This document shows, piece by piece, positions 1 to 64,000 of a DNA stretch of 64,000 nucleotides. Origin of the DNA: Heterodontus francisci. Taxonomy: Eukaryota. Positions within the stretch are counted from its first letter, which is position 1. Every line of letters starts with the position of its first letter. A program made the position numbers and the translations under genes. Under the pieces are notes generated by a model. That model was not told where the DNA came from, searched no databases, and saw nothing but the letters and a program-made list of their open reading frames with translations. Where the stretch lies: assembly GCF_036365525.1 (NCBI RefSeq), contig NC_090396.1, forward strand, positions 40,784,689 through 40,848,688, in the 5' to 3' direction.

Positions 1-930
1 AGGTCTCTGTTAGAATAGAATCGCTGTTGTCAGGGGCTTGGACGATAAACACACACATTGAAATATCCCGTGTGACCTCAGTAAGAGGTAGCAATAAACT
101 TGATTGATTTGTTCAGACAGGTCAGCTCCAGAGGTTGCTGTGGGTACCATGGAAAGGGTAATTAACAATAAATGGAGTGTACTCACAGGAACAAGAGAGG
201 TCAAGTAAACACAATTATAAACATTTTGACTAGATAAAAGCTCACATCTTCAAATTCCAGTAAAACATTAAAGTAAAGATATGGATTTTAAAAGGAACAC
301 AGGAAGGTCACATCTAATGCAAAGGTCATATGACACCTTAAAAATAATATAAAAATACAAGGTTCTGAAGCAAACACTTAGGGGTATTGAACCCTCAACA
401 GCACTTCTCATCCCAAGCCTTATTCAGGGATTTAAGGTACAAGTTTACTTTATATTTTGATGGATGTTCTAAGATAATTTTGCTGTAACATTAGCAAGGT
501 TAAACTTTTGGATTCTATGTTTGAAATATGTTATATCTCTCAACAATATTTGATATTATGATATACTTATCCACTTAAGAAGTTTATTGCATGTTAACTT
601 TTGTACATTTATTAAAGAATTTAATAAATTGTCTCATGTAGTATTCTGTATACAACTACAAGAACCCCCTCTCTGTCTCTTTGAAGAGAGTTCCCAGACC
701 CTTATAATATCGGATATTTATGACAGACATAAAAATATTAGAAATAGGCTATCTGAAAGATGGTAACATTTTCTGTTGGTTTTCTTTGAGGGAAAGCTAG
801 TGCAATTCTTTGGACCCAAATAAGTGTTTGAAGAATTTGTCTGGTTTGAACTTGATTAAAGGAGATTTGTGGGGATGTGCTCCTGATTTAGTTTAGTCCC
901 TACAAGGGGTTAAAGTCATAAATCACTTCA
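1..930. repeat. Diverged inverted duplicate of ~29309-30290 (unclassified)
   Basis: Example: 781-930 is the reverse complement of ~29309-29460 (gggaaagctagt.caattctttggacccaaataagtgt); colinear over ~0.9 kb. Confidence 0.85.
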
Positions 931-2262
931 GAATTTTTTAAAAATTATATCTATAAGCAAACATCCAAATGTGTAACAGTCTGCATTCCTGGAAGCTACG
1001 CGCTTACAGCCAGATGCATCCATTATTACCAGATGGTTGTAATTTCAGGGTAAATGTGCTCATGCATTGTCAAATCTCAAACATTAACATTTCAAGCATC
1101 AGACAAGGCAGACATCGGACAAAAATAGTTTTATTTGTGTGGAAGACTATGCATTTTTTAGGGATTATCAGCATTTACGATTGCTTTCTTTAAAATAATA
1201 ATCCCATATTTCCTTTAATGAGGAATATATTTAAATGAAAGAGTGCCACAGCCTCCCAGAAACATTTCCATATTTATTGTCTTTGGTGTTCCATGTTAAT
1301 GTTTTTGCCCTATTTTGCAGCAAGCTCCTGGCCTGACTAACCTAAATTGGCTACCAGTCTAACAATGCCTCGATTTTTAAAATTTTCATTCTTGTTTTCA
1401 AATCCCTCCATGGCCTTGCCTTTCCCTATCTCTGTAATCTTCTCTAGCTCTACAAATCTCTGCGATATGTGCTCCTCTAACTCTGGCTTCTTGCACATCA
1501 CTGATTTTAATTGCTCCAGCATTGGTGGCAGTGCCTGCAGCTGCCCAGGCCCTAAGCTCTGGAATGCCCTGCCGAAACCTCTTTCACTTTCGCTCCTCCT
1601 TTAAGAGGCTCTTCAAAACCTACCTCATTGCCAAAGCTTTTGGTCACCTTTTGTGACTATCAAATGTTATATGATAATACTCCTGTGAAGTGCTTTGGAA
1701 AGTTTTGCTATGCCGAAGGTAATGTATAAATCCAAGTTATTGGGTAAAACCAAATGAATTCAATGTCAGTACTGATAATATGTTACAACCTACTTGAATG
1801 GAATGCTATAGTAAGGGAAGGGCCAGTAACTGTTGTAATTCCTGAATCAGCAATACAGACCATGTTGGTTCTTGCTGTAAACCTTAATTTGTATCCTCTG
1901 GCAGAGGGATAAACTTTCATTTGAGAGCCAGTTGTAAGCTTTACATTTTGCAATGCAAAATTTCCCCATTTACAAGAAGAAATCCAAATATATTTTACAT
2001 TGACAGTTCCAAAGCTTAAATATTTAACTTAACTAGCCATTGAAGCAAATGTGCTTACAACTGCAATAGTTTAACTAAATTCACCTAGAATTTATACATA
2101 TACTGTATTTATTTCAGAAATAGGACAGTGTGATTTTCAGTTCCTTTAGCTGGAGAATTCATTTCATCTCGTGGCCCTGTCATTCTAATTACTAATATTG
2201 TATGTCATAGGAATAATTATTACAGTAATTTCAATTTCCCCTTATAGATGAAAGTTCAGGAA

Positions 2263-5200
2263 AGGTAGTGGTATTGTCACTGAACTAATAACCCAGAAAA
2301 CCAGCGTTTGCTCTGGGGATATGGGTTTGAATCCCATTACAGTAGAAGGTAGAATTTGAATTCAATTAATAAATTGGGAATTAAAAAGCCAGTATAATGA
2401 TGGGAAAGAATCCATTGTTTTAAAAAAAAAAAAAATCTGATTCACTAATGTCATTTAGGGAAGAAATCTGCTGCCCTTACCTGGTCTGGCCTATATGTAA
2501 CTCCAGACCCACAGCAATGTGACTCTTAAATGCCCTCTGAAATGGCTTAGCAAGTCACTCCGTTTTATCTAACTGCTACGAAGTCAATAATAAAAAAAAA
2601 GAAACTGGACAGACCACCGGCATTGACCTAGGCACTAGAAATGACAATGGCAAATCTAGCCCTGTCGACCCTGCAAAGTTCTCCTTACCAACATCTGGGG
2701 GCTTGTGCCAAAGTTGGGAGAGCTGTCCCGCAGACTAGTCAAGCAACAGCCTGACATAGTCATACTCTCAGAATCATATCTTACACGCAATGTCCCAGAC
2801 ACTGCAATCACCATCCCTGGGTATGTCCTGTCCCACTGGCAGGACAGACCCAGCAGAGGTGGCAGCACAGTGGTATACAGTCAGGAGAGAGTGGTCCTGG
2901 GAGTCCTAAACATTGACTCTGGACCCCATGAAGTCTCATGGTATCAGGTCAAACATGGGCAAACCTCCTGCTGATTACCACCTACCATCCTTCCTCAGCT
3001 GATGAATCAGTACTCCTCCATGTTGAACACCACTTGGAGGAAGCACTGAGGGTGGCAAGGGCACAGAATGCACTCTGCTTGGGGGAACCTCAATGTCCAT
3101 CACCAAGAGTGGCTCTGTACCAACATGACTGGCCCAGTCCTAAAGGACATAGTTGCTAGACTGGGTATGCGGCAGGTGGTGAGGGAAAAACAGACTTGTC
3201 CTCGTCCTCACCAATCTGCCTGCCGCAGATGCATCTGTCCATGACAGTATTGGTAGGAGTGACCACCACACAATCCTTGTGGAGACAACGTACCGCCTTC
3301 ACATTGAGGTTACCCTCCATCATGTTGTGTGGCACTACCACCGTGCTGACTGGGATAGATTTCGAACAGATCTAACATTGCAAAACTGAGCCTCCATGAG
3401 GTGCTGTGGGCCATCGGCAGCAGCAGAATTGTACTCAACCACAATCTGTAACCTCATGGCCCGGCATATTCCCCACTCTCCCATTAGCAGCAAGCCAGGA
3501 GATTAACCCTGGCTCAATGAGGGCATGCCAGGAGCAGCACCAGGCATACCTCAAAATGAGGTGTCAGCTTGGTGAAGCTACAACTCAGGACTGCTTGCGT
3601 GCTAAACTGCGGAAGCAGCACGCAACAGACAGAGCTGAACAATCCCATAACCAACGGATTCTATCTAAGCTCTGCAGTCCTACCACATCCAGCCGTGAAT
3701 GGTGGTGGACAATTAAACAGCTAACTGGCAGAGGTGGCTCTACAAATATCCCCATCCTCAATAATGGAGGAGCCCAGCACATCAGTGTGAAAGATAAGGC
3801 TGAAGCATTTGCAACAATCTTCAGCCAGAAGTGCCGAATGGAAGATCCATCTTGTCCTCCTGAAGTTCCCAGCATCACAGATGCCAGACTTCAGGAATTT
3901 CAATTCAGCCCGTGTGATATCAAGAAATGACTTAAATCACTGGATACTGCAAAGGCTACGGGCCCTGACAATATTCCAGCAAGACTAGTGCTCCAGAACT
4001 TGCCATGCCCCTAGCCAAGCTGTTCCAGCTACAACACTGGCATCTACCCGGCAATGTGGAAAATTGCCCGGGTATGCCCTGTACACAAAAAGCAGGAAAA
4101 GTCCAACCCAGCAAATTACTGCCCCATCAGCCTACTGTCAATCATCAGTAAAGTGATGGAAGGTGTCATCGACAGTGCCATCAAGCGGCACTTGCTTAGC
4201 AGTAAGCTGCTCAGTGACACTCAGTTTGGGTTTCGCCAGGGGCACTCAGCTCCTGACCTAATTACAGCCTTGGTGCAAACATGAACAAAAGAGCTGAATT
4301 CAAGAAGTGAGGTGACAGTGGCAGCCCTTGACATCAAGGCAGCATTTGCCCGACTATGGCATCAAGGAGCCCTAGGAAAACTGGAGTCAATGGGAATCAG
4401 GGGAAAACTCTCCACTAGTTGGAGTCATAACTAGTGCAAAGGAAGATTGTTGTGGTTGTTGAAGGTCAATCATCTGAGCTCCAGGACATCACTGCAGGGG
4501 TTCCTCAGGGTAGTGTCCTCGGCCTAACCATCTTCGACTGCTTCTTCAATGTCCTTCCTTCAATCATAAGGTCAGAAGTGGGGATGTTCGCTGATGATTG
4601 CACAATGTTCAACACCATTCGCGACTCTTCAGATGCTGAAGCAGTTCGTGTAGAAATGCAACAAGACCTGGACAATATCCAGGTTTGGGCTGATAAGTGG
4701 CAAGTAACATTTGTGCCACACAAGTGCCAAGCAATGACCATCTCCACAAGAGCGAATATAAACATCTCCTCTTGATATTCAATGGCATTACGATTGTTGA
4801 ATCCCCCACTTTCAACATTCTAGGGGTTACCAGTGACCAGAAACTGAACTGGAGTAGCCATATAAGTACCATGGCTACAAGAGCAGATCAGAGGCTAGGA
4901 CTCCTGCGGTGAGTAACTCACCTCCTGACTCCCCAAAGCCTGTCCACCATCTACAGGGCACAAGTCAGGGGTGTGATGGAATACTCTGCACTTGCCTGGA
5001 TGGGTGCAGCTCCAACAACACTCAAGAAGCTCGACACCATCCAGGACAAAGCAGCCCGCTTGAATGGCACCCCATCCACAAACATTCACGCCCACACCAC
5101 CAACACACAGTAGCAGCAGTGTGTACCTTCTACAAGATGCACTGCAGCAATGAACCAAGGCTCCTTAAATTGCACCTTCCAAACCCACGACCTCTACCAA

Positions 5201-5480
5201 CTAGAAGGACAAGGGCAGCAAATGCATGGGAACACCACCATCTGCAAGTTCCACTCCAAGGCACACACCATCCTGACTTGGAACTATATCACCGTTCTTT
5301 CACTGTTGCTGGGTCAAAATCCTGGAACTCCCTTCCTAACAGCACTGTGGGTGTACCTACCTCACATGGACTGCAGCAGTTCAAGACAGCAGCTCACCAC
5401 CAACTTCTCAAGGGCAATTAGGAATGGGCAATAAATGCTGGCATAGCCAGTGACGCCCACACACCATGAATGATTTTTTA
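2263..5480 (+). mobile_element. Near full-length decayed non-LTR retrotransposon (CR1/L2 group), single APE+RT ORF, tRNA-like 5' head
   Basis: APE fragments (PDIVILSES, DRPSRGG), RT motifs (PISLLSIISKVME, QFGFRQGHS, GVPQGSVLG, FADDC); frameshifts and stops; B-box-like GGTTTGAATCC near 2324. Confidence 0.9.
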
Positions 5481-6394
5481 AAACTATATAAATTACAAAA
5501 TGTCTATATGAACACTGCCAGCTGTGTTTGCTGTGTCAATAGTTATCTACAAATATTGATTTCAAAGGGACTTTCTAATTACACTTGGAAAGACAGTAAT
5601 GGAAATCCCGTATGTTAAATTATGTATGTAAGCATTAGATTCATAACTAGCTCAAATCAACTGATTTTGACAGTTTATTCAGTTCATATTACTTGAGCTA
5701 AGCAGCTAACTATGTTGTGGCATAAATGAAGACCTGTAAAACTATGGCCTTAAATACTCAAAATGCTCCTGAGCTATGCCCTGGGTATGGTCCATTGCTA
5801 TCTCAGTATAGCTTGCTATAGATCATCACTTCTATGTTGCTGCCAAACATTTTTGATGTTTATTGAAATTTTTACAAGAAGAAGGATCTTATCTAAGCTA
5901 TTTTCACTCTTTTAGACTGGATGCAAACAGTTGTATTATTTGTAAATCTGTTTTGGAAATCACTTCATCTGAGTCTCCATTATAGAAGCATTTTTCTGTG
6001 TCGTGCAATGTTTTAAACCACAAAAACAACTTGCATTTATATAGCACCCTTGACATGGTGAGACATCCGAAAGTTTTTCATAGGAACATCATCAAACAAA
6101 ATTTGACACCAAGCCACGTGAGGAGATATTAGGACCAAGAGGTAGGTTTTAACGAGCAACTGAAAGGAGAAAAGAGAGGTAGAGATGTTAAACCGAGGCC
6201 CTGTCTGCACTCTCAGGTGGAAGTAAAAGTTCCCACAGCACTATTTTGTAGAAGAGCAGAGAGTTATCCCTAGTGTCCTGGCCAATATTAATATCTCAAT
6301 CAACATCACAAAAAGAGATCATCTAGTCATTTGTCACTTTTCTGTTTGTGAGTGTTGGTTGCACACAAATTGGCTGCCATGTTTCCTACATTAC

Positions 6395-7621
6395 ATCTGG
6401 ATTTTATGACCCCCCCGCCCCAAACGAGCGAGCTGGTGGCGGTGGGAGGGAAGCATAAAATTGAGTGGGAGGCTGGGAGGCTGGGAGGACCCTTCCCAAC
6501 CCTTCCCGCCACCGTTGCAAATTTATGCAGGCATCAGTGGCGAGAAACAGGCCCGCTTGTCCCAGCCAATTAACTACCAGTTAAGGACCTCCACCTGCCA
6601 CCGTGGGTTTTTTACGCTTGGCTGGTGGGGTGGCTGAAGCCTCAGAAAGCCCGCCTGGTGAAACCAGATGCCTTCTTGCGGGCTAGTGGGGGACCCTCCT
6701 GATCGAGCACCCCCTGATTGAGCACCCTGTGCCTCACGGAGGGCCGCCCTTGAAGCCCGAATCACCTCCAATAGACACCACTCCCCGTGCCCCCTTAACT
6801 GCCCCCCCTTGCTTCACCGGGGCCCGACCCATTGCCCCTGGCGATGCCCTAAAAACTTACCTTCATTCCGGGGCCATAATTCATCTGCATTCCATTGGCT
6901 GGGTGTAGTCCCAGCTAGAGGCCTGCTACCCGACCCGAACCCGACAGGACCCAACGACTTGTGTCGGGTTCGGGTCGGGCCCATCTTCAGGGTACGACGT
7001 TCGGGCTCAGGTCAGGTCGGGCCAAGTCCAAGTCGGGTCAGGTCGGACAGACACAGTAAGTGCTCTGCTGATAAGTATTAAACTTTTAAAAACTTACCTG
7101 AGCTTGGAGTCAGGGACGAAACTGAGTCTGCGCAGTGAGCGAGTGACATCACGATGATGTCATCGCGCATGCATTGCTGTGTCGTGGAGAGTCCGAGACC
7201 AAAGGTGAGTAAAGGAATGGTCAGGTTGGGCTCGGGTCAGGTCGAGCCGGGGCGGGCTCGGGTCGGGTCGTGCTCGGGGCAAAATCTGAGGGACTCGGGC
7301 CGGGTCGGGCTCGGGTCCGCGATGGTTTGGTCGGGTTCGGGTCAGGTTCTTTTTTTCCCAACCTGAGCAGGCCTGTAGTCCCAGCAGTGGTCACGGCTCC
7401 CGGTGGCGCTTTTGGGAGAAAGAGCTGCCGGCCCACAGATTGGCTGGTAGTTCCATTAGGTGGGACTTCCTGCCTCAAGTAGGTGGAAGCCACAGTCAAG
7501 ACCAATTATGGGCCTGGGGAGCACAAAATCTGGTCTGGCTCCCCATGCCCGGCACAGGCGGTCTCGCCACTGACTTTTCGGCCAGTGGCCGGGCCCCACC
7601 GCCTAACAAAAAATTCCAGCC
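6395..7621. mobile_element. Harbinger-type MITE inserted in a Deu-SINE (related copy ~19480-20020)
   Basis: Termini CTGGATTTT...AAATTCCAGCC, TSD TAC; SINE sequence continues across the site. Confidence 0.7.
6916..7377. mobile_element. hAT-type MITE nested in the Harbinger MITE (partial copy ~45578-45790)
   Basis: TIR TAGAGGCCTGCT/AGCAGGCCTGTA, 8-bp TSD GTCCCAGC, dense CCCGA/TCGGG subterminal repeats. Confidence 0.8.
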
Positions 7622-9150
7622 TACCACAGTGACTACACTTCAAAAGTATTTCATTGGCTGTAAAGTGCTTTGGGACATCCTGAGGCTATAAGAGTGCTAC
7701 ATAAATGCAAGTCTTTCTTTCTACGTTATTTTAGAGAGGCAGAGAGGTTTTAGGGCAAAATTCAAGAGCTTAGTGCCTAAGGGAGTGAATGGTGGAGCAA
7801 TTGAAATCGGGGATGTTCAAGAGGTCATAATTAGAGAAGTGCAGAGATCTCGAATGTTTGTAGGGCTGGAGGAGACTACAGACATAGCAAAAGGTGAGAC
7901 CATGGAGGTATTTGAAAACAAGGATGAGAATTTTAATAGTGAGGTTTTTCTGAACCAGGAGCCAATATAAGCCAGTGAACACAATGGTGATGGATGATCA
8001 GAACTTGGTGCAAGTTAGGACATGGAAGGCTGACCAAGATTATGTTACATTAGTCAAATCTAGAGAGAGCAAAGGCATGCAAGGAGACTTCAGGAGCAGA
8101 TGAGATGAGGCAGAAGGGGAGTTGAGCAGTATAATGGAGGCGGAAATAGGCAGTCTGAAGGATGGTGTGGACACATGGTCAGAAGCTCACCTAGGTGTCA
8201 AACATGACACCAAGGTTGTGAACAGTCTGGTTCAGGCACAGATAGTTGCCAAAAACAAGGCTGGTTTTTTTCTATTTATCATCCAATGGTTTATTCTTCT
8301 CTTCATTTGGAATTTGCTCATTTTCATTTTTATGTGTTGGATATCAGTTGCTCAAGATTTAATGCAAATAAATTTTTGATGATTTTGTAACTTCCCTGTC
8401 TAAAAATGTTGAAAACAGGAAGAGCTCCAAAACAGATGAGCAGCTGCATTGGTGGTTAGCACAACACAATTGTCCCTTGACAAGTACCTTAATCATTACT
8501 TATGAGGGTTTAATCATTGACTGAATTGGCATTTTTAGACCAGTGTTTACCACTAAACTAAGTCCATATAAGAAAGTACAACTTGATATGAATGTCATCT
8601 AAATGAATACTAACATGATTTCTATTTTCTGGTTGATATTATGTCAGCATAAAAACAATGGATTCTTGCAATGTAGGATGGAAACTATGTCAGATTAGAT
8701 GTCGCAGCTAAAAATGGTGCAGATGGCAAAGTGTTAATGCTTGAACTTGTTCAGTGGTACTATCTTAAGTTGTTGATTGATCTATGTTTGAAAAATAAAT
8801 ACGTAATATTCTTTCTATTGCATCATATTAATTTAGTGAGCTTTCAACTTGTCTATCATGTCTGTCATATAAGTTCATTTTATTGCTATATAAGCAGCTC
8901 AATAGAGAAGGTCTTCTGTTGATTACAGCACTGGAGGTCCAGGACTGTTTAGGTTCTTTGCTACGCCTACTCTTAACTAATTGGCAGCAACAATTTACAA
9001 AAAATTCCAAATGTTGCAATTCATTATCTTTGTTGCTTTGAGCAGTCTGTTTTTTTATAGATACTAATCTCCTGTAATATGTGTACTTTCTCCTGTGTAG
9101 TATTGCTTGTAATACATGTACTTTCCCCTGCCTGTTCTCTATCGTTTTAT

Positions 9151-9500
9151 AGATTAGATTAGATATACAGCACTGAAACAGGCCCTTCGGCCCACCGAGT
9201 CTGTGCCAAACATCAACCACCCATTTATACTAATCCTACACTAATCCCATATTCCTACCAAACATCCCCACCTGTCCCTATATTTCCCTACCACCTACCT
9301 ATACTAGTGACAATTTATAATGGCCAATTTACCTATCAACCTGCAAGTCTTTTGGCTTGTGGGAGGAAACCGGAGCACCCAGAGAAAACCCACGCAGACA
9401 CAGGAAGAACTTGCAAACTCCACACAGGCAGTACCCAGAATCGAACCCAGGTCCCTGGAGCTGTGAGGCTGCGGTGCTAACCACTGCGCCACTGTGCCGC
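9151..9500 (-). mobile_element. tRNA-derived V-SINE (HE1-like)
   Basis: A/B boxes TGGCGCAGTGG / GGTTCGATTC, V-domain TGTGTGGAGTTTGCA..GGTTTCCTCCCAC, CR1-like tail. Confidence 0.85.
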
Positions 9501-10011
9501 TTGTTTAAAATATATCATTCCCATTCTCAAGATATTGGATGTTCCCTGAAACCATTTTTGCCTTCTTCCTTTTTGTTGTTGTAAGTGCTCACTTAGTTTC
9601 ATTCCACATGGTTCAATTTCATCATTGAGTTGCTAAAAGATAAATTAAATGTGATTCCGTCTGCATGTCATATGTGTTATTGGGAAAGCACCCATAAACA
9701 GTTAGGAAGACTAGAAGCTGTTGGCTGTGGGTCAGTGGGTAGCACTGTAACTGTGTTGGAAGGTCATAGGTTCATATCTTATTCCAGAGATTTGAGCAGA
9801 TAATCCAGGCTGACATTCCAGTGCAGTACTGAGAGAGTGCTGCACTGTTAGAGGTGCTGACTTTCAGGTGAGACACTAAATTCAGGCCGTGTCTGCTCTT
9901 ATTTGCCATGTTGTATAGTGATTACACTTTGAAAATATTTCATTAGACGTAAAGCACTTTGAGTATCCTGAGTTGTGAAACAGTCTTTATAATATATCTT
10001 TATATGGTGCA

Positions 10012-10322
10012 GGGCGGCACAGTGGCGCAGTGGTTAGCCCCACAGCCTCACAGCTCCAGGGACCCGGGTTTGATTCTGGGTACTGCCTGTGCAGAGTTTG
10101 TAAGTTCTCCCTGTGACTGTGTGGGTTTTTGCCAGGTGCTCCAGTTATCCTCCCACAGCCAAAGACTTGCAGGTTGATAGGTAAATTGGCCATTGTAAAT
10201 TGCCCCTAGTGGTGGTAGGGAATATGGGATTACTATCGGGTTAGTCTCAATGGGTGGTTGTTGGTCGGCACAGACTCAGTGGGCCAAAGGGCCTGTTTCA
10301 GTGCTGTATCTCAAAATAAAAA
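10012..10322 (+). mobile_element. tRNA-derived V-SINE (HE1-like)
   Basis: Same family as 9151-9500, opposite orientation. Confidence 0.85.
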
Positions 10323-13300
10323 TGCAAGCTTTATTTGCAGTACCAATGCACTGCCTGTGTTTTGTTTGCACTTTCACCTGATGAAAACACTTGAATCAGT
10401 GTTACAATAGGACTCAGCACTGCTAAACTGGGTGGGTGGAGGTGGGGGGAAATCTCGCCAAGACTCCTGCTCTTGATTGCTGTCCAGTGACTCTGCTGGA
10501 AAAATATGTGTGTGGGCATTATAAGCGGTTTGGTTTTATTGTCCTCTTGGCTAAATGGCCACATTGTACAGGCTGATTCATGAAGAATGTCCACTTACAC
10601 AAGCTGTCAGAATACTCCTGTCACCCGTGGAACCTCAACACGAATCAACAACTTCAGGAGGAGAACTGCCAAAAACAAATGACATGGAAGTAGATATCCT
10701 GTGAAAACCATTTGAAAAATAGATAAAACAAAGGCAGAAGGACAACAGGCAAGCAGGTCAGTCATGCTTTTTTAAAATTTGCCACTGCAGATTTTAGCAT
10801 GCAGCCCATGTACATCCATTCTCGTGCAATCACCACAGTTCTAAAATTCTCTAAGATTTGTGTTATATCCTGATGTAAAAAAGGTCAAAATACAGATTTT
10901 TCAGTAATTTGTGTCCTGTTAGCTACAATAACTAAGATACTAAGATAGATTTTCACAGATAATAAACCCATATTAATTCAATTCTGATTGCTTTAGATCT
11001 AGAAAATATTACAGAGTTTTGTACTTTGATTTATTAATTCATAAACATGGATACACATTAAAGGTTGAAAACCATTTTAAAAAATGTCATGCTTTACCCT
11101 TTTGTTACATCATTGGCAGACACTTCCATTGAATGACTAGTAGATCTCTCAAGGTAGTATTTACAGGTAGTCTGGGAGCTGAAGTATGGTTCTTGATGTT
11201 GAACATAAATGTTACAGCAGTTTTCCTATTGCTGTAATGCAGCAAATTCAGTCAACAGTACATCACATGGCTCAAAATTAAAATATTACACACTGGCTTA
11301 TAATGAAAGATACAGGTATCATAGTTACAATATTTGTTGTACTATTTACCCAATGCTTTACAAAATTTGTTTCTAAGATACAAGTAACTTGTTTTTTTCT
11401 TCCTTCCCTAAAATCCATTGTTCCCAATTTTTTACATTGAAAAAACCTTTCTTTTTTTCTCCAGGTTACTGGCAGAATTGTAAAAGATTATTTTCCCCTT
11501 GTTAGTTCCCATAGTGGATTTGTTGCTTTGCTGATGCTGTCATTTATAAGTGACCAGAATCTGAAGAAAGAACCAGTTGCCATAGCCTGAGCCTGAGTGA
11601 CGAACTGACTTCAGATGCAGTGTTTGAGGTCAGAACCTCATGAACATCCTATGACCCCAAAGGCGGTTACCATTAGCAGAACAAAAAGCACCTCATCCCA
11701 AACAACACTGCTGGCTCAGAGTTTTTGTGTAATAGTACAAACTGTACAAAACATTAACAAAATCAAACCTTCCCTCACCCCACTATTCATTGCTTGCAGT
11801 GTTTATTTGCACATTTTCTGCTTGATTGTTGTAGTACACTCTGGTATTCTAGTTCATTGTCTCAGAATTAAAGCTGTAACTCCTATGATGCATCACTTCC
11901 AATCAGAATTCCAGGCTGTGCCCTCTAAACCTCCAACTTTGGCATTCCCACACCTGGTGCTCCTTATTCAGGGAAGAGCTTTTAGCTATGGAGTCCCATG
12001 CTTAGAATTGAAAGGATTGAAGTGCTGTAACCTGCAAGGCTATGGACCAGGTGCCGGAAGGTGGGATTTGAATGGGCAGCTAGATTTTGCAGCTGGCGCA
12101 AACACAATGGGCTGAATGGCCACTTTCTGTGCCGTAACTTTTCTATGGTTCTATGGAATTCTCCCCTTTGGATCATTTGGATGCTTAGGCTAATGGGTGA
12201 AGTGCCAATCAGACAGATGGCTTTCTCCTGGACAGTGCCAAACTTCTTGAAAGTGTTGTTGCAGCTTCAGGCAAGTGGCGAGTATTCCATCGCATCCCTG
12301 AATTGTGCCCTGTAGACAGTGGACTAGCTTTGTGGAGTTAGGAGGTGAGACACTTACCACAGAATGCACAGCCTCTGACGTTTGACCTGTTCTATTAGCC
12401 ACAACATTTATGTGGCTGGTCCAATTGAGTTTCTAGTCAATGTTGATAGTTGAGATCTCAGCAATTGTTGGAGATGGTCATTGCCTAGCCCTTGTGTAGC
12501 TTGAATCTTACCTGTCACTTATCAGCAAAAACTGGATGTAGGTACCAAACCATGCCAATGAGGAATGAGTAGTGAAAACCAGAGCAATCAAATTCCATAA
12601 CTATTTTCCCCATTCACTCACCACAAAACTGGTTAATCAGATTTTTCAAAGAAATTCTTGACTGCTGTTTTCCTTACGTCATTGTGTACAGCAACAATTA
12701 GCATTTCTTTAGAACTTTTAATGTAACAACATATCCCAAGGTTAATAATCTCAGCCCCAGGAGGTACTTATGTCAGTGTCCTAGGCCCAATCACCTTCAG
12801 TTGCTTCATCAATGATCGTCCCTCCATCATAAGGTCAGAAGTGGGGCTTTTACATAGGATTGCATGGGATATGCAGCACAGGAACAGGCCATTCAGCCCA
12901 ATCAGTCCATGCCAACGTTTATGTTCCACTCAAGCTTCCTTCTATCTTTCCTGATCTCAATCTATCATCGTATCCCTCTATTCCATTCTCCCTCATGTGC
13001 TTGTCCAGCTTCCCCTTAAATGCTTTATAGAGCTGAAGGATAGGTTAGGGTGTGTGGCCCAATGAAGCATTCTTCATACAAAGGATTGGAGTATAAAGAA
13101 CAAATATGAATGAATTGCAGATGCAGATTCAACTTCCCCAAGGGATGACATGGTAGGCACAACTGAGACGTGGCTGCAAGGCAGTCATGGCTGGGAACTA
13201 AAGATACCAAGTTATAAGGTCTTCAGAAAAGACTGGGGAAATAGTAGAGTGGGAGGAGGAGCCTTAGTAAATACGGATGAAATCACTTCAATAATATAGG

Positions 13301-14326
13301 ATATATAATGAGAGGTAAGCAGACAGTAGAGACTTTATAGGTAGAATTATGAGATAGAAAAGGATTTAGAACTATAGTGGGAGTTATGCACAGCCCACCG
13401 GTAGCAGCTGTGAAATGGTAGATTATATAAATGCGGAGATTTGACAAGTATGTAGCAAAGGCAAAGTGGTTTTAATGGGAATTTTAACTTCCATATAGAT
13501 TGGGTTAAACAGACTAGTCAGAAAGATAGGGAATTTCTTGACTGTGTCTGGGATAGTTTTCTGCAACAATATATCCTGGAACCAACAAGGGGGCTTGTCA
13601 TAATAATTACTAATGAGTCAGATTCTGTTAACAGCCTAACTGTGTGTGATTTGCTAATGATTTCAGTGTTCAGCTCCATTCCTAATTGCTCAGATAGTGA
13701 AGTAGACCATGTCCACATGCCCAAAGGGGTTTGGGTCCGCTCTCGAACATGATAGATTTTAGCCCCATTGACCACCCCATCTATCAGGGGGCCGCATTAG
13801 GAATTCCATCCTTCTTCCCCAATCTGGCGAAGGAGAGATTCTCCCTGGGTCTATGAACAAGTGTACTATCCTGAAGGAAACAGACAGGATGTGAGAATCA
13901 GGCAGTTTGAAGCGCACACTTGTAGAGGAACCCAGCTGATACTCCATCCATTGAAATGAATGGTGAACAATTGCTTAGAGGTGTGCTCACTGACCTGTCC
14001 AGTCGTCTGATATTTGCTGCAGCCAGGGATTCAGTCCCCACCGTGTGCAAACCCAGCAAGAGGACTGGGCCACACATCACTTATATTGAAGACCCTGTAG
14101 GGGGAGAGGGGGCAAACCCCTTTAAGTATAGCCTGAAAAATGCAACTTCAATGCATTTGGATCCCCAATGACTTTGTGGCCATTCGAGTGGGCTCCTGTT
14201 GAGCTGTTGGTGGGAATGATCATGGATTGGTGGGTCATCATGCACATATTGATTTGTTCTGAAATAAAAACAAAAAATGCTCGAAATACTCAGCAGGTCT
14301 GGCAGCATCTGTGGACAGAGAAGCAG

Positions 14327-14363
14327 AGTTAATGTTTCAGGTCAGTGACCCTTCATCAGAACT
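14327..14363 (-). ncRNA. Minimal type I hammerhead ribozyme motif
   Basis: Reverse complement agtt-CTGATGA-agggtcactgacct-GAAA-cat-TA-act. Confidence 0.62.
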
Positions 14364-14488
14364 GGCAGATTTCAGATTTCCAGCAGTATTTTGCTTTTAT
14401 TTTATTGATGTATTCTGACACAGCTAAGTATAAATGCAACCAATCATAGTACTAGGCACGATAACAATGCTCCGGGTTGTTTTCAAAT

Positions 14489-14500
14489 GAAACAGAAACT
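14489..14500 (+). promoter_or_regulatory. ISRE (GAAACAGAAACT), putative gene 1 promoter; GAS-like TTCCCTGAA at 14971-14979
   Basis: Matches GAAANNGAAACT; lies in a unique, CpG-richer patch ~6 kb upstream of the gene 1 ATG; near-identical motif precedes genes 2 and 4. Confidence 0.55.
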
Positions 14501-15721
14501 GAGTTAACTGTAATTGCAGCGGAATCGGTGAGAGCAGAGTCCGTACACTGAAACAGTGAAAGGAGCGATGCCAAAAGCTGTGAGCCTGAATTCCCCCCCA
14601 CACCCCGCACTGTTTTTATTGCGAGAGGAAAATAAGATCAGTCAGAATATAGATGTCTTGAAATGAGATTGACGCATCGGCAGAAATGCCTGCAGCTACA
14701 AGACACACGGACATCTACTGACAGTCTTTTATTACTCCTCAGGATATATCCCTCCGTATTTCGCTGCCGGCAAAGCTTCGGCAATGGCAAACTAGTATAA
14801 GGTGAAATGATTTCTAACATATGTTTGGTTGATTCACAGTCGATTTGGACCAGGCTGTATCAGCAAAGCAGTCTGAATCACCCATGGATGTGTTTCTATA
14901 GTTAATGTATTGTTTGGAAGTGACCCAGTGATTTGGATGTAAAGTTGTTGAAAGTGGCGCCATTGGCAGATTCCCTGAAATCGTTGTTTCAGGAACTTTT
15001 GTAACCAGGTTTGCGAGATTTCTCTTTAAGACTGCTCAGTGTCGCTTTTTCGTTCTTTCACTTTAGGGTCCTGGTTCATGGGTGCACCGCTTGCTTTTCA
15101 AACATTTGTGTCCAGGTATATTTCTGGATAAAAGGAAATCTTCATCGGATATCAGTAAGTGGGAGTCAGTGTCCCAACTTTCTTCACTCAGTGTTTACAT
15201 CTGATTATTTCAGATTCACCATTCTCCGTTTTACAATTTAAAGGTTCCCCGACATCATGGAGAATGCTCGGCACAGGTTTTAATCATTTGTTTACAGAAG
15301 TTCTGATAAAAGGTCACAGACCTGAAACGTTAACTCTGTTTCTCTCTCCACAGATGCTGCCTGACCTGCTGAGTATTTCTAGCACTGCCTGTTTTCGTGT
15401 GATATTTTGGCTTTTTGCAGACGGGTGAAGAAGCTGCTGACACTTTGGGTCTCACTGATGTTGGGGTTCACTTCTGGTTTTGAGGCAGTTGGAAAACAGA
15501 AGGATGGGGTCGCCTGTTATACACCCCGCCTGCTTTTCATTTCCATTTTGGGTAGGGGCATAATTGGTGGTCGACACACAACTAACAAACTGGGCAATTC
15601 CTGCCGCATCCTCCCACCCAGCCCCTCCCCCAACTACCTCTCCCCCACAGTCACAGCACACTCAGGTAAAGGGGAGAGTTGGAGGACTATTAGGACCAAT
15701 AGTTGTTTAAAACAATATTTT

Positions 15722-16061
15722 CGTTTAGAGATACAGCACTGAAACAGGCCCTTCGGCCCACCGAGTCTGTGCCGACCATCAACCACCCATTTATACTAAT
15801 CCTACACTAATTCCATATTCCTACCACATCCCCACCTGTCCCGATATTTCCCTACCACCTACCTATACTAGGGGCAATTTATAATGGCCAATTAACCTAG
15901 CGACCTGCAAGTCTTTTGGCATGTGGGAGGAAACCTGGAGCATCCAGAGGAAACCCATGCAGACACAGGGAGAACTTGCAAACTCCACACAGGCAGTACC
16001 CGGAATTGAACCCGGGTCGCTGGAGCTGTGAGGCTGCGGTGCTAACCACTGCGCCACTGTG
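15722..16061 (-). mobile_element. tRNA-derived V-SINE (HE1-like)
   Basis: Near-identical to 9151-9500. Confidence 0.85.
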
Positions 16062-16304
16062 CAGTTTTGATAGAAAACCATTCATCAGATCATGTTTTCT
16101 TTGACTGTAGCAGTCCTTAATAACTTAAACAAAGGAGCAGGAGGAGGCCATTCAGCTCCTTGGTCCTGTTCTGCCATTTTGTTAGATCAGGACAGATCTC
16201 TATCTTAACTCTCTCTACCATAACTCATCATGGCTCTGTGACCCTTAATACCCTTGCCTAACAAAAAATCTCTAAATTCAGTTTTGAAAATTTGAATTTG
16301 ACCT

Positions 16305-16683
16305 TTTTTTATTTGTGGGATGTGGGCATCACTGGATAGGCCAGCATTTATTGCCCATCCTTAATTACCCTTGAACTGAATGACTTGATAGGCCATTTCA
16401 GAGGGCATTTTTTTTTTGTAAGAGTCAACCACATTGCTGTGGACCTGGAGCCATATGTAGGCCAGACCAGCAGATTTCCTTCACTATAGGACAGCTGTGT
16501 TTTTACAACAATTGGCAGTGGTTTCATAGTCATCATTAGACTAGCTTTTCTTTAAAATCCAGATTTATTAACTGAATATAAGCTTCACCATCTGTCATAG
16601 CAGGATTTGAACCTATATCCCACAGAGCATTAGCCTGGGCTCTGATTACTACTCTAGTGACAGTACCACTATGCCACCACCTC
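16305..16683 (-). mobile_element. tRNA-headed bipartite SINE sharing both ends with the 2263-5480 LINE (other copies ~41165-41555, ~63465-63852, partial ~45852-45978)
   Basis: Box A TGGCATAGTGG and box B GGTTCAAATCC on the minus strand; body = LINE 2263-2565, tail = LINE ~5408-5475. Confidence 0.8.
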
Positions 16684-16928
16684 TTTGCAGGATGCATAAT
16701 GTAGATTTAACAGAATGATACCTGGCCTCTGAGAGTTAAATTATGAGGAGAAATTGCACAAACTAGGTTTGTAGTCCCTGGAATTGAGAAGGTTAAGTGA
16801 GGTTTTGATTCAAGTTTTCAAGCTATTAAGGGGTACAGATAAGGTACATAGAGGGAAATAATAACTGCTGGTTAGGGAGTCTAATAAGCAGAGCCAGACA
16901 TGTCCTAAAAAACAGTTCTACACACAAA

Positions 16929-17711
16929 GGCCAGGATTTCACTGAGCTCCCGACATCAGGCTCCATGGTCATTCGGCGGCGGCCCGCCATGGAGCCCGAC
17001 ACCGGGTGTGCCAGGCCCAATCTTCCTAGCAGCGGCGAGTCTCCATAACAGCCCCCTCCTGTGCTGGGTAATGGGACCTGGATTAACATATTTAAATTAA
17101 TGACATGAATACATTTAAATAAAATCAACAGCGAGCTTACCTTCAGGCCACGATCTTCCAAGTGGCGGCCAGCTCTCTCGTACCTTCACTTTTCCATCTG
17201 GGGAAGCAGGTACCACCAAGGTGGGGAAGGGAGAACTAATGATTTTTAGTGTAGTGGGGGCGGGGGGAGAGGGGGGTGTAGAATGGACTGTAAAGCAAAT
17301 TACTAGTGTAGGGGAGGGTGGGACGGGGACACCCCTGCACTTTGATCAGTTTGTTGGGGGAAGGTCAAGTGTTGAAGCTAAGTGTTTTGGGGGGAGAGGG
17401 CAAATGTTGAATTTCATTATCATTGGGGGGGAAAGGGGCGACAGATTTATCGGAAGTACATTGGGCAGGGGGCAGGGCAGTAGCCCTTTCACAATATAAA
17501 TGACCCGACACATTGCTGGTGTTGGATACCCCGCCCCCACCACCCTGTGATTGTTGTGGGGGGGGTGGGTGGGGGTGGTGGTGGTGGCCCGACCAGCTCA
17601 TTATCCTGGGCTGCTACAAGGAAGATCATGGAGGTCCGTGGCCAACACGTGCAGCCTGTCATTATTTTCATCTGCTGTCGCTCCCAGTGGCAGGAGAAGA
17701 AAATCCAGCCC
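16929..17711. mobile_element. Harbinger-type MITE inserted in a CR1 3' end
   Basis: Termini GGCCAGGATTT...AAATCCAGCCC, TSD AAA; CR1 sequence resumes on both sides. Confidence 0.75.
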
Positions 17712-18379
17712 AAAGAGTGGTAGAAGTTTGGAACTCTCTTGTGCAAATGGCTATTGATGCTAGATTAATTGTAAATTTTAAGTCTGAGATTGAAACATTC
17801 TTATTGCCCATAGGTATTAAGAGATATGGGGTAATCTACTAAGTTCCTCTCTTTGATTTATTTTTAGTTTTCCTCATATCTCTGGTACTTCATCCTCATC
17901 CTCTACTGTGAAGATTGAGACAAAGTAAGTATTTAGGAAGTCTGCCATTTCCTGATTTTCAATTACATCTGCCTTTAAGGGCCCAAGTTACTCCTAGCCA
18001 CTCTCTTTCTGTTAATATACTTGTATATAGAAAATCTCTTTCTGAAAAATATTATAAAAATCTGTGGCTTCAATCATAATTTCTGATCCTAGTGCAATAG
18101 TGCAAAATTCCACCAATATGTAAAGTAAAACTTTAAAATGAGTAAGCCACTGGACTGTGTTGATGACCTTCATTTCAGAATTTTCAAGACATAACAATAG
18201 TAAATACAATGTACTATCTGAATAGCCAATGTACAAGTATTCTTGAAGTATGGTGCTTTTTGAAACTCTACAGGTATTAGTGAGGTTATAGCTGCAGGCA
18301 TTTGTTATACTGCATTACCAGTGCAACACTGCCAGGTACACAGTGTGATTCAGAATTGACAATACCACCAGTGCATAGA

Positions 18380-18750
18380 ACCACACAACACAAAAGGAGG
18401 CCATTCAGACCATCATGCCTGTGCTGGATCTTTGAAGAGCTTAGTCCCCTTCCCCCTTAGCAATGCAAAATTTTCCTTTTCAAGCATATATCTAATTCCC
18501 TTTTGAAAGTTGCTACTGAATCTGCTCCCACCATCCTTTCAGGCAGTGCATTCCAGATCACAATAACTCACTGTGTTAATAAAAAAAACATTCCTTGTTT
18601 CGTCTCTTGTTCATTTTCCTAGCATCTTATATCTGTGCCCTCTGTTTACCAACCCTTTCCCCACTGGTAACAGTGTTTCCTTATTTGCAGTATCAAAACT
18701 GTTCATGATTTTGAATGTATCTATTAAATCTTTCTTAAGCCTTCTTTGCT
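18380..18750 (-). mobile_element. CR1 LINE 3' fragment (other CR1 pieces at ~11990-12155, 12850-13680, 16690-17830)
   Basis: RRLxxDLIxxFKIM and RGHRYK motifs on the minus strand; CR1 tail. Confidence 0.75.
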
Positions 18751-20486
18751 GGAGGACTGTGAATTGTACTCTGACTCTGACCCTCAGGGCAGTTCTGTGC
18801 TGACATGCAAGCACACAGTTTGGTTTCCATACAGTAATTTTTTTTAATGTTTTTAAAAACGTGGATAATCGCCTTTCAAATTCATTTAAATGGTTTGGTT
18901 TAACATCTCCTCTATCAATGTAGTACAGCATCAGGACTGCACTTAATTATCATTTACTGGTCTCCAGTAGAGCTTGAACTCACAACCTTCCTATTCAGAA
19001 GTAAGAGTTCTAACAGCTGAACTCAAATGTTTATGGCCTAGAACTATCACAGTGGGGTACAAGCACTTAATGCATTTGTGTGAAATTCCTTCCTCTGATA
19101 TTCTAACAGCAGTATTAATTCAATTATTTTAAACAATTGAGATGAAATCAGAAGGGAATTATGCATTTGCATACTAATGTCCCATTGTGCACTTTTAAAA
19201 CTCTATGAGCATCATTTAACAATATGTAAGAATGAATTTTACACAAGAAAATATAGAATAAAACCATCATAGTTTGTTCTTCCAAACATCCAATCTGTAC
19301 TGCTATGAATGTTGATGACTAGTGGCCTATTTGGTCATTAAGTCTTATGCTGTGGGAGCTCTGATTGTAATTAGCATCTAAGAATGTTATTCATATACTC
19401 TTTACTTCACTGTTATCCTGCTCTTTAAAGTTGAATTATTCACATATTGTTGTAAACTGCAATATTTGTTTATTAGCTTGGCTGATTTTTACCTGTGGTA
19501 AGCAGGCATCCAGGAAACGTGAAAGGCCACCCACTGAAAGCTGGCAGCCTCTCAGCGCCCCAGGGATGGGCTCTGACAAATGGGCACAGGGTGCCTGATT
19601 GAGGGCCGCTCTGCTTCCCCAACCACCCCAGGACATGAGATGCCACCCCCCCCCCCCCCCCCCCCGCCTTACCCCCCACACGACCACCCTTGCCTCACCA
19701 GGACACGAATGATCACACTGGCGAGGCAACCCTAACTTACCTTCCCTCCTGGATTCATGTCCTCGGCTGGGCTGCAGTCCCAGCAGTGGCCACCGCTCCT
19801 GTTCGCGCTGCTAGGACTAAGAGCTGATGGCCCGATTATTGGCCAACAGCTCAATGAGACAGGACTTCCTTCCTCAAGCGGGTGGAAATCCTGCCTTGGA
19901 ACAACTAAAGCCCAGGGACCCGTAAAATGTGAGACGGATCCCCAGGCCAGACAGAGGTGGGTTCGCCACCAACTTTTACATCGGTGGCCAGCTCCCGTCC
20001 GCCAGATGTAAATTCCAGTCGTTTGATTCATTGTTGACTTTTGTCCCAGATGACTAGCTAAGCCAAGATTGTGTTTGCCATTTCAGCTGGATAGAAAAGA
20101 TCCTGGGACACTATCTGGAACCCGTGGCACTGTGTAAGCATGCATGTTCAAACCACTGTGTAAGGATATCTGTTCAGATTGCAGCAGTAGCACATATGTG
20201 GAGACTGCAGCATAGTATGTATTTTCAGAGCACAGTGTAACCATGTATGCATGCACAGAAAACAGCGTAAGTGCATACATGCCGATCTCTTTTCTGAGCA
20301 GCAGAATTACACTTCAGGGCAGACACCATGCCTTGAACCCATGTTGTAGATCCCAGTCTCAGATAATACATGCCATATAAATATAGCATTTGAGTACATG
20401 CAGGGTCAAAAACAAACTGTCTCCAGTAATGTTATGTGTATTATTCTAATGTTTTAAACAGGTTCTTAACAATCTCGGAAAAAAGG

Positions 20487-20556
20487 ATGGCTACTTATTT
20501 TCCAAAAATACTTTGTTTTATTGTGCTTTTCTTCTGCCTAACCGTTCTGGCAAATA
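20487..20556 (+). CDS. Gene 1 (B7/PD-L1-like IgSF) coding exon 1: signal peptide MATYFPKILCFIVLFFCLTVLAN
   Basis: Acceptor ttttaaacag ends 20461; ATG at 20487; hydrophobic signal-like peptide; phase-1 donor A|GTGAGT at 20557. Confidence 0.85.
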
Positions 20557-20652
20557 GTGAGTTTTGTATCATTTCTGTTATATACAAAATTTCTGTTATC
20601 TACTTCTTCACCATGAAGTGTAAGTGTTAACTGATAGTCATAATTATTTCAG

Positions 20653-20982
20653 ATACATTTACAAATGTGGAGTGTAATAGCCCAGACACAGGAATACAGA
20701 ACAACCGCACTGTTTTGTTTTGTGAGTACAAGACACAAAGTGCGAAGGTATGTAATAGTACCTGGTTTTACGCTCCACTGAATACCACTAACTGGATGCA
20801 AGTTCCATGTACATCTGATAAGAAAAGAAATGCTCAGAAAAGAAAAAGGTGTCTTACAGATTTAAAGACTGCATCATTGATAATTGAGAAAACGAAAATC
20901 TTGGATGCAGGGAAATACCAGATTTTCCTAAACTGTGGATCAGATGGCTATGATACAATGTATGTAGATCTTCTGGTTAAAG
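20653..20982 (+). CDS. Gene 1 IgV-like exon (..TFTNVECNSPDTG..LFCEY..STWFY..ASLIIEKTKILDAGKYQIFLNCG..VDLLVK)
   Basis: Acceptor tatttcag|, donor G|GTAGGT, phase 1-1; B-strand Cys, C-strand Trp, E-strand ASLxI and D-x-G-x-Y motif of V-set domains. Confidence 0.9.
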
Positions 20983-21697
20983 GTAGGTAAATAAAATCTA
21001 TTTTCTTTCAACAGAGCAATACAAGAGGTAGCAATATTTCAGATCAGAGATTGAAGATGAAAACTAATATAATCGCATCAGTAAAGGAGCTATTTATAAT
21101 AATGGTCTTTTCTGGACCATTACAGTCTGCAGTCTAAGGGCATCGGGACATATGATGAGGCCAAGTACTTGTGATGATTTATCATAGATAACAATACACT
21201 TCTGGAGTTGGCTGTGATGTGCTTAGGTACAATCATCCAGAGTTCCAATTCCTGATTTATCCTTTGTGGAAGTGTGCATGAGTAGGCATTGGATGAGGAT
21301 GAGATTGAGCTCGGTTGTAAGGCCCCTGTAGTTGAAGCTCCTGCCACCACTTATTTTCCTGATTCACAAATGAATAACAACCACCCCAGCTGAGGTACTA
21401 GACAGCTGTTGGCACACATATCACCATGTTCCAGCATTGGCAACTTTTTAGTAGAGAGGAGGAATTGGAATTGAAATAAGTCATCTAAAATCACATGGTA
21501 CTCTGCTCTTTCAGTTCATTTTGACAAGAAGTAAAGCTTCACTCTTGTATGATGCAGTCCGCATGGAGTCTGTATAAAAAATATTGGGAAAATAGTTTGT
21601 GATGCTACTATAAAGGTGGGTGTTGGTCCTATTTGATCCAGTTATACATCGCTTGACTTGGGGTCTGAAGGTTAAACTTGTAAAGTATACTTTTCAG

Positions 21698-21952
21698 CTC
21701 CATATACTGTGCCACAAGTAACCAAAAGGGTGCAAGGTATTGAAAGAGGTCTTTCTTGTACTACACTTGGATATCCATTGGCAAAACTCTACTGGCAGAT
21801 TGAAAATGGAACCAATCTGACTGCCAATTCTATCATAACACAAACAGAAGATTTGTTGTACAACATCACGACTTACACTTCAGTAATTGGAGAATGGTGT
21901 TCTGTAAACTATAAATGCTTTGTATGCATTGAAAATGAATGCATATATGAAA
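21698..21952 (+). CDS. Gene 1 IgC1-like exon (APYTVPQV..LSCTTLGYPLAKLYW..LLYNITT..YKCFV)
   Basis: Acceptor cttttcag|, donor A|GTAAGT; K-APY junction and C-x3-GYP-x-A-x-x-x-W motif typical of B7-family/PD-L1 C domains. Confidence 0.9.
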
Positions 21953-23552
21953 GTAAGTTTTGGTTTTATTTACTTCTGTTTGAAATGTAAGCTTTTCAAT
22001 GATTGTGCAACTGGCCAGTTACACACACAGGACAAAATACATGGCCTGCAGTCAGTGATGGGAAATATCTTTACAAGTGATACTGTCCGATAGCTCATGT
22101 GTCATTAGTGAGTTATGGTTGGTTTCACCACTGAAAAGGCAAAATATACCTGGGTATAATGTAAAAAATATTTACCCAAGTGATTTAGGATGGTAGGCTA
22201 ATAAACTAGGCAAGAATTAGATATGATCAGTGAGATTATTAAACCTATGATCCTGAACAATACTGGTGAATTCCCCCATGGCATTGTTTTCAGTAAGACA
22301 GTGTTTTATAAGGACAAAAGCATTATTTTTTTTTAAGTGAGGTAGAGGATTAGCTGCAATGGGAAATATGGACATAAGCTGGTCCTGTAAGGAATGAACA
22401 CCTGAGGTTGTTTATGGTCTGTCCTTGAGGTGGATCAGAATGCATGTTGCTTTGGAATGTTGGAGTGTCACTTTGGCACTGCCTGGAGAAAGTTGAACAA
22501 CGTTCTATTCACAAGCACCAACAGCTTTCTTCATAACCAACAAAAAATTCAAACTGCACTCTCTCTAAATAACTCCAAAACACCCTCAATAGAGATTCAG
22601 TTAATAAATACCAAATACCATCCCGAATTTAATTGTTTATCATGGATCCATTGAGGCCACAGAACTCAGGCTGGTTTGCCTTTTCCTGCTGTTAGGCCCA
22701 CCATTGCTAGAACTGCCACAAGAATGAATATCATTTTATTCTTAATCGTATATATTTATTAATAAACATCAATCACTGTACTATACTGCCATTTCAAGGT
22801 TATGGAAGCTTGTGGCTTAGTATTGATGTTAGCAACCATCATCAGCATCTCTCTGTACTTCTGAAGCTCCCACAAATGTTGGATATAGTTGGCTGCCCTG
22901 AATTTCTGAGCCACTCCAAATGGCAAGCAGCTCATCGCCCTGGAAATTGGAAAATTGGAAGTCCAGCACTGGGCCCGAGAAAGTCAGAAACTCAGCAAAA
23001 GTCCAGGAAAATGAGAGGTCTTGTGACTATTGATCTGATATGGACAGGCATGAAGAAGGCAGCTCTCAGTGCAAATTAATGGCTGGAGATGTCAAGGAAG
23101 GACAAAGAGTAGGGCGCAAGAGAGGAAACTCTATTTGGGTTGACAGAAAAGTTAGGAAGCGTTTAACATAATCACTTGATCAAAATACGAATGATCATGT
23201 GGTTCCTGTGTGAATTCAAATTACAAGAGGTTACAGACTCAATTTTTAAAGTTATTTTTATCATCTAATGAACACAGCTATACTATGGCACTCAGCTATG
23301 CTTTTTCCCCAGATAAAGCACAATATGAACCATCAACATATTTGTGCCTCAATATATAATTAAATTATTATTTACTTATTAAGATATGATATGCATAGAA
23401 TGAAATAGATTACAAGCATTTTTTCTAAATTTGAGATGAGATCATATTTAGATTGTTAAAGGTTGTATCATTTTCATTCCTCATTACACTCTAGGCAACA
23501 AGCTTGATACAGATTGTATTGAAACATCTTATTTATATATTTGTCATTTCAG

Positions 23553-23702
23553 GATTGGAGTGTCCTAAAAGTGAAACAATCCATCAGTCACTGAAAAGAA
23601 ATACCAGAACTGTTGATGGTGTTTATTTATCTCTGGGCTTAGTAACTATTTTGGCACTTTTGGTACTTTTCTTTACAAGGTTTAATATGAATGCTGATAA
23701 AG
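23553..23702 (+). CDS. Gene 1 stalk + transmembrane exon (..VYLSLGLVTILALLVLFFTRF..)
   Basis: Acceptor catttcag|, donor G|GTAAAG; in frame with the C exon; ~19-aa hydrophobic helix. Confidence 0.85.
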
Positions 23703-23766
23703 GTAAAGGCAGAACTGTTGTTGCATAAGAGCTTTCCAAGATTCTGTTTTTCTTGTCCAATGTTAC

Positions 23767-24704
23767 TGTTACGACCAGGTCTAGGGGTCTTTTCAGCCTT
23801 CACCTGGTCTTATTATAACAGGGTTTAATGTTTTTAAACACACTGTGTTTTGAGCTCCCCCTTTGGTGAATCCTTGCTCACAGCTTTCCAATTATAGGGC
23901 AAAGAAATGAACACACCAGGTTTTCTTAGGTTTAAAGAAGAAAAGTGAAATTTATTAAACCTTAAACTTAAACTCTAATACAGTTAAGCCCATGGATATA
24001 CGATGTGCCCACGCTAGCATGCACAAGCGATGCACACATGCAAATTGGGACAGAAAAGAGCAGAAGAAAAATAAAATGGAGAGATTTGAGGCAATCTCTG
24101 AAGACTTTTTTTTACAGTGCTTCGAGCTCGCTGTAGGGTCCTTGACTGTAGGTAGTCTTGCTTTTTGTTGGGGCACAATATTCTTCTTAAACCTTGTGCA
24201 CTGTAGGAGACTTTTCTCACCTGGGGTTCATATGTCTTCAATGGTTTCCAAAGCTGGTGAGAGCGAGATGAGAGCAGACAGGAGAGAGTTCTTTTCCAGT
24301 CCCGGAGCGAACAGCTTTTTCTGAGTTTAAATTCCCTGTTGGAAGTTCAAATTCAAAAAAATCCAAGTCAGTTAGTCATGTGACTAAACTGGCCTGACCA
24401 TGTCTGTTTGTGTATTTGGCCATCTTAGTAGTTAACCTGGAATGCTTCAATATCTGGTAATCAAAAGTCCATTGTGGATTAAATTGGAGCAGGGAAGAGC
24501 TCTTTTGTCCTTTGAAGTACTGTCTGTTGATATGCTAATGTCTCTCTCCAGCCAAAGTCTCCAATTGTTTTTTTTTTAAAGCAAGTTCTTTCTGCACCAA
24601 CAACTGTTTAAAATCAATGTTCATGTGGCAAAATTAATTGTCTTCATTCTTGGCAGGTGGGGGGGGGGGGGGGGGGGGGGCGGTGGGCGGGGGCTTGCCT
24701 GACA
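23767..24704 (-). mobile_element. Solo LTR in gene 1 intron (related pieces at ~44040-44608 and ~45200-45580)
   Basis: TG..CA termini with perfect 4-bp TSD TTAC; shared sequence with 45305-45580. Confidence 0.8.
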
Positions 24705-24924
24705 TTACCTTAAGGTTTCCACCACATTACCCACCCCACCCAACCTTCCTCTTCCCCATCTCTGAGTTGTGTGAAATTGCACCACACTCTATACCTTGTC
24801 CAAGTGAGCACTCTTATATATGAGTTTAGACAGTAAGTATGGTCAAGCTATATGAAAATGCAGATAATTAGTGCTGTCTTCTCCCAGTGTCAACACAGAT
24901 TCACTTTTGCACAACACCAAAAAC

Positions 24925-25480
24925 ATCAACTTGCATTTATATAGTGCCTTTAATGGAATAAAACATCCCAAAGCACTTCACAGGAGCATAATCAGACAAA
25001 CATTGTTGCCAATCTAAAGAAGGAGGAGAGAGAGGTGGAGAATCAATGAGGTTTAGGAGGGAATTCCAGAGCTTGGGGACTAGGCTGATGAAGGCCCAGC
25101 CATCAATGGTGGAGTGATTAAAATTGGAGATGCACAAGAGGTCAGAATTGGAGAAATGCAGAGTTCCCAGAGGGCTGTAGGGATGGAGGAAATTATAGGG
25201 ATAGGGAGAGCCAAGGACAGTAAGGAATTAGAACACAAGGATGAGAATTTTAATTTTGAGGTATTGATGGGCTGGAAGCCAATGTAGGTCAGCGAGCACA
25301 AGAGTGATGGGTGAACAGGGTTTGATGCCAGTTAAGTTATGGACAGCAGAATTTTGGATGAACTCAAATTTATGGGGGTGGAAGGGGGTGAGGCAATGGC
25401 AGAGATAGGCAACGTGATGGAGGTGGAAGTAGTCGATCTTGGTGATGGAAAGGATATTCCAACTGAAGTCAGTGAATAGC
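24925..25480 (-). mobile_element. L2 LINE 3' fragment (similar at ~1340-1740 plus, ~7730-8240 and ~50600-50925 minus)
   Basis: ITLVLADLHWLP..LKIKILILVF and PKLWNSL motifs. Confidence 0.8.
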
Positions 25481-25938
25481 AATCAGAAAATCAAATTTTG
25501 ATTTTAGTCCACTTTAGATGAAAGGCACTGAGTATAATTGTAATGTTGCTGCTCTAGTTGAGATCAGCTGATTTAATTTAACCCACTACATGGGGGCATC
25601 TGGTCATTATTCCTTTGCACTCGATGTTGCATTGGGTCATCAAAGGTGCTCCTTCAAATGGCCTACCTATCCAACTGAGCTTGGGGGACTACAGGGAACT
25701 AATTTTCAGTGTCCACATTTTATTTTCTAAAACACGGTTTTGTCATTAAGCTAAAAACTTCAATAACTTGGTAACTACCTATAAAACAGTGCTATTTGGA
25801 GCTATAACATTGTGGACTGTTCCACTTTCTTGTTCATGATTATTAGAATGATCAAATTATTCAACATGTGATGTTACAAATGCAAACTACTGATATAAAT
25901 GTTACTTGAAAATTAATGTTTTCATTTTTTCTCTAAAG

Positions 25939-25983
25939 CATTAAGGCGTACATGGTCCACATCAACAACAGCTAATGTAAAAG
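25939..25983 (+). CDS. Gene 1 short cytoplasmic exon (ALRRTWSTSTTANVK)
   Basis: Polypyrimidine tract plus ctctaaag|, donor AAG|GTATGC; 45 nt, phase 1-1; followed by an 85-bp intron, mirroring gene 2. Confidence 0.7.
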
Positions 25984-26068
25984 GTATGCAACTCTTTAAG
26001 AATATATTTTATAATCTGAAGTAAGAAGTGCTACTTTACCTTTTATTAATGAACTTTTTTTCCAACAG

Positions 26069-26082
26069 ATGACACAGCATGA
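26069..26082 (+). CDS. Gene 1 terminal coding exon (DDTA*)
   Basis: Acceptor ttttttccaacag|; spliced CDS totals 864 nt (287 aa + stop). Confidence 0.6.
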
Positions 26083-28163
26083 AGAAGACCTGGATGACAT
26101 TGATCTTAATACAGAATTTTCCAATATGCCTGATCTCATAAAAACATTACATCAAATTCTGTTAAGATATTTAATAGAAATTGACCTGTTCCTAAGAGCA
26201 TATCTTAACCATGAAAACTCAATGTAAGATTCCAAATAAAAGCCATTTAATCTGCTAATCAGATTTAAGTCAACTTTGTCTGTAAATTGATGGATAGAAT
26301 GGACTGAAGACTGAATTGATGGAAGTGAAGATTTTCTAATCATGAATATTGCTGAAAGTCTGAGTTGTGATTATTGTAGTAAGGAGCAACTTTTGGAGTG
26401 ATGTTCTTTTTCATTCAGTCTGAATATGTTATGACTATCTGTGGAGTGTGAAATCACTGGGAGATTTTGATTCTTCCTTTATGCCTACTCACTTTGAGAG
26501 CTTCACTGGAGCAGCTTTGGCATTCTATCTAAGTTATTGATATATATGGAGACAAGCTAAGACCCTAGTGTAGGTCCCTGGGGTGCATCACTAATAATGT
26601 CTTGCGAATCACAATATATTCCCTGCATACCTACACTTTGTCACCCAGCTCCCAAACAGTTACTAACCTATGTTAATAAAAGCAAAGTACTATGCTGGAT
26701 GCTGGAAATCGGAAATAAAATCAAAACAGGCTGGAAATACTCAGCAGGTCTGGCAGCATTTGTGGAGAGAGAAACAGAGTTAACGTTTCAGGTTGATGAC
26801 TGTTCATCAGAACTGGCAAAGGTAAGAAATGGAATAGAATTTGAGCAAGTGAAAGGAGGGAGGGGGTGCAGGAGGAAGAATAAAAGGGAAGGATAGGGCA
26901 GAGGGTGGGGGACATTAAATGACAAAGATGTCATGGAACAAAGGGCAAAGGAAGTGATAATAGTAAAAGACAAAGCATTTATCCAGAGGGTTAATGGCAG
27001 AATACTGAACAGCTCCTTCCAAAAGCAAAACCATGAAAAACAAGTTTAAGACCGGAACATGTTTTTTTTAAAAAACTAACCTATGTTACAAGATTGCCTC
27101 CAATCTATGCTCTTTTATTTTTGTGAATACTCTCTTGTGCTTAATCATGAAACGTCTTCTGAAAGTCCATGAAGACAACATCCATAGACACTCCATTATG
27201 TCAGTGACTTCATCAAAAAATTTAACTAGATTACTCAGACATGATCTATCCTTCACAATCCATGCTGACTCAACCGATACCTGTCCACGTGTTCAGTCAT
27301 TCTGTCTCTAATGATCAATTCCAGTAACTTCCCCACAATTCATGTTAAACTGATAGCCCTGCAGTAACCTTGTTTCCCTGTATATCCCTTCTTAATTAAT
27401 GTAGTGACATTTGCTATTTTTCAATCAAGAAGAATCATTCCTAGAGACCTTGGGAAAATTTGGATGTATTTGCAATTCCCTCACCTTTGTTTTTAAGGTC
27501 ACATTTATTTTCAATGCAAGTAGGTTGGCCCAGATTTCTGATTGGTCCCCTTGGAAGACAAGATACACCCAAAATTTGAAATGCTTAATTTGATCTGTAC
27601 TGCTGTAGTGTGATTCAAGGTCTCTGCGATGTGTGATTTGAGCAAATATCAGGCAGGCTATAGAGTTTAGAGTGCTTCTGTAATTCCATATAATGGCTGA
27701 TGAAGGTGCAAATCATGTGAGAATGGTGATATGGTAGAATGTTGTTGCTTTGTAAAGATTTGTAGTGCTCTGCAATTGTAATTATAGATGTCTTTGGCTG
27801 GTAAAATAAAAGACTTTATACTCTAATTAGTGGATTAGTTATTTCATTGAAGTTTTGTTATTTTAGCCTTCTGGAAGTGACAAAAATTCTTTAATTCAGA
27901 ATGAAGGGCCAAGGTCAAAGCTACAACTTTAAGGCAGAATCATTCATTAAAATAGGAAATGGAAAACAAGAAGTGCAAATACCCAATGGCCTCTGGATCT
28001 TAGTGGTGTTAAAGTAGCAGGAAGCTAGTTAAGATTTGCCAATCAAGAAATCAATGGGCATGTGTGGGGTATGAGTGTGAGTATGGAATGCAGGTGCGTG
28101 TGGTTTGTTAGTGTATGTGGAGATACGGGTGTATGGGTGTGTAGGGGATACAGGTGTGTGTGG

Positions 28164-28864
28164 TGTAAAGAATTATACTCATGAGCCCTTTCATATTAGT
28201 TGTATTGGTTTTATATATATATGTATGCCAATTATATTAGTATTTTTGTGAATCACATCCGATTGTAATCAGCCTTTAATTAGCATTGTACTTTATTTTT
28301 GTAGCAATCAAGACCACTGTGCACCTGTCCCTTTTAAAATGTCTTTGTAAGATGAACTCAGGGCAGGATAATAGCGTAACTCGGTTTGCAGTTAAGTAGT
28401 GTTATGTTTGAAACCTTGTTAAGCTTCTAATTGTAATTGTGTTATCAAAGAACAATTTAAGATGATCAAGTTGTCTGTGCAAGTGAGTCCATTGAAATGT
28501 AACTGAGAGTCATGCAGCCTAGGCTGTCATGCGTGCATTCCTTATATGGTAATAAAGTGTCACATGGACTTAACCATTGGAGCAAGACACGAAAAGCAGA
28601 TAAAGGAAAGTGTTTGAAAGGCTCCAGTGGACAGCAAAGCTGAGAAGGACCCACACTGAAGCAAGCGTGAAGAAGAAGAAGATAGCGTCAACCATGCCCT
28701 TGGCGCACACGGGAAGTAAAGACCAATAGTAACCAGTTAAACTATTGCCTGGTTTGTTAAGTTTTGTTACATGTTAATGCTTAATAAATTCTCCTGAACT
28801 GCTGAACTGAAATATCTCTATGTTGCCTTTTTGTTTCATCCACAAAATCTGCCTAAAACGTACA
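28164..28864 (+). mobile_element. Solo LTR (4-bp TSD, Gypsy/ERV-type) inserted in a GT-rich low-complexity tract
   Basis: TGTA...TACA termini, TSD GTGG, AATAAA ~80 bp from the 3' end. Confidence 0.75.
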
Positions 28865-31800
28865 GTGGGGTTATAGGTGTAGATGGGGTGTGGATTGCAG
28901 GTGCGTGTGGGGTTACGTGTGTGTGGAGGGGGGGGTGGGGGTGGTGTATGTGGGGTTACAGGTGTGTGTGGTGTGTGAGAGAATGATTATTTCCACTGGT
29001 TCACTCCGCTTTCAACAGGGAAGTGGCCCAGTGCACTTGACACAGGAAATATCCCAGGAAGGTAAAGAAGATCCAGGCATCAGAGCTTGTTGTTCCCTGA
29101 GCCAAGCTGCTCCAGGACAGCCATGACAATGCAATGTTAATGTGGAGGGACACCTAGAAAAACAAGATAACTAATGTGGCCACATACAATCTACCCTGTC
29201 AACATCCTCCAAATCAACAGTTGTGTGATATAATAGAAAATGTTGGAAATGCTCAGCAAGTCAGGAAACATCTGGGGAAAGATAAGCAGAGTTCACATTT
29301 CAGATTAATGAAGTGATTTATGACTTTTACTCCTTATAGGGACTAAACCAAATCAAGAGTACATCCCTATGAATCTCCTTTAATCAAGCTCAAACCAGAC
29401 AAAGGCTCATAGACACTTATTTGGGTCCAAAGAATTGTACTAGCTTTCCCTCAAAAAAAGAAAACCAACAGAGAATATTACCATCTTTCGGATAGCCTAT
29501 TTTTAATAAATATGGCTAAGTCATAAATATCCCAGTTATTATAAGGGTCTGGCAACTCTCCTCAATACTTTTCTCTCCACTTAAAAAGAAACAGAGAGGG
29601 AGTTCTTTAGAGAATGCTACATGAGACAAATTATTAATTTTTATATATTAAATAATTTAACTTGCAATACACTTGTGAGGATAAGTATATCACAATATTA
29701 AATATTACTAAAAGATGTAACACATAATCTTATTTCTAACACAGAATCCAAAAGTTTAACCTTGCTAATGTTACAGATAAATATCTTTGAATATCCAGAA
29801 TATCCATCAAAATTTAAAGTAAACTTTTTACCTTAAATTCCCCGCAGTTGAGAAGCATTGTTGAGGATTCAACACTTCTAATTTTTTGCTTCAAAATCTC
29901 TCATGTTTATACTGTTTCTGAAGTGTTATCTGACTTTTAGCATATAGGTGTTACCTTCCTGTGTGTGTTTTTCTTGCTTTTTAAAATCCATACCTTTAAC
30001 TACCCTCTCCACTTAATGTTTCACTGGAATTCTCTTGCTTTTGAAGCTGTGAGCATTTATCTGGTCAAAATGTTTATAATTGTGTTTACTTGACCTCTTG
30101 TTCCTGTGAGTGCATTCCATTTTTAAAATTATCTATAATTGCCCTTTCTATGGCACCCCAAAGCAACCTCCGGAGGCGACCTGTCTGCATCATCAACTCC
30201 ACAAACCAATTAAGTTTATTGCTACCTTTTACTGATGTCACACAGGATATTTCAATGTGTGTGTTTATCTTCCAAGCTCTGACAACAAAGACACAAATGG
30301 ATTTCCCAACTTGTTTCTGGTTCATAACAGGGACCTTGAAATTTTTTAACTCTACTTTTTTAAAGGGGAATGTCAGTGAGTCTTGAAAACCTGACCATTT
30401 ATTCAATCTGAATTTCTAAAAGGTATAATATTTTAACTATTTCTAAATTCTGCCTAATTAAATCTATTATACCTATACTCCATCACATTTCACCAGAATG
30501 TGAAACATTAACACTCTTTCTCTTTCCATAAATATAAGCTGATTTGCTGAGTGTTTCTAGCATTTCTAGCATCAGATTTGCAGCATCTGTAGTATTTTGT
30601 TTTTAGATAAGCAGAGTGAGAGCAGGAATCAGCAATACCTGCACACTGCTGAGCTCTCAGTTCGAATCTCCAGGAAATCAACTCACTGTCATTCATGGTA
30701 AAGATGATGATTCAGGTCTAGGAGGAGAGGAGAGGGAGAGTGTGAGGCAGGTGTAATGTGGGTGGGGTGGGGGGCAGGGTAGGATGTAGAGATGGAGAAC
30801 ATGAGCCAGGTTTAACAAGAGAAAGGGAGAATGGCAGCTGTCTTCCCATCTGGATCACTATCTCCCTCTTATTCACCCGACCTCCACTTTAGACTTTTGG
30901 TCATATTCTTCACCCTACCAACTCCACCATTCACTCCATGCTCTGCCCGCCCAGATCCCCTTGAATTTTTGACATTCTTCCTTTGCCCCTCACTGAATAG
31001 TTTCAAACCTTTTGCCCCCCTCAGCCACCACCCCCCTCCCCCCCACCACCACCATCCCACAACTCCTTAGAGTTTTTGACCTACGTTCCTGACCTTCTGC
31101 CCAATGAGTTCCTGGCCTTCTTCCGTCCCAAGTTCCTGCCAAGAACAAGGCACAAAACGACTGGAAGGAAACATGATTCAAGCTACAGGTCCTTGCTGGG
31201 TCAGTAGTTCTCAAACTGGTGTCTGTAGACTACAGGGGGTCCACAGAAATCTTCCAAGGACTCCACAATGCCATGCCAGCCTTATTGGTGGTCAAGGTAG
31301 GTTTTCCCAAGTTTCCTGCTCCCCCGGGCTTCTGTTCGATTTGGACTCCAGTTCTCTCTGTGCTCCTGCCAAAGATAGGCAGACTTTGCAGGGAGCGCAG
31401 GAATACCCATCCCACTGATATTTCTAATTAAATAGCCGTTTTCTTAAAAGCATTATTAAAACATTCTTTCCAGAGAGCATTTTGATATTATGATTATTAT
31501 ATTATAATTCAGATGGGGTGGGGGGGTCTGTGATCTATGTTTACTAACCCATTTGAAAAGGAGTCCTTCAGTCTTAAAAAGTTTGAGAACCACTGGGCTA
31601 GGCACATGCAGAGCCAGAAATATTGTGCACAAATACAGCTCTGGAGAAGAAGTGGAACAGTCTTCAGAATGGTGCATGCACAAAAAGCATAGTATGTCTT
31701 GCAAGTAATCACTTATTCTTTTAATTCCCTGGAGTGGAACCCATCAGATCCTGAAGACTTGTCTAACTCAAGTACCAATATTTTCTCAGTTACCATTTTT

Positions 31801-32209
31801 TCACTTATATTAAATCCATTGTTCCTTCCCATGACTTACTTTGTACAGTACCTTGTACTGCAGTATATTGTCCTCATCCTCCAATATGAAAATGGATACA
31901 AGTGTATCAATGTCACAAGGATGTGATGTTCCTATTACTCAATATGGTCTCACCTGCATCTGCCTTTAATGAACCCACATTCCCCATTAGCACTGACTTT
32001 CTCTTAATATATTCATAAAATCTTTTGCTGTTAGCTTTGATGTCCCTTGCAAATTTTCCCATGTTCTCGCTTGCAAATTTTATTACTTTCTATCTTGCTG
32101 CTTTTTATATTTCTCCCAGTCCACTGGATTCCCACTTTATCTTGCATTTATGTCAACCTTTTCTTTTATTTTGATATTGTCTCTTACTTTACTTGTTGAC
32201 CATGGTTGA

Positions 32210-32590
32210 TTAACTCCCTCCACCACCGGCGCACAGTGGCAGCAGTGTGTACCATCTACAAGATGCACTGCAGCAACGCACCAAGGCTCCTTCGACAGCA
32301 CCTTCCAAACCCGCGACCTCTACCACCTAGAAGGACAAGGGCAGCAAATCCATGGGAACAGCACCACCTGCAAGTTCCCCTCCTTGTCACACACCATCCT
32401 GACTTGGAACTATATCGCCGTTCCTTCATGGTTGCTGTGTCAAAATCTTGGAACCCCCTTCCTAACAGCACCCCAATGACTGCAGCAGTTCAAGAAGGCA
32501 GCTCACCGTCACCTTCTGAAGGGTGATTAGGGAAAAGCAATAAATGCTGACCTGGCCAGCGACACTTACATCCCAGGAACAAATTTTTAA
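32210..32590 (+). mobile_element. 3' end fragment of the same LINE family (weaker fragments at ~12170-12540 minus and ~12760-12850 plus)
   Basis: HHRRTVAAVCTIYKMHCS..SKSWN homology and shared 3' tail. Confidence 0.85.
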
Positions 32591-33089
32591 AAACTACACC
32601 AGTGGGGTGTTTGCCTTTTAGGCACATTGAAAAAGGGAATCTTGAGAAATCTTCCTTTAGGACTAAGTACCAGTTCAGGCAATGCACTCGCCCCAAAAGT
32701 ATAGTTTGTTTCGTGGAACTTCAACCCAATAGATTATCAAATAAAACAACATAAAGAAGTGAAAGCAGTTCTTACATTACCTAGAATCAGGACTGTTCAT
32801 TTTCAATGATGGAGCCTCGAAACAGACAAGCTCATGAAAGGATTCAAGCTATTGAATGACAGTTACTCGCTCACCTTTTATTACTGTACAGTCCTGAATG
32901 TACCAAAGTATTGTTCTATGGCTCCATTTACTTTCAATGTAAAAACTTAACAGATTTCACAAAAATTATTAATTTTATATGCAACTTATCTGTTGAAATT
33001 AGGTCGTGAACAGTTTATCAACACCCTATAGACTGTACTTTCGTTTAAATTCATCAACATTTAATAGTGTGGAACTTCAGTATGTTGTT

Positions 33090-34290
33090 TCTTTTTTTAT
33101 TCGTTCATGGGATGTAGGCATTGCTGGCTAGGTCACCAGGTGGTGATGTTCCCATGCACCTGCTGCCTTTGTCGTTCTACATGGTAGAGATCACGAGTTT
33201 GGAAGGTGCTGTCTAAAGAGCCTTGGTGCGTTGCTGCAGCGCATCTTGTAGATGATGCACACTGCTGCCATTGTGTGTTGGTGGTGGAGGGAGTGAATGT
33301 TTGTGGATGGGGTGCCAATCAAGCAGGCTGCTTTATCCTGGATGGTGTTGAGCTTCTTGAGTGTTGTTGAAGCTGCACCCATCCAGGCAAGTGGAGAGTA
33401 TTCCATCACACCCCTGACTTGTGCCTTGTAGATGGTGGACAGGCTTTGGGGAGTCAGGAGGTGAGTTACTCACCGCAGGATTCCTAGCCTCTGACCTGCT
33501 CTTGTAGCCACGGTATTTAGATGGCTATTCCAGTTCAGTTTCTCGTCAATGGTAACCCCCAGGATGCTGAAAGTGGGGGATTCAGAGATCGTAATGCCAT
33601 TGAATATCATGGGGAGATGGTTAGATTCTCTCTTGTTGGAGATGGTCATTGCCTGGCACTTGTGTGGTGTGAATGTTACTTGCCACTTATCAGCCCAGGC
33701 CTGGATATTGTCCAGGTCTTGGTGCATTTCTACAGAGACTGCTTCAGTTTCTGAGGAATGGCGAATGGTGCTGAACATTGTGCAATCATCAGCGAACATC
33801 CCCACTTCTGATTTTATGATTGAAGGAAGGTCATTGATGAAGCAGCCAAAGATATTAGGGCCTAGGACACAAGCCTGAGGAACTCCTGCAGTGATGTCCA
33901 GGAGGTGAGATGATTGACCTCCAGCAACCACAACCATCTTCCTTTGTGCTTGGTATGACTCCAACCAGTGGAGATTTTTCCCCCTGATTCCCATTGACTC
34001 CAGTTTTGCTGGGGCTCCTTGATGCCATACTCAGTCAAATGCTGCCTTGATGTCAAGGGCAGTCACTGTCACCTCACCTCTTGTGTTCAGCTCTTTTGTC
34101 CATGTTTGCACCAAAGCTGTAGTGAGGTCAAGAGCTGAGTGGCCCTGGCAGAACCCAAACTGAGCATCACTGAGCAGGTTATTGCTAAGTACGTGCTACA
34201 TGGTAGCACTGTCAATGACACCTTCCATCACATTACTGATGATCGAGAGTAGACTGATGGGGTGGTAATTGGCCAGGCCCTTTTTTTGTG
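33090..34290 (-). mobile_element. 5'-truncated copy of the same LINE family (RT + 3' end)
   Basis: ORFs 33470-33994 and 33191-33409 match the RT/3' region of 2263-5480. Confidence 0.9.
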
Positions 34291-34296
34291 TACAGG

Positions 34297-34720
34297 ACAT
34301 CTTCTTGTCCTTCTTCTTTGGCCTCCTTGTCTCCAGAGACAATGGGTAAGCATCTGGAGGTGGTCAGTGGTTTGTGAAGCTGCGCCTGGAGTGGCTATAA
34401 AGGCCAATTCTAGAGTGACAGACTCTTCCACAGGTGTTACAGATAAAATTGGTTGTCGGGGCTGTTACACAGTTGGCTCTCCCCTTGTGCTTCTGTCTTT
34501 TTTCTTACCAACTGCTAAGTCTCTTGGACTCGCCACACTTTAGCCCCTCCTTTATGGCTGCCCTCAGCTCTGGCGATCACTGGCAAATGATTCCCACTAC
34601 CTGTGATCAATGTCACAGGACTTCATGAGGCGTTTGCAGACGTCTTTAAAGTGGAGACATGGACAGCCGGTGGGTCTGATACCAGTGACCAGCTCGCTGT
34701 CCAATGCGTCCTTGGGGATA
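34297..34720 (-). mobile_element. RTE-clade LINE 3' fragment
   Basis: Reverse-complement homology to 47420-47830. Confidence 0.85.
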
Positions 34721-35252
34721 CCTGGGTAATTTTCCACATTGCACATTTCGTACTGCTTTTACGGTGAAATTGCTCTATTTCGCTGTATATATAATTGATA
34801 TGCACAAGAATACCATCAATGGCATACATCAGTTCATTTACACATAGATCATAAGAATATTTTTTTTCCAAGAATTCAGTGCTATGTTTGCAGCAGCCAG
34901 AATCAATTTCAGTTGTCGCTGGGATCTGGTCCGCGGGTGATCTGGGGAGCGAAGGCTGATCTGACCCAATGTGAATCAGCAAAAACACTGAGCATAGGTC
35001 AGGACACCACAACACTGTCAGTGTGAAATCTTTATGATTGAGTGGAACTTTGATAAACCCAGAATATTGATTCATTAGGACAGAAATTAGAATGAGTAAA
35101 ACTAAGTTCGGAAGAGCTTCTTTAGCCAACATTTCTGGAATAACCTCCCAGATAGGGTACTAAATGGAAAGTACAGAGGCTGCTAACTTGTGAAAGGGAG
35201 GAAAGTACAGCTTTCCCACAAGGAACAAGTGGCCTGAAATTACACAAAGTCC

Positions 35253-35511
35253 GGGTATTTCCCACGTAGTTGCTTTCAGTTTTCCCTGCTACGAATATCA
35301 CAGTTCAACTAGTCTGGATCCACCGTCCCAATAACTTCCTGGAACATTCTGCAAGGAGGGGCTTTTAGTATTCACTATCTATTAATTGCAAGTTTAACAG
35401 CAGTGCTGGTAGGGAAAGCTCGCTCACAGCTCAGGCACATTTGTTCCCTTTTTCGATCGAAACTCTTCTTGGCCAGCTCGCCTGCTGTCCATTCATAACG
35501 AAACAGAAAGT
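35253..35511 (+). promoter_or_regulatory. Gene 2 interferon-responsive promoter: kB-like GGGTATTTCCC (35253), IRF-E GCTTTCAGTTTTC (35272), GAS TTCCTGGAA (35336), ISRE GAAACAGAAAGT (35500)
   Basis: Direct motif matches, clustered and partly conserved in the paralogous promoters at 48040-48280 and 59940-59990. Confidence 0.7.
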
Positions 35512-35519
35512 TTCAAGGC

Positions 35520-35890
35520 AAGGGAAGGAGAAAAAAAAGTGAGAGGCAGCTGTTTGCTGCGCTCATTTTAAACGGCACAGGTATGCAGAAAAGTTGTGAA
35601 GGAGCTATAGATAACCTTTTTTCTCGCTGTTTGCACCAACACACGCTGACAGAGGCTGGTAACTTTTCTAGGCTGGACAGTGGATCGAGCCGACAGCCCC
35701 ACTCGCTCTCCGCAGATCCCACCACTTGGTTCCGGGTTCAACTGTGTCGGTTGTTGTGTTTCGAGATCTCCTGAATCAGTCGCAGCAATTGTCAAGCTCT
35801 CGGATTTTGGATGGTGACTTTTCCAGGGTCAGTTTGAACCCCTGCCTCGTGTGGACCCGGTTGGATATCCGCATTTTCATTGGAACAAAG
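35520..35890 (+). other. Putative non-coding first exon of gene 2 (paralogs ~48330-48640 and ~59990-60324)
   Basis: Block conserved among duplicates directly after the ISRE, ending at AAG|GTACAG (35891; AAG|GTACAA at 60325 in gene 4). TSS not determinable. Confidence 0.45.
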
Positions 35891-36125
35891 GTACAGTCTG
35901 ACTTTCTGAAACTTAGGAACATTGCTTCCTTGACAATTCTGTAAAGCAAAGGTTTCTAGCAATGCAAATGTATCTGATAGTTCAACGATACACGGTTCTT
36001 TGAAATTCCTGACAAAACTTAAGTTATGATAGGCAAGAAAAGTGAAATCAGTTTTGATTGGATCCCTGAGGTTTAATGATTTTTCTCTGTTGTCCTTAAA
36101 TTCGCAGGGGAACTGAATTCTGGAA

Positions 36126-36192
36126 ATGGCTTCTCGCCATATAATAAGTCTCCTTTATTTATTCTTACTCAGATGCGCACCCTTTGCCCAAA
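36126..36192 (+). CDS. Gene 2 (B7/PD-L1-like IgSF) signal peptide exon MASRHIISLLYLFLLRCAPFAQ
   Basis: Acceptor ttcgcag| at 36107; gaaATGg Kozak context; donor A|GTAAGT; homologous exons at 51850 and 62034. Confidence 0.88.
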
Positions 36193-36271
36193 GTAAGTAC
36201 TGAAGTGCTTCTCAATTTATAGCCCAATATCACTGAGGTAATATGAGTTAATGAAAATTATTGTTTTTTAG

Positions 36272-36589
36272 AGTTCGTGACTTTAGACTGTGAACATTCA
36301 GTGACAGGAATATTTAATGAAGACACCATACTACCATGCAAAATTAAGTCAACAGTGGTGAGCAAACCTAGTTTCATTCAACTGATTAAAGATGGAGACG
36401 AAACAGCTATCTTTACCTTTGAGGAAAGTGGCAAAGGAGTTCAGAGTCGAATTAAATTACTTCATCCAACTTCTCAAGATGTATCACTGGAAATCCAGAA
36501 AACACAAGTGTCAGATAAGGGGACATATCAATATTATTTGGAAACATATTCTGGTTACGACCGTCAGTACATCACACTGAAGGTTAAAG
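36272..36589 (+). CDS. Gene 2 IgV-like exon (KFVTLDCEHSVTGIFNEDTILPC..RIKLL..DVSLEIQKTQVSDKGTYQYYLE..ITLKVK)
   Basis: Acceptor ttttttag|, donor G|GTAAAT; V-set motifs LPC, R-I, DVSLxI, DxGxY, G-strand ITLKV. Confidence 0.92.
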
Positions 36590-36949
36590 GTAAATAAAAG
36601 TATTCTTTCCCTGTTATTCTTCCTTGTAGAATATTGGTTGCCTCTAATTGGTGACAAATTTCAGTTTTATTCTAATTGTTAAAAGTTTGGCATGTGAGAT
36701 AGACAATCAGCAAGTTATAATGAAGATCATGTTTAGAGAAGAAAGAATGATTGTGCATTTATATAGCACTTTTCACATTCTCAGAATATCTCAAAACGTA
36801 TTTGACTGACTGAAGGTACTGGAGGATCCATTGATGACTTGGATGACCACATTATAAGACAGCTTTATAATGATTTGAAGTGCAGCCACTGGTGTTATGT
36901 AACCAATCTCAACAACCAACTAGCATGGAGAGTAGTTCCACAAACAGCA

Positions 36950-38000
36950 ATTTTTTTATTCTTTCATAGGGTGTTTGCATCACTGGCTAGTCCAGCATTT
37001 ATTACTCATTGCTAATTGCCCTTGAGAAGGTGGTGGTGAGCTGCCTTCTTGAACTGCTGCAGTCCATGTGGTGTAGGTATACCCACAGTGCTACCAGGAT
37101 GAGAGTTCCAGGATTTTGACCCAGTGACAGTGAAGAAATGGTGATATAGTTCCAAGTCAGGATGGTGTGTAGCTTGGAGGGGAACTTGCAGGTGGTGGTA
37201 TTCCCATGCATCTGCTGCCCTTGTCCTTCTAGGTGATAGAGGTTGCAGGTTTGGAAGGTGCTGTCAAAGGAGCCTTGGTGAGTTGCTGCAGTGCATCTCG
37301 TAGATGGTACACACTGCTACCACAGTGCATCAGTGGTGGAGAGAGTGCATGTTGAATGTGATGGATGGGGTGCCAGTCAAGTCGGCTGCTTTGTCCTGGA
37401 TGGTGTCGAGCTTCTTGACTGCTGTTGGAACTGCACCCATCCAGGCAAGTGCAGAGTATTCCATTACACTCCTGACTTGTGTATTGTAGATGGTGGGCCG
37501 GCTTAGATGAGTCAGGAGGTGAGTTACCACAGGATTCCTAGCCTTTGAACTGCTCTTGTAGCCATGGTATTTATATGGCTACTCCAGTTCAATTTCCGGT
37601 CAATGGTAACCCCCAGGATGTTGACAGTTGGGGATTCAGCGATGGTAATGCCATTGAATGTCAAAGGGAGAGGGTTGGATTCTCTCTTGTTGGACATGCT
37701 CATTGCCTGGCACTTGTGTGGCGCGAATGTAACTTGCCACTTATCAGCCCAAGCCTGAATGTTGTCCAGCTCTTGCCGCATATAGACACCAACTGCATCA
37801 GTATCTGAGGAGTTGTGCATGGTACTGAACATTGTACAATCATCAGTGAGAAATCCCAGTTCTGATCTTATGATGGAGGGAAGGCCATTGATGAAGCAGC
37901 TGAAGATGGTTGGATCTCAGACACGGTCCTGAGGAACTCCTGCAGTGATGTTCTGGGACTGAGATGATTGACCTCCTTTGTGCTAAGTATGACTCCAACC
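36950..38000 (-). mobile_element. 5'-truncated copy of the same LINE family in gene 2 intron 3
   Basis: ORFs 37524-37832 and 37330-37530 homologous to the RT C-terminus. Confidence 0.9.
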
Positions 38001-38393
38001 AAATGACTGATGGTTGATGGTGTTGGTTGAACAACAATGTTGGTGAGGAGAGCTTTGATTCATCTGTGAATAGTGCCCCAGGATCTTTTTCATCCACCTG
38101 AGCAGGTAGTTCCAGGTCTCAATTTAATGTCCCATCTCAAAGACAACATTTTGAACAATGCATGCTCCCTACCTGCATCAAAGTCCCAGGCAAGATGACA
38201 TTCTCAAATACATAGCGGGTTAAACCCATAGCCTTTTGTCTCAGAAGTGGGATTGCTTCCAATTGAGCCAAGCTAATACTTTTATCTATTTTCAATTAGC
38301 AGAAACATAAAAAAGTGATATCCTCGCTTTTAATAATTTGATTTTGTAATGCTGTTAAACAGTGCTGTGGAGAGGGATTACTATAGTATATAT

Positions 38394-39108
38394 GGGCTGA
38401 ATTTTATGGGCCTTTAGGGATGGGAACGATGGTGGGGGAGGGCCCATAAAATTGCGTGGGAAGGTGTGAGGTTGGAGTGCCTGTCGCTTTCTCAATGCCT
38501 TCAAATTTAGTCCGGAGCAGGGGAGATCAAGGATGGGCTTCCAGTCCCAGGCTAATTGAAGCCTTTAAGTGGCCCACTTAAGGGCCTCTTTCTGCCTCCA
38601 TTTCAATTTAATGGAAGGTGGAAGGGCCTGCTGCCTTAGGGAGATGCTGCCAGGTAAAACCTGGCAGGGTTAGGGGATTCCCTCCATTGGGAGCAATCCA
38701 GTGCCCCTGGAGGGCCCATCCAATGGCAATGGCTGCTCCCCCAGGAGACTCCCCCCCACTCCCCCAAACTCAATGAGACCCCCATCCACTCCATCACCAG
38801 GGCCTGCCTGAAGGCCCAGGTGACCCCATTCCCACATTACCTGTCCTGTGGTCCCCTCCTTCTCTGGAACTATAGAGTCTCCTGCAGCACTAGCAGTGGC
38901 CACCATTCTCAGTGGTGCTGCCGGTTTGGCAGAGCTGCCAGCCTTCTGATTGGCTGTCTCTGACAACAGGCAGTTAATTGCCTGCCCACCATGAAATCAT
39001 GCCGGGGGTCTACTGGCGGGCTGAGGTGGGGTCTCCCCTGTCTTCTGGCCCACCGCTGGGACCCCTTCCTGTCCCCCTCCCCTCTGTTGCCAGAATAAAA
39101 TCCAGCCC
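38394..39108. mobile_element. Harbinger-type MITE
   Basis: TIR GGGCTGAATTTTA...TAAAATCCAGCCC, TSD TAT. Confidence 0.8.
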
Positions 39109-39684
39109 TATGTAAATGAATTATTTTTACTCCGATAATTGATGTTTAAGAGAGCAATTTTTTATTATTCATTTTAAATAGTTTTAAAATATTGCACATG
39201 TGTTATATAACATGGGCATTAGTCTGTACCAGTTAATTTATAATAATTTTGGGGTAATTAGGATTTATAAACTCCTGTTTCATTCCTTACCTATTTATAC
39301 TAATTAAGCAATATCGTCAGTGCAAATCCATTCTGAGGTAGGCAGAGATCACTGATCTACTCCAGAAAAATATGTAAGATGTATGTCCTAGCTACTTTCT
39401 ATATTAAACAGGAACATAAAAAGAAAGGTACAGCAGAATCAGAAGCTCCCTGTATAGTTTTGTATTCAGAAATCAGATCAAAATGGCAAATTGGTACCTT
39501 AAAATATTTTCCTCACCCTTAACCTGAGGTAACCTAACTTCAACCAGACTACTGTCATAAATCTAGGAATTATTGTTTGCCAAGTGCTTTTTTTTTTGGC
39601 TGCGTGAAAGAGTAAGTATAAAAACTGCCCCTATATTATTCTACATCTCTCTCTCATTACATTAATAATAATGTATTTTTTTAG

Positions 39685-39975
39685 CTCCATATAGTTTGCC
39701 AAATGTGACCTCATTTGCCAAAAGAAGAATGAGAATAACAGAACTCATTTGTGAAACAACTGGATACCCACTAGCTCAGATTCACTGGTATGTCGATGAA
39801 AAAAGGAACCACACATCCAAGTATAAAACTACTATTGAAGAAACCCCAGAAGGGCTGTTCAAGATCATCAGCACGCTTCAAATCAAAGTTGCAGAAAGTG
39901 CCTTGGAAGGCAATTATACTTGTGCCGTGTGGAATGTGGAAGAGCACACATATGAGGTGCAGAAACAGTTTCTAA
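39685..39975 (+). CDS. Gene 2 IgC1-like exon (APYSLPNV..LICETTGYPLAQIHWY..GLFKIISTLQI..YTCAVWN)
   Basis: Acceptor tttttttag|, donor A|GTAAGT; canonical B- and F-strand Cys and Trp; GYP and LFxxxSTLxI motifs as in PD-L1/B7 C domains. Confidence 0.93.
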
Positions 39976-40242
39976 GTAAGTCCATTTAAAATAATCTCAG
40001 AAAATGTCTGTTTAAAGAATTGATTTTGTTTTTAATTTCGTCGCAAGATGTAGGCAATGCTACAAAACCCTATTTAACCCATGACTATTTTCCCAGAGAA
40101 CGTTGTGGGGCTTCTTTTTAAACTGTTGCAATCCTTTTCCTCAATGTTGATTGAACTTCAACATATCTATTGATAATTTAGTCATTATTATGCACATAAA
40201 GGATGAAGCTGGAATTTACAATTAATTAAGTTTTTCTTCCAG

Positions 40243-40398
40243 ATTTTTCAGTTCCAGTCTTGGATCAATCTAATACTGATCGTCAAAGCGATGGGAAAAA
40301 GAGTAAGGTTCTCACAGCTGTCTTTGTCATTGTTGGAGCACTTGTATTTGGAATAGTCATCTTGATGGTTTGTCGATTCAGGAGAAATCTCTATTCAG
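40243..40398 (+). CDS. Gene 2 stalk + transmembrane exon (..KKSKVLTAVFVIVGALVFGIVILMVCRFRRNLYS)
   Basis: Acceptor tttcttccag|, donor CAG|GTATGA; hydrophobic helix followed by basic stop-transfer RFRR. Confidence 0.88.
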
Positions 40399-41880
40399 GT
40401 ATGATAGTTGTGTAAGTGCTTCTGATTTCTTTTGAAACTTCTCATCTTTGATACATCAATTATGATGTTGTCTTATTTTTAAAATACTTTTGTCTTTGTA
40501 TGCAGCCCATAATCTGACAACCTGATAATTCAGTTTAAATGTATAATATGTCACTAGTGCAAGTTTAAAGGCTTACTAAAAAGAAAGGTGCAACAGAATC
40601 TGAAACACTCTCAATGGCTTCAAATTCTGTCTGTCGTTCTAATTCACTTCCCAGCATTGTATGACTTAGGTAAGTTTTTAGCTGAACCACTGGATGTCAA
40701 GAATGCTGACCTCATTGAGTACAAAATTGTTCACTGAATATTCACTTAAGTGAAATAGAGAGAAGTCCAAAGCTTGGAATTTTACCTAATTGGTTACAAT
40801 GTTCAGATTTCCTTATGTCCTATTTGGTTGAAATAGTTGGGTGAAGAGGGGGCTGATAATGTAGCAATATAAGTCATGCTTCCCACCTTCCACCCCCGGC
40901 ACCCGCACCATCCTACTTCCACCTAGAGAATAAAGGAAACCCCCTGTTGAGTCACACTGACCTGCTCTTGTGCACTTTCTATTGAGCCATATCCAGCCAT
41001 CGAACAGCATGAGACAAGATGTGGAAATAAATCAACTGTGGGTTTCCAAGCCACAAGTTCAAAATTGTAATGTTTAGTACAGGGAAAAGCAAATGGGGAG
41101 GGGAAGGAAGGACAGATTCTTTAAATAGGAACTGGACCTTAAAAAAAATCATACCATATTCTTGGGCCCAACTTGCAAAGCCAACATTTATTGCCTCTAC
41201 CAAGTTGCCCTGAGAAGGTGCTAAAGGGCCACCTTCTTTGTAATTTGATATAACTGAATAGCTTGTTAAGCTAATTCAGAGGTCAATTAAGAATCAACTA
41301 CATTGGTGTGGGACTTGAGTTATATATAGAACAGGCAGGACTTTAGGCTTCCTTCCAAAAGGAAATTAGTGAACCAGTGGGTTTTTATGACAATGGTCCA
41401 AAATTAGCTGAAGCTTCATCGTCACCAAAAATGATACCAGCCTTTTTAAAAAAAAACTAGATTCAAATTCTCACACTGTGATGGTGGGATTTGAGCTTGT
41501 GTCCTCGATATGACTAGATCAGCTTTTGAATTCAGGAACATAGCCACTACATTATTGTACCTTTCTAGTCAAATAAGATGACTGAAATCTTATATGTAGG
41601 ATCGCACTAATGTTGAGGCATTTTGCTTATAAAATCATTCATATGGTTGGACAAAGGAGTAGGAAAGATTATTTGAATGTTAATTAGGGAAAATATGAGC
41701 ATTGATTTAACTGTCAATATTATTACAATTTTGCAGATTATGCTCTTTCTTATATTTAGGAGTTTTGAAACGATAAGAAATAATAAATTGCAAATTGTCA
41801 TAGGTGGAAATGTTATTTCAAATTAAATTTTAAGTACCAGCAATATTTAATTGTTTTTCCTTTTGCTTTTATTTTAGCAG

Positions 41881-41906
41881 GTAGAAGAGATTCCGAATTC
41901 CCAATG
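41881..41906 (+). CDS. Gene 2 short cytoplasmic exon (GRRDSEFPM)
   Basis: Long polypyrimidine tract with tandem TAGCAG acceptor; donor ATG|GTAGGT. Confidence 0.7.
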
Positions 41907-41985
41907 GTAGGTGTGATTTCAAACATTAGCTTATTCTTTGAAGGCCTTGAGTCACTGTTTTCATAAGTTCTTTTTTTTTTAACAG

Positions 41986-42015
41986 ATATCAAATGACCAG
42001 CAGTCTGATGCTTAA
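41986..42015 (+). CDS. Gene 2 terminal coding exon (ISNDQQSDA*)
   Basis: Acceptor T-tract + aacag|; spliced CDS 888 nt = 295 aa. An alternative donor at 41911 would give ..VDIK* instead. Confidence 0.65.
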   Translation: MSNDQQSDA

Positions 42016-42401
42016 TAGCGATTGCAGTGAATAATTTTTATTTCAACTTGTGAAGAATGCACTGCTATCATGGACTACTTTGAAGACATTTTGTGACATG
42101 ATGCTTCAAATATACAGGCCAGCTTTTGTATCATGTAATTAACGCATTTGTACCACACAGATCATTTCAAGCACTGTCAGTGAATACCTGGAAACTGCAA
42201 ATATTTTTAGCTACCATTCAGGATAGTAATCCTGATTGACCTATGGTACAGTGCTGAACTTTTGTCTACAAAGAAATAATGCCACTTATTAGTTGTCTAC
42301 TAACACCCTTGATAAAACATTGGATCTACAAACAGAAGGCTACCACAAACTAGAGAGCTTGTCCCTCAGTCCTGGCTGGTGTCATTCAAGGAGTATCATT
42401 G

Positions 42402-42752
42402 TTTTAGTTTAGTTTAGTTATACAGCACTGAAACAGGCCCTTCGGCCCACCGAGTCTGTGCCGACCATCAACCACCCATTTAGACTAATCCTACACTAAT
42501 TCCATATTCCTACCATATCCCCACCTATCCCTATATTTCCCTACCATCTACCTACACTAGGGGCAATTGCTAATGGCCAATTTACCTACCAACCTGCAAG
42601 TCTTTTGGCTGTGGGAGGGAACCGGAGCACCCGGAGGAAACCCACGCAAACACAGGGAGAACTTGCAAACTCCACACAGGCAGTACCCAGAATTGAACCT
42701 GGGTCACTGGAGCTGTGAGGCTGTGGTGCTAACCACTGCGCCACTGTGCCAC
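42402..42752 (-). mobile_element. tRNA-derived V-SINE (HE1-like) in the putative gene 2 3' UTR
   Basis: Near-identical to 9151-9500. Confidence 0.85.
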
Positions 42753-45700
42753 CCAGTTTTATAGCTGGAATAGTAAATGGATCAGTGTGCGACATCACAA
42801 AACTCTGTAAAAGGACAAAATCTCAGACTCAGTTGTACTTGGGAAATATACTTCCTACTGGACTATTACAGAAATATTTTGAAGAACTTTCACTCAGTAA
42901 AAGAGGAAACGTGGTTGCAGGCAGTTACATTGGAAAACTAAAGTAGAGAATATGTATTTTCATAGTTGTGTATATTGATAATTATATTTACACATTAATA
43001 ATGACTGTAAATCACTTTAATGTAAATAAATTAATGTAAATAAAATTGATCTATTTTGTCCTCCAACATGTTGCTTTACTATTTTATTCTCTCCTACAAT
43101 TGGACTCATTTGATACAAGTGAATAAATATGTTTTTTTGCAAAATCCGATATGATTGAGATACTGGTTTCACTTTTGGGGTAATGCCATATGTAAATACA
43201 TTTTAAAATAGTGTTAATAATTTTTTTCCTTTATCCCCATTTTGTGTAAATAATTTATGTACAAAGGTGATGTACCTTGTAAAGTTTAATGAACGTAGTC
43301 CTCTTGTTTCATCAGCATATATAGAATTATAGGGTAAAATGAGATAATATCCAAAACCTGCAGAAACTGGTGCTTTCCTCATGTTCCTGAAGAGGAGATT
43401 CATTATTCAGAGCTTGTCAAATAAGAATTCCATAAGCTCAGTTCTAGTTCATGTAAATTTTGCATCCTGCCTTTGGAAAATGTGCATTTTGAATCTCATT
43501 ATCTTAATTCAGACAGTTGACTCACTAATTTCATACATAATGTCACTTGCATGTTGATCATTGCTTTCCTTTTACTCATTCTACCCTTTCCTCTCTAGAA
43601 CCATTGACTCCTTGCTGTGTTATTGCTGCATGGGTGTTCATTCATCTCTGATAACTTGCCAACATGCCAGCCTTGACAATGAATGTTAGCAGGCTATTTA
43701 GCAATGGTTTAATGACCAATTTTAATTGGGTCTGTAATGGTCCTAAATAGTCCTGTTATGTCCTGTTAATGTTGATACTTTGGACTCCACCATTCTTGCA
43801 AGCGTCCACAAGTGGGTTGTCAAAGTGTCCTCTTGTTTCAGACAATAGACCTCCTTTAACATTGTCATGAAAATGTTCTAGGTCAAGTGATGATTTTTTT
43901 AATCCATTGGCTGGAAACCTGAATATTAAACTGGTGGAGATAAACCACTCAAACCTTCTAAGCATCAAACTCTGTCTGCTGACTGTTACCATCAAGCCAT
44001 GTTGACTGCTGCAGACTGTACTGTTCTGTAGTTTAATTGATCTGTGTTTGATTGTATGTCTGTTCACTGATTGATGCTTACTGTACTTAATGACGTAAGC
44101 CTGACAGGGAGATATAGAATTTTCCAGAAATGACAGTAAAAAACTCTCTTGAAGAAGAAGATCAGCCACATTTCTGTCCCCCTTAGCATCACCGAATCAA
44201 CATTCACATCTTCAAACCGGAAGCCTCAGGACAACCGAGTTCAGCCTGAAGCCAGCCGTGTCACCAACCTCCACAGACTGAACACTCCTTTTATTTCTCT
44301 GGACTTTAATTCGATCAGTCTATCCTTCCCCACTCTGTAACCTATTTGTGTGCATGTGTGTGTGTGTGTGTGTTGAAGCATATTTTATTTTTACTCAGAT
44401 CGGTTTAAGTACAATAAAGTTAATCTCTTTCTTTGTTAAACTCAAGAAAACCTGTTCAATTAGCTTTTTATGATCACTGTGCATAAACAAGTAAACACTC
44501 ACTGAATTGGCAAGTATATCCATTAAAAAAGGAAATAAATCTGTTGTGGTCATACAGTGAGAGGGAAAAGAGAGGAGCCCTTCAAACCCTCCTCACCTGA
44601 TCGTAATAATATATATATTGGGGACCTTTGATGTGCCATTTTTGAATGGAATTGATTGAATGTACATTTGCATGTTTTATTGCCCGTAGAGCTGAAAAGG
44701 TCTGAGAAAGGGAAGTTCTGAATGATAATTCTGGGCAATGAGGATCAGGAATGCTCTTCCAAGCCAGGCAGATATAATCTGGGCTGCTGCTACCCTGGGC
44801 TTCTCACTCTTCCCACAACAAAACACATCCTGCACCCACCACCCCCACCCCCCCACCCGTCCTCCGGCCCCATGATTGCTTTCCCTCCCAGGCTCACCTT
44901 GGTTACTGGCCAGTCCACATGATATTCCACCCATCCACAGGATATTGCACCCATCCAAATCCACTGAGGTGCAGTACGTTCACGTTGCTTGTATTTAAAT
45001 GAGGGCCTGTGCATCAAATTGGCTCCATCCACTACACTGCCGGAAGAGGTTGCTGGCTGTTGTGCTCTGCCAGTCGAGTGCTCAATGATTCAATTTACCC
45101 CTTTTGCACTTCTAGCAACAGTCCTGGGCAATTCTCACTGCAATAGTGTTCCAGCCACAGCTGATCTGTTTAACAAGTCATTTCCATGCTTCAACAACAG
45201 TTAAAAATCAGTGTTCATGACAAAATTGATGTGCCTCATTCTTGGCAGGTGGGGGTCTAGCATGACACCTCCACACCCAATGGAATGAAATGCAATTTGA
45301 GAAAAGGTGACCAGGTGAGAAAGAGGTCTAGGGTTCCCTTTCAGCCTTAACCTGGTCTTACTGTAACGGTTTAATTTTAAATACACCCTTTTTTTTAGCT
45401 CCCTTTGGTGAATTCTTGTTCACTGCTTTCCAACTATAAGGCAAAGAAACCAACACAAACAGGCTTTCTCAGGTTTAAAGAAGTAAAGTTGAAATTCATT
45501 AAACTTCAACTCTAATTCGGTTAACACCTACGGATACACAACACGCCCCCACTAACATGTATATGTGATACACACATTAAAGGCCTGCTACCCGACCCAA
45601 ACGTGATGAGACCCGACAACATGTGTTGGGTTCGGGTCGGATCAAGTCCCTCCTCTGGGTCCGGCTTTCGGGCTCTGGTCGGGTCCGAGTTCAGGTCGGA

Positions 45701-47225
45701 CACACATAGGAAATCTTGCATTTTGCTCTGCTGGAACGGAGAGTGTAAAAGTTAAAAAAAACTTACCTGAGCTGGAGAGCGGGACGTCAAGGAGGGAGAC
45801 TCAGGCGTGGTACAGTGGCACAGTGGTTAGCACCACAGCCTCACAGTTCCAGCAGCAATGTGGTTGACTCTTAACTGCCCTCTGTAATGGTCTTGCAAGC
45901 CACTCAGTTCAAGGGCAATTAAGGATGGGTAACAAATGCTGGCCTGCCAGCAATGACCACATCCATGAAAGGATAAAAATGGTTGCCAATATCTGGCTTT
46001 AACAATAAGATTTCCTTTTGCAATGAGCACTCTAGTTGAGTCCTGCAGCTCATCACAGTGCTTCTCTTTATTTTTCACACAGCTCTAGTGGTGTCATTGA
46101 CGTAAACAGGAGGAGCTAAGGCTCATTACCCACAAACCATCCACTGACATGATATTTTTCTTTGAAGAGCTCAGGGATTGTTGCATTCCAAAGGATGAAT
46201 ATATTATGACAACATAAAATCTGATCTGGTGTTGACTGTTGACATGCAGGATCCTTCAGATGTTATCACACTGAATCTGTATATTCAGGGATTGGAATCC
46301 CTATCTGCTGGCTGTCGGAGTTTGTAAAGCAACATGAGTAACCCAGTAAAATTGGCTGCCCTCTCTTGCTGTTGCCTTACTGTGATACCAAACTGGATGA
46401 ATTCCCCAATAATATTGTTAAAAGGTAGAATGACTACAAATAGAAGGGATTTCAGTCAGGATGATCAAGTAATGGAAACAGTTTGGGCAGAATTAAGAAA
46501 CAGAAAAGCATGTAAAATTTGGGTAGAAGTTGTCTACAGACCTTCTAATAGTAGTGATGTACTGGAGGGTATATACAAATATAGAGATTTGGGACTCGTA
46601 GCAAAAATTAATTTGGTTCACTAATTTTACATTTTCTTTTCAAACATGCTTATACATAATTCAGGCAAATTGATGCATAAAACCTGAATACGCATAGAGT
46701 GGAGCTTCAAAGAAAAAAAACGTTAAAAAGGAGAGAATTCAGAATTAGGTTTATTTAAATTGCGTTTTTATATTGATCCATAAATTCAATACATGCATTT
46801 TATAGATTATATAGGCAAATTATGCATTCCACCAGAGACACTTAGCAATTTGCGATGCATTTGGTTTAGAAATGCCAATTTTTCGTCTCGTGGCTCCCAA
46901 TAGTTTTTATTTTATGCAATTTTTTTTAGAAAAGGCTTTTTGGGTATATAAAAAAATCCCTGTCCTAAACAGTTCAGGAAAAGCTCTAAATTACGCTGGA
47001 GCTTATATTCTGTTTTGTTGCAGCCCATCGTATTCCACAGAAATTAGCTGTTCAAAAGTTTTGAGCTATTAAATGAAAAACGACTACTATCTCACCTTTT
47101 ATTACATTACAGTGCAATATACACTGTGGCTCCACTTAACTTCAATGTTGAAAGTTAACTGACAGTTTATTTATATTTCACAAAAAATGCAAATCATATG
47201 TTTGAAAGTAACTATTGGAGTTAGG

Positions 47226-48013
47226 TGTTATTCTGCTAATTGTCTGTCAATGGTTTGATTATGTTGGCCGCGTTGAGGACATCTGCGTTGGAGGTGGCAG
47301 GACCGTATCTCCAACACAGAAGTCCTCGAGGCGGCCAACATCCCCAGCATATACACCCTACTGAACCAGTGGCGCTTGAAATGGCTTGGCCATGTGATCC
47401 GCATGGAAGATGGCAGGATCCCCAAGGAAACATTGTACAGTGAGCTCGTCACAGGTATGAAACACACCGGCCATCCATGTCTCCACTTTAAAGATGTCTG
47501 CAAATGCGACATGAAGTCCTGTGACATGGACCACAAGTTGTGGGAGTCAGTTGTAAGTGATCACCAGAGCTGGCGGGCAGCCATAAAGGCAGGGCTAAAG
47601 AGTGGTGAGTCGAACAGACTTAGCAGTTGGCAGGAAAACAGGCAGAAGCGTAAGGAGAGAGCCAACTGTGTAACAGCCCCGACAACCAATTTTATCTGCA
47701 GCGCCTGTGGAAGAGTCTGTCACTCTTGACTTGGCCTTTATAGCCACTCCAGGTGCTGCTTCACAAACCACTGACCACCTCCAGGCGCTTACCCATTGTT
47801 TCTGGAGACAAGGAGGTCAAAGAGAGAGATAGAGAGAGGTTTGATTATATGCGGTGAACGGTGTTAATTGGGGTCTTAGTCAAGCACTTATAAGCAGACC
47901 CTCACTAAGACTGCTGGAGGGTTTGAGTGAGGAGCTATACCAGTAAATGTAAAACTGAGTTTTTATGGGCTCCAGCATTTTCCTTCCATAAACGAGCTTT
48001 CTCGAACTTAACA
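47226..48013. mobile_element. Small solo LTR (TGTTA...TAACA), interrupted by RTE, immediately upstream of the gene 3 promoter
   Basis: TG..CA termini; 5-bp TSD TTAGG/TTCGG; the paralogous site near 33000 is empty (..attaggtc..). Confidence 0.65.
47263..47837 (+). mobile_element. RTE-clade LINE 3' fragment with 11-bp TSD, inserted in a solo LTR
   Basis: WLGHVIRMEDGRIPKETLYSEL and C-terminal CxxCGRxC motif; TSD GGTTTGATTAT at 47252-47262 and 47838-47848. Confidence 0.9.
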
Positions 48014-48040
48014 TTCGGTCTTAAATGATGTTTACAAAGA

Positions 48041-48282
48041 CCGGGTATTTGTTACGTAGTTGTTTTCAGTTTCCTGTACTTTGAACCAGTTCAAATAGTC
48101 GCGATCCACTTTCCGATAACTTACTGGAACATTCTCCAAGGACGTTTCGGATTAGCTGTCCACTTTCTACAAGATTAATGTCAAAGCTAGTGGGGCGATA
48201 GCTCAGACACATTTAATTTGGGTTTCATTTCCGATCGAAACTCTTCTTTGCCAATTCGCCATTCATATCAAAACGGAAGGTG
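48041..48282 (+). promoter_or_regulatory. Gene 3 promoter paralog: ISRE GTTTTCAGTTTCC (48062), GAS-like TTACTGGAA (48121), degenerate proximal ISRE
   Basis: Colinear homology with 35251-35511. Confidence 0.55.
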
Positions 48283-49789
48283 TTCAAAGGGTAAGAAGGA
48301 ACTAGAAGCTGGAGGGCTAGTTTGATTGTTGCATTCACTTTCACCAGCACAGATGTGCAGAGAGACAGTAGAGGAGCTAACCTTGGATCACTATACTAAC
48401 ACAAGCTGACAGACTGGACAGTGGCTCGAGCCCCACTCGCTCCCCGCAGATCCTAGCGCTTGATTCTGGGATCAGTTGTGCAGTTGCTCTGTGTTGAGAT
48501 CCCCGAATCATTCACAGCAATTATCAAGGTCTCGGCTTTTGAATGGTTACTTTTCTTAGGTCAATTTGATGCCCTGTTTCGTGTTGGGCTGATTATACCT
48601 TTGTCGCAAAATATGGAGATCCAATCTGACTTCCAGAAAATTTGAGAAATGTTTCCTTGACACTTGTGTCGAATGTATCTCTCTTCGTGTAGTTTGTATA
48701 ATTGAGGAAATTGGGTAAGGGGGTGGGGGAAGTATTAGTAACAAATAAATGCAGTAAACTATTTTTAAAAAATTCCATGCAATCAGCTGCAATATTCCCA
48801 GAACTGGAAAGGAAGAGAAAAACAGCCAGGGATCTCACTGCTTGTTTCTATCCAATGCTAAAAAGGAAAAGAAAAACATCGCTTAAGTGTAGCTTATTGG
48901 TTGCATTAGAGAGCAGTAGCCCTCCATCATCAGCAGTTTGCATTAACCGTACTATAGATGTCCCCCAATTTTAAACCTTAAATTTTAAGTGTAAGAAAAT
49001 GTACGTCAGAATGAAACTGCTTTTCAATTTTGATGACAGACGAGAGCAGACTTAACTGTTTCATTCTGCAACAGAAAATGTCATTGGTAGTCAATGCCTG
49101 GTAAGTCACATGCATGTATGCATGGAGTAATGTGAGTGGGAGACTAATGACTGGCAATAACAATCCCTGCTACCAATATTCCAGATCTCTAACCCGAGTT
49201 GCTTATCAATGCAGTGTTCTTTTGATGAAGCTGTGCGACCAAGAGCTAATAATCGTCAGTCTGATATTTCTTACCTTAAAGTGGTTTTGCCCTATTTGAG
49301 ACAGAAAGGTATCTAGAAATAAAAAAAAGTATAATTTTCATCACAATGAATTCTAAGACAAAGTCACTATGGCTGGAAAAAATATCACTGCATCATGTGT
49401 TCTTGGACAATGCTTTTGAAAACATGCACAAAAGTACTTAAAAGGCAGCAAAATCCCATTAAAAAAGTGATCCCAGTGATGGTATTGATGATTGTTGTGT
49501 GCCGTAGTTTACTGCAACAGGATTACGGCACCAGAGCATAAATCTGATTGACCCTTCCTATCACCTCCATCCCTCTTGATTTCCTGCCCTTCCTGCCCAA
49601 TCCCCTTCCTTCCCAACCCCTCCGCCACCCAGCAGGTCCTGAGGGTCGTTGTTGGGGAGGCAACTGACGCAACCTCGTCCTAGTGGAAGCAATGAGCTTT
49701 CGCCACATGCTTAATTGGCATCTGCTGCTTTCTGGCAATATGCTTACAAAATCTGAGGCCCAATCTTAGGTGATTGCCATACAATCTAG

Positions 49790-50145
49790 GCTGACACTCC
49801 AGTGCTGACTGAGGGAATGCTGCAATGTCAGAAGTGCCATGTCTCGAATGACCTGTTAAATGAAGGCTCGGCCTGTCCCCTCATATGGATGTAAAGGTTC
49901 CATGGCACTATTTTAAAGAAGAGCAGAGGACCTCTCCCTGGTATACTGGCCAACATTTATACCTCAAATAACCACTGAAATACAGATTATCTTGTCATTA
50001 TCACATTGCTGTTTGTGGGATCTTTGCTGCACACAAATTGGCTACCTATGTTACAACAGTGACTACAGTTCAAAATAATTTATTGGCAGTGAAGCATTGA
50101 GATGTCCAGAAGTTGTGAAAGACTGTATATAAATGTAAGCCTTTC
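49790..50145 (+). mobile_element. Deu-domain SINE (SacSINE/AmnSINE-like); further copies ~6185-6394+7622-7720, ~9720-9975, ~62725-63125
   Basis: Core GATGTAAAxGxTCCCATGGCACTATTT..GAAGAGCAG..CCTGG..TGGCCAAxATT with L2-like tail. Confidence 0.7.
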
Positions 50146-50263
50146 TTTTGTTCTCTCTCTCTCTCTCTCTTCCCGACTTCCTTACCAGAAGCTAAGGATG
50201 CTATCAATTTGACTAATTTTCTACGATTGCTTGTTGATTCATGATAACATTAATTAATTCTTA

Positions 50264-50398
50264 TATAAAAACAAAATACTGCAGATGCTGGAAATCTGAA
50301 ACAAAAACAAGAAATGCTGGAATCACTCAGCAGGTCTGGCAGCATCTGTGGAAAGAGAAGCAGAGTTAACGTTTCGGGTCAGTGACCCTTCTTCGGAA
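50264..50398 (-). mobile_element. Penelope-like element terminal fragment with 12-bp TSD (copies ~14260-14400, 15299-15390, 26675-27060, 29235-29310, 30505-30600, 54085-54400, 55160-55320, 59745-59885)
   Basis: Recurrent CAGATGCTGCCAGACCTGCTGAG..CCAGCA module joined to a hammerhead-like core; TSD AATTAATTCTTA at 50252 and 50397. Confidence 0.65.
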
Positions 50399-51849
50399 TT
50401 AATTCTTAGGCTGGATTGTGTCCTAAACAGAGATTGAATGGCACTAGTCATTCAATAGACTTGCCCTTGACCATACACTTTCCATGGGGTTGTGCGTAGC
50501 AAGTTCCTATCAGCTAACCATCCAAAAAGTGGAGTGTAAATAGGCAAGCAACTGTGCATCTCCTGAACCAATCAGATTGAGGAATCATTAATGAACTGCA
50601 CAGAGGTAGGTTTTAAGGAGTGTCTTAAAGGAGGAAAGCGAGGTAGAGGAGTGGAGAGGTGTAGGGAGGGTGTTCCAGAGCTTATGACCTAGACAGCTGA
50701 AGGCACAGCTACCAATGGTGGGGTGATTAAAATCGGCATGCTCAAGAGGCTGGAATTAGAAGAATGCAGATATCTCAGGGTTGCATGGCTGAAGAATATT
50801 ACAGAGATAGGGAGAGGCCAGACCATGAAGGGATTTGAAAACAAGGATGAGAATTTTAAAATTGTGGGATTGCTTAACTGGGAGCTGATGTAGGTCAGCG
50901 AGCACAGGGATGATGGGTGAACAGGAACAAAACTGAAATTTGCTGGTAAGGAGTTTTTTGAATTGCCTAGTGCATTAGACATTCAAAATTCCTATACTGA
51001 TTGGAGCATTAGAGATGATCTCAGTACAAGTTGTGGTTATTTTTTTGAAACAATAGGCAAAGAAAATTTTGTACGTGTGGACACATTCAAAGGTTGTTAA
51101 ATGCAGAGATAGACTCAGAAAGTATCAGGATATTTAAATCTGTCTTTTCTGATTTCTCAACGTGTTTTTCTTGTAAGCAGCTGAGGTGTATCGAGATCAG
51201 GAAGGTCTGGGGTTTAATCTCTGGGTGTGAAACACAAAAATTGCCCTGACTGTTCAGTTGTGATGCATCTTCCGAAGGAAGATCTCACTCCTTGAATTTA
51301 TGCCATTTCTCCAGGTTTCAAGATTTCCACTTATCTTCCACTGAAGTTATGGTGTAAGAGCAGGGGACCTCCATGGGAATAGTGTCTTTTATAACAGGGC
51401 TTATGCAATGAATACCATTTGGATGAAATATCAGAAACCTGTGGATTTGTATCCTCTTTCTCAAGGAATCAGCAACTACAGAAGAGGATTGTAGGAGAGA
51501 ACATTAGCAAGAAAAAATGTGCTATTAATAAATTAGTTTCGGCATTATTGAAGTTTCCATTTCTATACTGTTGTCAGTTCACAGATTCTGAGATTCAAGC
51601 TGGAGAATTTTAAGTAAATCCTACAAAATGCATTTGTTAGTTTTAACATTAAGTTGCAAAATAATTAGCATTCAAAATTTTCTAGAGATGGAAATGTATC
51701 TTCCATCAGTTATATATAGTTATTCCAATTTCCTGACAAAACCTAACTTATGATGCAAAAGAAATGTGAAATCAGGTTGATTAGATTCCTGAGATTTAAT
51801 GATTTTTTTTGTGTTGTCTTTAAATCAACAGGTCAATTGAATTCTGCAA

Positions 51850-52329
51850 ATGGGCTCATACCATATAATAAGTCTACTCTACGCTGTCTTATACACAAGT
51901 ACATCTTCTGCTGAAAGTAAGTACTGAAGTGCTTCCCAATTTACAGCTCATTCAACCCCAACGGGCAATGCAGTAATACAAGTTAATGAAATTATTGGTT
52001 TTCATGGTTCGTGACTTTAGATTGTGAGCGTTCAGTGACAGGAATATTTAATGAAGACACTAAACTACCATGTACATGCAATTCAACAAATCTGAAAATA
52101 TTTAATCACATTGAACAGAGCAAATATGGAAAAACTTAAACCATGCCTATCTTTAACTCAACGGAAAGTGTCAAAGGAACTCAGGGTTGAATTAAATTAC
52201 TTCATCAAGACTCACAAGATGTATCACTGGTAATCCAGAAAACACAACTGTCAGAAAATGGGACAAATAAATATTATTTGCAAACAATTTCTGGTCACGT
52301 CTGTCAAGACATCACACTGAAGATTAAAG
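51850..52329 (+). pseudogene. Gene 3: pseudogene paralog of genes 2/4 (signal exon 51850-51916, IgV exon ~52006-52329); C, TM and tail exons deleted
   Basis: Clear DNA homology to 36126-36589. V-exon acceptor AG mutated to AT (52004-52005). In-frame TAA (52137) and TGA (52188, CGA>TGA). Downstream sequence jumps from intron 3 to the 3'-UTR homolog at ~52640 (= ~42840). Confidence 0.9.
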
Positions 52330-53432
52330 GTAAGTCAAAGTATACGTTCCCTGCTATTCTTCCTTGTTGAATATTGGTTTCCTTTCATTGGCAACAAATT
52401 CCAGGTTTATTCTCACCCTGAAAAAGCTTGACATGTGAGATAGATAAACAGCAAGTTATAATGAATCAATGATCAGTTCACTACTTTTTGGTGGTGTTGG
52501 TTGGACAACAAATGTTAGCCCAGATACCCAGAGAACACCCTGCTCATCTTTAAATAGTACCACAGATCTTCTCTATCCACCTGACCAGGTAGGTGCAGGT
52601 CTCAACTTTATGTCTCATCTGAAAGCCAACAGTTGTACTTTGAAAATATACTTCCTGTTGGTTGATTACAGAAATATGGTGAAAAGGTTTGTGTGTTGGA
52701 CTGTATTTCTCACTCAGTGAAAAAGGAAGTGCAGTTGTAGGCAACCACACTGAAAAATTGTGCAAATTTATAATTATATTTACACATTAGTAATGACTGT
52801 AAATCACTTTAATGTAAATCAAATTGATCGATTTTGTCTTCCAACATGTTGCTTTACTACTTTGTTCTAAATCACAGTTGAAGCCATTTGAAACAAATAA
52901 ATTACTATTTTATTGTAAAATCTGATTTGCCTGAGGTGTTGGGTTTCATATTTTGTTGAATAACATATGTGAATACATTTTTAAAATCTAATGAATTTTT
53001 TTACTTTATTCTTGCTTTGTATAAATAGACAATGCACAAAGATGTTGTACCTTATGAAGGTTAATAAATAATGTATTTGTTTCAACTGCTTTATTCATTC
53101 TTGCTAAAATTCTGGACTATTTTTCGTGCAATAAATGCGTCTGTCGTCTTCCGTTAAATGCGGTGTAAAAATATCGAGATAAAGCTTATCACAAAGAGCT
53201 TTGCAAAATAACAGAGTCTCTGATTTAAGTTAAAGCTCCACTTAAGTCATGGAATCTGAGGCCAGTTTTAGTCTTAATATAAACAAACTCTGTTGGTCCC
53301 ATAACTGTCTCATAATGAGCTAGAATTCAGTTGTAGTCTACTGAAAGATTACGCTGTTCTCATGGTGTCCTTAAGCCCAAGGAGTGTCGTAAGCAATGAT
53401 CTTTAATTGTGAGATTGCTTAACACACTCCTT

Positions 53433-55624
53433 CGGCTGAATATTACCGCCCCTCGGCGCGGTGGGATACACATGGGTCCCACTCTGCATTCTTAAAGGGT
53501 TCAACTTTATGTATAACGTGGAAATGGGTATGGCTCATCCTACATTGTGTGATCCTCTGCTCATGAGGATCCATATGTGCCAGAGGCAAAATCAACAGGC
53601 AGGTGCGATCCACGCAGAGGCTCCCGGTCATGAGCAGCATCCCCAAGAGGAGCTCGCTATTAGGATGGCCGTGCATCTACAGGCCCCACATGACATGCAA
53701 TCGGATCTCAGAGCACCAGTGTCAGAGGCAATTGCGCATGTTGAGAGGGTGGTGACATGTCTCTGTGCCCTACTCAAGGATGGCCTGCAGCCCATGGGCT
53801 CCAGTGGACATCCCATGCCTTTGTTCCTCATAGTGGCAGCGGTTCTCAAGCCTGGCGCCTCTGCAGCTTTTTAGAGGCCCACCAGAGATGTTTGTGGGGT
53901 CACACAGTCAGCAGTGCGCCGCTGCATCAGGGATGTCACCAATACCCTGCACCGGAGGGCCAGTGAGTATGTCCGCTTCAGGACTGACTTGCACAGCCAG
54001 GGCCAGATGGCCATTGGTTCTGGCACCATTGCCGGAGAACTATAGGTTGTAATGTTCAAAGACTGCACTCATATGGCCTTCAAGTGCAAACCTGCTGCTG
54101 TTCAATATTCAGTGTATTTACACCTAATCTGTACTAATGCTTTGTCTTTCAACACACCATTAACATATTGTTTGCCTTTGCTCCGTGACCTTTTGGTCAG
54201 CTATGTGGCCTGGTCCAATCTGCACCTTCTCCTTTGTTATCTCTTGCCCCACCCCCACCTCACTTGCTTATAATCTGTGACTTTTCTAATATTTGTCAGT
54301 TCCGAAGAAGGGTCACTGACCCGAAACGTTAACTCTGCTTCTCTTTCCACAGATGTTGCCAGACCTGCTGAGTGATTCCAGCATTTCTTGTTTTTATTTT
54401 AGCTATTTTCTTTGCTGCTCTGCACAACTACACACCCAATAGGGGCCAGGCCTGGCATGATGAGGAGAAACATCAACAGGATTCCTCCCCGGGCTATGAG
54501 GACGCTGAGGACCTACAACATGAAAGACACATGGGAGGGCAGATGGCACCCAGGCTCTGCATGCAGGGCTAGCAGTGAGCTAGAGACGAATGGCAGTGAC
54601 TTATCAGACAAAGGCAGTCTGTTCCATAGGAACTGACATGAGCTCTGCAAGCCACACATCACCCTCATTCACCTGCTGTGCACCAGTCCACATCTGCAGC
54701 ATCCCTGTGTAAACCATTAGAGGCAGCAGCTGACTGAGCCAATGCCCAAGTCACTGCATCTGTGGAGATGCTCATGTGTAATGGTAGCAGGGCAATGATG
54801 TTATTGCATACGTTGGCTCCCCTGAGGGCCATCAGTGCAAAGGGATGTGACATTGGCGCTACATGCTGGCACACATCATTCACGCAGAGAAACGGAGACA
54901 CATGTTGGTGAGGAACATTTAGTGAAAGATATATTTACATTGCCGTGACACCCTTGCATTCCCATTTTTGTGAGTGTGTTCTCTGTGAACCTCTGTAATA
55001 CCTTTTATGGTATATTTCAGTCCCACATCCTGCAAAGTGCAAGATTAAGATTATTCACCCAGGTGCGGCCTGCCTACAAGAAGGAATGTTACACTTGAGT
55101 GGGCGAAGAGGATCACAACTTCACAGGACCCTGGGACACAGCAGGGTAAGTATGTGGCAGCAAAGCAGAAAGTGCTGGGGTAACTCAGCAGGACAGGGAG
55201 CTTCGGTAGAAAGAGAAGCAGAGTTAACTTTCAGGTCTGTGAACTTGGACACATTAACTCTGCTTCTCTCACCACAGATGCTGCCTGATCTGCTGGATTT
55301 CTACAGCACTTTCTGCTTTGCTGCCAGATTGACAGCAGCCCCACTCTTCAACAGTCAGGTAAGTATTCTTTGACAGCTGTCAAGTAGCAGGTGCTGAGCT
55401 GCTTTAACTAGGGCCCCAGCACCTGCTGCACAGCTGTCAAAGGGTTACTCGCTGTGCCGAATGTCCCGCCTGTTCCCACGTAATATGGTGGGGGGCGGGG
55501 GGGAAGCTTGGCGCAGTGATGCTAATGAGCCCCTCTGCATAATATCATGGGGGCTCTACGGCGGCCGCTAAGTGCGGGCACCCCACTGAGTTTAAAGGGT
55601 GCCACCATGGATGAAATTCAGCCC
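53433..55624 (+). mobile_element. PIF/Harbinger DNA transposon, internally deleted, with decayed HARBI1-like transposase
   Basis: TIR (c)GGCTGAAT...ATTCAGCCC, TSD CTT; peptides IYRPH..EHQCQRQLRM, SAVRRCIRDVT..L..RA..Y..F, IAG..DCTH and C-terminal ALHN. Confidence 0.88.
54298..54334 (+). ncRNA. Hammerhead-like motif, CCGAAGA core variant (same variant at 50364-50400 minus)
   Basis: agtt-CCGAAGA-agggtcactgaccc-GAAA-CGT-TA-act; perfect stem II and palindromic AACGTT stem III. Confidence 0.5.
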
Positions 55625-55899
55625 CTTGTCTCTGTTACAGGCCAGTCTGGTTTTGGGTATCAGTAAGTTAGGAGCATTTATACAGTTACAGGGTACAATG
55701 AAAAAACAAACCCAACATTTTCAATCATTGATGCTTTTCAGATGTTCCTGAGGAGCAGATTAACTGTTCAGATCTTGTCAAATAAGAACCCTACAATCTT
55801 AGTTCTCGTTCATGCAAATTTGGATCCAGCCTTTGGAAAATGTGTGTTTTGAAGATCTGTTTCTTAGTACAGACACTCGGATGGCTAATTTCATACATA

Positions 55900-56649
55900 G
55901 GGCTGAATTTCATCATCATGACGTGTGGAAGTGCCGTCGCGAACCCCCATGATATTATGCATTTAAATAGAGGAGGTGGAGCTGCTGCCCCGATGACGTA
56001 GATGGGGTAGCTGCCACATACCTGGCAATGGCGTCCAGCACCACCGCGCAGGTGCCAGCACCATTTTTAAAGGGCTTCAAGCCCTCAGCAAAGATTTAAA
56101 TTTTTAAAGATGTATTGGAATTAATTTTTAATTAAATAAATACTTAGGAGATGGAGGCCCTTTCCCAAAACCCCCAATGGTCTTTGCATTGCCCTTTATT
56201 AACAGAAGTTATTTTATTCCCGACCCAAACTTTCCTCCCAAACCTTCTCACTTTTGCCATTCAATTCCTTCCCACCATCCCCACAGTCAATTAAAATTGC
56301 TTTCCTCACTCTCCCACCCTGAAAATTTTACTCCTCCCACCGCCCCACCAGTTTCTCACTCAGAACTCCGTGTGAAGTTCTGAAGACACGGGAGTTGCAT
56401 CTGGTGGCTATAAAATCGGTGTGGGACGGCTGCTGCCAACAGGTAAGTTCATTTGCATCCAATTTTTGTTCATTCAAATATTTAGATGAAGGCCCCGTCG
56501 CTTGGCAGAGGGGGGGAGGGGGCGCACTGAGGTCTCCGGCCACCAGTAAAATGAGGGAGCCCTTCTCGACATCAGGGGGGTCGAGGCGCACCCCCCACCC
56601 CCCCCCCCCCCGCCCCCGATGGCATCGAGGGTCTGGTACAATTCAGCCC
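55900..56649. mobile_element. Harbinger-type MITE
   Basis: TIR GGGCTGAATT...AATTCAGCCC; empty paralogous site at ~43531-43550 (tcatacata|atgtcac). Confidence 0.82.
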
Positions 56650-57509
56650 ATTATGTCACTTGTATGTCATTAATAGCTTTCCTTTTAATATATTGTATCT
56701 TCCCTCTTGAGAAGGCACTGAACCTGTGCTGCATTATTGTTCCTTAGGTGTCAATCCATCTCTGATAACTTGTCAACAGTTCTCTGTTATTCTTATGTCA
56801 GCCTTGACTGTGAATGTGAGCAGGTTATTTAACAATGTTAGTTTTCACAATTAAGCCCGACACTGGTGATTTAACTTGCGGTTATTGTGCCGATAATGGC
56901 CTTAAACTTTGTTTGTAGTTAGCGCCCTGTTACTGTTGATGCTTTGGTTTCCACCATTTTTGCAAAGGTCTAACACTGGGCTGTTAAATTGTCTTCCTGT
57001 TTATGGCAATAGACTTTCTCTAATATATAAATTGGTGTCTGATGACAGGCATAGGACATCAATTGCCATTTTCGGACAGAACTGGTTGAGCATATGTGTG
57101 CATATTTTATTGTCAGTACAGCTGAAGAGGTCTTAAAAGAGATGTTTTGAGCAGAAGTGCTCTTCCAGGGCAGAAAAATATTATCTGGGCTATTGCCACC
57201 CTGGACTTCTCTCTCTTTCTACCCCATCCATGATTGCTATCCCACCCAGGCTCACAATGGTTATTGGCCAGGTCACATGATATTGTACCTGTCCAAATAC
57301 AGAGAGAATTAAATGAAAAGAAAACATTTGTAGGCCTACAGGGAAAGAGTGGGGGAGAGGGACTACGTACGTTGATCTTGCAGAAAGCCAGCATTGACAG
57401 GAAGGGCTGAATGGCCTCCTTCTGTACAGTAACCAATCTATTATTTTAGGTACAGCCTATTCAGCTTGCTTCTATTTAAATGAGGGCCTATGCCTCAAAT
57501 TGACTTCAT

Positions 57510-59325
57510 CCTGTAAAAGCTTCTTTAGGCATGTGAAAAGGAAAAGATTAGCAAGGACGAATGTTGGTCCATTGCAGGCGGAGACAGGAGAGTTTGTGGG
57601 GGAGAATGGGGAAGTGGGGGAGAGACTAAACAACTACTTTGTGTCTGTCTTCAGACACAGAATAACTCCCAGAAATACCAGGGAATCAAGGGACTTGTAA
57701 AAATGAGGAACTGAAAGTAATTAGTATCAACAAAGAGTTAGTATTCGAAAAATTAATTGGATGAAAGTTGATAAATCCCCTGGATCAGATCAGCTGCATC
57801 CCAAAATATTGAAGGAGATAGCTATAGAGAGAATGGATGCATTGGTGGTTATCTTTCAAAATTCGTTAAATCCTGGAAGGGTTCCTGCAGACTAGAAAGT
57901 AGCCAATGTAACCCCACTATTTAAGAATTGAGCGATAGAGAAAACTCAGAACTTCAGACCTGTTAGTTTGATGTCAGTAGTAGGGAATGTGTTAGAATCT
58001 ATTCTAAAGGCTGAGATAACTGGACACTTGGAAAATAATGGTATAATTGGGCAGAGTCAACATGGATTTATGAAAGGGAAATCATGTTTCACAAACCAGT
58101 TGGAGTTTTTTTGTGGATGTTACTTGTAGCATAGAAAAAGGAGAACCAGTGGATGTGCTGTATTTGGATTTTCAAAAGGCGTTTGATAAGGTCCCACACA
58201 GGAGGTTAGTAAACAAAATTAGAGCACATGGGATTGGGGGTAATATGTATTGAGAATTGGTTAACAGACAGAAAGCAGAGAATAGGAATAAATGGGTCAT
58301 TCTCAGGATGACAGGCTGTTCCTAGTGGGGTACTGAGAGGATCAGTGCTGGGGCCACAGCTGTTCACAATCTATATAAATGATTTGAATGTGGGGACCAA
58401 ATGTAATATTTCCAAATTTGCTGATGACACAAAACTAGGTGGGAATGTAAGTTGTGAGGAGGATGCAAGGAGGCTTCAAGGGGACTTGGACAGTCTAAGT
58501 GAATTGGCAAGGACATGGCAGATGGAATATAATGTGAATAAGTGTGAAGTGATCCACTTTGGTAGAAAAAAACAGAAAGACAGAGTATTTCTTAAATGTT
58601 GAGCGGTTGGAAAGTGTTGATATCTAAAGGGACCTGGGTGTCCTTGTTCCTGGGTCACAAAAAGCTAGTACGCAGTTGCAGCAAGTAATAGGAAGGCAAA
58701 TGATATGTTGGCCTTCATTACAAGGGAATTTGAGTACAGGAGTGAAGATGTCTTGCTATAATTGTATAATGCCTTGGTGAGACTGCACCTGAAGTATTGT
58801 GTACAGTTTTGGTCTCCTTAACTAAGGAAGGATACACTTACCATAGATGGAGTGCAACGGATGTTCACCAGACTAATCCCTGGGATGGTGGGACTGTCTT
58901 ATGAGGAGAGACTGCAGAAACTGAAGAGTATCGAAGAATGAGAAATGATCCCATTGAAATTTGCAAAATTCTTACAGCGTGTGACAAAGTAGATGTGGAT
59001 CGGATGTTTCCTCTGGTTGGTGGGTCTAGAACCAGGGGGCACAGTCTCAGAACAAGGGGCAGGCCATTTAAAGACTGAGATGAGGAGGAGTTTCTTTACT
59101 CAGAGGGTGGTGAATCTGTGGAATTCTCTACCCCAGAGGGCTGTGGAAGCTCAATCATTGAGCATGTTCAAGACTGAAATCGATAGATTTCAGGATACTA
59201 ATGACATCAAACGATATGGGGATAGTGGGGAAAAATAGCATAGAGAAAGATGATCAGCCATGATCTGTTTGAATGGCAGAGCAGACTCGACGGGTTGAAT
59301 GGCCTACTCCTGCCCCTATTTCCTA
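57510..59325 (+). mobile_element. CR1-clade (HER1-like) LINE, 5'-truncated and decayed
   Basis: LGPQLFTIYIND, KFADDTKLGG, KCEVIHFG, FFTQRVVNLWNSLP motifs; CR1-type 3' tail. Confidence 0.92.
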
Positions 59326-59748
59326 TTTGCAATTTTGGGCCTGATATAGGATTCCCTGGAGTATAAAACGTAGTAATGTTAATTTTTCTCTTCACATAAA
59401 AATATTTGTTGAGAGAGCACAAGATAAGGTTCAGGAGGGAAGTTACAATTATAGATTGTTTTTTTTTAATATTGAAAGACTTCATTCCACGGGATGTCTT
59501 GGCTGATGGGGCATGCACTCCATCCAGTGTTTTTCAGTAAAACTTCCTTCAATGTTCGAAAATATCTCACCTCCCTCCCCCCCCCCCCCCCCCCACCCCC
59601 TCACTGGAATTAAAACTAAATATCAAATTTAACTCACAAAATTATATTAGTTAAATATTTTTAGAAATAAATTCTTTCCATTGCACCTCATCACATCCTT
59701 CTGGGTGTTTCAAGGTGCATCTTTGAGCAGTGCTGGGGAGGAAAGTTT

Positions 59749-59785
59749 AGTTCTGATGAAGGTTCACTGACCTGAAACATTAACT
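59749..59785 (+). ncRNA. Minimal type I hammerhead ribozyme motif (Penelope-associated)
   Basis: agtt-CTGATGA-aggt.tcactg.acct-GAAA-c.at-TA-act: intact core boxes, stem II hairpin, stem I arms. Confidence 0.65.
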
Positions 59786-59972
59786 CTGCTTCTCTCTCCA
59801 AAGATGCTGCCAGACCTGCTGAATATTTCCAGCATTTCTTGTTTTATTTCAGATTTCCAGCATCCATAGTATTTTGCTTTTATATTAGGAAAGTTCAGTG
59901 ACGGCTCAAACTCATTTCTTTTTTTTTGGTTGAAACTTTTATTTGCCAACTTGCCTGCTGGCCATTCACATT

Positions 59973-59984
59973 GAAACAGAAAGT
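59973..59984 (+). promoter_or_regulatory. Gene 4 proximal ISRE GAAACAGAAAGT; intronic GAS TTCCCAGAA at 60456 (paralog 48795)
   Basis: Identical to the gene 2 ISRE at the homologous position. Confidence 0.6.
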
Positions 59985-62033
59985 TTAAAGGAAATCAAAG
60001 TGGGAGAGGCAGCTGTTTGTATTTTCACCAGCACAGATGTGTAGAGAGTTAGTGGAGGAGCTACAGATAACCTTCTCTAACTGTTTGTACTGACACAAGC
60101 TGATAGAGGCTGGTAACTTTCCCAGGTTGGATAGTGGAGCGAGCCAACAGTCCCACTCGCTCCCCACAGATCCCACCACTTGCTTCCGGGTTCAACTGTG
60201 CGGTTGTTTTGTGTCGAGATCTCCTGAATCAGTTGCAACAATTGTCAAGCTCTCGGATTTTGTTTGGTGACTTTTCCAGGGTCAATTTGACCCCCTGTTT
60301 CGTGTTGGGCAGATGGGGATAAAGGTACAATCTGATACTCGTGTAGAATGTGTGTGTATACTTGAGGAGATTAGGTAAAAGGATGGGGAAGTATTAGTTT
60401 AACAGAAATAAATGCAGAAAACGGCTTGAAAATAATAAGTTCAATAGCCTCAGTATTCCCAGAAAAGCATCCAAGGATCTCATTGCTGGTCTCGATCAAA
60501 TAACTGGCGCGGGAAAGTGGAATACTAAAAAAGCAATTTTTTTTAAAAATCCCTTAAATGCAGTTCTGTGACTCCATTAGAGAGCAGCAGTTACATCAAG
60601 ATCTGTATTACTGTTCACAGCAGGAACAGATTCATCCCCCAGTTACCGATTACGTTGGTGCAATGTGGTTCGTGCTCTCTTCACTGTAATAAATCTCTGG
60701 AACTGGCTTCGCCTTGCAGGGTGGGATCATTTCTTACAGACTTAGTCGGAATAATGGAGCCCTCCATCATTAGCACCGTGCATCACCCGGATTATAGATG
60801 TCCCAGTTGTAAAATTCTAAACTCAGGCAGCTGGTGGAACTACTTGGAAACATTCAAAGTTTGTTGTTGAAAACAGAGATAAACTAGAAAAGCATTAGGA
60901 TATTTAAACCTGACTTTTCCGATTGCTCATTGTGTTTATCCTGTAAATAGCGAAGCTGTAGAGAGACCAGGAAGGTCTGGGATTTCAACTCTGCTGTGGA
61001 GGCTGGAATTGCCCTGTCAGTTCACTTGTGATGCACTCTGTGGTGGAATAACTCGCCAACACTCACTCCTGGAATCAGGGTTTCGACTGATCTTCCACTG
61101 AAGTTAAGATGGAAGATCGGGGAAACTCCATGGAAATTCTTCCCCTTTATATCAGGACTTGCACAACAAGTGCTAGACATGTGGGTGAGGTATCAGAATC
61201 TAACGCATGCCAATAACTAAAGAAGAGGTGGACAGGTGAATTAATGGAAGTGGGACAAGGGAGCAGGCAGTCAACTCTCTTCCTGGGGTGGGTTATCTAT
61301 TTAACTATCTAACCCCTTCCCAAAAACCCGGGCATGATTCCATCCCCACATCCCCAACTGACACCCCAGGATCAGGGATCAGGTCTCCCCCCAAGATCTG
61401 GGAAAGGGAGCCCCCTTGGTGCTAGTAGCAGCTGCAGCCTTGTCTGGAATGTGCCCCTCCCGAACAGAAGCCAAGCCTACCAAACATGTTGAATTTCAGG
61501 CAGGGAGCCTTGCTAATAAAAAGACGCACGCTGTGGATTCAAAACTACACAGCATGTGGGGAAATCCGAAAGCCTTGTCCACCACTGTCTGCAGAACCTG
61601 CTGCTGTCAAGATCAGAGCCACAGACTTATTGCAGTGTCTTATGTGTATACTGTTTTCAGTTTTGGCTTTCTTGCTTTGAGAATTGTAAGAAAACACTGC
61701 AAAATGCACTTGTAAGGTTTACAGAAACACATAAAATAATTGTGATCATTCAAACATTTCTAGCAAATATATCTGATGGAACTTTTAATTCAGTGAAATA
61801 CAGTTCTTTGACATTCCTGACAAAACCTAACTTATGATGCAAAAGAAAGTGAAATTGTCGGGGCCATGATCAGATCAACCATGATCTTATTGAAGCTGGA
61901 ACAGGTTCGAGGGGCCGAATGGCATACTCCTGCACCTATTACTTATGTTCTTAAATCAGGTTTGATTTGATCTCTTAGATTTAATGATTTTTCTGTATTG
62001 TCCCCCAATAAGCAGGTGAACTGAATTCTGGAA

Positions 62034-62100
62034 ATGAGTTCATACCATACAATAAGTCTCCTTTATGTCATCTTCTATGCAAGCACACTCAATGCACTAA
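62034..62100 (+). CDS. Gene 4 signal peptide exon MSSYHTISLLYVIFYASTLNAL
   Basis: Acceptor aagcag| at 62015; donor A|GTAAGT; paralogous to the gene 2 exon. Confidence 0.82.
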
Positions 62101-62190
62101 GTAAGTACTGAAATGCATCTCGATATAAAGCTCATTCAACAGCAATTGTCATTGAAGTAACATGAGCTAATGAAAATTATTGTTTTTCAG

Positions 62191-62514
62191 AGCTTGTGAA
62201 TTTTGATTGTGAGGATTTAGTGACAGGAATATTTAACGAAGATCCGAAACTACCATGTCCATTCAGTTCAAGCAATATGAATACATTTGAGCTCATTGAA
62301 CAGAGTAAATGTGAAAAGGATGGAGAAACATTAATCTTTAATGCAACTGAAAGGGACCAAGAAGCTCAGGGTCGAATTAAATTACTTCATCCACATTCAC
62401 AAGATATATCATTGGTAATCCAGAAAACACAACTGTCAGATGTTGGGGAATATAAATATTACCTGGAAACAACTTCTGGTCACATCAGTCAATACATCAC
62501 ACTGAAGGTTAAAG
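62191..62514 (+). CDS. Gene 4 IgV-like exon (KLVNFDCEDLVTG..LPC..DVGEYKYYLE..ITLKVK); remaining exons, if any, lie beyond the window
   Basis: Acceptor tttttcag|; open frame; weak donor G|GTGGAT; strong similarity to gene 2 V exon. Confidence 0.82.
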
Positions 62515-64000
62515 GTGGATAAAATTATAATTTCCCTGCTTGTTCATCCATGTAGAATATTGGTTGCCTCTAATTTAAAATTTTAAGTTCAATAGTTGCA
62601 GCAGTCCCAGAATTAGAAAGGAAGAAAAGGAACCAGGGATCTTACCACTGGTCCCTATCAAATAATCATACTGGAAGGTGGAATGCTAAAAAAGAAAATA
62701 AAAAAATCCCTTATGTGTAGTCTAATGTGTCAGCTGTTGTTCAGTTGCTAGCACTCTTGTCTCTAAGTTACAAGGTTCTAGGATCAAGTCCCACTCCACA
62801 GCTTGAGCACAAAAATCAAGGCTGACAGGAGCTGTTTTCTGGACAAAATTTGAAACTGAGGCCCCATCTGCCAGTTTAGGTGGATGTAAAAGATCCCATG
62901 GCAATATTTTAAAGAGCAGCAGTGGAGATATCCCTGGTGTCTGGAACCAATATATCTTCCTCAATCAACATCACAAAAATAGATTATTTGGTCATTATGA
63001 CATTGCTGTTTGCGGGAGTTGTGTTTCCTATAATGATAACTAAACTTTAAAATACTTCATTGGCTGTAAAATGCTTTGAAATGTCCGGTGGTCCTGTAAG
63101 GTGCTACATAAATGCAAAGTTTTTTTCTATTAATTAGCAGCAAATTCCAGTTTTATTCTCATCCTTAAAGAGCTTGACATGTGAGACAGGTAAACAACAA
63201 GTTATAACGAAGGCCACATTTAGAGAGAAAAGAAAGAATGATTGTGCATTTATATAGCCCCTTTCACATTCTCAGAGCCTTCCAAAACATATTACATAGA
63301 ATGCTTTGAGTTGCAGCCACTGTTGTTGTGTAATCAATCTCAACAACCAACTTGCATGGAGAGAAGTTCCACGAATGACAAAGCGAATGATCAGTTCATC
63401 TGTTCTTGGTGGAGTTGGCTGCACAAAAGATGTTGTCCAGGACACCAAGAGAACACTTTATTTTAATTCTTCCATGGGATGTGGGCATCACTGGCAGGGC
63501 CAGCATTTGTCGCCCATCTCTAGTTGCCCTTGACAATTGAGTGACATGCTAGGCCATTGCAGACAGCAGCTAAGAGTCAACCACATTTCTGTGGGTATGG
63601 AGTCACATGTAGGTCAAACCTGGTTAAAACAGCAGATTTCCTTCCCTAAAATACCTTAGGGAACCAAATGGGCTTCTATGGCAATTAATGATACCTTCAT
63701 AGTACCATGATTGAGACTAGTTTTCAATTCTAGATTTTTACTAATTATTTGACTTTAAACTCCATCAACTGCTCTTATGGGATTTGAAACTATGCTCCTA
63801 GCTTATTCATGTGCATCAATAGTTTAGTGATATTACCACTACACCACCATCATCTTTGAATAATATATTGGGATCTTTTCTATCCACCTTAGCAGCATGT
63901 GTAGGCTCAATTTAAAGTCTCATCTCAAAGACAACATTTTCAACAGTGCCTGCTGTGACAACTGAGTGACTTGCTGGGCCATTGCAGACAGCAGCTAAGA

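What the first reader, a model, noticed from the sequence alone, without database searches (positions are those of the whole stretch)
14480..64000. Tandem array of four interferon-inducible B7/PD-L1-like genes in a shark-like genome
Seen: four same-strand genes with signal / IgV / IgC1 / TM / two short tail exons and mostly phase-1 introns. Two are complete (287 and 295 aa), one is a pseudogene and one is truncated by the window edge. Established: this exon layout (non-coding exon 1, signal, V, C, TM, two tail exons), the K-APY V/C junction and the CxxxGYPxAxxxW motif are features of CD274/PDCD1LG2 and related B7 ligands. Inference: a lineage-expanded, birth-and-death B7-like ligand family with unusual V domains, possibly an undescribed immune-regulatory system of cartilaginous fishes. 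Orthology to PD-L1 is not demonstrated.
Basis: partly seen in the sequence, partly recalled or inferred. Interest (0 to 1): 0.8.

Follow-up and report, generated by a model that had tools for sequence, protein, structure and literature searches.

The report
Horn shark B7-like gene cluster
This stretch of horn shark DNA carries a row of real, transcribed genes for small surface proteins related to the immune "checkpoint" ligands PD-L1 and B7-H3; they belong to an old, unstudied fish branch of that family whose outer domain is held together in an unusual way.

Summary
The window is Heterodontus francisci. It carries four same-strand signal/IgV/IgC/TM genes.

- Gene A (20487-26082) equals a RefSeq protein of 287 aa.
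- Gene C is a pseudogene.
- Gene D is cut by the window edge and equals a TM-less 230-aa "CD276-like" model.

Spliced contigs from two studies reproduce all five coding junctions of gene B.

The proteins are B7/butyrophilin-type. Solved B7-H3, BTN1A1, PD-L1 and PD-L2 are nearly tied by profile score and by fold. PD-L1 orthology is therefore not shown.

The family is not shark-only. Relatives occur in rays, sturgeons, teleosts (zgc:174863) and one caecilian.

Its hallmark is an A-strand cysteine (94 of 96 sequences). All 42 shark and ray sequences lack the canonical F-strand Cys and C-strand Trp.

An ISRE sits upstream of A, B and D. Interferon induction itself is untested.

I could build no tree against named B7s and could not test synteny.

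The scan's first readers also noted this array here and in the adjoining window.

The parts
14489..14500 (+). ISRE-like 12-mer upstream of gene A (putative promoter or exon 1 region; exon 1 itself not located)
   Evidence: Exact match to GAAANNGAAAST. The window has 4 matches against 0.59 expected, and 0 of 100 shuffles reach 4. Context shown.
20487..20556 (+). Gene A signal-peptide exon (CDS part), phase-1 donor
   Evidence: Equals P0099 residues 1-23. Splice context.
20653..20982 (+). Gene A IgV exon
   Evidence: Equals P0099 residues 25-133. Pfam V-set is below its cut-off. The AF2 model of P0099 gives a beta sandwich, with block means of about 64-90 pLDDT over the V domain.
21698..21952 (+). 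Gene A IgC exon
   Evidence: Equals P0099 residues 134-218. Skipped in RefSeq isoform P0105.
23553..23702 (+). Gene A transmembrane exon
   Evidence: Equals P0099 residues 220-268. Helix 246-274 in the model.
25939..25983 (+). Gene A cytoplasmic exon 1
   Evidence: Equals P0099 residues 269-283, with AG and GT at its borders.
26069..26082 (+). Gene A last coding exon (4 codons and stop)
   Evidence: The only match in 25983-34000 to the back-translated last four residues of P0099 behind an AG and a pyrimidine tract.
35500..35511 (+). ISRE-like 12-mer upstream of gene B, inside a block conserved with genes C and D
   Evidence: Identical 12-mer in gene D; three changes in pseudogene C.
35413..35891 (+). 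Gene B promoter and putative non-coding exon 1 block (borders inferred)
   Evidence: 79% identical to 59888-60305 (gene D) and 68% to the matching block of gene C. Donor-like AAAG|GTACAG conserved in B and D. Contigs carry about 192 letters upstream of the signal exon.
36108..36192 (+). Gene B signal exon (CDS from 36126)
   Evidence: P0076 residues 1-22. Junction 36192>36272 in X1, X2, X3 and X5. Acceptor read.
36272..36589 (+). Gene B IgV exon
   Evidence: P0076 residues 24-128. Pfam V-set 37.1 bits. Junction to 39685 in all four runs.
39685..39975 (+). Gene B IgC exon
   Evidence: P0076 residues 129-225. Pfam Ig_3 38.9 bits. Junction 39975>40243 in X1-X3.
40243..40398 (+). Gene B transmembrane exon
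   Evidence: P0076 residues 227-277. Helix 245-278 in the AF2 model. Junction to 41878 in X1-X3.
41878..41906 (+). Gene B cytoplasmic exon 1 (GRRDSEFPM motif)
   Evidence: P0076 residues 278-287. Junction 41906>41986 in all four runs.
41986..42015 (+). Gene B last coding exon with stop
   Evidence: P0076 residues 288-296 and TAA.
48034..52465 (+). Gene C pseudogene: promoter-like block, open signal exon (51850-51916), and a V exon (about 52006-52358) with two in-frame stops and a lost acceptor. The C, TM and tail exons are deleted.
59973..59984 (+). ISRE-like 12-mer upstream of gene D
62034..62100 (+). Gene D signal exon (CDS)
   Evidence: P0005 residues 1-22. Context.
62191..62514 (+). Gene D IgV exon; the rest of the gene lies beyond the window
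   Evidence: P0005 residues 24-130. Pfam V-set 30.4 bits.

Best explanation
The window holds part of a tandem array of transcribed horn shark genes. They encode type I membrane proteins with one IgV domain, one IgC domain, a TM helix and a short tail, of the B7/butyrophilin superfamily.

They belong to an old lineage found in sharks, rays, ray-finned fishes (the uncharacterised zgc:174863 group) and at least one caecilian. This lineage sits beside PD-L1/PD-L2, B7-H3 and the butyrophilins, not inside any of them.

Shown: the gene models, the splicing and transcription of gene B, the fold class, the family's range, the two old subfamilies (A-type and B-type), the pseudogene, and the cysteine pattern.

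Inferred:
- The proteins act as cell-surface co-signalling ligands. The membrane-distal V domain would bind an IgSF receptor on lymphocytes, as other B7 ligands do.
- In sharks and rays the V domain is stapled by a disulfide between the invariant A-strand Cys and the B-strand Cys. This would replace the usual B-F bond.
- Transcription is raised by interferon/IRF signalling through the upstream ISRE.
- The conserved basic-Ser tail motif is a regulatory site.
For: Gene models: identical to RefSeq proteins of Heterodontus francisci.

RNA: all five coding junctions of gene B appear in spliced contigs. One 1518-letter contig covers V, C and TM with 0 other letters.

Fold: the AF2 model has mean pLDDT 82.7. 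Foldseek puts PD-L1 first at 4e-14, with BTN3A and B7-H3 within about tenfold. In VIA-align all 50 entries shown are B7 or BTN ectodomains, at Z 14.7-16.7.

Profile against the PDB, per V-C unit in bits:
- whole family: CD276 93 and 89, BTN1A1 83, PD-L1 79-80, PD-L2 68, CD80 61
- ray-finned profile: CD276 77 and 73, BTN1A1 59, PD-L1 52-55
- A-type profile: BTN1A1 62, CD276 55 and 49, PD-L1 47-50, PD-L2 48.5

Range:
- The V exon of gene B finds 60 representatives at E<=0.001 among 1.84 billion.
- hhalign of shark and ray sequences against ray-finned ones gives E 9.5e-41 over 281 columns.
- The same profile against the caecilian P0162 gives E 8.9e-21, with a shared GRRxSEF tail.
- P0162 itself scores only 26 bits with human PD-L1 and 36 with 4Ig CD276.
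- The 31-row tree splits bony from cartilaginous vertebrates at 98/95.
- None of the 51 named rows carries a PD-L name.

Literature: zebrafish zgc:174863 was listed as microglia/macrophage-enriched and without a predicted human or mouse orthologue (PMC7720500, Table 1 and section 9 read).

Cysteines: the A-strand Cys is present in 94 of 96 sequences, the F-strand Cys in 5 of 96 and the C-strand Trp in 7 of 96. All 42 chondrichthyan sequences lack the last two. In the model, strand 25-29 and strand 45-49 have equal length and end or start on the two cysteines.

ISRE: 4 matches against 0.59 expected. Three lie on the + strand upstream of A, B and D.
Against: - I could not fetch any named reference B7 sequence. 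There is therefore no tree against CD274, PDCD1LG2, CD276, VTCN1 and the rest. 'Beside, not inside' rests on nearly tied scores, on one caecilian sequence on a long branch (2.37), and on an argument from what a paper does not say.
- Foldseek ranks PD-L1 first, and RefSeq calls gene B 'PD-L1-like'.
- Kondo et al. 2025 (PMC12151841) report a single PD-L1 in cartilaginous and ray-finned fishes. Their sequences are in closed supplements, so their shark PD-L1 could be one of these genes.
- Synteny was not testable.
- The disulfide is not measured, because the structure tool gives no coordinates. Basal teleosts carry all three cysteines.
- Interferon induction, surface expression and any receptor are untested.
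- The runs are only guessed to be RNA by their record. Their spliced contigs are my reason to call them RNA.
Confidence: 0.55

Rival explanations
1. These genes are the cartilaginous-fish (co-)orthologues of PD-L1/PD-L2, multiplied in tandem. They serve as ligands of shark PD-1. The ray-finned zgc:174863 group would then be what recent papers call fish PD-L1.
For: - Foldseek's first hits are human PD-L1.
- RefSeq names 4 of the 40 rows PD-L1-like and 7 PD-L2(-like).
- An ISRE is present, and PD-L1's interferon induction is established knowledge (recalled).
- F24 at the mature N-terminus is at least 90% conserved, and a G-x-D in the FG region is present in part of the family. Kondo 2025 names F19 and D122 as conserved PD-1 contacts (section 12 read).
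- A review states that zebrafish macrophages express PD-L1 (PMC12298638, passage). zgc:174863 is microglia/macrophage-enriched.
- PD-1 exists in sharks (abstract of PMC12151841).
Against: - CD276 scores above PD-L1 in all three profile searches. BTN1A1 does so as well, but in the A-type search only by its E-value order.
- The V exon alone finds no PD-L1 chain at E<=10 in the PDB, only one PD-L2 chain at E 0.17.
- The caecilian member is far from human PD-L1 (26 bits), although amphibians have both PD-L1 and PD-L2 according to Kondo 2025.
- That paper calls PD-L1 'better conserved than PD-1' and notes no loss of the canonical Cys and Trp. Such a loss would be odd to leave unsaid, since it discusses exactly such losses for PD-1.
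- It found a second PD-L gene 'only in tetrapods', while the catshark has at least three genes of this family.
- The D at G+2 is present in only about 6 of 14 sequences by my reading of the alignment.
Confidence: 0.28
2. They are fast-evolving duplicates of B7-H3 (CD276).
For: - CD276 is the best solved match for the whole-family and ray-finned profiles.
- It shares the APYS junction and the GYPxAxxxW motif (alignment).
- 8 of the 40 rows are named CD276(-like or homolog).
- A 2026 survey groups PD-L1, PD-L2, CD276 and ICOSL in one cluster. It finds CD276 in all gnathostomes and describes it as the most conserved member (PMC13262535, passages).
Against: - Identity to human CD276 in the structural alignments is about 20%. 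That does not fit the strongly conserved orthologue the survey describes.
- The canonical V-domain Cys and Trp are absent.
- The A-type profile ranks BTN1A1 above 2Ig CD276.
- A slowly evolving protein attracts the best score from any relative, so rank alone says little.
- That teleosts have a separate cd276 gene is my recollection and was not tested.
Confidence: 0.1
3. They are adhesion-type IgSF proteins (CD2/SLAM, CD200 or nectin-like), not co-signalling B7 ligands.
For: - The V domain lacks the canonical disulfide, as CD2/SLAM V domains do (recalled).
- The Atlas feature search lists OX-2 (CD200)-like and nectin clusters among the near neighbours.
- The zebrafish paper guessed 'cell adhesion'.
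Against: - No CD2, SLAM, CD48, CD58 or CD200 chain is among the 60 rows shown, among the 59 rows, or among the rows shown by Foldseek or VIA-align.
- Nectins appear only low in the lists.
- The B-strand Cys is kept, unlike CD2.
Confidence: 0.05

Closest known systems
PD-L1 / PD-L2 (CD274, PDCD1LG2)
   Same: - Signal, IgV, IgC, TM and short-tail architecture, with one domain per exon and phase-1 introns.
- Top Foldseek match, at TM-score 0.74-0.82 by target length.
- VIA Z 16.3 for PD-L1 and 16.0 for PD-L2.
- An ISRE-like element upstream.
   Different: - The profile score is lower than for CD276 and BTN1A1.
- The V exon alone has no significant PD-L1 match.
- There is no canonical B-F disulfide or C-strand Trp in any of the 42 shark and ray sequences, but there is an extra invariant A-strand Cys.
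- The family has its own conserved tail motif.
- The genes lie in tandem arrays with two old subfamilies.
- Orthology, synteny and PD-1 binding are untested.
B7-H3 (CD276)
   Same: - Best solved sequence match for two of the three profiles.
- Same APYS V/C junction and GYPxAxxxW motif in the printed alignment.
- VIA Z 16.2.
   Different: - About 20% identity.
- V-domain cysteines rewired.
- No 4Ig form seen in sharks.
- Short, different tail.
Butyrophilins (BTN1A1, BTN2A1, BTN3A)
   Same: - The ectodomain fold is tied with the best B7 matches (Z 16.7 for BTN1A1).
- BTN1A1 is second or first among V-C matches.
- RefSeq names the ray A-type genes BTN1A1-like.
   Different: There is no B30.2/SPRY domain. 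The tail is about 18 residues, and the precomputed Pfam lists for P0076 and its relatives hold Ig families only.
Zebrafish zgc:174863 and its ray-finned relatives (uncharacterised)
   Same: - Same family by profile-profile comparison, covering ectodomain, TM and tail (E 9.5e-41).
- Same A-strand Cys (51 of 53).
- A similar tail motif in 11 of 53.
   Different: - Some basal ray-finned members keep the canonical Trp (7 of 53) and F-strand Cys (5 of 53).
- No A-type/B-type split was seen there.
- The only paper I found lists it as a microglia/macrophage-enriched gene of unknown function (PMC7720500).

Membership tests
B7 superfamily (PD-L/B7-H3/ICOSL cluster and allies) | Type I protein: signal peptide, membrane-distal IgV, membrane-proximal IgC, one TM helix, short tail | tested here: met
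   Pfam on single exons. AF2 models show two beta sandwiches and a TM helix. Exon maps.
B7 superfamily (PD-L/B7-H3/ICOSL cluster and allies) | One domain per exon, phase-1 introns between signal, V, C and TM exons | tested here: met
   Junctions of gene B confirmed by spliced contigs.
B7 superfamily (PD-L/B7-H3/ICOSL cluster and allies) | Closest solved relatives by sequence and fold are B7/BTN ectodomains | tested here: met
   Multi-Ig proteins such as DSCAM and titin score through repeated domains only.
B7 superfamily (PD-L/B7-H3/ICOSL cluster and allies) | Canonical IgV core: B-strand Cys, C-strand Trp, F-strand Cys | tested here: not met
   F-strand Cys in 5 of 96 sequences and Trp in 7 of 96. 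Both absent in 42 of 42 shark and ray sequences. The B-strand Cys is kept in 95 of 96. This is a departure in one feature; the fold is still predicted with high confidence.
B7 superfamily (PD-L/B7-H3/ICOSL cluster and allies) | Binds a CD28-family or other IgSF receptor and modulates lymphocytes | not testable with these tools
   Needs binding and cell assays.
PD-L1 (CD274) orthologue | Groups with CD274/PDCD1LG2 in a tree, or is their reciprocal best match | tested here: inconclusive
   No reference B7 sequences could be fetched, so there is no tree. Profile scores put CD276 and BTN1A1 above PD-L1. Foldseek puts PD-L1 first by a small margin. VIA-align scores are tied.
The scan's notes do not mention these genes.
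PD-L1 (CD274) orthologue | PD-1 contact residues F19 and D122 conserved (Kondo 2025, section 12) | tested here: inconclusive
   F24 of P0076 is at least 90% conserved. A D two residues after the invariant G117 is present in about 6 of 14 sequences (my reading). The equivalence of positions rests on my recollection of the human protein.
Butyrophilin | Cytoplasmic B30.2 (PRY/SPRY) domain | tested here: not met
   P0076 has 296 aa and P0099 has 287 aa, each with a tail of under 20 residues. No SPRY in the precomputed Pfam lists.
CD2/SLAM family | V domain without either canonical Cys, C2 domain with two disulfides, best matches among CD2/CD48/CD58/SLAM | tested here: not met
   The B-strand Cys is kept. 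No such chain is among the rows shown.

The most novel reading that the evidence does not exclude
This is a further, unnamed branch of the PD-L/B7-H3 group. It arose before sharks and bony vertebrates split, survives in fishes and caecilians, and was lost in amniotes.

Its V domain would have moved its core disulfide from B-F to A-B. Basal teleosts, which carry all three cysteines, would be the intermediate state.

It would be interferon-driven. It would serve as the ligand of one of the orphan CD28-family receptors described in 2024 (CD28HL1, CD28HL2, CD28X). These receptors have a similar range: sharks, ray-finned fishes and some tetrapods, but not humans (PMC11599192, abstract and section 16 read).
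Probability: 0.15. Interest if true: 0.8.

Novelty: new member of a known kind. Interest (0 to 1): 0.45.

Why it matters
Checkpoint ligands of the B7 family are central to vertebrate immune regulation, and their early history is poorly resolved.

This cluster shows that sharks express several genes of a B7 lineage that databases label inconsistently (ten kinds of name). I found no paper that describes it as a family.

If it is distinct from PD-L1 and B7-H3, it adds a branch to the B7 tree. That branch would be a natural candidate partner for CD28-family receptors that have no known ligand.

If instead it is the fish PD-L1, then shark PD-L1 is multi-copy and lacks the canonical V-domain disulfide. 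That would matter for anyone modelling the ancestral PD-1/PD-L1 interface.

Either way, the conserved swap of a core disulfide in an Ig domain is a tidy case for protein evolution.

Tried and rejected
1. A tree against named B7 proteins. No tool gave me reference sequences.
- The word-indexed searches returned only family members: 16, 40 and 59 rows.
- The representative search returned family members and unrelated multi-Ig proteins.
- The Atlas returns no ids.
- I used profile and fold rankings against the PDB instead. These cannot prove orthology.

3. Literature. All ten searches are used.
- One search found Kondo 2025.
- ('zgc 174863') found 0 papers.
- Searches gave nothing that describes this family.
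- One search found PMC7720500.
- Flajnik 2012 and Hu 2023 are not held.
- Within these searches I found no description of the family or of its cysteine pattern. Subscription journals and closed supplements may hold one. In particular, Supplementary Files 1B and 2A of PMC12151841 list which shark gene was called PD-L1.

4. The GAS element as part of a promoter cassette. There are 19 matches against 23.1 expected, and none is shared by B and D at matching places. Rejected.

5. The sigma-70/terminator scan was a wasted call. It is a bacterial consensus and says nothing here.

6. The A-B disulfide could not be measured. Structure prediction returns no coordinates.

7. CD2/SLAM, CD200 and nectin readings are rejected on the match lists.

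8. Contig depths are not used as expression levels.

Full report
**What is there.** The window has no N. Stop-free stretches on the + strand showed three V-like exons (near 20.65, 36.27 and 62.19 kb), a broken one near 52.2 kb, and two C-like exons (21.7 and 39.7 kb). Each of the two complete sets is followed by a hydrophobic exon. Pfam on the single stretches gave V-set above its cut-off for genes B and D (37.1 and 30.4 bits). For gene A it gave 13.8 bits, below the cut-off. The C exon of B matched Ig_3, ig, I-set and C2-set_2 above their cut-offs, C2-set_3 just below its own (26.4 bits against 27) and, at the cut-off only, C1-set. A self-comparison showed that B, C and D are paralogous at the DNA level, from a block upstream of exon 1 through the V exon. 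The stretch that holds C, TM and tail exons in B (36.7-43.0 kb) is reduced to about 290 bp in C.

**Species and gene models.** A search of 1.84 billion representatives with the V exon of gene B found 60 proteins at E<=0.001.
- One of them, P0005, is XP_067914191.1, 'CD276 antigen-like [Heterodontus francisci]'. It equals gene D's signal and V exons letter for letter.
- P0076 ('programmed cell death 1 ligand 1-like', 296 aa) equals gene B in six exons.
- P0099 ('uncharacterized protein', 287 aa) equals gene A in six exons.
- The exon lengths sum to 891 and 864 nt, which fits both proteins.
- All coding introns are phase 1, except the last intron of gene B.
- Gene C has an open signal exon, a V exon with two in-frame stops and no AG acceptor, and no C, TM or tail exon.
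- P0005 has no TM segment and has Tyr in place of the first IgC cysteine.
Wherever a full-length sequence was needed I used these stored database proteins by id.

**Transcription.** One run search gave seven runs from two studies. I laid X1-X3 (one sample) and X5 (another study, another coded organism) on 36050-42049.
- Contigs of X1, X2 and X3 skip exactly 36193-36271, 36590-39684, 39976-40242, 40399-41877 and 41907-41985, all with GT..AG ends.
- One 1518-letter contig of X3 covers V, C and TM with no other letter.
- X5 shows three of the five junctions.
- The records only guess 'RNA'. The spliced contigs are what shows it. Contigs cannot give level, strand or ends.
- The contigs hold 277 letters before the V exon, and the signal exon explains 85 of them. 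An upstream non-coding exon therefore exists, but I did not map it.

**Family and fold.** The C exon of gene B alone matches CD276, PD-L2 and PD-L1 among single V-C proteins. The V exon alone has only weak matches, to BTN1A1, VTCN1 and VSIG4. Family profiles against the PDB gave the scores below, in bits.

| Profile (call) | CD276 (2Ig) | BTN1A1 | PD-L1 | PD-L2 | CD80 |
|---|---|---|---|---|---|
| 14 members (38) | 93 / 89 | 83 | 79-80 | 68 | 61 |
| Ray-finned only (65) | 77 / 73 | 59 | 52-55 | not among the 60 rows shown | not among the 60 rows shown |
| A-type (66) | 55 / 49 | 62 | 47-50 | 48.5 | 36 |

- An AF2 model of P0076 with 45 aligned sequences has mean pLDDT 82.7.
- Foldseek ranks PD-L1 first (4e-14), with BTN3A and B7-H3 within about tenfold.
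- In VIA-align all 50 entries shown are B7 or BTN ectodomains, tied at Z 14.7-16.7.
- The model of P0099 is weaker (72.8) but has the same plan.
- The superfamily is therefore clear. The nearest named member is not.

**Range and history.**
- Word-indexed searches found 40 relatives of the shark profile. 39 are from sharks and rays and one from a carp. They carry ten kinds of automatic name: CD276 8, PD-L2 7, PD-L1 4, BTN1A1 3, hemicentin 2, OBCAM 1, NCAM1 1, L1 1, hypothetical 1, uncharacterised 12.
- A ray-finned profile found 59 relatives: 50 named ray-finned rows, 8 unnamed Logan rows and one caecilian. None of these is named PD-L.
- Profile-profile comparison links shark and ray sequences to ray-finned ones (E 9.5e-41 over 281 columns). 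It links them to the caecilian at E 8.9e-21, including a GRRxSEF tail.
- In a 46-row tree rooted on ray-finned sequences, an A-type clade (7 sharks, 5 rays; 100/99) and a B-type clade (19 sharks, 11 rays; 95/88) each predate the shark-ray split. Gene B sits in an 11-row shark clade (97/93). Gene D pairs with a second horn shark gene, P0082 (100/99).
- In a 31-row tree P0082 joins great white and catshark genes (97/94). Bony and cartilaginous vertebrates separate at 98/95, with the caecilian on a long branch.
- From these trees I left out V-only forms (P0001, P0013) and most of the ray-finned hits.

**The V domain.** I aligned 96 sequences. Seven of the 60 ray-finned ids, those outside 240-420 aa, were dropped first.
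- The A-strand Cys is present in 94 and the B-strand Cys in 95.
- The F-strand Cys is present in 5 and the C-strand Trp in 7, all of them ray-finned.
- All 42 shark and ray sequences lack both.
- Tarpon, bonytongue and arapaima proteins carry all three cysteines.
- In the model the two cysteines close strand 25-29 and open strand 45-49. That fits cross-strand neighbours, but a bond is my inference.

**Regulation.** GAAANNGAAAST occurs four times against 0.59 expected. It lies on the + strand at 14489, 35500 and 59973, upstream of A, B and D. It is identical in B and D and decayed in pseudogene C. GAS motifs are at chance level. Nothing here tests induction.

**Is it PD-L1?** Kondo et al. 2025 report one PD-L1 in fishes including sharks, with F19 and D122 conserved and 'better conserved than PD-1'. 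I read the abstract, sections 5, 12 and 23, and passages. The sequences are in closed supplements.
- Against identity: that paper is silent on a lost disulfide, the catshark has several genes of this family, the caecilian member is far from human PD-L1, and zgc:174863 is listed as having no predicted human orthologue.
- For identity: Foldseek's ranking, the RefSeq names, and expression of the zebrafish relative in microglia and macrophages.
- I put a separate lineage at about 0.55 and PD-L orthology at about 0.28.

**Limits.** There are no reference B7 sequences, no synteny, no coordinates and no raw reads. Genes A and D have no RNA laid on them.

Noticed in passing
window 36126-40398 (gene B exons), run X5: Contigs of the second study (another coded organism) differ from the window by about 5% in the V exon (17 letters in 318) and the C exon (12 letters in about 290). 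They also have a 6-letter insert behind 39715. Among the listed differences, 8 of 8 changed V codons, 7 of 8 C codons and 2 of 2 signal codons alter the residue, against 1 of 5 TM codons. Only part of the differences was listed, and the contig could come from an allele, a sister species or a close paralogue.
   Followed up: partly
window 36126-36649 against 62034-62575: Between paralogues B and D the V exon (74% identity) and the signal CDS (67%) are more diverged than the intron between them (84%), the 60 bases after the V exon (87%) and the promoter/exon 1 block (83%). V-exon dN/dS is 0.77. This fits diversifying selection, or relaxed constraint on the TM-less copy D.
   Followed up: partly
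window 41878-41906; stored protein P0162 residues about 268-282: The ten-codon cytoplasmic exon of gene B encodes GRRDSEFPM. The caecilian protein has GRRLSEF at the matching place. R[RK]xSxx[PQ][MWI] occurs in 8 of 19 shark B-type tails and 11 of 53 ray-finned tails, and in 0 of 11 ray B-type, 0 of 12 A-type and 0 of 1 caecilian tails. It may be a basophilic-kinase site; untested.
   Followed up: partly
window 36850-38050 (intron of gene B), also 2700-5480, 33137-34273, 57700-58600: These are reverse-transcriptase (RVT_1) fragments of one LINE family, 84-88% alike. The copy in gene B's intron draws summed contig depths of 10^4 to 10^5 in all four runs, so the repeat family is abundant in those libraries.
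   Followed up: partly
window 9140-9498, 15716-16062, 42394-42750; inverted 10014-10315: A repeat of about 340 bases, with copies 91-94% identical. It looks like a SINE. It was not searched for tRNA-like heads.
   Followed up: no
window 14258-14376, 15299-15395, 26709-26818, 50295-50398, 54285-54402, 55162-55340, 59749-59853: A repeat of about 100 bases in both orientations, 80-97% alike. Copies lie 110-230 bases before the ISRE of gene A and 35 bases before the conserved promoter block of gene D.
   Followed up: no
gene A, window 21698-21952: RefSeq holds a second isoform of gene A (P0105, 202 aa) that skips the IgC exon and so joins V directly to the TM exon. I laid no reads on gene A.
   Followed up: no
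window 51552-51563, - strand: The fourth ISRE match lies on the opposite strand, about 290 bases before the signal exon of pseudogene C.
   Followed up: no
stored proteins P0001, P0013, P0084-P0086: Relatives with other layouts exist. There are V-V-TM and V-TM forms of unlooked-up origin (P0001, P0013). There are also ray proteins of 373-392 aa, named hemicentin-, OBCAM- or NCAM1-like, that score as the best family matches.
   Followed up: no
gene A type, stored proteins of alignment A4: Shark A-type proteins carry four further cysteines in the V domain. A-type IgC domains of both sharks and rays carry several extra cysteines after the F strand. Both features are conserved across species.
   Followed up: no

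Follow-up and report, generated by a model that had tools for sequence, protein, structure and literature searches.

Tandem B7-type genes beside a CD7-like gene in the shark Heterodontus francisci: a probable two-domain ancestral SECTM1 with a predicted A-B disulfide

SECTM1 (K12) and CD7 are neighbours in human and rodents, as described in passages of two reports (PMC4603632, PMC3769348). In mouse, both SECTM1A and SECTM1B bind CD7, and they can act independently of it as well, according to passages of the latter (PMC3769348). In sections of PMC4603632, SECTM1 is given two invariant Cys (C38 and C55, 17 apart) and a GxYxWxLxGxQ motif, in which GxYxWxL replaces GxYxC. An atypical disulfide within one sheet was modelled for it there in 2015 by Bianchetti et al., with CD4 cited as the precedent. 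The idea of an atypical disulfide is thus, by those sections, not a new one. They also report SECTM1 as eutherian-specific and absent from zebrafish, chicken, platypus and marsupials, a call made by BLAST with cut-offs at 65 bits and 28% identity (PMC4603632). YEDM is the PI3K motif of CD7, according to the title of a reference cited in PMC2193045. CD28X also has YEDM, together with a PPP loop and a different synteny (passages of PMC11599192).

The window analyzed here was a stretch of 64,000 nucleotides from H. francisci (G000:C26:40784689-40848688). It contained four tandem genes, all on the + strand, and a fifth lay 23 kb past its end. These genes encode B7-type proteins, with a leader, IgV, IgC, transmembrane segment and short tail in intact copies. 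Gene 2 had this layout with one domain per exon:

35699..35890, + strand, gene 2 5' non-coding exon, start approximate (contig joint GT..AG)
36108..36192, + strand, gene 2 leader exon, ATG at 36126, followed by a 79-base intron (contig joints)
36272..36589, + strand, gene 2 V exon, a non-canonical IgV, residues 23-129 of P0001 (Pfam V-set, E 3.8e-9; AG/GT ends)
39685..39975, + strand, gene 2 IgC exon, B7/CD80-like, with both canonical Cys (Pfam C2-set_2 and Ig_3; contig joints)
40243..40398, + strand, gene 2 stalk and transmembrane exon (model, contig joints)
41878..42015, + strand, two short gene 2 cytoplasmic exons, 41878-41906 and 41986 to the stop (contig joints)

Gene 2 was intact, and its leader, V, C, transmembrane and two tail exons were all spliced at GT..AG in contigs from four sequencing runs (X1-X4; presumed RNA, one sample, one study). 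The V exon was 99% identical to P0001, a protein of H. francisci. No Tyr motif was seen in the cytoplasmic exons (41878..42015). Pfam V-set was above its cut-off in genes 2 and 4. The other copies in the window were as follows:

20487..23702, + strand, gene 1, a divergent paralogue: leader 20487-20556, V 20653-20982, C 21698-21952, transmembrane 23553-23702
51850..52329, + strand, gene 3, a pseudogene: leader and V exon (52006-52329), splice acceptor gone, two stops
62034..62514, + strand, gene 4, leader and V exon (62191-62514); annotated protein P0005, 230 aa

No C or transmembrane exon of gene 3 was found at the locus. The C exon of gene 4 lay just outside the window and was without the first C-domain Cys; a transmembrane exon was looked for at the locus and not found. 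From its sequence, gene 4 appears truncated; its product may be secreted, or the gene may be decaying. Two C exons followed gene 4, an extra one that is broken and an intact one without the first Cys (L018:1040-1231 and 1542-1838). Genes 2-4 were 58-61% identical to one another and gene 1 was 22-29% identical to the rest, so that the phrase 'deeply diverged paralogs', used in the preliminary description, fits gene 1 only.

LINE-like reverse transcriptase/endonuclease fragments were seen in introns and intergenic DNA at window positions 2660-5430, 33190-34030, 37000-37920, 47230-47730 and 58310-58600. About 61% of the window matched repeats in its flanks.

Five positions of the gene 2 V domain were followed through the family:

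36289..36291, + strand, C29, the A-strand Cys, 16 residues before the B-strand Cys (69/70 family V domains; end of model strand E25-29)
36337..36339, + strand, C45, the canonical B-strand Cys (70/70; start of model strand E45-49)
36382..36384, + strand, L60, the core-Trp site (column L41, W26, Q2 of 70; W in the B7-H3 and PD-L1 rows)
36532..36534, + strand, Y110, the F-strand Cys site (column Y38, C23, F4 of 70; C in the B7-H3 and PD-L1 rows)
36553..36555, + strand, G117, the FG-loop Gly (invariant, 70/70; centre of the predicted CD7 contact, with the lowest-error contacts)

The preliminary description had reported that the V domains lack the F-strand Cys and share a Cys on strand A, and its readings of the sequence were reproduced. 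The F-strand motifs were DAGKYQI (gene 1), DKGTYQY (gene 2), ENGTNKY (gene 3) and DVGEYKY (gene 4); the A-Cys stood exactly 16 residues ahead of the B-strand Cys in all four V exons of the window; C29 and C45 were the sole two Cys of the gene 2 domain; and in the core-Trp column only gene 1 had Trp, with Leu for gene 2 and Gln for both gene 3 and gene 4. The F-strand Cys was absent from all five cluster copies. Canonical V features were nevertheless present in gene 2, namely C45, D104-G106-Y108 and the model strands. Loss of the A-Cys by signal peptide cleavage, which would have spoken against a bond, was rejected, since C29 is six codons into the V exon, behind the leader exon (contig joints), and within a modelled strand.

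The gene 1 V domain contained six Cys, with Trp present and Ile at the F site, so the pairing is ambiguous as read from its sequence. Heptranchias P0147 was the counterpart of gene 1, with an identical six-Cys set. The six-Cys V (window 20653-20982; P0147) suggests that as many as three disulfides form and that gene 1 and P0147 represent an old line of paralogues of their own.

Thirty-one proteins of sharks and rays came from a word-based search, and both Cys were invariant among them. A full HMMER scan added members from bichir, reedfish, sturgeon, bowfin, many teleosts (including zgc:174863) and coelacanth, so that the family spans sharks, rays, bichir, sturgeon, bowfin, teleosts and coelacanth. 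Seventy V domains were scored: one from each of the 31 proteins, 37 from the 42 new hits no longer than 700 aa, and those of genes 1 and 3. Five canonical B7/Ig proteins (outgroup or non-family) and 103 longer hits were set aside from this count. By column, the B-Cys was present in 70, the A-Cys in 69, the F-Cys in 23 and the core Trp in 26. The Cys states were A+F- in 47 domains, A+F+ in 22 and A-F+ in one (coelacanth P0154); A-F- was seen in none. The spacing from A-Cys to B-Cys was 16 in 61 of the 69 domains, 15 in seven and 17 in one.

A Cys 15-17 ahead of the B-Cys was found in none of 731 canonical Ig domains from non-family proteins, many of which are repeats of a few giants and not independent. 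The A-Cys pattern exceeds chance (69/70 family domains vs 0/731 canonical domains). It marks a B7-type V+C+TM family and is not local decay.

The A-Cys had been called new in the preliminary description. It is not, as it stood together with Trp and F-Cys in 21 ray-finned fish domains and is therefore likely to be earlier. In the survey of orthologs proposed there, the pattern recurred in sharks and rays; most teleost members keep Trp and F-Cys beside the A-Cys. The teleost zgc:174863 or 'CD276 antigen homolog' genes belonged to the same family by profile search and tree, with the A-Cys retained; unlike the shark copies, most carry Trp and F-Cys, and hence three core Cys.

In a tree built from 67 family ectodomains with three outgroup rows, the family fell on one side of a 98/97 branch. 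The outgroup consisted of only three long-branch rows (PD-L1, B7-H3 and HHLA2-like), and the direction of change is not given by the tree. The F-Cys state needed five changes, at least three of them forced by well-supported branches. The simplest order, inferred from the Trp and F-Cys carried by the outgroups, is that the A-Cys was gained first and the F-Cys was then repeatedly lost. The A-Cys would first have made an A/B/F triad, still found in most ray-finned fish; F-Cys and Trp would then have been lost more than once, and one coelacanth paralogue would have lost the A-Cys instead. The F-Cys was probably regained in one skate protein. Joint loss of Trp and F-Cys looked strong in the raw counts (22/5/1/42), which reduce to three independent supported pairs, and a sign test was not significant.

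Several single members departed from the common form. Skate (Amblyraja) P0031 read YHC, though nested among proteins without F-Cys, and the coelacanth (Latimeria) paralogue P0154 had Trp and F-Cys with the A-Cys missing. The number of domains varied among P0010-P0013, P0065, P0058, P0035 and P0041, where stingrays and coelacanth had V-C-C, a skate had two V domains and no C, and an eel and a characiform had many-V arrays. The coelacanth proteins XP_005998594-597 (P0133, P0154, P0187) have consecutive accessions on one 37.8-Mb contig, which suggests a tandem cluster there too.

AlphaFold2 modelled P0001 as a V+C sandwich (pLDDT 78.7; 97 for the block that follows C29 and 89 for that around C45). 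The model strands E25-29 and E45-49 were equally long, and C29 and C45 occupied corresponding ends of them. In V domains, strands A and B pair antiparallel. If E25-29 and E45-49 pair in this way, end to end, C29 would be opposite C45. In an alignment, the A-Cys site fell within one residue of the last A-strand Val of B7-H3 and PD-L1, a Val that presumably faces inward. A V-only model from four sequences (pLDDT 45) was set aside.

We consider a disulfide between C29 and C45 likely, because the two are the only Cys pair of gene 2, the pair is nearly invariant, no A-F- member was found, the residues lie on model strands A and B, and SECTM1 has been modelled with such a bond before. The A-B bond proposed in the preliminary description is thus likely, and what did not stand is its role as a patch for the lost F-Cys. 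C29 and C45 would face each other across neighbouring strands of one sheet, and the intra-sheet disulfide would replace the B-F bond.

Domain 2 of CD4 has an intra-sheet disulfide replacing or beside the B-F bond, as predicted here, and Siglec V domains and the Nav beta1/beta3 subunits have intra-sheet disulfides too. These domains use other strand pairs or another B-strand Cys. In the predicted shark bond, unlike those of CD4 D2, Siglecs and Nav beta, the canonical B-Cys itself would switch partner.

The nearest solved folds to the predicted model were butyrophilin, B7-H3, B7-H6, PD-L2 and PD-L1 (VIA Z 15.8-16.8), and with the ectodomain only, the top rows against solved B7 and butyrophilin structures gave an rmsd of 2.0-4.0 over 183-207 residues. 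By phmmer, the best PDB matches were CD276, PD-L2 and PD-L1, and the NCBI names of these proteins are 'PD-L1-like' or 'CD276-like'. The B7 family (B7-H3/CD276, PD-L1, PD-L2, butyrophilin) shares with them the layout, the V/C junction motif and the nearest solved sequences and folds. The V core, in contrast, is canonical there and non-canonical here, and the 98/97 branch separates the PD-L1, B7-H3 and HHLA2-like outgroup.

Orthology with named B7 genes was considered and rejected. PD-L1 and PD-L2 are linked to PLGRKT. The cluster is on C26, while a canonical PD-L1-like gene was found on C4, 1.9 Mb from PLGRKT, and the V core of the cluster genes is non-canonical. CD276 (B7-H3) was rejected on the tree, which splits the family from the three long-branch outgroup rows at the 98/97 branch. 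Other B7- or butyrophilin-like loci of the genome were L009 (G000:C4:190.40 Mb), L010 (C141), L012 (C37), L014 (C31) and L011/L015 (C13); they include a probable true PD-L1 and a single-exon multi-Ig gene.

A CD7-like gene lay 52 kb downstream of gene 5 on the same strand, with no gene seen between them. It occupied L026:146-3035 and L027:3771-3872 (G000:C26, 40.93-40.94 Mb), 80 kb past the window. Its exons, read from genomic DNA, were a V exon that has a J-like GQG and no core Trp, a transmembrane exon, and a tail exon with VYEDM. This combination was the only such match in eight loci read on the + strand. The PDB matches of its V domain were antibody V domains. The PPP loop of CD28X was absent. 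By its features (single V, transmembrane segment, cytoplasmic YEDM), which are those of CD7, the neighbour is likely CD7.

A second CD7-like copy (L061, G000:C26:40992641-40992976; L045:1081-3150) had a V domain 91% identical to the first and a HENM tail without Tyr; its sequence would allow a possible non-signalling decoy. A third (L062, 41039224-41039460) was degenerate, with stops. ORF fragments resembling gag/env of an LTR element or endogenous retrovirus were seen just past the CD7-like gene (L040:1500-5244).

CYBC1 was found 1.1 Mb upstream on the same chromosome, head to head with a NARF-type gene, and CK1 delta/epsilon and FASN-type exons were found 6 Mb downstream on the same strand. 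CYBC1, NARF, CK1 and FASN are genes of human 17q25.3 that flank SECTM1 and CD7. The CK1 exon motif was not found in the 400 kb read past the first CD7-like gene, the 300 kb read upstream showed no UTS2R-like ORF, neither a kinase nor a GPCR neighbour was found in the flanks read, and a HEXD-type family search pointed to C4 only. The local gene order was only partly kept, as the CK1 gene is 6 Mb away.

The likeness to SECTM1, as described in sections of PMC4603632 and PMC3769348, extends over several features. The V-domain Cys pair is 17 apart there and 15-17 apart here, an aromatic residue occupies the F-Cys site, and the disulfide is predicted within one sheet; both are type I membrane proteins with genes beside CD7 that are prone to tandem duplication. 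Three coelacanth members had GxYxW, two of them GxYxWxL, and GxYx[WYF]x[LIV] was present in 43 of the 70 domains. In the shark copies the F site was Tyr, and the FG loop was longer than in the SECTM1 motif. In SECTM1, G121 follows L119 by two residues; the distance to the invariant Gly of the present family is five. SECTM1 has one Ig domain, as against V+C here, which points to a likely ancestral variant and not to SECTM1 in the mammalian sense. The present family, unlike SECTM1, extends from sharks to coelacanth, has mostly Tyr and not Trp at the F site, and has many fish members that keep Trp and F-Cys.

In the Atlas, the best unnamed cluster for the coelacanth V domain was 'Secreted and transmembrane protein 1' (score 0.92, 171/256 features). 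This match did not appear without the coelacanth query and the 'unnamed' filter. The clusters ranked second and third both scored 0.90, and shuffled proteins reached 0.9 in 4-10 of 100. It is a lead of moderate strength. With the shark query, CD200, nectin and others were listed and SECTM1 was not among them. Neither SECTM1 nor CD7 chains were among the PDB matches or the viral library matches listed. No tetrapod member or SECTM1-named protein was among the best 150 of 4749 representative profile hits, where long multi-Ig proteins crowded the ranks (names were checked for 30 of the 145 new ids among these 150), and a V-profile search gave no SECTM1 and no tetrapod member in 59 hits, similarly crowded; both negatives are weak.

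On these grounds the tandem genes beside the CD7-like gene are probably a two-domain ancestral SECTM1, the CD7 ligand, and an offshoot of B7 whose core disulfide would have shifted from B-F to A-B by way of the three-Cys state. The step from coelacanth to mammal rests on pattern, language-model features and position. The mammalian SECTM1 would later have lost the IgC exon. This likely identity, of SECTM1 relatives beside CD7, was left out of the preliminary description, and we judged it the more important point.

ESMFold2 gave a score of 0.73 when the V domains of gene 2 and of the CD7-like receptor were modelled as a complex, and the best of three controls scored 0.01, the controls being unrelated proteins not selected as Ig domains. 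Both chains were folded without alignments. The runs agreed in at least 92% of contacts, and the pLDDT of the partner was at least 88. In calibration, 51/78 solved and 2/108 mismatched microbial pairs reached the score mark; among eukaryotic pairs it was reached by 39/65 solved ones without a like complex and 2/126 unrelated ones. The predicted contact comprised residues 23-24, 59-68 and 109-120, centred on G117 (invariant in 70/70). As the controls were not Ig domains and face-to-face V-V complexes have already been solved, the pass may reflect likeness to solved V-V complexes such as PD-1/PD-L1. Binding of the gene 2 V domain to the CD7-like V domain is predicted, with support from this model. 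In the predicted mode, strands C, C', F and G, together with the FG-loop Gly that is invariant in the family, would contact the V domain of the CD7-like receptor encoded nearby. Through its YEDM tail, that receptor would recruit PI3K and give T or NK cells a co-stimulatory signal, as CD7 does in mammals.

The observations were also weighed against a B7 lineage confined to fish, an offshoot of B7-H3/PD-L with its own gain of the A-Cys, in which the proximity of CD7 would be chance and SECTM1 would be born in mammals with a convergent likeness. It would be in line with the whole protein being nearest to CD276 and PD-L1/2 in sequence and fold, with the lack of a tetrapod member in the two profile searches, and with the absence of SECTM1 from zebrafish, chicken, platypus and marsupials reported in passages of PMC4603632. 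We consider it unlikely, as it requires a coincidence of the Atlas match, the adjacency of the CD7-like gene, the rare pair of Cys and the aromatic residue in place of the F-Cys. The published absence, as those passages give it, also rests on cut-offs that would miss members of this kind: with only 20-30% identity among themselves, they may have been missed at 28% and 65 bits.

If the orthology is true, the A-B bond itself might still be missing, with the A-Cys free or used in inter-chain dimers and the core held by aromatic packing as in disulfide-free V domains. The 22 of 70 domains with three Cys, in which one must be unpaired or paired elsewhere, agree with this. The B-Cys was kept, however, in 47 of 47 domains without F-Cys, the sole domain without A-Cys has the F-Cys, and the A-Cys site aligns within a residue of the presumably inward-facing last A-strand Val of B7-H3 and PD-L1; we regard the lack of a bond as quite improbable. 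Loss of F-Cys and Trp by relaxed selection in decaying duplicates of a lineage-specific tandem array would accord with the pseudogene state of gene 3 and the apparent truncation of gene 4. This is very hard to sustain, as gene 2 is intact and spliced in contigs and, among the elasmobranchs (sharks, rays and skates), 38 of 39 V domains have the same state. Orthologs all keeping YxC had been named as a sign of recent decay; these 38 are without it, and conservation across sharks and rays largely refutes recent decay.

Preferring the ancestral two-domain SECTM1, we lean slightly towards a wider reading, in which SECTM1 would be a B7 member minus its IgC domain, CD7 and SECTM1 would be a linked B7/CD28-type pair as old as the jawed vertebrates, with both duplicated in the shark, and the three-Cys V domains of ray-finned fish would be a living intermediate of the disulfide swap, maybe in two isomers. 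The family identity as two-domain SECTM1, the CD7 linkage, the predicted binding and the three-Cys intermediate are likely to be new. Among the papers that the literature search reached, none describes SECTM1 outside mammals or treats it as a B7 gene, and these fish genes may have been described earlier under another name; passages of PMC12151841, PMC13223139, PMC8515872, PMC6795676 and PMC10965728 contained no non-mammalian vertebrate SECTM1 and no B7 placement.

If the identity is true, the published eutherian-specific view of SECTM1 would be overturned, and its odd Ig domain would be explained as a V domain of B7 type whose disulfide has moved. Automatic B7 names can mislead fish immunology, and the fish genes auto-named PD-L1-like, CD276-like, ICOSL-like and CD80-like would gain an identity and a testable receptor. 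CD7-SECTM1 would join the ancient co-stimulatory pairs of B7 type, and the natural series B-F, A/B/F and A-B would offer a means of studying how the Ig fold can exchange its most conserved bond.
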